Positions 1-64,000 are shown, numbered from the stretch's first letter. The stretch is DNA of 64,000 nucleotides from Eledone cirrhosa (GCA_964016885.1 OZ024758.1:31868001-31932000); one strand, 5' to 3'. Program-made: numbers and translations. Notes: a model not told the origin generated them from the letters alone.

Positions 1-165
1 AAAAGTTCGTAGACTGGCTGTGAAGGAGTGATGCTAGAGCTGTGAAATCTTGCATGCATTAATTTCAACTCTTATTAATAACTGCATTTTTTTTTTTTCA
101 GAGACTGTTGAAAAATAAACCTCATGTGGTCTTCAATGAGAGTACCTTGGTCAGCCGACCTTCCT
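1..165. mobile_element. Mariner-type MITE family A, partial copy cut by the window edge
   Basis: Same internal sequence (gaaggagtgatgctagagctgtgaaatcttgcatgcattaatttcaac...cttggtcagcc) as the complete copies at 8198, 14384 and 17411. Confidence 0.75.
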
Positions 166-362
166 ACAATGACTGTTGCTCGTAAAATCTGTTAAATAAT
201 AAAAGAAAAATTAATAAATAAATATTAATATCACAGAAGTAATTTGGTAAATCTAAGATTTTGCATATAAATTTAAAGACTAGAGAAAATTTTCTTTTAT
301 GTAGATGAATGTGTAAACTCTTCTGATTAAGGAAGTTACTTAACCTTCGAATGTACCCCTAA

Positions 363-585
363 AATAATTGTTTCTACTTTAAGCACAAGGCCAGCAATTA
401 TTCAGTACATTACTGGTACTTTATTTTATCGTCCCCGTAAGGATGAAAGGCAAAGTTAACCTCGGCGGGATTTGAACTCAGACTGTAAAGGGACGTAACT
501 ATGCTAAAATAATAATTGTTTCTACTTTAGGCACAAGGCCAGAATTAAACAGTGTATTACTGGTACTTTATTTTATCGACCCCAA
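363..585 (-). mobile_element. tRNA-derived SINE, two tandem partial copies
   Basis: Reverse complement contains a B-box (gagttcaaatccc), the core ccgaggttaactttgcctttcatcc...gataaaataaagtaccag and the tail gccttgtgc(c/t)taaagtagaaacaattatt; homologous to the full copy at 26837. Confidence 0.8.
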
Positions 586-885
586 AATAATAATATTTTA
601 TTATTATATTTTGTTAAAAACAGATTTCTCCAACGAAGAACCTAACACAACATCGATTCTATGTTAACTTGTCTAACAATTGAAGAAATGATTTCGATAA
701 ACAATTGTTGAATGATGAGAAATATCAAAACTTAAGTTTAAACACCAGCTGACTGGGGGCTTTGGGGACTTATGTCCCTCCAATAGTGAGGAAACTTGTT
801 GAATGATCTCTGGTTTTTACTACATGATCATATTTTTAATTTCTTTCTTCGTCTTGTATTGATGATAAAAAAAAGCGTGAGCTAG

Positions 886-937
886 TAATAATTGTTTCTA
901 CTTTTGGCACAAGGCCAGCAATTATCCCAGTGTATTA
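886..937 (-). mobile_element. SINE 3' tail fragment
   Basis: ataattgtttctacttttggcacaaggccagcaattatcccagtgtatta matches the tail at 363 and 63146. Confidence 0.7.
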
Positions 938-1003
938 TGTACAGTATATATACTTAAGTCCCTCCAACTAATGGAAGTTCTGTTTAATATTGTCCTTTTA
1001 AAA

Positions 1004-1285
1004 TACAGGATGTTTAAAAAAATTTTGAACTCATTTGAGATGTAAATATCCTAGAAACTACCAATATATATTGTAAATTAGTGTTATACCGTTGACAAAT
1101 TTTGAAGAATAAATCTTATATTGCTCAATATTAAGCCTCCTTAGTCCTAGACCAGAGGTTCCCAAACTTTTTGGGCGTCGCCTAAAGGCCACGTAATACC
1201 TACTTTGAGAACTTCTGTCCTAGACTTTGTAGTTCCTGAAATACTTACATTTCAAATGATATCTAAATTTTTGAAACACTCTGTA
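1004..1285. mobile_element. Tc1/mariner-type MITE
   Basis: TA-CAGGATGTTTAAAAAAATTT ... AAATTTTTGAAACACTCTG-TA: imperfect TIRs with TA flanks. Confidence 0.65.
1153..1217. mobile_element. 65-bp hAT-type MITE nested in the Tc1 MITE
   Basis: TIRs CAGAGGTTCCCAAA / TTTGAGAACTTCTG and an exact 8-bp TSD tcctagac at 1145-1152 and 1218-1225. Confidence 0.8.
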
Positions 1286-1494
1286 TATTGTATTTCCATT
1301 TTATACATATTGATTTCTGAATTAGGTCCACAGCTTATAGGTTAGGAATGAGATTGTGTGTCGTTTGTCTTTGTTAGGGATATTTAAAATGAATAACCTT
1401 TCAGTTTGTAATAGCTCAGGTTGACATTTACCCCGTTAGTTTTCCAACAATTGTTAATTCAGTTACTATATATATATATATATATATATATTTA

Positions 1495-1774
1495 GCCGTG
1501 CTGCCAATAAAAACACATGCATGTTGGATTTCACTTCAATTATAAATTTCCGGTTGGTTGGTTCAATATTGCCAAAGCTTTTTCGTCACACATTCTGTGA
1601 CCTGCTCGGTGACTGATTTCATATTTTGTGTCTCTCCTTTGTTCTGTCCACCATCTTGTTTTTCAAGAGCTTTGACGATATATAAATAACCATCTGGTTA
1701 TTGAACCAACCAAACAGAAATTTATAATAAAAGTGGAAACCAACAGGTGCATGTGTTTTTATTGGCAACATGAC
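1495..1774. mobile_element. MITE-like element with ~70-bp imperfect TIRs
   Basis: 1502-1568 (tgccaataaaaacacatgca...ggttggttcaata) is the reverse complement of 1699-1767. Confidence 0.65.
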
Positions 1775-2344
1775 CCTCCCAAAGTATAACAATATCTGTT
1801 TCAACACATGTTTTCAGATAAGAAATCTTGCAAAACAAATTCAAAAACGAAGTATATATATATTACGGAGTTCGATTCTTTGTAGTGGCTGCTGCCAACA
1901 TTTTTTCCCTCTCTAAGGATCTTTAACTGATTTTTATAAACTATTTTATAACAACTGACTAATTACAGTTATTTTCTGTGCTTGAGCATTCCACATTTTA
2001 TATATACAAATGGAAAAGGACTTTATATATTTAAATTCCACAATAATATAGATTTAAACAACTAATTCTTAATAATTTATAAGTAATGTCTATTCTGTAT
2101 TTAACTTAGCTGGAACTCCCACCCAACAAAATAAATACAGTAGCCCTAGATTGACTCATGTAGTAGACTGCTTATAAAGGTGACAACCTTGACAGTCTCT
2201 TACAAAATGTTGCTGACCTTGGTAACAACTTAAATCCTGAATGTGTGAGAATTGTTTAAAAAAAAAAAGAAACAAAAGTTAAAAATAGAATGAATCTTAA
2301 AACCTTAGCAGTTGCTTTGTTAAGGATATTATTGGTAATAAAGC

Positions 2345-2690
2345 CATCTTATTGTTACCAGAAGGCAGCAAATTGTCAGTCTTCAGAATGTCGGATAGCA
2401 TGATTTAGTGGTATTCGTTTTGGCTGTCTACTCTCTGAGCTCAAATCACACTGAAGTCAATTTTGCCTTTCATCCATTGGAGGTCAATAAAAAAAGTGAT
2501 AGTCAAGTACTAGGGTTGATTCTTCTTCTATATTTCTTTTTCACTTCCATTCTCTTACTCTCCTTCTTTGGAAGAAATTCACTGTATTCAGATGTGGAGA
2601 GGATTGGGCTCCACCAGGTTTTAAAATGTCGTACAAATGCTATATACTGAGCCCCTAGCAGTTATGGGACCCTACGCCTCATGCAATTGT
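2345..2690 (+). mobile_element. Degenerate tRNA-SINE with long 3' part
   Basis: gagctcaaatcacactgaagtcaattttgcctttcatcc core; the 3' part matches the reverse complement of the 25745-26310 copies. Confidence 0.6.
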
Positions 2691-3329
2691 TATCAGAATA
2701 TTTCCAATATACATTATATTTGCTGTTTAACCTCAGGTTAATCCTGATTAAGCACATACATCATCATAAACGTTCCGGATGTGACCATCCTGTTTTATTT
2801 GAAGCTATCGTATGTCTAGGTGTCTAGGACTGAACAGAGAGGAATCTGGCCAAGCATATGGCTACTGTCCGTGATTACAAAGGGTGACAAAGAGTAGTGG
2901 TTGTGTCTAAGGCCCCTGACCTTCAATCATGAGGATAGTATTATTCAATTCATATCTAGGACTGCATATTCAAAATGCTCTTCCATTTTTAAGACATTAA
3001 ACGTATAATTTGAGAGAGATTTGGCTGTTGGTTCTAGCCAGTGGGACAGTTGGAAGAATCAATAGAGCAGCTGCTGACAAAATGCCTGCAGTATTTAGTT
3101 ACAGATCTTTAAAAGGTAAAAATCTGTAACTTAAGTTACAGTTTAAACCACACAGAAGTTAGAGTTTAAATCACACAGAGGTCAACTTTACTATTCATTG
3201 GTGGTTGATAAAATAAAGTAACAGTCAAATATTAGGCTTTATTTAATATTTGTATTAAGTCTCCAAGATGTAATTTTTTTAATGGTTGGTTTGGATGGGA
3301 GGAAGGAGTTATGCCTATATATATATATA

Positions 3330-5115
3330 TATAAATTAATTGACCAGGTCATGAAGGTCACAGAAAAAGTTATAGCGCAACTAATCAGAGAGCGAATTGA
3401 TCTAGATGAAATGCAGTTTGGGTTTGTGTCAGGTAAAAGTGCCACAGACGCACTTTTCCTTGTACAGCAACAACAGGAGAAGTACCTAGCTAAAAGTAAA
3501 CCCCTATACTTAGCTTTTGTTGACTTGGAGAAAGAGTCCCCACTTCATTATCTGGTGGGCTCTTAGAAAACTAGGTGTTGATGAATGGCTTGTGAGAGCT
3601 ATACAAGCCATGTATAAAGAAACAGTCAGCAAGGTTAGAATTAACAACGAATATAGTGCAGAGTTTAGCATAAAAGTTAGTGTTCATCAGGGCTCTGTCC
3701 TTAGCCCCCTCCTATTTATTATTTCCCTTCAGGCTATAACAGAGGAGTTCAAGACTGGCTGCCCATGGGAACTTCTATACGCAGATGATCTAACGCTCAT
3801 AGCTGAATCAATGGCTGAACTAGAGAAGAAATTCCAAACTTGGAAGCATGGCCTAGAATCAAAAGGCCTTAAAATTAACTTGTCTAAGACTAAAGTTCTA
3901 GTATGTAGGAAGGAAAATAGGGCACTAGTCCTCTCTTGGAAATGGCCATGCTCAGTGTGTAGGAAAGGAGTAGGCAGAAACTCCATTTTATGTCCCAAAT
4001 GCAAAGTATGGGTGCATAAAAGATGTAGTGGGATCACAGGTAAGCTAACTAAGAACATAGATTTTATATGTGGCCGGTGCTCAGGTGCAATAAGTAGTAG
4101 CAAGTGCCCACAGGATACTAGTTCCTTCCATTGCCCAGATGGTTCTATAGAAATAGTGGACACCTTCCATTACCTGGGTGACAAAATCAGCAGTGGTGGA
4201 GGGTGCTCAGAATGTAGCTAGATTCAGAACGGGATGGAAAAAGTTCAGAGAGCTTATACCACTATTGGCCGCTAAAGGTTTCTCTCTAAAAATGAAAGGC
4301 AGACTGTATGATGCCTGCATACGAACAGCAATGTTACATGGCAGTGAGACATGGGCACTACGTGCAGAGGATCTGCGCAGACTGGAGAGGAATGAAGCAT
4401 GCATGCTCTGCTGGATGTGTAATAGTAATATATGTGAATGGCAAAGCATAAATGAACTAAGTGAGAAATTAGGAATAAGAGGGATCAGATGCTGTTTACT
4501 CGAGAGAAGACTATGTTAGTATGGTCACGTGATGTGCATGAAAGACGACAGCTGTATAAAAAAGTGCAGGGTGATCAAAATAGATGGAAGCTACGGAGTA
4601 GGCAGACTCAGAAAAAGGATGATTTAATAAATTCCGACCTTACACACTGTCTTAGAGAGGTGTACCTCTCTAAGACAATGTCACTGGACCGAGATTTTTG
4701 GCGCTACGCAGTAATACAGAAGACCCGCCTTGCCTAAGTACAAAGCGAAACCTAGTCAGTAGGTACCTCTTAAACAAAAATACACCCCATCCCATTACCC
4801 TTACCCCCACCTCCATCTACACCTAAAGTTATGTTAGTACCACAACATCCAGTCCTAAATAAATGGGGTCATGTAGGTGTCACGACAAAAAAACACACAG
4901 TCCATGCTGTAATGTGGCCATGTAGGTAACACGGTAAAATCCTCCCAGTCCACACTGTAAACATGGTTGATGTTAGGAAGGGCATCCAGCCATAGAAAAC
5001 CTGCCAGACAGTCCCATACGAGCAAGACAACCAATCTTGCCTCACGTGGGACAATTCCCGTCTAAACCCATGCTAGCGTGGAAGATAGACCTTAAACGAT
5101 GATGATGAAGATGAT
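3330..5115 (+). mobile_element. 5'-truncated RTE-clade LINE (RT with PHD-like zinc finger), frameshifted
   Basis: QFGFVSGKSATDA, FVDLEK, VHQGSVLSPLLF, LLYADDL; WPCSVC..CPKC..WVHKRC..FICGRC; HGSETW; 3' UTR ending in (GAT)n. Confidence 0.92.
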
Positions 5116-5199
5116 ATATATATTTATAGAGAGAGAATACAGCAAAAGTAACACTTTTTATTTTTATATTATATAATTTCGTATGTATTTTATAATGTA

Positions 5200-6273
5200 T
5201 CAGTTCTTTCTCTTTATTGCAGGAATTTTGAATAAAGATGGCCATGCGATTAACAAAGGAACAAAGAGTGAAAGCTGTTCAACCAAAATAATAAAAATGG
5301 AGCTAAAGCCGCCCATTTGTTATCAGCAGAATTTAACATTAAGCAAGTGCAGAGCCGAAATATCACAAACTTAATTAGAAAATTTGAAAGAACAGGAAGC
5401 GTAAGTGATGCCCCCAAACAAGCCAGGCCAGTTTCAGCAACAAATATAAAAAAGTCCTATAAAATAAGGGAATCATTGTTGTCCACTCCTCAAAAATCCA
5501 GTAGACGTCTTTCTTCAGAGTTGGGTATCAGAGATAGAAGTGTTTGTAGACTCTTAAAGAAGCTTAAGATGAAACCTTACATCCCTCACTTGTTACAGAG
5601 CTTGAATGATGGACATGCAGATAGACAATTAGAGTTTTGTGAAATTTTCCGGAATAAAGTCAATGAAGATGAGACCTTTCTTGATAAGATATGGTGGTCA
5701 GATGAAGCAAGCTTCAAATTGAATGGACATATCAATCGCTATAATTGTGTATACTGGATTTTTGTTAATCCACATGTTATCTTGGAAAATGATGTTAACC
5801 TACCAGGAGTGACAGTTTGGGCTGCCATTTCTACCATGAGAATAATAGGATCAATATTCTTTGATGGTACTGTTAATCAAGATAACTATTTAGATATGCT
5901 GCAAACTGAACTCTGCCCGAGAATGATAGTTACTTTCAACAGGATGACGCACCATCCCAATATGGGTTACGAGTTCGGGAATGGTTAAATCTTCATTTTG
6001 AGGGGAGGTGGATAGGACAATGTGGAGCAATTGAGTGGCCCTTAGGATCATCAGACCTGACTCCATCTGACCTTTTCTTGTGGGGATATATTGGAAGATC
6101 TTGTTTACAGGCTCAAACCCAAAACAATTCCTGAATTAAAACAAGCAATGTTTGATAGATTTTCTGAAATTAAAGTTGAAATGTGTCAAAGGGTTTGTAG
6201 AAATGTTGTTGGTAGTGTTCAGTGTTGTATTGAACATGGAGGGCTGTATTTGAACATGGCGGCTGTGATTTGA
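5200..6273 (+). pseudogene. Tc1/mariner superfamily transposase, DD41D (rosa/Visitor-type), frameshifted
   Basis: HTH region (KFERTGSV, SSRRLSSELG), WWSDEASF, then in a shifted frame FQQD-x41-D (QQDDAPSQY...WPLGSSDLTPSDLFLWG), counted by hand. Confidence 0.88.
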
Positions 6274-6409
6274 ACATGTTAATTAGGTTAGTAAACATGT
6301 AGGATACAGTTTTTTCATGTTGTTTTGATGAGACAATAATAAATTTTCTTAAACTACTGTAATAAAAGTTAATAAATATAAAAAACATTTTCTGCATATA
6401 TATATATCA

Positions 6410-6602
6410 GAATGAAAGCGGTAAAAATCAGCTAGACCATTACTCACCAGAGCACTCAATACTTGAGGTAGTAGAGTCGGTATATGAAAAATTCAGGACC
6501 CCGATGGCTGAGCTCCTGCCATTTCAACAGTTAGATCCGAACTAGATTTAGCTGTTGGAATGGCAGGAGCTCAGCCATTGGGGTCCTGAATTTTTCATAT
6601 AT
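6410..6602. repeat. Fold-back element with ~57-bp arms, homologous to 22210-22430
   Basis: tatatgaaaaattcaggaccccgatggctgagctcctgccatttcaacagttagatc / gatttagctgttggaatggcaggagctcagccattggggtcctgaatttttcatatata. Confidence 0.85.
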
Positions 6603-6730
6603 ATCTATATGTAAAAGAGGTAACTAAGCCAAAACTACCGAGCTTGCAGTAGATCCTCCGCTTTCACTAATATACCCACTCTGCATCTCACCATGTACTG
6701 AATTAAAGATAGCAAGTTTGGCTTTTACAC

Positions 6731-7010
6731 TCACTTCCATTCATCTGATTGCTGAAGCTGGTGCATTACTGCATCAGCTCCTGCAATTCTTGTACTTAAT
6801 TCAGCCTCTTGCCTTCCATCACTCATGAACATGGCCCCAAGATACTTGAACTTCTCTACCTGTTTCAGTAGAACTCCATTTACATGTAAAGTGAGCTGTG
6901 CAGGCTTCCTTGAGAGGACGAACGTCCTAGTTTTCGCAGCACTGATTTTCATTCCAGCCATGCAGCACTCGGCATCAAACCTATCAAGTGCAAGTTGGAG
7001 ATCACCTGCT
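6731..7010 (-). mobile_element. LINE reverse transcriptase fragment (RTE-like)
   Basis: GMKISAAKT...LKQVEKFKYLG...ELSTRIAGA, typical RT domain 6/7 and thumb. Confidence 0.8.
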
Positions 7011-8197
7011 TATGATTTTGAAAAAATTCAATAATTTGGAGGGGTTTTGTAAAATATTTAACTTTCTTATAATCAAGCTACAGTTTGAAGTATAATTTAA
7101 CAAAAGTTCTTACATAAAATTATCAAGGACCCTCAGTTGTGTCAAAGACATGACAACCTCCCCAGTGCACTCAGTAGAACATGAGACCATATATAAGTGA
7201 GACAACAGATCCCTGGCTCGTCTGGAAGATCAGTAGCCACTGCTTCTGTACTGGCTTGTTCTATTTAGACCCGTCCAACCCTTGCTAGAAAGGAAAGCAG
7301 AGATTAAAACAATGATGATGGTGATAAATTTTAAAATAAATAGAGCCTCCTGACCATCTCCAGAAAGAGGGTGAGAGAGAGAGCAAAGCTTTGAGCTAAT
7401 TATGAAAAATGAGATGAACAACAGGCATTCTAAATTAAGAATATTCTGTGGATCTCTTGCCACTTTAGTAGCTTTTGTAGGTGCTGTTTGTCTCGCTCTA
7501 CTTACTGTACCACCCACTTTATTCAAACTATACCTTGTATCTTTTCTAAATGCTTATGTCATACGAGTAAGTGCTTATTTTGACTAGCCACTAGTTTTCC
7601 TCTTCTAGTTAACAATTCACCATTTTGTCCATTTTAAATTCTTTTCAATTTTTCTCAAACTATCCTCACAGCATCATGCTCTAATCTATAAAATCTCACT
7701 TTATAACTGACTCTTGACTCTTGTCTTCTTGGCAATATTAATCATTTATACAGTGCTAGTAAAACATTCCTTTACTATTTGCAAAAATAGGGCATTATAT
7801 CCACTGTTATATATTTAATTACTCTCAGGTCTTGAATAATTTTTCAGATCTGTTCCACCTCCCCACCACTTTTACTCCAACCCCCACCCCCACCTATTAA
7901 ATTTTGTTACTCTATCTCTGGCGAAATTTTATTGCAAGTGACACAGCAGCTGGAGAGTCTAATGAGAATTTTATTTTATATAAAAAAAAACATTATATAT
8001 GACAAAAAAAGAACATTACAAGAAATCCCATATTACCCCCACCACAACCACCACCTATTATTTGGTACCCTATCAAGTGTAAGCACAAAATAGACAACTA
8101 CAATTTTTTAAAGTATAAAAATAATAGAGTAATTTTTAATGTCCTGTACCGCATGAAACCGCATTTACAAGATTTCTCAAAAAGTACAAAATAGTAC

Positions 8198-8396
8198 TAC
8201 ATGGGTAGGTTGAAAAGTTCACTGGCTGACTATGAAGGAGTGATGCTTGAGCTGTGAAATCTTGCATGCATTAATTTCAACCCTTCTTAATAACTGCATT
8301 GTTTCTCTCTAAGGACTATGTTGAAAAATAAACCTAATTTGGTCATTCCATAAAAATATCTTGGTCAGCCTAGGAACTTTTCAGCCAACCCTTGTA
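8198..8396. mobile_element. Mariner-type MITE family A
   Basis: TIRs tacatgggtaggttgaaaagttc / gaacttttcagccaacccttgta with TA ends. Confidence 0.8.
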
Positions 8397-8523
8397 TGAT
8401 TGCATTTTATTAAAGATTAGATCCTTTACATTGATGCTACAAATTTTCACAACGATCTGTCTACTAGTAAAAATACTTATAAGATGTAACACAATTTGGG
8501 CAGGCATTAAAAAAAAAATGGTT

Positions 8524-9473
8524 TTAACCCTTTAGCATTTAAACTGGCCATATCTGGCCAGAATTCTCTCACCTCTGTCTGTTCAAACTGGTGGTAACTA
8601 GTTCTCAAAATAAATATCAAAATCTCATAGATTCGATATTATGTGAGATAAGTGTTTACCATGAAAATATAATAGTAAATATTCTTCTTGTAACGCTAAA
8701 TTCCGCCAGTTGCAGACTGTGCATCAACATGAGATATTTTTCTCCACAAAGTTTGATTGCCAACAGCAGAGTTTAAAGAGCAAAGATCAAGTCCAGTCCA
8801 TAAGTTGACATTATCAAGCCATGCTGGCCTCTGCTTCTCTTACCAGCCAACCTTCCTTCCAGACATAACATACTCACACCACGAGTTGATCTTTTTATAT
8901 GGCCGTATAGTTTGATTACTCTTGACTTGACAAATGATGTAATTGGTCAATGGTAATGTTGAGCAGCTCACTGATACAGATACGGTTGCTGAGCCGCTTG
9001 CCTCATGATGTGGTTCTGGAATGTAGAGAGCTTCTGAAGTGACCTTGTCATCCAATTAACACAGTCAAGACTATATAATACTGCTCCTCTGGCCATCAAA
9101 TATGAGGTAAAATCCTATCAAATCTTAACTATGCAGACGATCTGGCCATCATGAGTTACTCTAGAACTGATCTGCAAAACTTTCTGAATGTACTGACCAA
9201 ACATTCGCTGGAGCCTGGCTTACACATCAACATCTCCAAAACAAAGTGTATGACAACTGATAAAAACAATGCCAATCTCCAACTCACAATCTACAACCAG
9301 CAAATTGTTCAAGTTACGGAATTTGTATATCTCGGTCACAAACTATCATCAAACAACAATGGAATGGTTGCTGTGTAGTATCGCATCGCTCTAGGTTGGG
9401 CAGCTTTCAACAAGAACAAGGAAGTACTAACATCAATAGTAAATATAGAGTAATGTAAATGCTAAAGGTTTAA
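8524..9473. mobile_element. piggyBac-type (TTAA-CCC) MITE family B, interrupted by a LINE insertion
   Basis: ttaaccctttagcattt ... aaatgctaaaggtttaa; the two halves match the uninterrupted copy at 10524-10662. Confidence 0.75.
8683..9434. mobile_element. RTE-like LINE insertion with inverted 5' segment and 12-bp TSD
   Basis: TSD aatagtaaatat at 8671-8682 and 9435-9446; minus-strand C-terminus (KLYGHIKR..LEGRLAGKRSRG..WLDNVNLWTGL) joined to plus-strand RT (YADDL, INISKTKCM, FVYLG). Confidence 0.8.
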
Positions 9474-10006
9474 ACTATGAATGTCAGGTGAAGAGTATAA
9501 AGTTTGTCCATTGTATCTTTTTATTATCATTCTACATTGTTATTCTAGTTGTAATATTTTAATACATTTTAAAAACATTAAGAAGTGTGAAAATTTAATT
9601 TAAAGGCCGCTGAAGCGCTAGAACTCCACTAGCTGACCCTTGACCTTATAAGATATAGGGTGATTTTCTGGGACATTTTTTGGAAAAAACTGTATCTTAT
9701 AAGCTGTCAAATACGGTATTTTTGGCTAAATCATTATAGGTTATTAAGAGTTAATGTATAATGCAACATCTAGATTTTATTCTTATTTTGTCATATTTAA
9801 CTTATAAAAGTTGGAGTTAGTTACAACAAACAAAACACACTATTAAATAATCAATTTTTTTTTCAAATCTCCTTGTGGATATTTACATACTATAAATAAT
9901 GATGCTCCCAATATATATGTAAAGAATTATTTGATGCCAGTACAAAATCATTTTGAACTTACCAATAACTTTAAAGTATATTAATCCATATCATGGCATC
10001 ATACAT

Positions 10007-10201
10007 TTAACCCTTTAACATTTACATCACTTTATATTTACTATTGTATTTTCACGGTAAACACTTTATCTCACATAATTATCCTACATAATATCAAATC
10101 TATGAGATTTTTATATTATTTATTTTGAGAACAATAACTTGACATCAGTATGAGTGGTTAGTAATGGAAAGAGGTGAGAGATTTAAATGCTAAAGGGTTA
10201 A
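10007..10201. mobile_element. piggyBac-type MITE family B
   Basis: ttaaccctttaacattt ... aaatgctaaagggttaa. Confidence 0.75.
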
Positions 10202-10523
10202 CAAAAAATAGAAATTATTTTGCCACTATTTTAGTGGCCTCTGCTCCTTGGAGATAGTTAATCCCAAGTGTCTTTCCATTTATGTCTACTTGATTCATTT
10301 ATCTATCCTCCATATTATGTTCACCACTAAAGACATTGCACTAACCACTTTTCTCCAATTCTCTCTCAGAAGACAAGTTTTAGGGAAGTAACGTCAAAGG
10401 TTGACTTGTAGTCAGCATGTAGTTGTTCAAGGAGAGTATTAACTGCATCAGTCTCACCAATCTCAGAGGACATGTGAAGGCTTAGGAACTGACCTTTCTT
10501 TCTGATCAAACTATAAAAAATAT

Positions 10524-10662
10524 TTAATCCTTTAGCATTTAAACCGGCCATATCTGGCCAGAATTCTCTCACCTCTTTCTGTTCAGATAATTATGTGAAA
10601 TAAAGTGTTTACCATGAAAATACAATAGTAAATATAGAGTAATGTAAATGCTAAAGGGTTAA
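10524..10662. mobile_element. piggyBac-type MITE family B (internally deleted)
   Basis: ttaatcctttagcattt ... aaatgctaaagggttaa. Confidence 0.75.
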
Positions 10663-11727
10663 ACATTGCTAATCTGAAATCCAATATTTGATGCCTACCA
10701 TATTCTCATTAACAAAAAAGAAATCCTTTATTCATTTGGGTTAGACATGGACAATTTTTAATATTTGAACTTTGAAATAACTTACAAAACAAGTTGCTTC
10801 TACTGGCTCTGTTACCCTAAATTTTTATATAATCTTTATACAACTATACACTTTACTTGTAATTATGCCTACACATGTGTACTGTCCTCCTTACTTGCTG
10901 AAATGATTAAAATAATATTAGTCATTGAGTTGACCTCTTCAGTGCCGCAGACGAGATAACTCGTCCTAACATGTTTGAACTCTTTTCCAACAGTTCATAA
11001 ATTCAAAGTTATGAAATCATTTCCAACAGTTCATAACTTCAAAGCTAGAGGGGGTTACTAGTTTATTGATGTGACATTTGTCAATCATTCAGATGTGTTG
11101 TTAATAAATGTTTGTTTTAAAAAATAGTCATTTTACTGAGAGAAAAAAAACCCCAGCACAGCAACTGAAGCTGTGTAAAATATATACGGCAGTCAACAGG
11201 TTAATCTTATATATTCCTCATTGCTTAATTAGTTCCAATTAGATTTTGATTTTTAATGCTCGTCTCATTAAATATGCTAACTCTAATTTAACTATCATTT
11301 TTTCATATAGATGTTATCTTTGAGTATTTAACCTTAGTGACTTTTTTTAAAACAGTAATAACCTATTTTAACCATCATCAGCCCTTTAGCTGGTGAACTG
11401 GTATTCAATCATCTCAGGCTGCTCTTAAAATATGTTACAATACTGTCCACTTTTTTCCATCTCTAGGGTTTTATACAACCAACTTGTTTGACTATTTTTT
11501 CCTATTCAAAACATGCATTGTAGCAGCTTACAAAATACAAGCATACTTTCAAAACTCAAAATTGCTCAATGCTTCATAAAATGATTAATTCTTTATTTAC
11601 ATATACTGGCCCAAAAATAAAACTTAAAAAAGATGGCCAAGTGTTTTGTCTCAGTTAGGTGTAATGGTAGCATAGCCAGCCAAACAAAACCACCCGTTTT
11701 AAAGGGTTCCTATTTAAATTAATGTGA

Positions 11728-12020
11728 AAGCATATGGCTTAATGATTAGGGGATTCAACTCATGATCATAAGAGAATGAGTTTGATTCCCAGACCAAAAA
11801 GCACACTGTGTCCTTGAGTAAGATGCTTATTTTCATGTCACTCCTGTCCACTTAACTGGCAAAAATGAGTTGTACATGTAATTTAAGAGGCCAGCATTGT
11901 CACACACTGTTATGGGTGCATGTGTCTGTGGAATGGTCAGCCACTTACACGTTAATTTCATGTGTAGGCATTTCCATTGAGTGAATCAACTGGAGCACTT
12001 GTCATCAGAATCGTTGGAAG
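11728..12020 (+). mobile_element. tRNA-derived SINE with CORE-like central motif
   Basis: A-box-like tggcttaatgattag, B-box-like gagtttgattccc, then tgtgtccttgagtaagatgctt. Confidence 0.6.
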
Positions 12021-12034
12021 TCCTTATATCATTA

Positions 12035-13509
12035 TCTATAAAAGGCAGATTGTTGTTGTTGTGTGTGTGTGTGTGTGTGTGTGTGTGTCTGCATGTTCCA
12101 TGTTTATACATTTGCACAATTTCAAACCAATTCGACTCAAAGTCTGTAAGAATGTTGTAAATGATCCAACTTAGGTCAACGACTATTTATTTCATTCAAA
12201 CTCACCCACAATTACGGAAATGATAAAACTAAATACATGATACTTTACCCCTCTAATACAATCTGATAACCTCTCTCTACTCTCCTTAAAATTCGATAAA
12301 ACTACATACATGCTGCAACTTTCTTTTATATACGCTTAAACTTACAAACTTTAAGAGAGAGAGAACGTTTGTTTTTGAGTGTGGAACGGTCAAACATTTA
12401 TTTACTTCAATGACAAAGAGAACTTATTTCATTTCATACGAAACAACAATTATTCAAAAGCAACAGATAAACGCCAGGCTTTAATGCTAGTTATCTATAT
12501 ATCTAAAACAGAGAATGTCTTTCTGTCTGTCCGATCCCTAAAACTCGAGAACCACCAACCGATTGTTTTCAAACTTTACACATGTAATACTTATGGTCCT
12601 GTGAGTGTTTTGAGCAAAAGAAATTTTAAATCTTTTAGGCGATTTAGCGATATCTCTCTATAATTCAGTCTTTCGCTTTTTAGATAGATACATAGATATA
12701 ACGTTGTGCCCTTATAATATCTGTCTGTATGCCTAGCTGTCTGCATTATGACACTATGACGCGGTATGTGTGTGTGTATATATGTATATATATAGTGTGT
12801 GTGTATATATGTATATATATATAAATATATATATATAGTGTGTAACGTTTTTTGAAATATTTACTTCTGCATTCACAGATTGATTTTTTTAGTTTCAGAA
12901 GATCCCATTAAGGGTGAAAGCAGCGATTCTTTGCTTAAACTTTAATCTGTTATTTTAATATATATATATATATCGAAACAAATGAGATCGTGCAGGTGTC
13001 ACGACAAAAAAACACACAGTCCACGCTGTAAATGTGGCCGTGTAGGCAACACGGTAAAAACCTCCCAGCCCCACACTGTAAATGTGGTTGGTGTTAGGAA
13101 GGGCATCCAGCCGTAGAAAACCCGCCAGACAGTCCACGCTGTAATGTGGCCGTGTAGGCAACACGGTAAAAACCTCCCAGCCCCACACTGTAAATGTGGT
13201 TGGTGTTAGGAAGGGCATCCAACTGTAGAAAACCCGCCAGACAGTCCTATGCGAGCAAGACAACCACTCTTGCCTCAAGTGGGAAAACCCCCGTCCAAAC
13301 CCATGCAAGCGTGGAACACGGACGCTAAACCTGATGATGATGATGATGATGATGATATAACTATATATTCGTGTACAGATATTTTTGCATACTCAATAAC
13401 AAAATATAAACAAACGTATTTATTTCACGAGGCTCAATAAGGATAAATATATATCAAATATATAAGAACCCTAGAGCAAATCCCGAGCAATGCCGGGCTA
13501 TTCTGCTAG
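12035..13509 (+). mobile_element. Two head-to-tail non-autonomous Helitron-like elements (12035-12490, 12494-13509)
   Basis: Each starts tcta(ta) followed by a (TG)n/(TCTG)n tract and ends CTAG-t; the second has a subterminal hairpin cccgagcaatgccggg. Confidence 0.6.
12985..13357 (+). mobile_element. RTE 3'-UTR fragment or RTE-tailed SINE with internal ~113-bp tandem duplication
   Basis: Near-identical to 4870-5110; unit acagtccacgctgta...aaaacccgccag occurs twice; (GAT)n tail. Confidence 0.8.
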
Positions 13510-13993
13510 TTTAAACTAAAATCTTAAAACATAATTTGATATAAGAACTTTTTGTTAAGTTATGCTGTAAATACCATCTTTATAAAATGCTACTACTACT
13601 ACAGCCGAGTTTACATTCGCAAAGTATTTTAATAAATTTAGTAAATCCCTCCAAATTCTTTGTTAATTCAAACACTATGTATTTCATTAGAAATATGGTA
13701 ATAAAAGGTTTAAACCACTGCTGATTAAGAAGCTGGTAATTGTTGTTTAGTTCCAGATCATCTCTACATCAGCAGGCATTCTGAACAAAGGCATTCCATC
13801 TAAGATCATTCTATATTTTCTTTTCAGGCATAGTGTATCTAGGGTTACATTATACAATGTGTCTTTCCATTTTTTATGATGGTACAGTGTGATTTGAGGA
13901 AGATTTGGCCTGTTATTTCAAGCTGGTCAAACCATTTATTCCCTATTAGAGGCTGCTTTCAAAGTTGATGGTAAGTTAAGGTATTTTATCCTG

Positions 13994-14208
13994 TTAACCC
14001 TCTAGCATTTATGTTCTCTATATTTACTATTATATTTTCATGATAAAGGCTTTATCTCACATAATAATCAAATCTACGAGACTTTGATATTATTTACTTT
14101 GAGAACAATACCTTAACATCAGTTGAGTGGTCGCTTACAGCTGGTTTGAACAGAAAAAGGCCAGAGATTTCTGGGCGGATACAGCCAGTTTAAATGCCAA
14201 AGAGTTAA
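13994..14208. mobile_element. piggyBac-type MITE family B
   Basis: ttaaccctctagcattt ... aaatgccaaagagttaa. Confidence 0.7.
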
Positions 14209-14383
14209 GCAATCATTTCACAAGGTTATCTTTTATCTTTCCTTTTTTTTCTTTTTACCAAGAAAATTTTACCAAGAAAATTTTACCAAGAAAATTTGTG
14301 AGCAAAATAAGAAAGCAACTAGCAACTAACTCTTCATTCCTGGTTACAGTAAACTCACATCCCTTAATTTTATCTATCTATTT

Positions 14384-14585
14384 TATGAGGGTAGGCTGAA
14401 AAGTCCATAGGCTGACTTCAAAGAAGTGATGCTGGAGCTGTGAAATCTTGCATACATTAATTTCAACTCTTCTTATTAATAACTGCATTGTTTCTTTCTA
14501 GGGACTATGTTGAAAAATAAACCTCATTTGGTCATTCCATGAGAGTATCTTGGTCAGCCTATGAACTTTTCAGCTGAACCTTGTA
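14384..14585. mobile_element. Mariner-type MITE family A
   Basis: tatgagggtaggctgaaaagtccataggctgac ... gtcagcctatgaacttttcagctgaaccttgta. Confidence 0.8.
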
Positions 14586-14655
14586 TATTTCAATTGATAA
14601 ACAACAACATTGTGCAGGTTTCCAGCAGACTAGAACATTTCTTTCTATTCTTCAC

Positions 14656-14877
14656 TAAACCCTTTACCATTTACATTACTCTGTATTGTATTTTTGTGGT
14701 AAAGTCTCTCCTTCACATAATTATTTCACATAATATCAATTCTATGAGATTTTGATATTATTTATTTTGAGAACAAAACCTTAAAGTCGGTATGAGGGAC
14801 TAGTTATGGTCGGTTTGAATAGAAAAAGGGGAGAGATTTCTGGCCGGATACAGTAGGTTTAAATACTAAAGGGTTAA
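14656..14877. mobile_element. piggyBac-type MITE family B
   Basis: taaaccctttaccattt ... aaatactaaagggttaa. Confidence 0.7.
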
Positions 14878-16059
14878 AAGTGCACACATGTACATGATTT
14901 GTGTACAAAATTCCACCCACATTGCTATGGCTGAAGGCACTTGCTTAAAGTACAAATGCCTTGTTGTATCGCATTTCACTTCCTCTGTATTTCTGATGTT
15001 GTGTGCTTATCTTAGAAATCAATACTGAGTGTAATCAGTATTTTCAACCAATCAATATAACATGACAGTAAATATGTATACTGTCTAGAATTGGTGGGTT
15101 AGTGAATGTATGTGTCAATGTTAATTCAATTGGAAATAAAAACAAAAGGGGTATGAGCTGATATTTCATGTGTATGTAGGTACTTTCTCTCAGAGTATGT
15201 TCCCCTAGCTGTTATCATCATAGGCTTCCTTACAAAGGAATAGACCAAGTTGGGCCTGTACACTGTATCACTTGACCTCACTGCGACCCCAAGATCCTTT
15301 GCAAAGCTAACCTACAAGATACTCACTTACCATGTATGGCCATATGGAGCTCTTCATGAGGGAGGCAGCAGTGGTAGTGAGCTGTAAGCCAGAAGAGTTC
15401 CAAGCATGTGGGAAGTCAACATGAAACTTCCTCCAAACTATTCACTACTGCATTAGATACCTCACATCATTCTTATCATCATCATCATCATCCTTATCAT
15501 TTAATATCCATTTTCCCTTCTTGCAAGGGTTGGACAAGTCATGACAGACCAGTTCAGTAGTTAACTGATGCCAGTGACGGGTGAAGGGTTACTTCTTGCT
15601 TACATGCATTCCTGCCTTCTACAGAGTATACTGGATGCATCCTATTGTGGCACCAGCAATGGGGAGGTTGTCATGTCTTTGACACAACTGAAGAGTCCGC
15701 TTGGCTCTTTGTTTGGAAAGTTTTCTATAGTTGGATACCCTTTCTATCAATAACCAATTTATAGACTGTACTGAGTGTGTTTTAACATGGCACTAACACT
15801 AGAAAAGTTGTTGTACTCTTGACATAACTGGTGAGCCTTCTCAGCTCCTTTTTTTGGCATGGTTTTTGCAGCTGAATGCCCTTCTAGAAGCCTGTGATAT
15901 ATATACTCTGACTGGATTTCTAGTAGTTGAGAGGTGGGAAGGGTATGAATCAATTTCAGTCTCCCTTGCCATTGGATTTCTTTCACAGTCTTAACTGAGT
16001 AAAGAACAAAAAGACCATTTCTGAGATGGCTTCTTACAGATGACCTCAATAACAAATGA

Positions 16060-17400
16060 TAGCAACTTCATCATCCTGATTGGTAACATCAATGGATATG
16101 TTAGGCAGCACCAGGATGGTTACATTAAAGTGCAGGGTGTCTGTGAAAATTGTTCAAGAAATGAGGAGGGATGAAGGTTCCATTTGTAACACTAAAACTA
16201 GCATACCACTTGATCATCACCTACCAAACTGGTGAGCATACCATCCAGATTGACTTCATACTCATTAGAGAACAGGATAGACAGATGTTTATGAATGCTA
16301 AGTCCTTTTCTGGAGAAGAATGTACCACTCAACATAAGTTAGTTATTAGTGACATCAGAAATCCAGGAAAATCTGGAGCTGAAAGGTATGAGCGAAAGGA
16401 CCTCTCTGTTCAGAAAAGTTTTGTATGACACATATGATTTGTAAGATGGGGAGACAGATACATACGACATAGAAGACAATTAGAAGTTTTTATATGACAA
16501 TCTACTGCAAGCTACTGATAAGACCTAAAGCTGGAACAAGGTACCAGCCAGAAAAAGGGTGACTTGGTGGTGGAACAGAACTGTGGATAGAGCCATGGAA
16601 AATGGGGGCAGAAAAGAACAATATCAAGTAGATAAAAGAGAATCTAGATGGCAGGTTTACATAGCATGTAGAGAAACTAAAAGCAAGGGTTTTGTCAGTA
16701 ATTTGTGCAAAGCAGTGTGTCAGTGTGAATCAGGAAGTTGTTGGGGGAAAGTGTGTTTGGAATGATATTGATACACTTAACATCATCGATGTTCACAAGA
16801 AAGAGGTCTGAAAACGTTATTATGAGAAGTCGATGAATGAGTAGAATGAGGGGAAGGAAGACGGACTTGCCCCTGTAGACTCAACACATGGACCAGCTAT
16901 TGAAGTTGACAGTTGTAGGGTTAAAGAAGCAATGAAGGAAATTAAAAATAGAAATGTTGCTGGACCATCAGATAGGAACAACTTCAGAGAAATAAAACTG
17001 ATGGATCATTCATTATGAAAGTGAGAGAAACAATTTTAACACAACTAATTAAGAAAAACGTCAAATTAGCTGAGATACAGTTTGGTTTTGTACCAAGAAG
17101 GAGTACTAGAGATGCTGTCTTCTCAGTGAGACAATGATAAGAGAAGTTCCTAGCTAAGTATAAGCTGCTACTTCTGGCTTTTGTTGATCTGGAGAAAGCC
17201 TTTAACAGAATAACATGATCTATTATCTAGTGGTTTTGAAGGAAAATGGGTATAGATAGTGGCTTGTGAAAGCAGTGCCGAGGTACTCTTAATAAAGTGT
17301 GAGTAGGTAATGAGTTCTGAAAGTCCTTTTCTGTGTAGATAATGGCTAGCACCATTTCTAGTATGCCTTCTATTAACTGTGTAGAAAGCTTCATCTACCT
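16060..17400 (+). mobile_element. Heavily decayed RTE LINE (APE to RT)
   Basis: HLIITYQTG..QIDFIL..GEECTTQHKLVISD; TWWWN; cagtttggttttgtacc (QFGFV); gatctggagaaagccttt (DLEKAF); colinear with 60170-62775. Confidence 0.8.
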
Positions 17401-17410
17401 GTGTAAGTTC

Positions 17411-17754
17411 TACGAGGGTTGGCTGAAAGGTTCATAGGCTGACTATGAAGGAGTGATGCTAGTGATGTGAAATCTTGCATGCATTAATTTCAACGTTTTC
17501 TTTTAATAACTGCATTGTTTATTTCCAAGAATTATGTTGAAAATTAAACCTCATTTGGTCATTCCATGAGAGTATGCTGACTAAGAAGTGATGCTAGAGC
17601 TGTGAAATCTTGCATGCATTAATTATTAATTTCAACTCATTTTATTTATAACTGCATTGTTTCTTTCCAGGCACCATGTTGAAAAATAAATCTCATTTGG
17701 TCATTCCATGAGAGTATCTTGGTTAAACTATCGACTTTTCAACTGACTCTCATA
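17411..17754. mobile_element. Mariner-type MITE family A with duplicated interior
   Basis: tacgagggttggctgaaaggttc start; the ~135-bp interior is present twice before the right TIR. Confidence 0.8.
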
Positions 17755-17992
17755 TTTGTGTCAAAGGCATTAATAATATGTTTGGTATCTTCTTTTGCCT
17801 GGCTAGGGTGATTCAGCTTGTAACGACCATCACATCTCTTCGTCAACGTCTTCGTCACACTTTGAAAAATAAAGCACCCAGCAGCTGCTGTATAAAAATA
17901 CCTACTTACGGTACTCACCAGCCACCGAAACAACAAGAAAATATACATTAACAATCATTGTATAATAGTATTATTGCTGTTCTTAGTATTGT

Positions 17993-18044
17993 TACTAAAA
18001 CTACTACTACTACTACTACCACCACCACCACCACCACCACCATC

Positions 18045-18076
<32 letters not shown>

Positions 18077-18257
18077 CACTTCCAACACTACTACTACTAC
18101 TACCACTACTACCACTTCCAACACTACTACTACTACTACTACTACTACCACTACCACTACTACTACTACGACCACCACCACCACCACCACCACCACTACT
18201 ACTACTACCACTACCACCACCACCACCACTACCACTACTACTACTACTACTACTACA
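17993..18257. repeat. Compound (ACT)n/(ACC)n microsatellite
   Basis: Directly visible. Confidence 0.97.
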
Positions 18258-18451
18258 AGACCTTTCAGTTCATACTCGTTTGAGCTGACGAAAAAATGAC
18301 TGTTATGGCGAGGATACGAACTTGGTAACTTTTATTATCTAGAAATAGTAGAATATTGCATGATAGTGTGATGTGAACATAGGATGGAAATATAAACAGA
18401 GCATATAAATAAATTTACAGTAGAATAACATAACAAATATGTTTTAAATAT

Positions 18452-19266
18452 ATCTGTATATATATAAAATTAAGTATGTGTGTGTGTGTCTGTGTGTCTG
18501 TGTATTACATATAGGGGCCTACATCTTACGACCGATTTTCATGAAACTTTACAGGCTCATAGATTAGTCATTGGGGAGTGTTTTCCATATATCAGCGCAT
18601 CGTTTTCTTTTATTCCGGGATCATTCTGCAGATAAAAATCGATAGGGGGTCACCTTTTTTAAGGTATCGAAAAATAAGATTTTTGGCTCTAGCTCCCACA
18701 TTTTGCCACCGATTTCGTTCAAATTTTAAAGCAAAATAGAATTTATCATTGCACATCCTTAAATGGCTTTATATTTTGCATTTGTTGTTCAGGGATGTCG
18801 TGGCAGCCGCTTAAATATTCAAAAATACCACTTTTAGACTCAAATTTCCACATTTTCGGCTCTAGCACCCACATTAATCAACCTACTTTGTTCAAATTTT
18901 ACACTACGCTAGATCTGCTTATTTCACGTCTTAAAGTAGCTTTACATTTTGGATTTTTTGTTCAGGAACGGTGTGGCGGCCGCTTAAATATTCGAAAAAA
19001 CCATCTTTTCGCTCAAATTTCCGCCTTTTCGGCTCTAGCTCCCACATTTTTCAATTGATTTCGTTCAAATTCGAAACTCCCTCCCCCAGCATGCCCCTTC
19101 GTCAGTCACCCGCATTTCTCAGTGATAGTGGTCATCACCACCCTCCCCCGCATGGCCTGTGTGTGGCCATAGCTGAGTCATCGAGAAGCAGTCGCTAAGA
19201 TCAACACTTTTTCATCAAAGCAGATATTATTTTACCTACCCAGGCAACGCTGGGTACTGCTGCTAG
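18452..19266 (+). mobile_element. Non-autonomous Helitron-like element with internal ~180-bp repeats
   Basis: 5' (TA)n/(TG)n; repeated ttttcggctctagc(t/a)cccacat unit three times; 3' hairpin cccaggcaacgctggg then CTAG-t. Confidence 0.7.
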
Positions 19267-19618
19267 TACATAAATAACATTACAAATGCTTAGATAACAT
19301 TATAAATTGCTCGCGATTCTTTCAGAAAAATATATTCTTTTAATGTTACAATATTAAAGAAAAGGTAAAGGAAGGGGTGAACAACGGAGCCAACACCAGA
19401 ACAAAAGACAGCAACGAGGAGTACTGGGCAACCTCTCTACGAACTTACGAGGGAGATTCTCCTCCAATGCACGACCTGCTAGAATTAGCAGTCAAATCCC
19501 CTTCAAAATCACACCTCACCAGGGAAGGATAACATAGACATAGAAACACTATATCGGGGGGGGGGGGGTACTCATAGCTGAGTGACTCTAGTCATTACCT
19601 GCGACTAAACAGCAGCCT

Positions 19619-19651
<33 letters not shown>

Positions 19652-19729
19652 CATACATGCACACATATATATACATACACATACATACACACACAAAAAC
19701 ACGCAAGCAAACAACAAACATATACATTT

Positions 19730-19734
<5 letters not shown>

Positions 19735-19763
<29 letters not shown>

Positions 19764-20795
19764 TGTATGTATGCATGCATGCATGCATGTATGTATGTAT
19801 GTATGTATGTATGCAAGTATGTATGTATGTATGTATGTATGTATGTATGCAAGTATGTATGTATGTATGTATGTATGTATGTATGTATGTATGCAAGTAT
19901 GCATGCATGTATGTATGTATGTATGTATGTATGTATGTATGTATGTATGTATGTATGTATGCAAGTATGTATGTATGTATGTATGTATGTATGTATGCAT
20001 GCATGCATGCATGTATGTATGTATGTATGTATGTATGCAAGTATGTATGTATGTATGTATGTATGTATGTATGCAAGTATGCATGCATGTATGTATGCAA
20101 GTATGTATGTATGTATGTATGTATGCATGCATGTATGTATGTATGTATGTATGTATGCAAGTATGTATGTATGTATGTATGCAAGTATGTATGTATGTAT
20201 GTATGTATGTATGTATGTATGTATGCAAGTATGCATGCATGTATGTATGTATGTATGTATGTATGTATGTATGTATGTATGTATGTATGTATGCATGCAT
20301 GCATGTATGTATGTATGTATGTATGTATGTATGTATGCAAGTATGTATGTATGTATGCAAGTATGTATGTATGTATGTATGTATGCAAGTATGTATGTAT
20401 GTATGTATGTATGTATGTATGCAAGTATGTATGTATGTATGTATGTATGTATGTATGTATGTATGTATGTATGTATGCAAGTATGCATGCATGTATGTAT
20501 GTATGTATGTATGTATGTATGTATGTATGTATGTATGCAAGTATGTATGTATGTATGTATGTATGTATGTATGTATGCATGTATGTATGTATGTATGTAT
20601 GCATGTATGTATGTATGTATGTATGTATGTATGTATGTATGTATGTATGTATGTATGTATGCAAGTATGTATGTATGTATGTATGTATGTATGTATGTAT
20701 GTATGTATGTATGTATGTATGCAAGTATGCAAGTATGTATGTATGTATGTATGTATGTATGTATGTATGTATGTATGTATGCATGTATGTATGTA
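19735..20795. repeat. ~1.06 kb (ATGT)n tetranucleotide array with ATGC/AAGT variant units
   Basis: Directly visible; source of all long ORFs between 19.6 and 20.85 kb. Confidence 0.98.
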
Positions 20796-21092
20796 TAAGT
20801 GTGCGGAACTCAGAAGCCAGCATTTGATGTTAACTTCAAGTTTGCACTTTTAGAATGAGGTCACGATCGGAAGGGTGAATATTCACTGGAAATCAGGACT
20901 GGCTGCTTTCGTTCTCTTTATAAAACAAAGCTGCTTTAATATGTAAATGTATCAACCATTAATAAATATGATAAGTGGACTGGGTTTTTGGTTTCAACCA
21001 TGTTATTCCTTTGTTCTATATAGCTATTTATTATTTTTCTTCTTTAAATCTTAAATACAACACAAATTATATAATAAATGTATATATATATA

Positions 21093-21735
21093 CTAGCAGA
21101 GGTACCCGGCGTTGCACGGGATAAGGTATTTTTGGAACGCGGGCCGCCAACAGACCTAATCGTGGAAAAACTGCATGCCTGTACAATATGTAAAGAAAAT
21201 AAACCGAATACTCTGATGGTTGGATAATCTTTAAGATTTTCCTCGATGAAGCAGGAAAAGTGCAGGTTTTCACCTAATGCAGGCCCTAGGGGGATCAAGA
21301 AAATGATTTTTTATGTGCATAATATGCCTTGAAATTTCGGGAAAATCGGCTAGACGTAACACCTCAAAAAAGCCCTAAAAAGCTGAAAAAATAAAGTTTT
21401 TCACCTAATGCGGGCCCTAGACCATAAAAAAGTTGGATTTTCTGTGCTCACGGTATAAAGAAGAGACTGACTAATACATAGTTACAATTTCAAGGAAATC
21501 AGTCTGACATAACGCCTAAAAGAAACCCCAAAAAGCTGGAAAAACGCAGTTTTTCACCTAATGTGGGCCCTAGAGGATCAAAAAGTTGAATTTTTTTTAT
21601 GTGATGTGTATAAAACTCCCTGAAACATAAGTAATACACATGTAAAGTTTGAAAAAAATCGGTTGGGTACTTCTCGAGTTTAACACACACACACACACAC
21701 ACGCCCTTCCTTCCTCAGTTTTATATATATATACA
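21093..21735 (-). mobile_element. Non-autonomous Helitron-like element
   Basis: a-CTAG..cccggcgttgcacggg 3' end on the minus strand; three internal repeats (tttcacctaatg(c/t)(a/g)ggccctag); (AC)n near the 5' end. Confidence 0.7.
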
Positions 21736-21741
21736 TATAAA

Positions 21742-22173
21742 GATTAAAATAACAGATTAAATTTCAAGCAAAGTGTCGTTGCTTTCACCCTTAACGGGAT
21801 CTTCTGAAACTAAAAAAATCAATCTGTGAACACAGAAGTAAATATTTCGAAAAACGTTGCAACCGAAGGAAAACAGGAAGACGATACTTTGGTTCGTGAA
21901 GACATTCCCTGGCAATGAACGAAAAATAGCGAACATAATATGTCATCAATGTTTGTCATAATGTCGTAATGCAGACAGTCAGGCATACAGACATATATTA
22001 TAAGAACGCGACGGAGATGGATAACCAGCGCCTAACACACCTTTAACAACAGAAGTTAATATCTTTAGACCGCAAGGAATATATAAATGTAAGTTTGAAG
22101 TCAATCGGAGTAGAAATGTGGATTTGTATAGACTTTGCAAAAATGAGGACACACACACACACAGACAACAACA

Positions 22174-22190
<17 letters not shown>
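21742..22190 (-). mobile_element. Helitron-like fragment related to 12700-12960
   Basis: 21742-21858 is the reverse complement of 12845-12960. Confidence 0.55.
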
Positions 22191-22209
<19 letters not shown>

Positions 22210-22210
<1 letters not shown>

Positions 22211-22430
22211 CGAAGGAAGTGTGGTAAGGAACCAGGTGGACCATAACGCACCAGAGTACTCAATACTTAGGGTACTAGGGCAGGTAATAGGAAAATGTTC
22301 AAGACCTCGACGGCAGAGCTCAAGCCGTTTCGACGGCTATTTCTGGACTGAAATAACTGACTATTCCGTCCAGAAATAGCTGTCGAAACGGCTTGAGCTC
22401 TGCCGTCGGGGTCTTGAACATTTTCCTACA
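22210..22430. repeat. Fold-back element with ~60-bp arms (probable Penelope pLTR relic)
   Basis: taggaaaatgttcaagacctcgacggcagagctcaagccgtttcgacggctatttctggac / gtccagaaatagctgtcgaaacggcttgagctctgccgtcggggtcttgaacattttccta. Confidence 0.85.
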
Positions 22431-22940
22431 TATATATATATATAGACACTTGAATGAAAATCACCTATCCAACTCTATCACGTGCTTTGCATTATACCTC
22501 ACATAACAAATACCTACATTAGCACCACATGCCTCTCTAACAAATTGCACACTATCTTAAACATTTCTAACAATTATAACATGCTTTAACACCGCACACA
22601 AAATATGTTTATTTCAACTGCATTATAACTCTTTTCTCATACATGCCTTATTGACTGTCTTGACTTCTGCATTGTACACCCATAACATTAACTGTTCCCA
22701 ATGTTAAGATATCTTGTATCTTATGTATATCCTATCCCACACTTTTCCTTGCTTATAACTTTTTTGCCTGTACTTTTTGCTTATACTTCTTACACTTGCT
22801 GCCTGTAATTGTGTTCTCTCAAGCATAACATCTTTTTAACTCCTGATTCTCCACATGATGTCTATGACACTAACAACACTTATATACCCTAAATGTTCTG
22901 AATGACTAGGATTTTAGTCACATGTTTCGACATTCCCTAT

Positions 22941-22985
22941 GCTCCGATGATTCCAGACTTCCCTCTGGAAGAAACAATTGTCAGC
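22941..22985 (+). ncRNA. Minimal type I hammerhead ribozyme-like motif (Penelope type)
   Basis: gct-CCGAUGA-uuccag(acuucccu)cuggaa-GAAA-caauug-UC-agc: core with U4C variant, 6-bp stem II, palindromic stem III. Confidence 0.65.
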
Positions 22986-23022
22986 AAATAAATGTCCTAA
23001 ATTAAAATTTGATCGTTTTAAC

Positions 23023-23054
<32 letters not shown>

Positions 23055-23169
23055 CTTGGGGAGGGTCATATTTGTGTAATATTGCCAGAATTAATAACAG
23101 AACACACTCACTGTTTGGTTGGTTTTCGCTTTTCGCTTCTGTGTCTTTTATATTGGTTAATTTAATTTA

Positions 23170-25600
23170 TTCGGTCCTCAATGTTGCCATTGACTGACCA
23201 AAGGTCTGGTAGGATGTCAATAGACAACATGCCGAACTACATCAAGGCTATGCAACCCCACATTACCAACACGAGCGAAATTGCACAGCAAATACATGAT
23301 AGGAAAGAGAAAATCCTCAACACTCACATGATGTGGACAGACATCCTAAAGCCAAGCAGACGCACTGCCAACAACTTCTAGGTGTCTAACAATGGCATAC
23401 CACCCTTGTATGGGCTCCGCAAAGACCACAGACAGTCGACGACCCGACAACAGGACCACCAACAAGATCCGTATGCGGAGCAAATATAGCTAGCAACTAC
23501 AGGATCTCCTACTTCCTCTCAATGGTTATACACCCCATAATCAAGATGTCCCCAGATGTATGTGACAGTACAGAGAACCTCCTCAGCAGAATCAGTGAGT
23601 GCAACAAAAACAGGAACCTATCCAACTGCATTATAGGCAGCATGGATGTGGTATCACTGTACCCATCCATTAACATTGATTTTGCTGTGGAAAAATGTGT
23701 GGAGATGATCATTGAGAGTGAGGTGGAGTTCTGCGACGTCGACACAGACAAACTGGGCCTCCTACTTAGACTTACCTATGACACTGACTACCTAGACAGC
23801 CATGACCTTAGATGTTTCTGCCCTAGTAGACCCATAAGAGGTAGACCCCCACCATAACCTCAATGGCAAAAAAGACTCCCATGGGAAGGTGGATTGGGTG
23901 GACCAAAGCTATACGGACGCCCCAAAACAATGATCAGGTAAGAAAAATGGTCGCACATGCAATAGGGGCTAGTATCAAAACTACCCTAAAGGGCCACATA
24001 TTCAAGTTCAACGAGAAGATCTACACCCAAAATGAGGGAGCAGCCATTGGCGTCAGCATAGCTGGTGACGTTGCCAACCTTTTTATGGTATGGTGGGAAA
24101 GGTGACTTAAAGATCTCCTTAATGAGAGCTCCATAGACCTCATCATGTAGACGATATCAATATAGTTATAAGAACATCCCCACAAGAGAGCACTAACAAG
24201 TTTGATTTAGAACGTAGCACAATGGAAAGCATCCAGCAGATAGCTAATTCCATACACCAGAGTATAACTGTAACTATCGACTACCCTTCCAAACACCCTA
24301 ACAATAGACTACCTGTGTTAGACACGGAACTCTGGATTAACACTATAGAGGAGAGAGCCCAAATTCTCCACTCACACTATGCTAAACCCATGGCCTCCAA
24401 ATACCTGATACTCAAAAAACTCAGCAATGTCCAGTAGTGCTAAGTTTAATATTCTGATCGCAGACTTGGTACGAGTGATGAAGAACGTGTCCCGCATGTG
24501 TGACCCAACAGAAATGGAAAGACACATCCAACACTTCATCAACCGCATGCAGTTCTCTGGCTACAACCAAAGAGACAGAGTCAGAGTATACGAAGGAACG
24601 ATGGAGAAGTATAAGACCCTCATAGAACTGGACATGAAAGGAATTTGCCCATTATACAGGAGCAAATCATGGAATAGCTTAGATAGGGCTAGACATAAGA
24701 TAGGGAAAGCCACCTCATGGTACGACAACCAAAGATACCAGAGTGTCATGTTTGTGGACGCTACCCCTGGAGGGAAATTAGCTAACCAGTGTAGAAAGGC
24801 CCTGAGAAAGACCCACTTAAAAATTAAGGTCGTAGTAAAGCCAGGAACCACCATAAAATCCCTGATCAGCAAAACCTACCCTTTTAAGAAAACCCACTGC
24901 ACTAATAGGAAATGTATCATATGTAAGGTAAACCCCCGGATAAACTGTAAAACTAGAAACGTAGTCTATAGCATAAGATGTACAGAGGGTACTTGCAGAA
25001 ACATGACAACAACATACATAGGCGAGACAGCTCGTAGCATATGTGAAAGGATAGACCAACACTGGGGAGAACTAAAAGGACGAAAAAACGGTTCAGTACT
25101 ATACGAACATGCCACACGATGGTAACATAGACAACATAGAAATTAGAATAATATCTAAACATAGAAATGACCCAGCAGATAGGCAAATCAGAGAGGCCAG
25201 TGAAATAGAACTTAGAAGGCCAAGGCTAAACAGAAAAAATGAATGGAATAACAACACCCAAACAAACCACACTGACCTAAGAGAAGTATAAATAAATAAA
25301 TAAATAGATAAATAAATAAATACATACACAAGCACAATAACAACAAACACATATAAACACACACTAGTAAAGATAGAATACATTAACCAATACACAGTCA
25401 CCCAATCACGAACACACATCAAACAAAACACTATACACACACGCAAACGCATGCGCAAAGAAGACAAAATAAAATAAACAAATAAATAAATATATAAACA
25501 GACTAAATAAAGATGGCGTAGAAAATACAATGCAACAGGAGGAAACAATAGCACCACTGACGATGTTGCAGATGTGCAACGAAAGAACTTTGATAAACTA
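23170..25600 (+). mobile_element. Penelope-like retroelement (RT + GIY-YIG endonuclease), decayed
   Basis: IGSMDVVSLYPSI, QNEGAAIGVSIAGDVANLFM, LPVLDTELW, NVVYSIRC...YIGETARSICERIDQH; several frameshifts and stops. Confidence 0.92.
25553..25595 (+). ncRNA. Hammerhead ribozyme-like motif at the Penelope 3' end
   Basis: CUGACGA-u-guugca(gaug)ugcaac-GAAA. Confidence 0.7.
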
Positions 25601-25744
25601 TATATATGTGTTTGGGTCTATATTGTATCTTTCTTTGTCTCTGGCAAGGGTTGGTGCTTGAAAACAATTTGTGCCACATCTGTGCAGGTAATCTTTTAGA
25701 GTGGATCTCCAGGTCTTATATATATATATAAAAGATATATATGA

Positions 25745-26310
25745 TGTAACGCCTGATAGAATCGTAGGGGAACCGTATTGACATATAGTGTGTCTGTGGC
25801 ATTTTTGAAACTTGTCTGAAACCATCCCCTCTCCACGTCTGAACACAGTCGATTTTTTCTATAGAATGAGGGAGACAATGATAGAGAGGAAATGAGAAAA
25901 ATATTGAGGAAAACTCGACCCCAATACTGGATTGGTACGTTTTTCATCGACCCTGATGAAAGGATATAATGAATGTATTGTATGCAGCCATAACTCCTGA
26001 TAGAATCGTAGGACATCGTAGTGAGATACAGTATGTCTGGGGCATTTTAAAAAACCTGTCTGGTCTCATCTCCTCTCCACATCTGATCACAGTCGATTTC
26101 TTCCATAGGAGGAGGGAGAGATTAAGAGAAGAAACATTGAGGAAGAATCAACCCCAATACTGGGTTGGTACGTTTTTTCTTTTATCGACCTCGAAAAGAA
26201 AAAAGGGAAAGTTGACCTGAGTGAGTCTTGAACTCAGAGCGCAGGGAACCGGTATGAATACAACAAAGCATTCTATCCAACGTTCTAATAACTCTGCCAA
26301 TTCGTCGCCT
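25745..26310 (-). mobile_element. Two tandem SINE copies (long-tail subfamily)
   Basis: cctgatagaatcgtagg...ccccaatactgg.ttggtacg occurs twice; the second continues into the tRNA head (ttgaactcag...aactctgcca). Confidence 0.7.
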
Positions 26311-26807
26311 TATATAATGAATTTGAATTCAAAAGAAACAAAACAATTACATGAATCAGAAAGTAACCAAAAAAAAAAAAAAAAAAAGGAGATGGGCTTG
26401 CTTCCTCAATTACACGCTACAATAGGGAATGCTGGTGTTGCTCTCTGAAAAATTATTGAGGCAACACAGTGATAGTGAGACTGAAGTGCTGGAATAGCTA
26501 AGCACCTTCACGAGCATCATCTGATTTTTCAGTAAAAGGAATTGCCAACGATGATAAAAACCTCCTTATCTGTGATCCATCTCCTCTAAACATATTGTCC
26601 AAGATTGAGACATGTCATTGACTGATTAATTATTCCCAAAAGTTTGTTTTAAAAGAAAATCATTGTAATATCAACATCACAAAAAATATATAGCAGATTG
26701 TAATTTAATTTATTTGTGTTTTGTCTCTAAAAATGCCATCCCCCTTTTGAATTTGGGGATTGCTGAAAAATGAGGCAAATAAAATCTGAAAATGTGGTAA
26801 AATTCTG

Positions 26808-27030
26808 GCCTTGTGTCTAAAGTAGAAACAATTACTTGCGTTGGACTGGCAGTATCGGTAAAGGGTTAGACGCCTTGCTTTTCAGCATAGAGTTACGGCC
26901 CTTTACGTTCTTAGTTCAAATCCCGCTGAGGTTAACTTTACCTTTCGTCCTTACAGGGTCGATAAAATAAAGTACCAGTAATGCACTGAGATAATTGTTC
27001 GCCTTGTGCCAAAAAGTGAAACAATTATTT
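26808..27030 (+). mobile_element. Full-length tRNA-SINE (26837-27030) preceded by another copy's tail
   Basis: A-box tggcagtatcgg, B-box gttcaaatccc, core cctttcgtccttacagggtcgataaaataaagtaccag, tail gccttgtgccaaaaagtgaaacaattatt. Confidence 0.85.
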
Positions 27031-27551
27031 GCACTCTTTATGCAAGATTTATTTTCCTTAATGTTGATTTTAATGATTCTAATATTTAATGTTATGCAAG
27101 AAATTAAGACTCTTTCCCCACCATCCTGATTCCCTTCCCCCAAGGCTACTTGGGGGTGGAATCAGGATGGTGGGGTAAGAAAAAAATAAGACTATTTATT
27201 ACAAAAACACTTGGAACACCAGAGAGACTTGGATAGAAACATAAAAAAATTCCATGATAAGAACATTTATTTTTTAAAAGTTGACTTGAAATACAGGGTT
27301 ATACACAAGTGTAAACTAAGATATTATTTTACATGGCATTTTCACGTTGGCATAGGTTTTTTTAGATTGTCACAGTCTGAGACCAGGCTGGAGCAACAAA
27401 CCATACTTGTTACATTCCGTATTTGGTATGGTTTTTACAGATGATAATGATTAAAGAAAAAAAGAAAAAGGGGGTGAGCATATGATGTTTTTTTTTTAAT
27501 AGAAAATGTGATAAAAAACCACACAAAATCTATTTTGGTTTGTTAATTCTT

Positions 27552-27757
27552 TTAACCCTTTGAAACAAAACCAACCATTTTAAAGGGCTCCTACTCTAAT
27601 TAAAACCTTCCAACATAATTTTATATTAAAAAAATGTTGTTATGTCACAAATACCATCTTAATGAAATTATAATTTAGTAAATCCTTCCCAATTTTTGTT
27701 AATAAATTAATTACAATACAAAGTACTTCACTAGAAATATGTTAATGAAAGGGTTAA
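27552..27757. mobile_element. TTAA-CCC MITE, second family
   Basis: ttaaccctttg ... gaaagggttaa; related fragments near 13520-13713. Confidence 0.55.
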
Positions 27758-28394
27758 ACTAATTTTGGTATAAACATGGATTGTCTAGTAAAATGCCCAA
27801 TCTGTAAACAAATTAAAAAAAAATGTTTTTGTCATATGTATTTATTACCATAGCTACTAAATTGCTTTTAGAGAGAGCAAGTAGATCAATTACTGGGTAA
27901 TCTGACTTGAATTACACCATAATGGCATAATTACTATATTGAAATAATAATTTCTAATATAGATACAAAGTCAGCAATTTGTGGGAAGAGGATAATCCAT
28001 TATATCAGGCCTCAGTATTTTACTGGTCTCATCTTCAGCCCTGGAAAGTCTGTTATTGAACATAGGCCTTCCCTGAGCTGTGCCATGTTTGCCAAATAAT
28101 ATGAATAATAGTAATCAAATTTAGTTGATGTGAAATAAGGTTTTAAGAAATAGATGTTGTTAGAATGCCACGAGGAAGAATAAATTTAAATTTTTCTTCA
28201 GGCAGGGACCTTTGGTTTTTTCAGAGAAGGTATTAGAATAAAATCAGATTATTTTATCTGAAGTAAAGATGTAAGTGATGGGTGCTATTAGGGTCCTGTA
28301 TGGAAGAATCAATTCTAAAGTTTCAGGCAGGGATTATGGTTTCCCCCCAAAAAGCCCTGTTTGAAATGTTAATTTTTTTCCCTCATTAACTTTC

Positions 28395-28625
28395 ATTATG
28401 CATGGATGGTGATAGCTGGGTGAAAAAGTGCCAGTATATCCCAGTGGAATGAAACTGCAGTAGAGGTAGACCAAAGAAGACCTGAAAGAAGGTGGTGAAA
28501 GCTGATTTCAAATCACTGAGAATCGCAGAGGAGAATATGAAGGAACACAGCGAGTGGAGAAAAGCTGTACTGAAAAAGACTCATCCAACCCATGCAAGTG
28601 TGGAAAAAAGGACATAAAAATGACA
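28395..28625 (+). mobile_element. RTE LINE 3' fragment
   Basis: agaggtagaccaaagaagacctg (RGRPKKT) and catccaacccatgcaagtgtggaaaa 3' motif. Confidence 0.65.
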
Positions 28626-29431
28626 ATAGTTTTTAATGAAAGACACAGCCTATGATTTTCAAATCAAGAATTTGGAGAGATTTACTAATATAACTAACTT
28701 TCCCATTATTAAGCTTGTGTTTGGAACATATCATAACAAAGGTCCTTCCATGAAATTATGATGGAAGATTTTTAGATAAATTTATACACTTTAAAATAAA
28801 CAGCCTTGTATCTGGGTTAGTTTCAGGCAGTTTAGTATCAATAAAGTTAACCAAGTTCTAAATGTTTATTCAACATATTTTTGTTAACATTGACTTCTAC
28901 TGTCTCCTTTGATTCATGTTTCTACATTTGAAGTGAAATGGCTTAGTTAATAAGGCATTGTACTACCTACTTAAGTTTTGTGAGTTCATATCTCAGTAAA
29001 GAATAACTATTTGACCTACAGGGAGTGTACAAGTCTACCCAGCTTTTCCTGATCAAAATTCATCAATGAACTATAGTAATTTCAATAACTTAAAATTTCT
29101 TGGTTCACTACCTTAATGTGAACATTGACTTTACTATTTTATTTTCATGCAGCTGTCATCCCTGGGCATAGCCCCACTATTGCCATTCTTTTGGGTTAAG
29201 CAAAGTATGCACAGGCTTAGAGCACCATGGGAAGAGGAACACCATCATATACAAATTAAATGTATTTGTCATTAAAAAAAACTTTTTAGGGGCAAGAGTG
29301 TAGGGCCTGAAAAGGACTTAATCTGACCCCAAGTACTAGTTAGATTATGCTTTGTTTATGAGGTGTAATAAGACAGAAACCTTGTCCAGAATTGTCTCAA
29401 TACTGCTAAAGATAAGGCACACTATCCATGG

Positions 29432-29660
29432 CAAGGCAGTGGGATTAGTAAAATCATTAGAGCATCAGATAAGATACTTTACACTTATTTGTTTCAGCTT
29501 TTTATATTCTGAGTTCAAATCCTGTCAACGTCAACTTTGCTTTTCATCGTAATGTACCAGGGTCAATAAAGTAGAGCACCAAGTGAAATATTGTCTTCGA
29601 TACAATCAATTTGTCCCTTCACTTCCCAATTTTTGGCCTTGCACCTAAGTTATAAGATTA
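29432..29660 (+). mobile_element. Degenerate tRNA-SINE
   Basis: ttctgagttcaaatcctg..aactttgcttttcatc..ggccttgcacctaag. Confidence 0.6.
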
Positions 29661-30675
29661 ATTTAAATTTTAGATTTATCTCCCCTGCTTAATTTTATTT
29701 TTTTAACATTCAGCTAATAATTTCCCCTCGTTACATGTATATTTTTAATTAATTATAATTTCTTAGCTCACAACATTAATTATATTAACAGACAGATATT
29801 TGGTTGTGAAGTGAACTTCTCAATTATATGGCTATGTGCTTTATGTAAGTATAACCAAATATGAGACACCAGCTGAATGGGATTCCCTGCAGTTACGACA
29901 TTGCATTATGATGTATATATGCATATATTCATTTATTTTAGCTAAAATAATTCGTTATATTGATCACCCATCATTATTTACCTTTGGTAATTTTGGAAAG
30001 TACGTAGATATAGCCCTTGCTAATTTCCAAGCTGTTACCTCTAGCTGTAAAATAACCAATTTCAATAAAGATTTATCATACTTTTATAAATACCAAGTCA
30101 ACAGTATTTTGTATTGATGATTTATGTTTTAGTGTCACATGCCAACATAACCTACTTAGTTGATAGCATTTGCAACCAACTTATCCATCAACTGGTGTAA
30201 TAACACCAGCTGGCCAGTGGGAGCCTTTAAGACTTTAACAGTGTACACACTGCTGTAAGTATTCGGTTTAGGTCTTGAAAAAATAAACACACACAGTTTT
30301 ATGTATGTGTATGTGTGTTTTTGTATTAACATATGTACGTCAACCGAGCCACTACCAGAGTAAAAGATACAGTATCACGAGGAGCATTGGGGAAACCTCT
30401 CTAATGATGTTTTAGGCAAACCAGCACATGCACAGCGTTACCTCGGTTGATGGTAAGGCTGATGCGCTGGAACAACCAAGTTCCCTCACAAGCTTCACCA
30501 GTTAAGTCTGTTAGGCGAGCCACCAGTGAAGATAGGAATCTCGCAGTCAGTAGCCAGACTCCCCCAAATGTCTCGAACACCACAGGCTGGAAAAGGTAGT
30601 TGGTCTTAGTTTTGAAAATAACTTCTTCCTTTCAATCACAGAGACTCTGGAGAAGTCTATATATATGTACATACG

Positions 30676-30706
<31 letters not shown>

Positions 30707-30736
30707 TTATATATATATACACACACACACATATAT

Positions 30737-33700
30737 ATGATGATGGCTCCCTTCTGTCTCAATAGACAATGGATTGCGTCAAGGGGGGGGGGGGGGCTAG
30801 TTTGATGATAAGCAGTGTCTGCTGTGACTGAACAGCCCAATTCTGGAGTGGCAGTCTTTGGCACAGTTGCTGCACGTGAAGGTCGATGGGTACGGCTGGG
30901 TTGTCGCTGCAGTGGTCTTCCTTTCGTCTCGCCTGTCTGACCACAGCCGTGTCCTCCTTTCCTCAGCCGTAGAAACGCCTTTCCTCACTGTCCGATGCCA
31001 GGCAGAGCGGTCAGCAGCTGTCTCCTCACATGTGTCCACACCGATGTCCGTAGTCCTCAGGTCGCGTTTGCACACATCCCTGTATCGCAGGTGTGGACGT
31101 CCTATGGATCGGGATCCTGTGGTGAGCTCACCATACAAGATGTCTTTAGGAATGCGACCGTCCTGCATGAGGTGGATGTGCCCGAGCCAGCGCAGTCACC
31201 TCTGCGTGAGGAGGGCGTACATGCTTGGCATATTTGTCTGGTTTAAGATGTCTCTGTTTGGTACACGGTCCTTCCAGGAGATGCCAAGGATACGTCAAAG
31301 ACACCGCATGTGGAAGCTGTTGAGGCGGCGTTCTTGTCGGACGTATGTTGTCCAGCTCTCGCTGCCGTAGAGTAGGGTGCTCAGTACGCAGGCTCGGTAC
31401 ACTGTGATCTTGGTGGTTATGGTGAGCATGTTGTTTTCCCACACTCTCCTGGAGAGCTTAGCCATGGCAGCAGCAGCTTTCTCAATCCGTCTGCTCAGCT
31501 CCGGGTCGAGAGACAGGTTGCTGGAGACTGTCGATCCCAGGTAAGTGAACTCATTCACCATTTGCAAGCTGTGGTCGCCGACACTGATACTGGGGACCTC
31601 TCCGACGTCCTGGCTCATGATCTCCATCTTTTTCAGGCTGATGGTAAGGCCAAACTCTTGGCAAGCGAGTGCCAAGGAGCTGACCAGCCTCTGGAGACCT
31701 GGCTGGGTGTGGGATGTTAGGGTGGCATCGTCAGCAAAAAGGATCTCGCTGATCAGCACCTGGCGTGCGAGGTTGAACAGCCCGCCGTCAGACCTGGTGT
31801 GGAGGAACACTCCGTCGTCGGACGTCCTGAAGGCATAGGACAGGACAAGGGAGAAGAAAATTCTGAAGAGCGTCGGCGCCGGGACGCAACCCTGTTTCAC
31901 TCCACTCTGGATGGGGAACGGCTCTGAGGGTGATCCATCAAACTGCACCGTCCCCTGCATACCGTCATGAAAAGAGGTGATGAGTTTCAGCAGGTTTGGA
32001 GGGCAACCGATCCTCCCCAGGAGCGCAAACAGCCCCCCACCCCCTGATGACTGAGTCGAACGCCTTAGCCAGGTCGACAAAAACCACGTAGAGGGGTTCC
32101 CTCTGCTCTCGACTCTGCTCCTGAAGCTGTCTGAGTGAGAAGATCATGTTGATTGTGGACCTCTCCACACTGGGACTCGGGGTACACACGCTCTGCAAGT
32201 ATTTGCAACCACTTCAGGACCACCCTGGCGAATGCCTTACCGACGGTGCTGAGCAGGGATATGCCTCTGTAGTTGTTGCAGTTGCGTCTGTCTCCCTTGT
32301 TTTTATACAGCGTGACAATGTTTGCATCTCGCATGTCCTTGGGGACAGAGCCCTTCTCCCAGCACTGGCAGAGCAGCTCGTGGAGATGGCCCAGAAGAGC
32401 TGGCTTCCCGCACTGGATGACTTCCGCAGGGATGCCGTCTTGGCCTGGTGCCTTGCCCTGAGCGAGTCGATAGCTCCGCTCAGTTCCTCCTTTGTCGGGG
32501 GCAGGTCAAGCTCCTCCATGACAGGCTAAGCAGAAATGCCAGCGAGGGCAGACTTGGTGACCACATTCTCAGTGGAGTAGAGGTTCTGGTAATGCTCGGC
32601 CCACCTCTCCATCTGCTTTGCTCGGTCTTTGATGACTTCACCATCCTTGGACTTCAGTGGAGTGATCTTGCTGGCAGTGGGCCCGAATGCTTTCTTTATC
32701 CCCTCGTACATCCCTTGCACGTTACCACTGTCAGCACAGGACTGGATATTCTGGCATAGGTTCTGCCAGTAGGTGTTGGCGCATCGTCTGGCCGTCCTTC
32801 TGGCTGTTCTCAGAGTAGCCAGGTTCTTGTCCAATGGATCGCGCTTATAGTTGACTAGTGCTTCCCTCTTGGTGGCAATGACAGGCTCCATCTCAGGCAG
32901 GTGATCTTCAAACCAGTCTTAGTTTTTCCCACTCCTTCTTTCCCAGGGATGATATGGCTATTCTGCAAGTGGTGTCACGGATGAGCTGCCACCTCTCCTC
33001 GATGGATGTGGCTGCGTGATCTTTAAGGGCCTCCTCCATGCAGTTAGTGAATTCTGAGTGAATTCTGAGCGAAGCTCTGGGCTGGTTGCCCTGGCGGCGT
33101 TGATGCGTGGGCGGCTTTTCCCTCCAATGTGGTGGATCTTCTTTGGCGCCAGTCGGACCCTGCTGCACACCAGGGAGTGGTCTGTATTACAGTCAGCACT
33201 GTGGAAGCTGCGCGTGAGAAGCACACTTCTGAGCTGGGCTCGCCTGGCGATGATCATATCTAGCTGGTGCCAGTGTCCAGACCTTGGGTGCCTCCATGAG
33301 ACCTGGTGTTGTGGCTTAGTCCTGAAGAATGTGTTGGAAATGCAGAGTTTCCGGTAAGAGCAAAGCTCCAACAATCTCTGGCCATTTTCATTCATCTTTC
33401 CTACGCCGAAGCGTCGGATCCCACCCTTGCTTTGATGGTGGCGTTGAGCTCCTCATAGAACCGGTCTTCCCCGATGATGTTGAAAGGCTAAGAGAGAGGA
33501 CGCACTCCGAGCCATTTGAGGGAGGGACTATCATGGGGAGTAAGCTGTTCCTCATGGCGAACCTAACGCCGTGCTGGCGGGCCTCCCCTGCCAGCAGAAG
33601 GTGTAGTCCCTCTCCCGTAGCATGCCATCTGCGGTGAGTCTGGTCTCTTGCAGTGCCGCTATGTCAATGTTCAGTCTTTTCAATTCGGCGTTGATGACTG

Positions 33701-34580
33701 CTGTTTTTCTGCTGTCATTTATCTGTCGCTAGTCGTCAGTGATGCACATGGTCCTGACATTCCAGGTGGCCAGTCCCATTACTGGTGGTTGGGTATGCGG
33801 TTTTTGTTTATTTGATGGTGCAGGGTTTACAGTCTGCTCTTCAGATTTTGTCCTAGCTCCAAGCACCCATTGAAGCGGGGGGCAGACTGTGGCGGGTCAG
33901 CACCATTATTGGCCGGGGGCTGCCCAGCTTAAGGCGGGCGGCAGCTGACCAATGGGACTTCAATGGTCCCTCCCACCGCTAGAGACGGCCCGTAGCGCCT
34001 GGGATTATGCCAATTGACCCGGACTTATAACTCGTAACTGCCATCTCAGCTTGTGCTGTCGCTGGAGTGGTTTCTCCATGGCGCAAGCCTAGGCGGTATA
34101 TACGGAGATACTGGGCTGCCCAGACCTCAGAGTCTCCCTCTCGGCCTCCCAGACGTGATCCAAAGGACTGCAATGCAATACGTTTGCCGGAAAGGGGTCG
34201 AGATTCGGCACCCTACCGCCCTCGGGGCTCCACTTCGGATTTTCTGTCTGGGTTCACTCCCAGAGCCTTTCCCTCTCCCGAGAGCATCCGCAAAGCAGCG
34301 GTGTGAGGGTTTGGAATCAGAGTTTTCCTTCTCCTAGACTAGCTGCCAACCAAGGCTAACGAGCCCAGTCTGCCCACCTGGTTATACCGCCGAGCACCCG
34401 GTCACGCCACACAGCATGCTCAGTGAGAAGAGAGGGTACCACATGAAGGTACTGCTGTGGACACAGTAGTGTAGGAGAGGCCATAAGCAAGAACTTTCCA
34501 CTAGGCAGAGACAAGTAGCAGTGCTGCAGCAATCACTACACGTGGAGAGGAGAGGCTGTGAGAGATGCAATCACTTTCCT
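30737..34580 (-). mobile_element. Full-length but decayed RTE-clade (BovB-like) LINE
   Basis: 5' UTR motif gccttggttggcagctagtctaggagaaggaaaactctgattccaaacc; APE (ATWNVRT, LQET, NENGQRLLELC, WHQLD, DHSLV); RT (NYRGISLL, FVDLAKAFD, GVKQGC, LFADD, FTYLGS); C-terminus GRPHLRYRD..CSNC..HSRIGLFSH. The 5' boundary is approximate. Confidence 0.93.
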
Positions 34581-34589
34581 TTGCCCCCT

Positions 34590-34639
34590 CACACATATAT
34601 ATATATTTATATATATATACGCACACACACACACACACA

Positions 34640-34683
<44 letters not shown>

Positions 34684-34720
34684 CATATTTATATATATAT
34701 ATGTGTGTGTGTGTACACAT

Positions 34721-34787
<67 letters not shown>

Positions 34788-34800
34788 TATATACATATAT
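34590..34800. repeat. (TA)n/(CA)n compound microsatellite
   Basis: Directly visible. Confidence 0.95.
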
Positions 34801-34921
34801 GATGGCTGCCCCCTAGTTATCGAGTATGGCCATTGCACGAACAAAAGAAAACATAATAATAATAATAACGATAATCCGTAATTAATACCCAGAAAACAAA
34901 GCCGAATTAAAAAAAAAAAAC

Positions 34922-35384
34922 AAGCCAGAGGCGGTGATAGAAAACGATCAGGTGAAGGTGGTGTGGGATTTTAGGATACAGACGGACAAGAAACTGGAAC
35001 ACAATAGACCTGACCTGGTGGTTGTGGACAAAGAAAAAAGATCGTGCCTGATTGTGGATGTGGCCTGCCCATTCGACACGAAGAGGGAGAAAATTAACCG
35101 ATACCAGGACTTAAAGTGGGAGGTAAAAAGGATTTGGAACTGCCATGAAGTCAAAGTGGTTCCGATTGTCATAGGCGCACTGGGTACTATCTCAAAAAGT
35201 TTCCAGGGATGGTTAAAGAAAATTGGCCCCTTCACGCTTTTTGGAACGCTTCAAAAGGCATGCTTGCTGGGAACAGAAAGAACCCTCCGATACGTCCTGA
35301 ATATCTGAGGCTGCAGGTAGTGGCTTGATATTCATTTCAACAAACTTTCCAGTTAACTAACATCAATGACTGAGACTCAAAGAG
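34922..35384 (+). mobile_element. R4/Dong-type RLE retrotransposon, 5'-truncated copy 1
   Basis: WDFRIQTD..RPDLVVVDK..VDVACP..KINRYQDL; near-identical to 45878-46352; followed by (AAT)n. Confidence 0.92.
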
Positions 35385-35394
35385 TAATAACAAC

Positions 35395-35436
<42 letters not shown>

Positions 35437-35438
<2 letters not shown>

Positions 35439-38400
35439 TTTCTTTATTGGCCACAAGGGCTGACATCAAGAAAAACATCACAGACGGAACAGGACGGTAC
35501 GATGTGGGTTTTGTGCGTGTAAATATTTTTATTATTTATATAAGAAAAGAAAAAAGACATAAAACATATATATATATAAACAATAAAATGAAAATTGAAA
35601 CAATGAAAAATTCTCCAATAGGGGGGAAACCTCCGAGGGTTACTCGTGGCGAAAACCACACAAAAGACCACGGCCACCCTGACTACCAGGGCAAGCACCC
35701 TCTCTCAATTTTTCCATCTCTCAAACTACAGACGTATATTTAGAGTGGTCCCGTTCACTCGGACCATTCTCGCTACATTCACCCACCTTTCAACAAACTT
35801 GCTAGAAAGCAGCACTTGCCTCTCCACCCTGATTTTCCTCTTCAAGTGAAACTTGAAAAAGTTAATCAGGGATTCGCCGAAGAGGAAAGTGTTTGTCTTT
35901 AATCCTTTTAACCTTGTCCACCACACAATCTCTTTCGCCATGGCCACCAGGCAGATGAAAACCGCCTGCCCTTCCTCCTCAAAGGAAGACGGCGAGACCA
36001 TCTGCACAATGGACTCAGTCGACAACCGGATCAGTCCCACACGTGACAGCAACTGTTCGACATTGCTCCACAAGTCAGCAATGCTCAGGCACTGAACAAG
36101 TGCGTGCACAACGGTTTCGTCGCTATGTGCGCATCTCGGACAGGCTCGGCTGACGGCACTTCCGTGCCTGTAGAGCTTATCTCAAACCGGCAGCACTCCC
36201 CGGTAGCACTGCCAGGCCAGGGATTTTTGGAAGTTATCCATAGGCCCCGGGCTGAAAGTTCTCCGGAAGAGAGCAAGCAGCTGATCTTCTTCGACGCCCA
36301 GGATCTTTCCGAGAACGCCGTCGCTCTTCCCCTCCACTAGTCCTCTATAGAACGCCGAGGTGGATGTTCCACCGATACTGGTGCCCAACTGGGAGAGGGC
36401 AGTGAGCGCCTGGAGACATTCCAGTTTCCAAGCGCTATCCCTCGGTCTTTTTCTGATGACCCAGGACTGCAGCTCCGTCAAGGAGATGAGCTGTGGGAAA
36501 ACGTGCCTGGCGAACGGCGACCACACCTGTTCACCGTCAAGGAAGCACCAGAGATGTCGCAGCCTCAGCGCATGTTTGCGCATCATCAGCCATGGCATGC
36601 CCAGTCCTCCACGCAACGGGTGTTGACAGCAGATGGATCGTCTGACCATGGGAGCGCGTCCCTTCCACAAAAAGCGGCAGAGGAGGCGCTCCATTTTGGT
36701 GAGAGTTGGGTTGGAGCAAGGGACGACGGTGAGGCAGTAGCAGATGACGGATGTGATGTACGCATTCGCCACCTCCGCCCGGCCTTTCAGGGACAGCTTC
36801 CTCTCGGCCCATTTTTGGGTGAGGGAGGCCACCCTGCTCGTCACCTCGTTCCAGTTTTTCTCCATCTGGTCCGGTCCGAACCAGACCCCGAGCAATTTAA
36901 CCTGTCCGTCCGTCCAACGCCCCACGACGCTGTCGGACGGCATGGACTTGCTTCTCCAGATGCCTAGCTGCAAGCCCACCGACTTTTCCTGGTTTATCTT
37001 TGCTCCTGTCACCGTTTCGTATTCCTTGAGAGCGGTGCCGAGCATTTGGACGTGTCTGCGGTGACGTCGTCAGCGTAAGCTGACTCGGAGTTCCCGCATC
37101 CTAGTTCGCGTGGGACGCCCCTCATCGCCCCCAGTTTGTGCAGTAACGGCTCGAGAGCCAATACGTATAAGAGGGACGAGAGGGGGCAACCCTGGCGGAC
37201 TGAGCGCATGATGCTGAACGGCTGCGACAGGTGACCGTTCACCCTCACAACTGAGCAGATGTCGCTGTACATTGCTGCGATCCAACGCCTGAAAACGGGC
37301 CCGAAACCGGCTGCCTCGAGGATCGCCGCCAGGTACCGATGGTCGACCCTATCGAATGCTTTGGATTGATCCAAGTTGATCAGGGCCCCACCCTTGCCAG
37401 GTTCCTTAACCACCCTCTCTATGATGTATCGCATGAGGTGGAGGTTGTCGTGTATGGATCTGTCCGGGATGGCGCATGTCTGCGCCTCTCCCACCAGACC
37501 CTTGACGACAAGCGCCAACCTCGTTGCTAACACCTTGGCCAAAATCTTGAACTCTGCATTTAGCAGAGTTATGGGCCTGAAATTATCAATAACATCCCCC
37601 TTGTTCGGGTCTTTTCTCAGCAGCGCCACTGCTCCCCGGCTCACAAAACTGGGAATGCTCCCGTTCTGCTGCCAGTTGCAGTAGACGTCTGCCAAGAGGT
37701 CACCGAACAAGTCTGGCATAAATGCATAAAGCTCGTAGGGCAGACCATCTAAACCTGGCGATTTACCTCTTGTGCAGTTAGCCATCGCTTCCCGTATTTC
37801 ACCGGCTGTTATTGGCTTTTCGTAACACTGTGCTGCGGTCGTCGAGAGCCGAGGCAGTCCGTCGAGGTATGCACTGAAGTCCATGTCCTGATCCGGGCCG
37901 CCGCCGCTCCCGAACAGTTCAGCAAAGTGCTGCTGAAAAGCTTCACACATCCGCTCGGGTTCGAACATCACGCACCCGTTTTGGTCAGACAAAGACCGAA
38001 TTGTGGATTTATTGCCACGTCGCGCCTCTGCCACCCGGGCCCATTGGACGGCTTTTGTCCCCTCGTGTTTCAGAGCACGCGCACTAGCTCTGACAATGCA
38101 GCCTTCGTGTTTTGCGTTGAAGAATTGGTCGAGTGCCAATCTTGCCGCAAGCACGTCGGTTGCGATACCTGTCCTAAACGCCTCTTCTAGCTTTCTGACT
38201 AGCTCTCCCTCTACTCTATTTTCTTCTATCACTACTCCTTTGCTAAACCTAATCGACTCTACTTTAATTGCCCTTTTCAGGGCGAACCACCACCTGTTGT
38301 TGACGACCGCTCCCGTCAACGCCCGCTTAACTAATACGCTAATCCGGTCTCTGTAGGCCTTGCGCGCCGGGAAAGACGCGTTCAGCTTCCAGGCCCTTGT

Positions 38401-41383
38401 CTATGAAGTCTGTCTATGTCGATCTCACAGATCACAAATTTGTGGTCTGTGTAGTTGATTATTTTAAATTGTGGACAACTTATACTAGCCTTATCTAGTT
38501 CCCTGCAGAATACCCTATCTAGATACGATCTGGATGACCCGATGCGGTTTGTCCATGTCCACATTGGCACATTCGGGTGATCCAGTCGATACCTGTCAGA
38601 CAGTTCAAAACGTCTGAGCAGGTTGCTGAGGCTCTTGCACCCTCCTCCCCTATCCACTAGCCCCACACGATCCCAGTGTGCATCCAAGATACCGTTCCAG
38701 TCGCCCACTAACCCTAAAGAGCGGGACGTTCCAAGAAAGGTCTCTAGACGTCTGAAGAAATCTGGCCGTCCTGCCCCTGTTGGGGCGTAGATGGCTACTA
38801 GCCTGAAAGCATTGCCTTCGCTGCCGGTCACGTCCAGCACCACCGACTTACCTTCTGGGTCCAGGAAGATGGCCCGTATCGCAAGATCCAAGCCTCTCCG
38901 AAAAAGGACGGCAACACCTCCCCCCGATCCTGGACGGCTGGGAGATGCGTATACATCGTAGCCGCCGAAGATCGGTGCGAAGGCCTGTGCCTCGGAGATT
39001 CTGGTTTCACTGATGGCCACCACATCTATGTTTAGTGACCTGAGGTCATTGAGCAGGTGACCCTGCTTCCAAGATGACCCCAGGCCACGTGCATTTATAC
39101 TGCCTATTCTGAGTACAGCCATGTTGGATGAGAAACGGGGCAAATGAGAAAGGGTCACTTACCTTGTTCGTGTGGTGAAGGGACAGTAGAACCGTCCCTT
39201 TCGCTGGTCATGGGTGTTTCCAAGAGGATGTCAGTGTATATCCTCTTGGTAACCGTCCCTGTGAAGTCTCCAACTGCGTTGGGGAATTTTTGTTTTAAAG
39301 GTTTGTATTGTTCAAATGAGATTTCGATGATGCTTATGTTTGTCGGGAGAGTTCTTGGTGTTGGTGGGGTGTAGTAATTTTTTTCCGTGATGTCTGTGTG
39401 CTGCTTTATATATTTTATGAGTTCTTTTTTTGCTATGTTTATATGGCTGTGTACTTTTTGGGGGGAGGGGTGATTTTGTTGCCGTTTTCTTCTTGTTGCT
39501 GTTTGGTGTGTGTGTCTTGTTGTGTTTGCGCTGTTGGTGTTTGTGGTTGTGTTGCTGCAAGTTTCCTTGCTGCCTTTACCCCTCTTTGTATGCCTTCGCT
39601 TTTGGAGGGTGAATCTAAGGGTTTTTTTGTTTTTTGTTTTTTGTTTTTTGTGGCAGACTGTTTGCCACGTCACTCCCGCCTCAAACTCCATGTCGGATTC
39701 TGTGGCGTCTGGGAGGGGTATGTGCTCCACGGCTGTTGGTGGTGGTAATGGAGCCTTCTTCGGCAATGTTGTTGCTGGTGTAGCTATTTCAAATGTAGCT
39801 ATTGGTGTTGCCGCTACTGATGATGCTGCTTTAGTTATCCGTGGCCTTGGTATGGGTGCTACGGACGTTGCCTTCTTACTCACCGTGGAAGGGGCTTCTT
39901 CGTTTGTTGCCTGTCCTGCTCTTGGTAGCAGCGGACCAGGTATTGGAAGGAGAGGGGCCCTCTTCGCTGTCTTCTGCGGGCAAAAGGCCCTGAGGTGACC
40001 CTTTCGACCCACAGAGATAACATTTTGGCCGTCTTCCTTCTACACTTATAGGGAGTTGGAGTCCTTCCTCAAAGTGTATGATATCGGGGATAGCCTCGAT
40101 ACATTCCTGGTCAGTTTGTATAAGCATTTGCATGCCTATACCTGACCAGTTCTCTCTCCCTATTTTTTCTACTTGCAGCATGGTCGCCCTGTTCTCAATT
40201 CCAGCAAGGACAGACGTGGCCAGCCAAGGTATGGGCACGTCGGGTGGGACCTGGGTCACTTTGACCCTCACAATTTTCTGCCCGCAGTAGGAGGGCACCA
40301 AGACTAACTCCTCACTCTTTAGGGTTTCCAAAGAGTGAGACTTTGCTTCCTGGGGGGTGGCGAAAAGTACGTCTACTGTGGCGTACTTTCTGCCTCGGGT
40401 GATGTGGGTTTTGCGTGCCCAGACGCACCCCAAGGCCTTTTGGATTTGCGCCTCCGTGGCTCTCTCCACTCGATGTGAGATTTTGCTTACGGTGCGGTAA
40501 GTCACCGTTCGTAGCTGCTGGTCCTTGAAAAAATCGGGTGGAGGTTTCAGGGAAACTCTATTTGCGCTTCTTGTCACCATGGCCCTTGCGACTGCCATCT
40601 CCTCCTCTGTGACTAACACTGTCTCGATATTTCGGGCGACACCTGCAAAAGAAGTGGTCCCCTTTTCAGCAGGACCACTATTGCTGCCGCTACTGGTCTT
40701 ACTGGTGGTGCTGAGGTCGCTATTACAGGTATCGGTGTCATTGTTGTTCTTTTCGCTGGTACAGTTGTTGGTGTTGTTTTCGTTGATACTGTTGCTGCTG
40801 TTACTGTTATTGTGGCTCTTGTTATTATTGTTGTTTTTGTTGATACTGTTCCTACTATTATTGTTGTTGTGGCTGTTGTTATTGTCATTGTTATTGTCGT
40901 TCTCGACCTTACCGCTGTTATTTTTGTTATTGTCGTTCTCGACATTACCGCTGTTATTTTTGTTATTGTCGTTCTCGACTTTACCGGTATTGTTTGTGTT
41001 AGAAATATTTGTTAATTTTAAATCTGTAACAATCTTTTTTTCCTTTGTAATATTTTCGTTTATATTTACCTCCGCTGGGACGCTGTCTTGTTGACATGCT
41101 GATAAAGTCTCCCTCTCTCTGTGTTGTCTGACAGCGCTCTCTCTCTCTTTTGTGTTATCCATGTTGAAATTTTTCAAAAAATATTTTGACACAAATACGA
41201 ATACGAATACGACACCCCGTAAAGGGGTGCCGTATTATTTACTAGTGAACCCCTGTATTAGGTGGGTCACTTCTTCTAAACTTTTATCAAATTTAAAACT
41301 TGAATAAAAGTTTTAGAACGGTTGAAAAAGAGGTAAAACGTTGAAAAAGACTGGAGGCGATAAGAAGCGTGGTTTCACCAACC
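35437..41383 (-). mobile_element. Tx1/L1-clade retrotransposon copy A, full length, frameshifted
   Basis: ORF1 (~41192-39155, CCHC knuckle split by a frameshift); ORF2 from 39122 with APE (SINARGL, ISETR, GDWN, SYLDR, TDHK), RT (KSPGLDG, NFRPITLLN, DQSKAFDRVD, VRQGCPLS, AYADD) and zf-RVT; (AAT)n on both flanks. Confidence 0.95.
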
Positions 41384-41398
41384 AATAATAATAATAAT

Positions 41399-44300
41399 AT
41401 AAGAAGACGCACGTGGTGGATAGAAGGTCATGAAATTGCTCCCGTAAGTTTTTGATTTTTAACATATTTAAATCAATTGTGAAATAACAATTCTTAGTAC
41501 AAATGATACATAAAGCACCAGACTCAAGTCTCAGAAAAATTCGGATCCATAATATATTGTTATATCGCTCAAATATTCAATTTTGTATTATACATTTTAT
41601 ATTCAAAAAAGAAAATGGTTATAAATGGAAGAAAACCCCCTCTGTCTACACTATATAGAACAGCCAAATAACAGCAATTTCACCAACACCACAAACTAGA
41701 TACACCACCTATACCATCACTCCTTTGTGTACACTAAATACAACAGCCAGATAACGGTAATTTCACCACCACCACCACAAATCCCAACATAATAGTTATA
41801 ATTACTGTTATTATTGTCTCAAGTTTTCACAAAATGTTTAATTCCAATATTAAGATAATATGTCAACACATATATTAAACATACGCGACTAACCGCATAG
41901 ATTCACCGATCAAACAAAACTACAGTCTATTCAACAAAACTCAGTAACGACAACGCCATCACTATAGTCACCGCCGCCACCACTCCATCCATCATTGCTA
42001 CCACTATCCCATCACCGCCGCCACCACTCCTTCATTGCTACCACCGCTATTCCCCCATTACCTTCTGTTAACTTACGAAGGGGGAAGGTGGCGGTATCAC
42101 TAGACAATATTAATAAACAATATTAATATTTAATTTTGGATCAGGAATGTTGGAGTCTAAAAGGAGGAAAATGGCAAAATGACTAAATAGCTAAATAGCT
42201 AAAGATAATTTCACCACCAACAGCACCACCACTACCACGCTAAAAACTCTGGTCAAGTTGCCTCAACCTCTCAACCTCTATTTCTACTTCAACTTCAACA
42301 CCATCACTACAGTACTACGATCACATCACCACCACCACTGCCTCATTATCGCTACCACCGCTATTCTCTCCCACTATCTCCTGCTAGGTACTACTAGCAC
42401 AGCACCACCACTGCCTCATTATCACTACCGCCGCTATTCTCTCCCACTACCTCCTGCTACATCGTAGTGTCCCCACTAAAAGAGGAAGGCATCAAAATAT
42501 ATAAATAGACTGAATTGATAACCCGGTCAAAATCAAAAAACCAAAATCAAAATCAAAGCAGCACAGCAACAACGAAAAACGTAAAGAAAAAAAAAATGAA
42601 TAGAAGAACAAACAGACGGACAGAGAAGGGAAGGGAAAAACTAAGTCAGACATTCAAACATTACATTACAATGAAATTTATGCTTATTCATTTTTTTTGG
42701 GGGGGGTGGGGGGGGGGGGGGTTGCCTGTTTGTTTGTTTGTTTATTTTAGTTCGTTTACAGCGTGATAATGCCACACAAAAATCACCGGGAGTGACGAAA
42801 TCACCGGAGGTGATGAAATCACCGGTGGTTATGTAACCATACATTCGCCAATCCTCGATAAGAGTGTTTAAATGTCGAACCTAAACAGTTCGGATAACGG
42901 TGAAGTGGAGACTAGAATGTCATGTGACAGACTCTCACCCAACAGGTGCTCCCTGGCTGTCAACCAAATACTGCTGGTGTCGGAGGAAGAAGAAGAAGGA
43001 AAGGGACCAGAACCAACTGGACGAAAGAATTGAATAGAACTGTTATGCAATGTTACCTGAAGAGTAACCCCAAGGAGAAAGGCTATAGGAAACGGATGCA
43101 TAACATCTGGAACGAGATTGGTCTATTTAAATTAGATGAACAAAAATTGGCCGGGCAGGCTCGGGTAATAAGAACTACTGGGTGGATAAGCAAGCTGGAA
43201 CTGGAGGAACTGAGCAGAGAGATTAGCTTGGAAATGGAGAGTGGAGTATGCCAGGCAAACGAGCCAGTGGGAAATGAAGGTGAAGAGGTCGAGAGAACGG
43301 AGGAACCATCCGAAGCAGACAATGATCTGAATGCTGAAATAAATAATACCTGGAACAGAGATACGGCCACCGAGGAGATGAATGCTGACGGGCTAGGACA
43401 AGATTTGGTTGATATCCTAAACTTAGTGGTAGATGAATTGAACAATGATAGTGGGAAACCTATGAACCTAAGATTTGTAGACAGGAAAAAGTTAAAAGAA
43501 ACAACAGCTAAGGTAAACAAAGTCATCCCATACCTTGAGGCGAGGAGCCTTCACCAGTGCAACAATATCCTCAAAGCAACAGCAAATACGGTGAGGAAAT
43601 TACTTCGTATAAAAGCGAGAGGAAACAACAAACAAGAAAGATCAGAGCCTTGGTGGAAGAAACGACTGAGTGGTCAAATCAGGGAAATGAGAAATGACAT
43701 TGGAAAGCTTGAGTCCCTACTGAATGGGCCACTAAAAAACATAGACACTAAAAATAGACTGGAAATAAAGTACAAAACTAGGAGGAAAAAGCTAAATATT
43801 ATCATAGAGGAACTGAAGCAACGCATTGTAGCAAAGAGTGCAAAAATCAGGCGATACGAGAACAGAGTCAGTCAGTATAGACAGAACCGCATGTTTGACA
43901 ACAACCAGAAGATGCTGTTTGGACAGCTTGAAGGGAAAGAAAGAGGCAACGACTTGATCCCTGAGGCGGAACAAACTAAAACATTCTGGAGAGGAATATG
44001 GGAGCAGGATGTTAAACATAATTACCAGGCAGTGTGGATTGAGACAGTACAGAAGGAGATTAGTGAACAGGCACACCAACAAACTGATTTGAGTATCACA
44101 GTTGAAACTCTTAAGGGGCAGGCCAAAAAACTAACCAACTGGAAATCACCAGGCCCAGATGGTGTGCAGAGGTATTGGATTAAAAATATAACATCCCTCC
44201 ACCCGAAACTGACAACCATGTTCAATGACTGCTTGATGTCAGGTGAGGTACCAGAGTGGTTGACAAGAGGTACCACAGTTCTGATAATGAAAGACCGAAT

Positions 44301-46352
44301 CAAGGGTAATGATGTTACCAACTATAGACCTATCACATGTCTGTCCGTAATGTGGAAACTATTGACAAGCATTATGTCTGAGGAAATCTACCATCACCTC
44401 CACACAAACAACTTGTTACCGGACGAACAGAAAGGATGCCGAAAGAAGTCCCGTGGTACAAAGGACCAGTTACTTATTGATAAGATGGTAATGAGGAATT
44501 GCAAGAGGAGACACACTGGTCTTGCCATGGGATGGATATACTACAAAAAGGCATTTGACATGGTGCCTCATTCTTGGATCACCAAAAGCCTAGAGATCTT
44601 CAAGGTGGCAGATAACATCAGACAGTTGTTGGGCAAAAGTATGAAGTCCTGGGAAACAGAGTTAACATCAGCTGGAGAATCCTTGGGAAGCGTGAAGATC
44701 AAGAGAGGTATCTTCCAGGGAGATAGTCTGTCCCCTCTGTTGTTTGTCCTTGCCCTGATGCCCCTGACCATTATACTGCGAAAAGTGAGAGCAGGATACA
44801 GGTTGGGAAAGGGAGGGCTTACCATCAATCACCTCCTCTTCATGGACGATCTTAAGCTCTTCGGGAAGAGTGAGAAGGAGTTGGATGTGCTTGTTGACAC
44901 TGTCCGTATTTTCAGCAATGATATATGTATGCAATTTGGTATTAGTAAGTGTGGAGTCCTTGTGATGAAGAGGGGTAAATTGAGCAGAAGCAACGGAATC
45001 CAGGTACCAACAGGTGAGATGATAAAGGAAATTGACACTGAAGAAGGATACAAGTATTTGGGTGTTCTGGAGGCTGATGACATCAAGAACAAAAAATTGA
45101 AGGAATTGATAAGAACTGAATACATTCGGAGAGTAAGGAGCGTATTAAAGTCACATCTGAACAGTAGGAATGCCATAAGTGCAGTAAATTCCCGAGCTGT
45201 GTCTATTATTAGGTAGAGTGCGGGAATTCTGAGATGGAATGTTGCTGAACAAAAAGAAATGGATAGGAAGACTAGGAAGCTATTGACTATCTACAACATG
45301 TTCCACAAGAGGAGTGATGTCGATAGACTCTACTTAAGGAGATCTGAAGGTGGAAGAGGTCTTATCAGCATAGAGGACTGTGTTCAGATGGAAAAAAACA
45401 ACCTACACAAATACGTGACTGATAGTAAGGAGCCAATGCTCAGAACTGTACTGAAGGAGAGGACAATAGACCAGGGGATGTCCAAGGAGGAAATAACATC
45501 AAGGAGAAAGAGCAGCCTTCAGGAAAAATCCCTTCATAGTACCTTCTTTGAGAAAACTGAATTCAGAGATCCACAGACATGGAACTGGTTGAAAAGAGGA
45601 GACCTTAAAAAGACTACAGAAGGAATGTTAATGGCTGCGCAAGAGCAGGCCCTCAAAACGAAGTGGTTGAAACACCATATTTACAAGGAGGAGGCTAGCC
45701 CACTGTGCAGGATCTGTGGAGAGAGAGAGGAGACTATGGCTCACATTGTATCCGAGTGTAAACACCTAGCCCAGACTCACTATAAAGGCTGGAGACATGA
45801 TGTGATGGGCAGGGTGATCCACTGGCACCTATGCAAAGTAAACAATTTACCACATTCTGAGAAGTGGTATGAGCATAAGCCAGAGTCGGTGATAGAAAAC
45901 GATCAGGTGAAGGTGCTGTGGGATTTTAGGATACAGACGGACAAGAAACTGGAACACAATAGACCTGACCTGGTGGTTGTGGACAAAGAAAAAAGATCGT
46001 GCCTGATTGTGGATGTGGCCTGCCCATTCGACACGAGAGTGCAAGAGAAGGAGAGGGAGAAAATTAACCGATACCAGGACTTAAAGTGGGAGGTAAAAAG
46101 GATTTGGAACTGCCATGAAGTCAAAGTGGTCCCGATTGTCATAGGCGCACTAGGTACTATCTCAAAAAGTTTCCAGGGATGGTTAAAGAAAATTGGCCCC
46201 TTCACGCTTTTTGGAACGCTTCAAAAGGCATGCTTGCTGGGAACAGCAAGAACCCTCCGATACGTCCTGAATATCTGAAGCTGCAGGTAGTGGCTTGATA
46301 TTCATTTCAACAAACTTTCCAGTTAACTAACATCAATGACTGAGACTCAAAG
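41399..46352 (+). mobile_element. R4/Dong-type RLE retrotransposon, near full length (5' boundary inferred)
   Basis: Bounded by (AAT)n tracts and contains a single long RT-RLE ORF; 41399-42870 is assumed to be 5' UTR. Confidence 0.85.
42946..46278 (+). pseudogene. RT + CCHC + restriction-like endonuclease ORF with one in-frame TAG (45214-45216)
   Basis: NWKSPGPDG, NYRPITCL, EQKGC, GIFQGDSLSPLLF, LFMDDLKL, YKYLG; CRICGEREETMAHIVSEC; RHD; PD..D..K RLE motif. ORFs 42946-45216 and 45259-46278 are in the same frame. Confidence 0.95.
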
Positions 46353-46370
46353 AATAATAATAATAATAAT

Positions 46371-47160
46371 TTAGAGATCCACAGACATGGAACTGGTTAA
46401 AAAGAGGAGACCTTAAAAAAGCTACAGAAAGAATGCTAATGGCTGCACAAGAGCAAGCCCTCAGAACGAAGTGGGTGAAACACCATATCGACAAAGAGGA
46501 GGCTAGCTCACTGTGTAGGATCTGTGGAGAGATAGAGGAGACTGTGGCCCACATTGTATCCGAGTGTAAACACCTAGCCCAGACTCACTATAAAGGCTGG
46601 AGACATGATGTGATGGGCAGGGCGATCCACTGGCATCTATGTAAAGTATACAATTTACCGCATTCGGAGAAGTGGTATGAGCATAAGCCAGAGTCGGTGA
46701 TAGAAAACGATCAGGTGAAGGTGCTGTGGGATTTTAGGATACAGACAGACAAGAAATTAGAACACAATAGGCCTGACCTGGTGGTTTTGGACAAGGAAAA
46801 AAGATTGTGCCTAATTGTAGATGTAGCCTGCCCATTTGACATGAGAGTGCAAGAAAAGGAGAGGGAGAAAATTAACCAATACCAGGATTTAAAGTGGGAG
46901 TTAAAAAGGATTTGGAACTGCCATGAAGTCAAGATCGTCCCGATTGTCATAGGAACACTAGGTACTATCTCAAAGAGTTTCCAAGGATGGTTAAAGAACA
47001 TAGTCCAGCTCCACTTTTTGGAACACTTCAAAAGGCATGCTTGCTGGGAACAGCAAGAACCCTCCGATACGTCCTGAATGTCTGAGGCTGCAGGTAGTGC
47101 CTTGATATTCATTTCAACAAACTTTCCAGTTAAATAACATCAATGACTGAGACTCAAAGA
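46371..47160 (+). mobile_element. R4/Dong-type retrotransposon, 5'-truncated copy 3 (diverged)
   Basis: Colinear with 45562-46352, with scattered substitutions and a frameshift; (AAT)6 on both sides. Confidence 0.93.
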
Positions 47161-47180
47161 ACAATAATAATAATAATAAT

Positions 47181-50100
47181 GATTTCATTTATTGGCCACA
47201 AGGGCCGACATATAGGGGACAATACAAAAGACTGGGACAGTGGGGTTTACAGAAAAATCGAGTAAACAATATGAATAAACAAAGTAACAATAACAAAGTA
47301 ACAATAAAGTAACAAGAAAATTACAACAAGAAAAAATTCCCCAATAGGGGGGATGACCACCTAGGGTTCGCTCAAGTACCCCACTAGTCCTGAACGACCC
47401 GACGCTTCGAGAGCACCCTGGAAGGGCACCCCTCTCCTCTTCAAATTTACCTACCTACAGCCGCATGACCAGAGTAGGCCCACTCACACGGGCCATTCTC
47501 GCCACATTCACCCACCTTTCAGAAAATGTACTGGGGGGCAGCACTTCTCTCTCCACCCTAACCTTCCTTTCCAAGTGAAACTTGAAAAAGTTGATGAGGG
47601 ATTGGCCGAAGAGAAAAGTGTCTGTATTCAGTCCTTTCAACCTCGTCCACCATACAACCTTCCGTGCCTGTAGAGTTTATCTCGAACCGGCAGTGCCCCT
47701 CGGTAGCACTGCCAAGCGAGGGATTTTTGGAAATTATCCATCGTCCCCGGCTCGAAAGTCCTCCGGTACAGACTGGTTAGTTCGACTTCGTTGACTCCCA
47801 GAGCCTCTCCGAGTGCGTCGTCGCACTTGCCCACCACTAATCCTCTATAGAACTCGAGAGTGGAAGTTCCACTGACTGCATTGCCCGCCTGGTAGAGGGC
47901 AGTGAGTGCCTGGCAATATTCCAGATGCCAGTCACCCAGTCTCGGTCTCTTCTTGACCCAGGACTGCAACTCAGTCAAAGAAACGAGCTGCGGAAAGGCC
48001 CGTCTGACAAACGGCGACCACACCTTTTCACCGTTTAGGCAGAATATCTGGAGATGCCGCAGCCTCAGCGCGTGCCTGCGCATCATTAGCCACGGCATGC
48101 CCAGCCCTGCACGTAGAGGGTGCTGGCAGCAGATGGACCGCCTCACCAGCGGAACCTGACCCCTCCACAAGAATTTGAAGAGGAGCCGCTCCAGGATGGC
48201 GATGCGCGAACGGGAGCAAGGGACGACAGTCAGACGGTAGTAGATGACGGACGCGATGTACGCGTTCGCCACCTCCGCCCGACCTTTCAGTGATAGCTTC
48301 ATCCCAGCCCATTTCTGGGTGAGACTGACTACCCTGCCCGTCACCTCGTCCCAATTCTTATCCACCTGGAGGTCTGGCCCGAACCAAACCCCTAGCAACT
48401 TTACCGGTCCGTCCGTCCAGCGCCTAACGACACTGTTGGACGGCATGGACTTGCCTCTCCAGGTGCCGAGTTGCAAGCCTACTCACTTTTCCGGGTTAAG
48501 TTTTGCTCCCGTCAACCTTTCATATTCCTCCAATAAGTTGCCGACCACCTCGATTTCTGATGTCGTCCGCATAAGCCGACACGGCCTTTCCGCGTCCCGG
48601 TTCAAGCGGGATGCCCTGCAACAGCTCCAGCTTCCGCAGTAAAGGCTCGAGAGTCAATACGTACAGAAGGGAGGAGAGAGGGCACGCTTGACGGACCGAT
48701 CGGGAGACCTGAAACGGTTCCGAGAGGTGGCCATTAATTTTGATCATCGAGCAGGTGCCGCTGTGAATTGCAGCGATCCAGCTTCTGAAGACGGGGCCAA
48801 AGCCAGCTGCCTTGAGGACAGCCTCCAGGTACCGATGGTCGACCCTATCGAATGCTTTCGATTGTTCTAAATTGATCAGAGCCCCACCAAAGCCAGGTTT
48901 ACACCCTACCCTCTCTATGATGTATCGTATTAGGTGGAGGTTGTCGTGTATGGACCTGGTTGGGATTGCGCAAATTTGCACCTCCCCAACCAAATCCCCG
49001 ACAAGCGCCAACCTCTTAGCTAACACCCTGGCCAAAATCTTAAACTCTGTGTTGAGCAGAGTTATGGGCCTGAAATTGTCTAATGTGTCCCTCTTGTTCT
49101 CGTCTTTCCTTATGAGCGTCACTACGCCCCGGCTCACAGAACTGGGAATACTCCCGTTTTGCTGCCAGTTGCAGTAGAGGGCTTCGAGGAGATTGGAGAA
49201 CAAGTCTGGCATATTTACGTAAAGCTCGTAGGGCAGATCATCCAAACCGGGTGACTTGCGCCTCATGCAGCCGACAAGGGCATCCTGAATCTCGGGTGAA
49301 GTAATTGGCCTTTCGCAGCGCCCAGCGTCAGCCGTCGAGGGTTGCGGAAAGCCATCGAGGTAGGGACTGAAGTACGCCACCATCTCTGACCCGCCACTTC
49401 CCCCGAACAACCGAGCAAAATGTTGGCAAAAGGCCTCACACATCCTCTTGGAATCGCTCAGCTCGTGCCCGTCTCGGTCCGTCAAAGACCGACTCGTGAT
49501 TTTACCACGCTGCGCCTCTGCCACGCGGGCCCATCGAACAGCTTTGGTTCCCTCGTTTCGCAGAGAATGCGCCTTAGCTCTGACAATGCAACCTTCGTGT
49601 TTCGCATTGAAGAAATGGTCTAATGCCATTCTCGCTACTAGCACATCAGTTGCAATGCCACTACCAATAGCCTCGTCTAACTTATCTACCAACTCCCCCT
49701 CCTTTCTATTTTTCTCTAATGCTACTTCTTTGCTAAACTCTATCGACATTACTCTAATCTCTCTTTTGAGAGCCCCCCACCATCTATTGTTGACAACTCC
49801 CTCTGTCAACTTTTTCTTAACTAAATTGTTGACCTGGTCCCTGTAAGCCTTACGTGCCGGAAATGACATGTTTAGCTTCCAGTAACCAGGTCCTAACCTA
49901 CGCCTCTTATCTAGGTCGACCATACAGATCACAAACTTGTGATCTGAATAGGCGACCGTTTCAAAACGTGGACAGCTTACACTATTTCTGTCTATTTTCC
50001 TAATGAATATCCTGTCTATATACGATAAAGATGACCCTATGCGGTTAGCCCAGGTCCACACTGGTGCATTAGGGAAATCTAGTCAGTATCTGTCAGACAG

Positions 50101-52809
50101 TTGGAACTGGCTGATCAGGTTCTTGAGGCTTTTGCACCCCCCCGCTCCTATCGGATACTCCCACACAGTCCCAGCGTACGTCTAAGATGCTGTTCCAGTC
50201 CCCCGCTAACAGTAAAGGGCGAGACGTACCCAGAAAGGCTTCCAGGCATCTAAAGAAGTCCGGCCGTCCTGCCCCAGTAGGAGCATAGACGGCCACCAGT
50301 CTAAAGGCACCACCTTCATTATTGTTCACGTCCAGGACCACCAACTACCCGTCCAGGTCTCGGAAGATCGACCTTACCTCGAGATCCAGGCCTTTCCTAA
50401 ACAGCACTGCCACCCCGCCTCCCATTCCCGGCCGACTAACAGATGCAAAGATCTGATAGTCGTCGAATATGGGGGCTAGTGCGCGCGTGCTGGAAATCCT
50501 GGTCTCGCTGACTGCAATTACATCCATTTCTATAGACCTGAGGTCGTTGAGCAGGTCACCCTGCTTCCAGGACGATCCCAGGCCTCGAACATTTAAACAT
50601 CCTACTCTTAATACGGCCATGTTGGCAGGTTAAACAGAGAGAGAAGGTTTACTTACCTTCCGGGCTCTTGTGAAGGTCGGGTTGTTCGACCTCCAGAGTT
50701 AGTGGGGTTTCTTTTGGGAACTCCTTTAAAAGTCTTGAAGTGGGTTTTACGTTCGGGGTTCCCACGTCCCGAGGAAAGCTGTCTCGTATTTCTTTGAATA
50801 TGTCGAGCGACATTCGCACCAGAACCAAATCTTCCGGCACGCGAAATGTGCTCGATTTAAAAATGTCCTCCTCTTTTTGTATATTTTCACTTCGTGCTAC
50901 GAGGGCCATCAGTTCCTTGTTGGCCCTCCTGACGAGCATGAAGTTTTGTATGTTTTGTTGGTGTGATTTTATTTGTTTGCGTGGCTGTGGTGGTGATGGT
51001 TTTGGTGGTGTTGTTTCGGTTGTATCTGTGTTTGTTGTGAGTGCGGTGTCTGTGGTTTCAGATGTTTGTGTGTATATTTGTTCTTGCGTCTGTTTCGGTT
51101 GTTTGCGTTTGGGGGATGATGGTGATGGTGATGGTGATGTTGATGTTGGTGTTATTGGAGAGATGTTTGCGTGGGTGGTGTCTGCGTTTTTTATTGTGGG
51201 TGCTTTTGTGCTTTGTTGAGTTTTTTTTTCTTTTTGTGTTTCCTTTTTTGTATTTTGGGGGATTTTGGATTTCCCTCATTTTCACTACTGGTAGATGAGG
51301 GGTCTGTGTCTGTAAGTGTGTCTGTATGTATGTTTAAGGTTTTATTGGTGTGTGTATTTTGGGGGGGAGGGGGAATTTGACAGCTTTCCTCGTTTCCCCT
51401 CTGGGAGGTCAATGTTGGTGGTGGTCTTTCTATTGGTGTTTTTGTTGGTGGTTTTGCCGGTGCAGGTGTTGGTTGTGGTCCTCGCCCCGGCGTCAGCAGC
51501 AGTGGAGCCTTTCGACCCCTTGCCTCTTTCAGCAGTTGAGGGCAGAAGGCTCGCAAATGGGTTTTTTCCCCACAAACAAAACACTGCGGCCTTTTGCCTT
51601 CGGTCATAATGTGAATGACCGTCCCATTCTGAAGGCGGATGTGGTCTGGGATTGTCTTCACATTCTCGGGCCTGATCTGGAGAAGGATCTCCAGGTCAAC
51701 GCCGGACCAGTCCTCTCTGGCCATTCTGGTCACTTCTATAGGGACTGTATCCATCCCCTCCACAATCACACATCCCAGAAGCCACCACATGTCAAGTCCT
51801 GGTGGGATTCTGGGAATGCGGAGACGGGCCGTTCTTTTTCCCATGTGGGAGGGGTACATTATGACCTTGCTGGTTTTGCAAGGAGTCATAGCGTGTTTCA
51901 TAGCGAGGGCTTCTGACTTGGACAACACCGAAATGGTGCCGTACTGTCTGCCCCTCTCTATGTACAGGGTGTCTTCTCTGATGCACCTCAGCGCGACTTC
52001 GACATCTTCTTGTGGGATTAACGCTGCCCTTTTGGTTTGTGCTGAGATGCATCTATAATGCACCGTTTTGCGCTCCACTGCCTCAATAGCTTCTATCGGG
52101 ACAGTTAAGTTGGCCCAAGTTTGCTCTTGCTTGATGAGCTTCCATGCCTGGGCCAACTTTTCATCTTTGTTTGAGAGGTCCATGTTGAAGCATGGCCTCT
52201 TTTTTTGCTGCTGCCGCAGCGAAAGTGGTCTTGTTTTCGTTGGGGGTGTTGTTGACGTTGTTCTTGTTGGTGTTGTTGTTAGCACTGTCGCTGTTATCAT
52301 TGTTGTCTTTGTTGCCACCGTTGTTCTTGGTGCAGTTGGTATTGTTGCTGTTGGTGTTGTCGCTATTTGTTTTCATGTTAGTGGTGTTGATATTGTTGTT
52401 GTATTTGTTATTTTTTTTTTTGTTATGTGTATTTTCGTTGTCGCTGTTACTGTCATTTTTTTCAAAATTAGTGTTCTTATTGGTATCATTGGTGTCTTTG
52501 TTTACCTTGTTTGTGGTGGTGTTTGTGTTATCAATGTGTGTTAATTTCGCTGTAGTGCTCCTCTCAACTTCTACGTCGTTGTCGCACGACAGCCGACATA
52601 TCGCTGTGGCGCGTGGCTAAGCCATGTTTTTTTACTTCGTAAATTATTTTAACATGTAAAAAAAAGTTCAAATATTATACTTTCCCCTTCACGGGGCAAA
52701 GTCTACGGGCTTATATCCCTTACGCAACAAGAAATATTTAACAACAAATAATTTAAACAGGCAAATAAACCGACTTACTGTGAGCGAGCAAAATACGTCC
52801 GCTTAGACC
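47181..52809 (-). mobile_element. Tx1/L1-clade retrotransposon copy B (different subfamily), full length
   Basis: ORF1 with CFVCGEKTHLRAFC; ORF2 from 50620 (GCLNVRGL, GDWN, YSDHK, NFRPITLLN, AYADD); (AAT)n flanks; small internal deletions. Confidence 0.95.
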
Positions 52810-52836
52810 AATAATAATAATAATAATAATAATAAT

Positions 52837-55800
52837 GGTTTCTTTATTGGCCACAAGGGCTAACACGAAAGAAAACATTAGAGACGGCACAGAACAGTTC
52901 AGGACGATACAAAGTGGGTTTTGGTCGTGTAAATAGGTTATAACAAAATTGGGCTATAAATAAAAAAAAATTCAAACAACAAAAATTCCCCAAGAAGGAG
53001 AAAACCTCCGAGGTGAAAGTCACACAAAAGACCACGGCCACCCTGACCACCAGGGAAAGCACCCTCTCTCACTTTCCCACTCCTCAGTCTACAGGCGCAT
53101 ACTTAGAGCAGGCCCGTTCACTCGGACCAGACTCGCCACTTTCATCCACCTTTCAACAAACTTACTAGGAGACAGCATTTGACTCTCCACCCTCATTTTC
53201 CTCTTCAAATGAAACTTGAAAAAGTTAATCAAGGATTGGCCGGAGAGGAAAGTGTCTGTCTTCAACCCTTTCAACCTTGTCCACCACACAATCTCTTTCG
53301 CCATGGCCACCAGGCAGATGAAAACTGCCTGCCCTTCCTCCTGTTTAAAAGAGGATGGCGGAGCTATCTGCACAATGGACTCAGTCGATAACCGGATCGG
53401 TCCTACACGCGACAGCAGCTGTTTGACATAGCTCCACAAGTCAGCAATCCTCGGGCACTGAACGAGTACGTGCAGGATGGTTTCGTCGCCCTGCGCGCAT
53501 CTTGGACAGGCTTGGCTGACAACACCTCCGTGCCTGTAGAGCTTATCCCGAACCGGCAACGCTCCCCAGTAGCACTGCCAGGCCAGGGATTTCTGGAAGT
53601 TGTCCATAGGCCTCGGGCTGAAAGTACTCTTGAAGAGAGCGAACAGCTAATCGTCTTCGATGCCCAGGGCTTCCCCGAGAACGTCGTCACTCTTTCCCTC
53701 CACTAATCCTCTATAGAACGCCGAGGTGGATGTTCCACTGATACTAGTGCCCAGCTGGTAGAGGGGGGGGTGATCGCTTGGAGAAATTCCAGCTTCCAAG
53801 CGCTATCCCTCGGTTTTTTCCTGATCCAGGACTGCAGCTTTGTCAAGGAGACGAGCTGGAGAAAAGCATGTACGCATTCGTCACCTCCGCCCGATCTTTC
53901 AGAGACAGCTTCTTCTCGGCCCATTTCTGGGTAAGAGAGGCCACCCTGCTCGTCACCTCATTCCAGTTTTTCTCCATCTGGAGGTCCGGACCGAACCAGA
54001 CCCCAAGCAATTTAACCGGTCCTTCCGTCCAGTGCCCCATGACGCTGTCGGACGACATGGACTTGCCTCTCCAGGTGCCGAGTTGCAAACCCACCGACCT
54101 TTCCTGGTTGATCTTTGCTCCTGTCACTGCTTCGTATTCCTTGAGAATGGTGCCGAGCATCTGGACGTGTTTGGTGCTCGACACCACCACGGTGACGTCA
54201 TCGGCGTAAGCTGACACGGATCTCCCGCATCCCAGTTCGCGTGGAACACTCCTCATCGTCTCCAATTTGTGCAGTAACGGCTCGAGGGCCAGTACGTACA
54301 AGAAGGACGAGAGGGAGCAACCCTGGCGGACCGAGTGCTTGATGCTGAAAGGCTGCGACAGGTAACCATTCACCCTCACAATCGAGCAGATGTCGCTGTG
54401 CATCACAGCGATCCAGCCCCTAAAAACGGGCCCAAAGCCGGCCGCCTTGAGGACCGCAGCTAGGTACCGATTGTCGACCCTATTAAATGCTTTAGATTGA
54501 TCCAAGTCGATCAGGGCCCCCACCCGTGCCAGGTTCCTTAACCACCCTCTCTATGATGTAACGCATGAGATGGAGGTTGTCGTGGATGGATCTGTCTGGA
54601 ATGGCACATGTCTGCGCCTCTCCCACCAGATCACCGATGACAAGCGCCAATCTCTTAGCTAACACCTTGGCCAAAATCTTAATATCTGCGTTTAGCAGAG
54701 TTATGGGCCTGAAGTTGTCTATAACGTCCCGCTTGTTCGGGTCTTTTCTCAGCAGCGCCACCGCTCCCCGGCTCACAAAACTGGGAATGCTCCCGTTCAG
54801 CTGCCAGTTGCAGTAGACATCTGCCAAGAGGTCGCCGAACAAGTCTGGCATATACGCATAAAGCTCGTAGAACAGACCATCAAAACCTGGTGATTTACCC
54901 CTCGTGCAGTCAGACATTGCTTCCCGTATTTCACCTGCTGATATTGGCTTTTCGCATCACTGCGCTGTGGTCATCAAGAGCCGCGGCAGTCCGTCGAGGT
55001 ATGCACCGAAGTCCATACTCCGATCCGGCCCGCCGCCGTTCCCAAACAATTGAGCAAAGTGCTGCTGAAAAGCCGCACACATCTGCTCGGGTTCGAGCAG
55101 CATGCGCCCGTTTTGATCAGGCAAAGACCGAATTGTGGAATTGTTGCCACATCGTGCCTCCACCACCCGGGCCCATTGAACGGCTTTCATCCTCTTGTGT
55201 CTTAGAGCACGCGCTCTAGCTCTGACAGCACAGCCTTCATGCTTTGCGTTGAAGAAATGGTCGAGTGCCAATCTCGCCACAAGCACGTTGGTTGCGATGC
55301 CTGTCCTAAACACCTCTTCTAGCCTTCTAACTAACTTTCCCTCTACACTATTTTCCTCTATTACTACTCCTTTGCTAAACCTTATCGGTTCTACTCTAAT
55401 AGCCCTTTTCAGGGTAAACCACCATCTGTTGTTGACAATCGCACCCATCAACGCACACTTAACTAATTCGCTAATCCGGTTTCTGTAAGCTTTGCGTGCC
55501 GGGAAAGACGCCTTCAGCTTCCAGTAACCGGGCCCTTGTCTATGGAGTCTATCTAAGTCAACCTCACAGGTCACGAATTTGTGGTCCGTGTAGTCGACTA
55601 CTTTAAGTTGTGGACAACCTACACTAGTCTTATCTGTTTCCCTACAGAATACCCTATCTAAATACGATCTGGATGACCCAATGCGGTTTACCCAATTCCA
55701 CATTGGTACATTGGACAATCCAGTCTATACCTGTCAGATAGTTCAAAATGTCCGAGCAGGTTGTTGAGACTTTTACACCCTCCTGCCCTGTCTACTAGCC

Positions 55801-58440
55801 CCACATAATCCCAGCGTGCATCTAAGATATTGTTCCAGTCGCCCACTAACACTAAGGAGCGAGACGTTCCAAGAAAGGTCTCTAGACGTCTGAAGAAATC
55901 TGGCCGTCCTGCCCCTGTTGGGGCGTAGACGACTACTAGCCTGAAAGCATTGCCTTCGCTGCCGGTCACGTCCAGCACCACCGACTTACCTTCTGGGTCC
56001 AGGAAGATGGCCTATATGGCGAGATTCAAGCCTCTCCGAAAAAGCACAGCAACACCTCCCCCCGATTTTGGACGGCTGGGAGATGCGTATACATCGTAGC
56101 CACCGAAGATCGGTGCGAAGGCTCGTGCTTCAGAGATTCTGGTCTCGCTGATAGCCACCACATCTATGTTTAGTGATCTGAGGTCGTTGAGCAGGTGACC
56201 CTGCTTCGAAGATGACCTCAGGCCACGTACATTTATACTGCCTATTCTAAGTATGTCCATGCTGGACGTACTTAGAATAGGCAGTATTCTAAGTGAGAAA
56301 GGATCACGTACCTTGATCGTGTGGGGAAAGGACAGTAGAACCGTCCCTTCGGCTCGTCATGGGTGTCTCCAAGATGACATCTTTATAGATTCTCTTGGAG
56401 AGTGACCCCCTGAAATCCTCAACTCCGTTGGGGAATTTTTGTTTTAATTGTTTGTAGTCTTTGAGTTCAATTTCCACAATGTTAATGTTTTTTGGTAATG
56501 TTCTTGGTGTTGGTGGGGTGTGGTAATTTACGTCTGAAATATTGGTGTGTTGTTTTATATGTTCCATTAGTCCTTGGTGTGCAATGTTTATGGGTGTGTA
56601 ATTTTTAAGGGGAGGGGTGATTTTGTTGCTGTTTTCTTGTTGCTGTTGGGTGTGTGTGCTTTGTTGTGTTTGTGATGTTGGTGTTTTTGGTGATGCTGGT
56701 GGTGGTGTGGTTGTTGTTGGTGGTGATGCTTGTAGTGGTGGTGGTGGTGGTGTTGCTGCAAGTCTCCTTGAAGCCTTTACCCTTCTTTGTTTGTCCTCGC
56801 TTTTGGAGGGCGAAGCTAAGTGGTTCTTTCGTTTTTGTTTTTTGTTCAGACCTCTTTCTACTTCACTCCCGCCTCATACTCCATGTCAGATTCCGTGGCA
56901 TCTGGGAGGGGTATGAGCTCCATGGCTGTTGGTGGAGCAGCTACTGTGACTTGGTATTGCTGTTTTAGTTGTCCGTGGCCTTGGTATGGGTGCTACGGAC
57001 GTTGCCCTCCTACTCACCATGGAAGGGTCTTCGGCCTCTGTTGCCTCCCCTGCTCTTGGTAGTAGCGGATCAGGCGTCGGAAGGAGGGGGGCTCTCTTCT
57101 TGGCTGTCTTCTGCGGGTAGAAGGCCCTGAGGTGACCCTTCTGCCCATAGAGATAGCACTTTGGGCACCTTCCTTCCACGCTTATAGGGAGTTGGAGTCC
57201 TTTCTCGAGGTCTATGATATCTGGGATGGCCTCGATGCACTCCTGGTCAGTTTGTATTAGCATTTGCATGCCTATTCCTGACCAGTTCTCTCTTCACATT
57301 CTCTGTATTTGCAGTATGGTGGTCCTGTCCTCGATTCCAGCAAGTACAGACGCGGCCAGCCAAGGTATGGGCACATTGGGCGGGACCTGGGTCACTTTGA
57401 CCCTCACAATTTTCTGCCCGCAGTAGGAGGGCACCAAGACTATCTCCTCACTCTTTAGGGTTTCCAAAGAATGAGACTTCGCCTCTTGGGGGGGTGGCGA
57501 AAAGTACGTCTACTGTGGCATACTTTTTGCCTCGGGTGATGTGGGTTTTGCGCGCCCAGACGCACCCAAGGCCTTTTCAATTTGAGCCTCTGTGGCTCTC
57601 TCCACCCGATGTGACATTTTGCTTACTGTGCGGTAAGTCACCGTGCGTAGCTGCTGGTCCTTGAAGAAATCGGGTGGAGGTTTCAGGGAAACTCTATTGT
57701 CGTTTCTTGACACCATGGCTCTTGCGACTGCCATCTCCTCCTCCGTGACTAGCACTGTTTCTATATTTTGGGCCACACCTGTGAAAGAAGTGGCGCCTTT
57801 TTCAGCAGCACCATTATTGCTGCCGCTACTGCTGTTACTGGTCTTGTTGTTGGTGCTGTTGCTGTTGCTGTTGCTACTGCTACAAACGGTGTTGTTGGTG
57901 TTGTTGCTGTTATCACTGTTGTAGTTGGTTGTGTTTTTTGGTGCCACCGTTGTTGTTGTTTTCGGTGCAGTTTGTATTGTTGCTGTTGGTGTTGTCGTTG
58001 TTTATTTTCTTGTTAGTGATGTTAATATCGTTGTTGCATTTGTTGTCATTTTTTTCTGTTGTCTGTACTTTGGTTGTCGCTGTTACTGTTGTAGTTGGTG
58101 TGGTTATTTTCTAAAAATTAGTGTTCTCAGTGTTGTTGTCATTGCTGTCTTTGTTCACATTGTTTGTTGTGGTGTTTGTTGTATCAATTTCTGTAACCCT
58201 CCTCTCAACTTTTACACCGTTGTCACATGACAGCAGACATATTGCTGGGGGGCGTGGCTCAGCCAAGTTTTGAAAAAAATTTTAAAAAGTAAAATGTTCA
58301 AATATTATACTTTCCCCTTCACAGAGCAAAGTTCAAGGGCTTATATCCCTTACACAACAAGAAAAATTTAACAACAAATAATTATAACAGGTAAATAAAG
58401 TGACTTACTGGGAGTGAGCAAAAAGACATCCGAACAGACC
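52837..58440 (-). mobile_element. Tx1/L1-clade retrotransposon copy C (B-type 5' end, A-type body)
   Basis: ORF1 core and ORF2 closely match copy A; 57900-58440 matches copy B 52300-52809; (AAT)9 on both flanks. Confidence 0.95.
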
Positions 58441-58467
58441 AATAATAATAATAATAATAATAATAAT

Positions 58468-60168
58468 GTTTTCTTTATAAACCACAAGGGTTTACATAAA
58501 GTAGACATTAAGGACAGTACAGGACAATACAGGACGGTACAAATGGGCATTTCTGCGTGTAAAAAAACAGAGGATGTAATAAAAATAACAAAGAAAAATT
58601 CCCCAATAGGGGGGAGACTTCCGAGGGACATTTGTGGAGAAAGCCCGTTAAAAGACCACAGTGACCCTGACCACCAGTCCACAGTGACCCTCTCCCAGTT
58701 TTCCACCTTTAATTTACAGACACATACTCAGAGTAGCCCCATTCACTCGGGCCATACTTGCTTCTCTCACCCATCTTTCAACAAAATGCTGGGAAGAGAG
58801 CACTTCCCTCTCTACCCTGATTTTCCTTTTCAAATGAAATTTGAAAAAGGTAATCAGGGCATCACCGAAGAGGTAAGTGCTCGTCTTCAGCCCTTTCAAA
58901 CGTGTCCACCATACTATCTCTTTCGCCATGGCCACCAGACAGATAAAAACTGCCTGCCTTTCCCGGCTAAAGGAAGAGGGCGGGGCAATCCTCACGATGG
59001 ACTCAGCTGGTAGCTGGATCCGTCCTACACGTGACAGCAGGTGTTCGACATAAACCCACAAGTCAGCAATGCTCGGACACTGGACGAGTGCGTGCAGGAC
59101 GGTTTCGTCGCCCTGCGCGCATCTCGGACATGCCCGGCTGACGGCACCTCCATGCCTGTAGAGTTTATCCCGAACTGGTAAAGCTCCCCGGTAGCACTGC
59201 CAGGCCAGGGATTTCTGGAAGTTGTCCATAGGCCCCGGCCCGAAAGTCCGTCCGAAGAGATTGGCTAGTTGATTTTCGTCGACGCCTAGAGTTTCTCCAA
59301 GTACGTCGTCGCTCTTCCCCTCCACTAATCCTCTATAGAACGCCAATGTGAAGTTTCAACCGATCACATTGCCTGATTGGTCGAGGGCTGTGAGCGCCTG
59401 AAGACATTCCAGTCTCCAAGCGCTCCCTTTCGGTCTTCGCTTGACCCAGGACTGCAGCTCCGTCAAGGAGACAAGCTGGGGAAAGACATGTCTAGCAAAC
59501 GGCGACCACACCTGATCACCGTCGAGGAAGAGGTGGAGATCTCGTAGCCTGAGCGCGTGTCTGCGCATCATCAGCCACGGCATGCCCAGCCCTCCACGTA
59601 GCGGGTGTTGACAGCAGATGGACCGCCTGACCATCGGAACGCGTCTTCCACAAAAAGCGAAAGAGCAAACGCTCCAGCGCAGTCAGGCGGGGCTTAGGAC
59701 AAGGTACGGCGGTCAGGCGGTAGTAGATGACGGACGCGATGTACGCGTTAGCCACCTCCGCTCGACCTTTCAGGGATACCTTCCTCTCCGCCCATTTCTG
59801 GGTGAGAGAAGCCACCCTGCTCGTCACCTCGTCCCAGTTTTTGTCCGTCTGGAGGTCCGGACCGAACCAGACCCCTAGCAATTTAACCGGTCCGTCCACC
59901 CAGCGCCCAACCACGCTGTTGGACAGCATGGACCTGCCTCTCCAGGTGCCGAATTACAGGCCCACCGACTTTTCCTGGCTGATCATTGCTCCTGTTATCG
60001 CCTCGTATTCTCTTAGTATGGTGCCGATCACCTTGATGTGTTTGGCTTTCGACACCACTACGGTGATGTCGTCTGTATATGCTGATACGGTTCTTCCGCA
60101 TCCCAGTTTGTGTGGGACCCCAACTCAACGTCTCCAGTTTGTGCAGTAATGGCTCGAAAGTCAGGGCC
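58468..60168 (-). mobile_element. Tx1/L1-clade retrotransposon copy D, 5'-truncated
   Basis: RT C-terminus to zf-RVT (ACPRCAQGDETVLHALVQC) plus 3' UTR abutting (AAT)9. Confidence 0.93.
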
Positions 60169-60169
60169 A

Positions 60170-62775
60170 GACGTACTTGCCGGCAGAGGAATACCTTAAG
60201 GAGAAGATTATGGAAGTTGAAGAACCCCACAGCCAGTAACAAATTTAAAAGCATATTACTTGAAGCTTTTGATAGTAAGGAAGAGCAATTAGAGACATTT
60301 AATATAGAGGAACAGTGGGAATTCCTGAAAGTTAAGCTGTTGAAGGCGACTGATTAAATCTGTGGCTGGAGCAGACCTATAGGTAGGAGGAGAGTAACTT
60401 GGTGGTGGAACAGTAAGGTGGAGGAGTCCATCAAGGGCAAAAAGCAGGCTTGGAAAGAATGGTAGGATGGGGTAGTAGAGAACACTATCGGGTAGCTAGG
60501 AGAGAAGTTAGATAACAAGTATACCTTGCAAAGAGGGAAGCAGAGGATAGTAAGTTCAAACATATTCTACAACGGGAGGACCAAAGACGTGAGATATTCA
60601 GGATTGCGAGGCAATGTGTGAAGGAGAACTGTGATATTATCGGGGAGACATGTGTCCGTAATGACGATGGTGTACTTGCCCTCACTGACAGTGATAAGAA
60701 AGTAGCTTGGAAGTGTCACTACGAGAGACTACTGAATGTGGAGAGTGAATGGAATAAAGATAGTCTGCCCCACACCGATCCAATAGAGGGACCAGCTGTG
60801 CAAGTTGATGGTAGTATAGTAAGTAAGGCAACCAAAAATATGAAGACAGGCAAGGCAGCTGGGCCTTCGGGGATAGTTGCTGAAATGTTGAAGGTATCTG
60901 GAATGGTAGGACATACTATGGTCACCCGGATAGTAAACCAAGTAATACAGAATGGGGTCATACCAAATGACTGGTGTAGCATCATCATCATCAACTATTA
61001 CAAGGGCAAAGGAGACACACTGGATAGAGGAAACTATAGGGGCATTAAATTAATTGACCAGGTCATGAAAGTCACAGAAAGAGTTATTACTCAACTGATC
61101 TGAGACCAAATTGATCTAGATGAAACGCAGTTTGGGTTTGTGCCAGGTAAAAATAATACGGATGCTCTTGTCCTTGTACGGCAATTACAGGAGAAGTTCC
61201 TAGCTAACAGTAAACCCCTCTACTTAGCTTTTGTTGACCTGGAGAAGACCTTTGACAGAGTCCCACGCACCTTAATCTGGTGGGCTCTTAGAAAACTAAG
61301 AATGGAAGAATGAATTGTGAGAGCTATACAAGCCATGTATAGAGGAACAGTTAGCTAGGTAAGAATTAACAATGAATATAGTGATGAATTTAGTGTAATA
61401 GTAGGGGTTCACCAAGGCTCTGTCCTTAGCTCCCTCCTGTTTATTATTGTCCTACAGGCTATAACAGAAGGGTTTAAGACTGGCTGCCCATGGGACCTTC
61501 TATACGCAGATGATCTAACTCTCATAGCTGAATCCATGGCTGAACTAGAGAAGAAGTTCCAAACAGGGAAGCATGGCCTAGAATCAAAAGGCCTTAGAGT
61601 CAACTTGTCTAAGACTAAAGTTCTAGTTTATAGAAAGTAAAATAGGGCACAGGTGCCCTCAGGGAAATGGCCATGCTCGGTGTGTAGGAAAGGAGTAGGT
61701 AGTAATTCCATTTTATGTCCCAAATGCAAACTAAGGGTACATAAAAGATGTAGTGGGATCAGAGGTAAGCTATCTAAGTATCTAGATTTTATATGTGGAT
61801 GATGCTCAGGTGCAATAAGTAGCAAGGATCCACTGGATGATATCTCCTTCAACTGCCCAGATGGTTCTATAGAAATAGTAGTCACTTTCTGTTACCTGGG
61901 TGACAACATCAGCAGTGGAGGAGGGTGCTCTGAAAGTACAGTAGCCAGAGTTAGAACGGGATGGAATAAGTTCAGAGAGCTAATACTGCTGTTGGCCACA
62001 AGGCAGATTGTACGATGCTTGTATATGAACAGCGATATTACATGGTAGTGAGACCTGGGCATTGTGTGCTGAAGACTTGCCTAGATTAGAAAGAAATAAA
62101 GCTTGCATGCTCCGATGGATGTGTAATAGAAACTTGTGCGAATGGCGAAGCATAAACGAATTGAGAGAGAGAGACTAAGCATAAGAGGTATCAAATGTTG
62201 TGTTCTAGAGAGGAGATTGCATTGGTATGGACATCTGATGCGTTTGAAGGACGACAGCTGTATAAAAAAGTGCAGGGCAATGAAAATTGATGGAAGTTAC
62301 GGAGTGGGTAGACCAAGAAAAACCTGGGACGAGGTGATAAAAACTGACCTTGCCCACTTACACCTCTCTAAGACAATGACACTGGATCAAGACCTTTGGC
62401 ACCATGCAGTTGTATAGAAGACCCGACTGCCATTACATACAAACCTACAGTCAGTAGGCACCTCTTAACCCCACCGCCAATGTACACCCCACCGCCACAC
62501 CCTACCCTACCCTCCCTCTCCCGTTCTGTCCATTGTGTCGATAACACAACAGTCCACACTCTAAGGTGGCCATGTAGGAGAAAAGGCTCCCAGTCCACAC
62601 TGCAAATGTGGTTGGTGTTAGGAAGGACATCCAGCTGTATAAAACCTGCCAGAGACACTTCCGTACGAGCGAGACTTAGTCTCCCGACCATTCTCGAATC
62701 AAGTGGAACAAAACCGTCTAACCCATGCTAGCGAGGAAGGTGGACGTTAAACGATGATGAGGATGATGATGATGA
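60170..62775 (+). mobile_element. RTE-clade LINE, same family as 3330-5115, 5'-truncated and decayed
   Basis: TWWWN, KAAGPSG, NYRGIKL, FVDLEKTFDRVP, HQGSVLS, YADDL, PHD-like finger, GRPRKTW, (GAT)n tail. Confidence 0.93.
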
Positions 62776-62910
62776 TATCATCATCATCATGTTACATCTG
62801 CTTTTCCCTGCTTGCAAGGGTAGGACGGGTCCTATTAAGCACAGCATCTCTCCACTTGTCACGGTCCTTCGTCATCTCCTCTGTGAGCTTCAGCGATCTG
62901 AAGTCTGCTC
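62776..62910 (-). mobile_element. RTE 3'-end fragment, tail-to-tail with the preceding RTE
   Basis: (CAT)n then ttttccctgcttgcaagggtaggacgggtc; homologous to 28500-28620 in reverse. Confidence 0.65.
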
Positions 62911-63048
62911 TCGGGAGAACCTGATGATTTCTCCCGAATGAAACAGTTCTAGACCTGTAGAAGCCTTTTCTATATTAATATTTATACTTTGCTTTGTATT
63001 GAGTACCTTACTTACTGTGGTTACCCTCGATTGAAGCCGGGATAAACT
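62911..63048 (+). mobile_element. Probable Penelope pLTR fragment with hammerhead-like motif
   Basis: ctgatga...gaaacag-ttctagac-ctgta, followed by tattgagtac (motif shared with the reverse complement of the 22210 element) and ending in (TA)n. Confidence 0.5.
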
Positions 63049-63066
63049 TATATATATTTATATATG

Positions 63067-63145
<79 letters not shown>

Positions 63146-63146
<1 letters not shown>

Positions 63147-63199
63147 AATAATTGTTTCTACTTTAGGCACAAGGCCAGCAATTACCCAGTGCATTACTG
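63146..63199 (-). mobile_element. SINE tail interrupted by the long-TIR element
   Basis: ataattgtttctactttaggcacaaggccagcaattacccagtgcattactg, then an abrupt switch in sequence. Confidence 0.75.
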
Positions 63200-63200
63200 C

Positions 63201-64000
63201 GGCGTTGCAAATGGGATACATATGAAAAAGTGAGTCCTTCATCAGTGACCCTCCAACCGTCCTAGGCATTTCATCGCTTTAAGGGCCATATGCCTCAGGT
63301 TGGTGCGAACAACGGCTAAAAAAAGTCGTTGGGACACGTAAACAAAGGGGACGCCAGGGTAACAACAAAAAAGTTTAAGCAACGGAAAGTGAGAGGAAAT
63401 AGACAAGTCCCAGATCTCTATGAATATAAACTCGGTGAAATCTCGAACAAGAGACAAAAGACCATCAAACCTGGTTGAAATTACCCTTTCTAGCAGTCTC
63501 TTTCTCTGTTAGCCTCCTCCTCAACTTCACTCACTCATTCTCTGTCACTACCTCTCCTCCTCCTCTTTCCTCCTCCTCCTTCAAGTTTGACCTGTGTGTA
63601 ATTCTTTTCTCGCGCGGTCTTGACCAAGCTGGTATGGGATCTTTTTCTCTCTCTCTTTCGTCTGCGACTTCACAAAACTTACGTTTACCGAATTCGTAGA
63701 CCAGACCCCTTTATCTTCTTCTTCTTCTTCTTCTTCTTCTTCTTCTTCTTCTTCTTCTTCTTCTTCTTCTTCTTCTTCTCCTTCTTCTTCTTCTTCTTCT
63801 TCTTCTTCTTCTCTCCTTTCTATCTCCCCCCCCCCGTCAAACTTGGGCGAAATTCTTTCCTTGCTCACATTTCAACCAGGTTTGATGGTCTTTTGTCTCT
63901 TGTTCAAGATTTCACCGAGTTTATATTCATAGAGATCTGGGACTTGTCTATTTCCTCTCACTTTCCGTTGCTTAAACTTTTTTGTTGTTACCCTGGCGTC
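63201..64000. mobile_element. Long-TIR (foldback/Mutator-like) non-autonomous element, right end outside the window
   Basis: 63350-63481 is the reverse complement of 63869-64000 (132 bp, one mismatch seen); pyrimidine-rich interior with (TTC)n at 63714-63812. Confidence 0.75.

What the first reader, a model, noticed from the sequence alone, without database searches (positions are those of the whole stretch)
34922..60168. 25-kb retrotransposon array at an (AAT)n microsatellite shared by two unrelated site-specific clades in opposite orientations
Seen: seven consecutive non-LTR copies, with an (AAT)n tract at every junction (35385-35436, 41384-41398, 46353-46370, 47163-47180, 52810-52836, 58441-58467). 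The three RLE copies are all plus strand and end in (AAT)n. The four APE Tx1/L1-clade copies are all minus strand and run into (ATT)n on their own sense strand; none is nested inside another. Established: Dong (R4 clade) elements target TAA repeats, and some Tx1-clade families (Kibi, Koshi) target TC/TTC microsatellites. Inference: an ATT-targeting Tx1 lineage has converged on the Dong target but primes on the opposite strand. Each insertion regenerates target repeats, giving a self-extending multi-family landing pad. The strict orientation also means read-through from one clade is antisense to the other.
Basis: partly seen in the sequence, partly recalled or inferred. Interest (0 to 1): 0.85.

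Follow-up and report, generated by a model that had tools for sequence, protein, structure and literature searches.

The report
Two retrotransposon clades share one microsatellite
Seven jumping-gene copies of two unrelated kinds sit end to end in one AAT/ATT repeat, each kind facing its own way here and across the genome, likely because their enzymes start on opposite strands of the repeat; sister elements in the same genome sit in an ATCT repeat instead, which would let one test how such enzymes pick a target.

Summary
Observation confirmed and generalised. The array holds three plus-strand Dong/R4-like copies and four minus-strand Tx1-like copies (73-88% alike), with AAT tracts at all six inner junctions; the two outer ends lack one. 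Genome-wide, Tx 3' ends run into ATT (30 of 30), all 54 exact 5' ends on contig C1 follow ATT and none AAT, and 10 of 16 5'-truncated copies do too (background 0.08%). Dong shows the mirror (26 of 37 truncated copies follow AAT). Added here: an abundant tRNA SINE shares the Tx 3' end and makes ~14-bp duplications beginning ATTATT; sister Tx1 families (~70% alike) use ATCT/AT instead, and differ at one endonuclease hairpin position (Ile versus Ser/Asn). Precedents exist for each half of the pattern (Keno/Utopia; TRAS/SART; Dong), so this is a new variant. Nicking, expression and long-read support are untested; Repbase could not be checked. This scan reported the same system twice, and a TATC sister once, on other pieces of this genome.

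The parts
34922..35394 (+). Dong/R4-like copy 1, 5'-truncated (RLE end and 3' UTR); 5' flank is A12, not AAT
   Evidence: 95% to 45877-46370; sequence
35395..35436 (.). (AAT)14 tract, tail-to-tail Dong/TxA junction
35437..41383 (-). TxA, full-length Tx1-like element (ORF1; ORF2 APE-RT-zf, split over several frames)
   Evidence: Pfam Exo_endo_phos, RVT_1, zf-RVT; ends fixed by genomic copies
41384..41398 (.). (AAT)5 tract, head-to-head TxA/Dong junction
41399..46352 (+). Dong/R4-like copy 2, full length: 1.5-kb 5' UTR, one ORF (RT, CCHC, RLE) broken by a stop at 45214-45216
   Evidence: 5' end shared by 8 other full-length copies
46353..46370 (.). (AAT)6 tract, head-to-tail Dong/Dong junction
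46368..47162 (+). Dong/R4-like copy 3, 5'-truncated, with short overlap with the tract at its 5' end
   Evidence: 92.5% to 45560-46370
47163..47180 (.). (AAT)6 tract, tail-to-tail Dong/TxB junction
47181..52809 (-). TxB, Tx1-like element with its 5' end, internal deletion near 47660
52810..52836 (.). (AAT)9 tract, head-to-tail TxC/TxB junction
52837..58440 (-). TxC, Tx1-like element with TxB-like 5' region and TxA-like body; deletion near 53868
58441..58467 (.). (AAT)9 tract, head-to-tail TxD/TxC junction
58468..60176 (-). TxD, 5'-truncated Tx1-like copy; no ATT at its 5' junction

Best explanation
The array is a stack of seven retrotransposon copies of two unrelated kinds, separated by short AAT/ATT tracts and oriented by kind, that likely grew by repeated targeted insertion, with the Tx1-like enzyme predicted to nick the AAT strand and the Dong-like enzyme the ATT strand. 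Shown: both kinds have the tract on both sides, including many 5'-truncated copies, with near-absolute polarity. Inferred: in target-primed reverse transcription the nicked strand is the one complementary to the RNA, so ATT on the Tx sense strand means priming from the AAT strand, and the reverse for Dong. Inferred: the Tx RNA's own AUU repeats pair with the primer, since no poly(A) is copied although a poly(A) signal lies just before the end. Inferred from the SINE and sister families: the Tx machinery needs only a core like ATTATT and duplicates about 14 bp, so each insertion leaves usable repeats on both sides and the next element lands between, not inside, earlier ones. The tRNA SINE likely borrows this Tx machinery and seeds new ATTATT sites. 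The endonuclease is likely the main selector; sister families with a changed hairpin residue use ATCT/AT.
For: TxA 3' 30 of 30 ATT, TxA 5' 30 of 30, TxC 5' 29 of 30, Dong 3' 28 of 30 AAT (3 or more units; each set includes the window's copy); TxB 3' 28 of 30 with 2 or more ATT. Unranked census: 54 exact TxA 5' ends on C1, 21 with TTATT at exact spacing, of the other 33, 31 with 3 or more ATT units and 2 with (ATT)n then (GTT)3, none AAT. 5'-truncated: TxA 10 of 16 with 3 or more ATT, 12 of 16 with 2 or more, none AAT; Dong 26 of 37 AAT, none ATT, full-length 8 of 8, 13 junctions not visible. Background 1.2% (2 units) and 0.08% (3 units). Poly(A) at 0 of 39 TxA ends. SINE duplications in 47 of 82 copies, 9-24 bp, mode 14, starting ATTATT; SINE 3' end aligns with Tx 3' ends. 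Catalytic APE and RLE domains.
Against: 4 of 16 truncated TxA and 11 of 37 truncated Dong junctions lack the tract, as do both outer ends of this array. Pooled census has exceptions: Tx 3' ends 163 ATT, 3 AAT, 22 none or short of 188; Dong 3' 76 AAT, 1 ATT, 7 none of 84 (one exception counted twice; the 22 were not inspected and may include ATCT-group tails). The SINE is not confined to microsatellites (10 of 64 5' ends have 2 or more ATT), so the target is short and a role for primer annealing cannot be separated from cleavage specificity. Duplication length cannot be read inside pure tracts. The hairpin difference coincides with one clade, so it is one evolutionary event, not a correlation.
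Confidence: 0.7

Rival explanations
1. The Tx endonuclease is only loosely AT-preferring, and the apparent specificity comes from the RNA: only nicks whose 3' end can pair with the AUU (or AUCU) repeat carried at the RNA end are extended. Target switches would then be tail switches.
For: No poly(A) is copied (0 of 39); SINE duplications begin with the same letters as the SINE's own end; SART1 can start at internal target-like sequences that may anneal to the target (PMC7265360, passages); the hairpin loop's shape mattered more than its sequence in L1 (PMC1950540, passages).
Against: Long ATT runs lie on the 5' side of full-length and truncated copies, longer than a 6-bp annealing needs; swapping endonucleases moved specificity between SART1 and TRAS1 (PMC7265360, passages).
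Confidence: 0.2
2. Insertion is not targeted; copies in AT-rich repeats simply survive, and the tracts are slippage tails of the upstream element.
For: Many 5' flanks are tails of another Tx or SINE copy.
Against: Tails cannot explain ATT at 5' ends whose neighbour is not a known element, nor truncated copies, nor polarity; sampled genome has only 41 tracts per Mb.
Confidence: 0.05
3. The array arose by tandem duplication, recombination between tracts, or misassembly.
For: No public contig spans the array; TxC is mosaic.
Against: The Tx copies are 73-88% and the Dong copies 92-95% alike; the TxC mosaic is shared by 10 of 12 other TxC loci; the same junction types occur on many chromosomes and in an unselected 10-kb sample (L281).
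Confidence: 0.04

Closest known systems
Dong (R4 clade; Bombyx Dong, DongAg, snail DongBg); Dong-R4 families of Octopus vulgaris
   Same: RLE element flanked by TAA/AAT on its sense strand; TAA target stated in PMC3812793 (passages); Dong-R4 and L1-Tx1 both listed as recently active in O. vulgaris (PMC13282606, parts 1-2 of 3 read).
   Different: Nothing found that differs, except sharing tracts with a Tx1-like lineage; no named Dong/R4 protein was available for a tree.
Microsatellite-targeting Tx1 families: Kibi (TC), Koshi (TTC), crocodilian TTCC/TTTC families
   Same: APE, two ORFs, microsatellite target, tandem copies, a SINE mobilised with the same preference (SINEU/Tx1-Mar) (PMC4494074, passages).
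   Different: Targets ATT and ATCT/AT; lineage lies apart from the Xenopus Tx1/Tetraodon BAC82605/alligator group in my trees. Fig. 3 and supplements of that paper, which list more targets, could not be seen.
Keno (Tx1, APE) and Utopia (NeSL, RLE) at U2 snRNA genes
   Same: APE and RLE elements converged on one target in parallel (PMC4640811, passages).
   Different: There both share the same 3' flank in a gene; here the target is a dispersed microsatellite used in opposite directions.
TRAS1 and SART1 at (TTAGG)n
   Same: Two families insert into one repeat in opposite directions (PMC7265360, passages).
   Different: Both are APE elements at telomeres; here two endonuclease classes, genome-wide.

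Membership tests
Tx1 clade | Two ORFs; ORF2 with N-terminal APE, RT and C-terminal zinc-binding region | tested here: met
Tx1 clade | RT closer to Tx1 than to mammalian L1 | tested here: met
   Xenopus Tx1 ORF2 189 bits versus human L1 ORF2 117 bits, same query, phmmer
Tx1 clade | Monophyly with named Tx1 families to the exclusion of L1 families | tested here: inconclusive
   trees lacked L1 references and deep nodes were weak; lineage not nested in the Xenopus/Tetraodon/alligator group
Kibi/Koshi lineage | TC or TTC target and clustering with fish families | tested here: not met
   target ATT; separate clade; which element BAC82605 represents was not given by any search
Target-specific family (Kojima criterion) | One repeat type in more than 20% of flanks (PMC4494074) | tested here: met
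   54 of 54 on C1
Dong (R4 clade) | Single ORF with RT, CCHC and PD..D/ExK nuclease | tested here: met
   weak match to R2 RLE, E 0.002
Dong (R4 clade) | Flanked by TAA repeats on both sides | tested here: met
Dong (R4 clade) | RT clusters with R4/Dong rather than HERO or NeSL | not testable with these tools
   no named R4, Dong or HERO protein among the 120 listed homologues
LINE/SINE partner pair | Shared 3' end and shared target signature | tested here: met
   about 20-nt shared end; ATTATT-led duplications; mobilisation itself untested

The most novel reading that the evidence does not exclude
One cephalopod-type Tx1 radiation is caught switching microsatellite targets (ATT versus ATCT/AT) through a single residue of the endonuclease hairpin (Ile versus Ser/Asn), while its SINE, at roughly 300,000 copies, seeds ATTATT sites that grow into polarised landing pads shared with an unrelated RLE clade, and co-targeting subfamilies exchange 5' ends in those pads.
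Probability: 0.2. Interest if true: 0.75.

Novelty: new variant of a known kind. Interest (0 to 1): 0.5.

Why it matters
How APE endonucleases acquire a sequence target is still poorly understood, and loop grafts between distant elements did not transfer specificity (PMC1950540). Here close relatives (endonucleases 54-62% identical) in one genome use different repeats, which makes a clean swap experiment possible. The finding also explains a class of TE hotspots in octopus-like genomes as products of targeting, gives a likely motor for a very abundant SINE, and warns that AAT microsatellite markers there often sit beside young insertions.

Tried and rejected
Idea that TTA is a one-base shift from Koshi's TTC by descent: not supported by trees. 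Long-read or independent support: no RNA holder listed; contigs of four runs cover both families but skip the repeat and none spans the stretch; no evidence either way. Viral contigs gave no relative. A DNA search for the ATCT family returned nothing because common words are skipped; exact patterns worked. No whole-genome count of Dong-Tx tail-to-tail junctions was obtained. No intact ORF2 among 21 long TxA copies. IQ-TREE timed out; FastTree used. Literature: searches found no report of an ATT- or ATCT-targeting Tx1 in cephalopods; Repbase, Kojima and Fujiwara 2004, Ohshima and Okada 1994 and supplements of PMC4494074 were not readable. Ages of the seven copies were not estimated, since nearest-relative identities depend on which ends I searched.

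Full report
Observation. Three plus-strand copies encode RT, a CCHC knuckle and a PD..D nuclease that weakly matches R2 structures; four minus-strand copies encode APE, RT and zf-RVT. The middle Dong-like copy is full length (41399-46352), with a 1.5-kb 5' UTR whose start is shared by 8 other copies. The Tx copies are different subfamilies, 73-88% alike, so the array is not a tandem duplication. The two outer ends have no adjoining tract. The window lies on C19 of a 3.0-Gb genome; its repeat landscape looks octopus-like to me, which is an inference, not an identification.

Genome-wide test. With queries that stop at the element boundary, TxA 3' ends run into 3 or more ATT units in 30 of 30 loci, TxA 5' ends follow ATT in 30 of 30, TxC 5' ends in 29 of 30, and Dong 3' ends run into AAT in 28 of 30; TxB 3' ends have 2 or more ATT in 28 of 30. 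These sets are similarity-ranked, so I also took every exact TxA 5' end on contig C1: 54 of the 196 genome-wide. 21 have TTATT at exact spacing; of the other 33, 31 have 3 or more ATT units and 2 have (ATT)n then (GTT)3; none has AAT. The decisive class is 5'-truncated copies, whose flank cannot be part of the element: TxA 10 of 16 with 3 or more ATT (12 with 2 or more, 4 without, none AAT); Dong 26 of 37 with AAT, 11 without, none ATT, 13 further junctions out of view. In 80 evenly spaced 10-kb samples the chance of 2 or 3 units within 6 bp is 1.2% and 0.08%, and there are 33 tracts of 5 or more units; the slack allowed differed slightly between scripts (6-14 bp). A pooled census of all fetched loci gives Tx 3' 163 ATT, 3 AAT, 22 none or short; Tx 5' 143 of 143 ATT; Dong 3' 76 AAT, 1 ATT, 7 none; Dong 5' 13 AAT, 2 none. 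The Tx exceptions are places where the tract itself flips from ATT to AAT.

Landing pads are common. Across the tract, 103 of 155 element ends meet another Tx, Dong or SINE copy, 29 of them Tx-Dong pairs, and 3 of 103 break the polarity rule; 19 of 66 sides of sampled tracts do. One unselected sample fell on a Dong array (L281). At least five different 5' ends (A, B, C and two more, confirmed as Tx by endonucleases 74-89% identical to TxA) and a second Dong family (41% to the first type) use the same tracts. TxC has a TxB-like 5' region on a TxA-like body in 10 of 12 loci, and one locus joins a TxC 5' end to a TxB body, suggesting 5'-end exchange.

A partner SINE. A 184-bp tRNA-type SINE has 85 tail-bearing ends in 0.8 Mb (about 300,000 genome-wide by extrapolation). 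It ends in a short ATTATT, shares its last ~20 nt with the Tx 3' ends, and faces the same way as Tx at tracts. It is not confined to microsatellites (10 of 64 5' ends have 2 or more ATT), which lets the duplication be read: 47 of 82 copies have one, 9-24 bp, mode 14, beginning ATTATT in the host copy after a pyrimidine. If Tx mobilises it (inferred), the target core is about 6 bp and each insertion in a tract regenerates 4-5 units. I could not match it to the octopus OK/OR1/OR2 SINEs, known to me only as cited in PMC4758252 and PMC5804259 (passages).

A second target in the same lineage. The samples also held Tx relatives about 70% alike that end in (ATCT)n and stack head to tail. Two tail patterns have 5,083 and 1,893 exact matches. 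Among the first 30 of each: 24 ATCT, 1 AT, 5 other; and 18 ATCT, 10 AT, 2 other; none ATT. By eye about 9 of 16 and 9 of 9 visible truncated 5' junctions have ATCT, AT or a clear 14-18-bp duplication. ATT and ATCT families form one clade (support 1.0); the ATCT group is a clade (1.0) and the ATT families are unresolved around it (0.2-0.3). The endonuclease hairpin that probes the minor groove in L1 (PMC1950540, passages) reads NRIGSS in five ATT subfamilies and has Ser or Asn in place of Ile in all six ATCT-group sequences seen; other positions differ too, and this is a single evolutionary contrast. The sister lineage, found as head-to-tail arrays in animal-like contigs inside a bacterial MAG, has no microsatellite at its junctions yet shares a 35-nt 3' stretch with a long variant of the SINE. 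So tandem stacking appears older than ATT targeting, which is likely derived.

Mechanism. Polarity implies that Tx primes on the AAT strand and Dong on the ATT strand (inference from established target-primed reverse transcription). No poly(A) is copied at 0 of 39 TxA ends although a poly(A) signal lies 6 nt before the end, so priming likely starts on AUU repeats in the RNA, as proposed for SART1 (PMC7265360, passages). Whether cleavage or annealing is the main selector cannot be told from sequence; I give 0.7 to endonuclease-led and 0.2 to annealing-led targeting.

Known systems. Dong targets TAA (PMC3812793, passages); Tx1 families target TC, TTC, TTCC and TTTC (PMC4494074, passages); Keno and Utopia show APE/RLE convergence on one site (PMC4640811, passages); TRAS and SART use one repeat in opposite directions (PMC7265360). 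Cephalopod TE papers list Dong-R4 and L1-Tx1 without target analysis in what I read (PMC13282606 parts 1-2 of 3; PMC8967140 passages). The RT is closer to Xenopus Tx1 (189 bits) than to human L1 (117 bits), but clade membership was not shown by a tree with L1 references, nor Dong against HERO. My nine paper searches found no ATT- or ATCT-targeting Tx1; Repbase and the figure and supplements of PMC4494074 were out of reach and may already list one.

Verdict. Real, genome-wide and well supported; a new variant assembled from known behaviours. Earlier notes of this scan describe the same system on other pieces of this genome and a TATC sister; my reading was set down before each look-up and they are not independent support. 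Interest 0.5, mainly for the testable ATT/ATCT switch.

Noticed in passing
L191-L229, L233, L237 (CAXXMW01 contigs 2-18, titled uncultured Arenicella MAG): These contigs of a GTDB species genome consist of head-to-tail 6.4-6.8-kb Tx1-type LINE arrays with intact-looking ORF2, most likely animal host DNA; no microsatellite at the junctions, target unknown.
   Followed up: partly
L247, L249, L251, L255, L276, L306, L312; L348-L407: Abundant sister Tx1 families in the same genome that end in and follow (ATCT)n or (AT)n and form their own arrays.
   Followed up: yes
L409, L411, L414, L415, L417, L418, L430, L431: Many TxA 5' junctions have one to three GTT units between the ATT tract and the element start, echoing the element's first letters; possibly slippage during second-strand priming.
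   Followed up: no
window 30740-34590 (-) and 60200-62770 (+): Two RT-bearing LINEs of another kind (RTE-like by recall) flank the array; the first lies between (AT)n tracts and appears to end in ATC repeats; the second is 77% like 3332-5115.
   Followed up: no
window 63142-63200: 3' end of the same SINE, truncated, next to a long (AT)n tract; 63350-63481 and 63869-64000 are 99% inverted repeats, possibly a young MITE.
   Followed up: no
window 19730-20796: 1.07-kb (TATG)267 array.
   Followed up: no
L285 (G000:C4:230000001-230010000): Cluster of many tandem SINE copies separated by their duplications, with Dong fragments.
   Followed up: no
L172, L321, L120: Tail-to-tail pairs of the same clade where the tract flips from ATT to AAT, forming short palindromic junctions.
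   Followed up: partly
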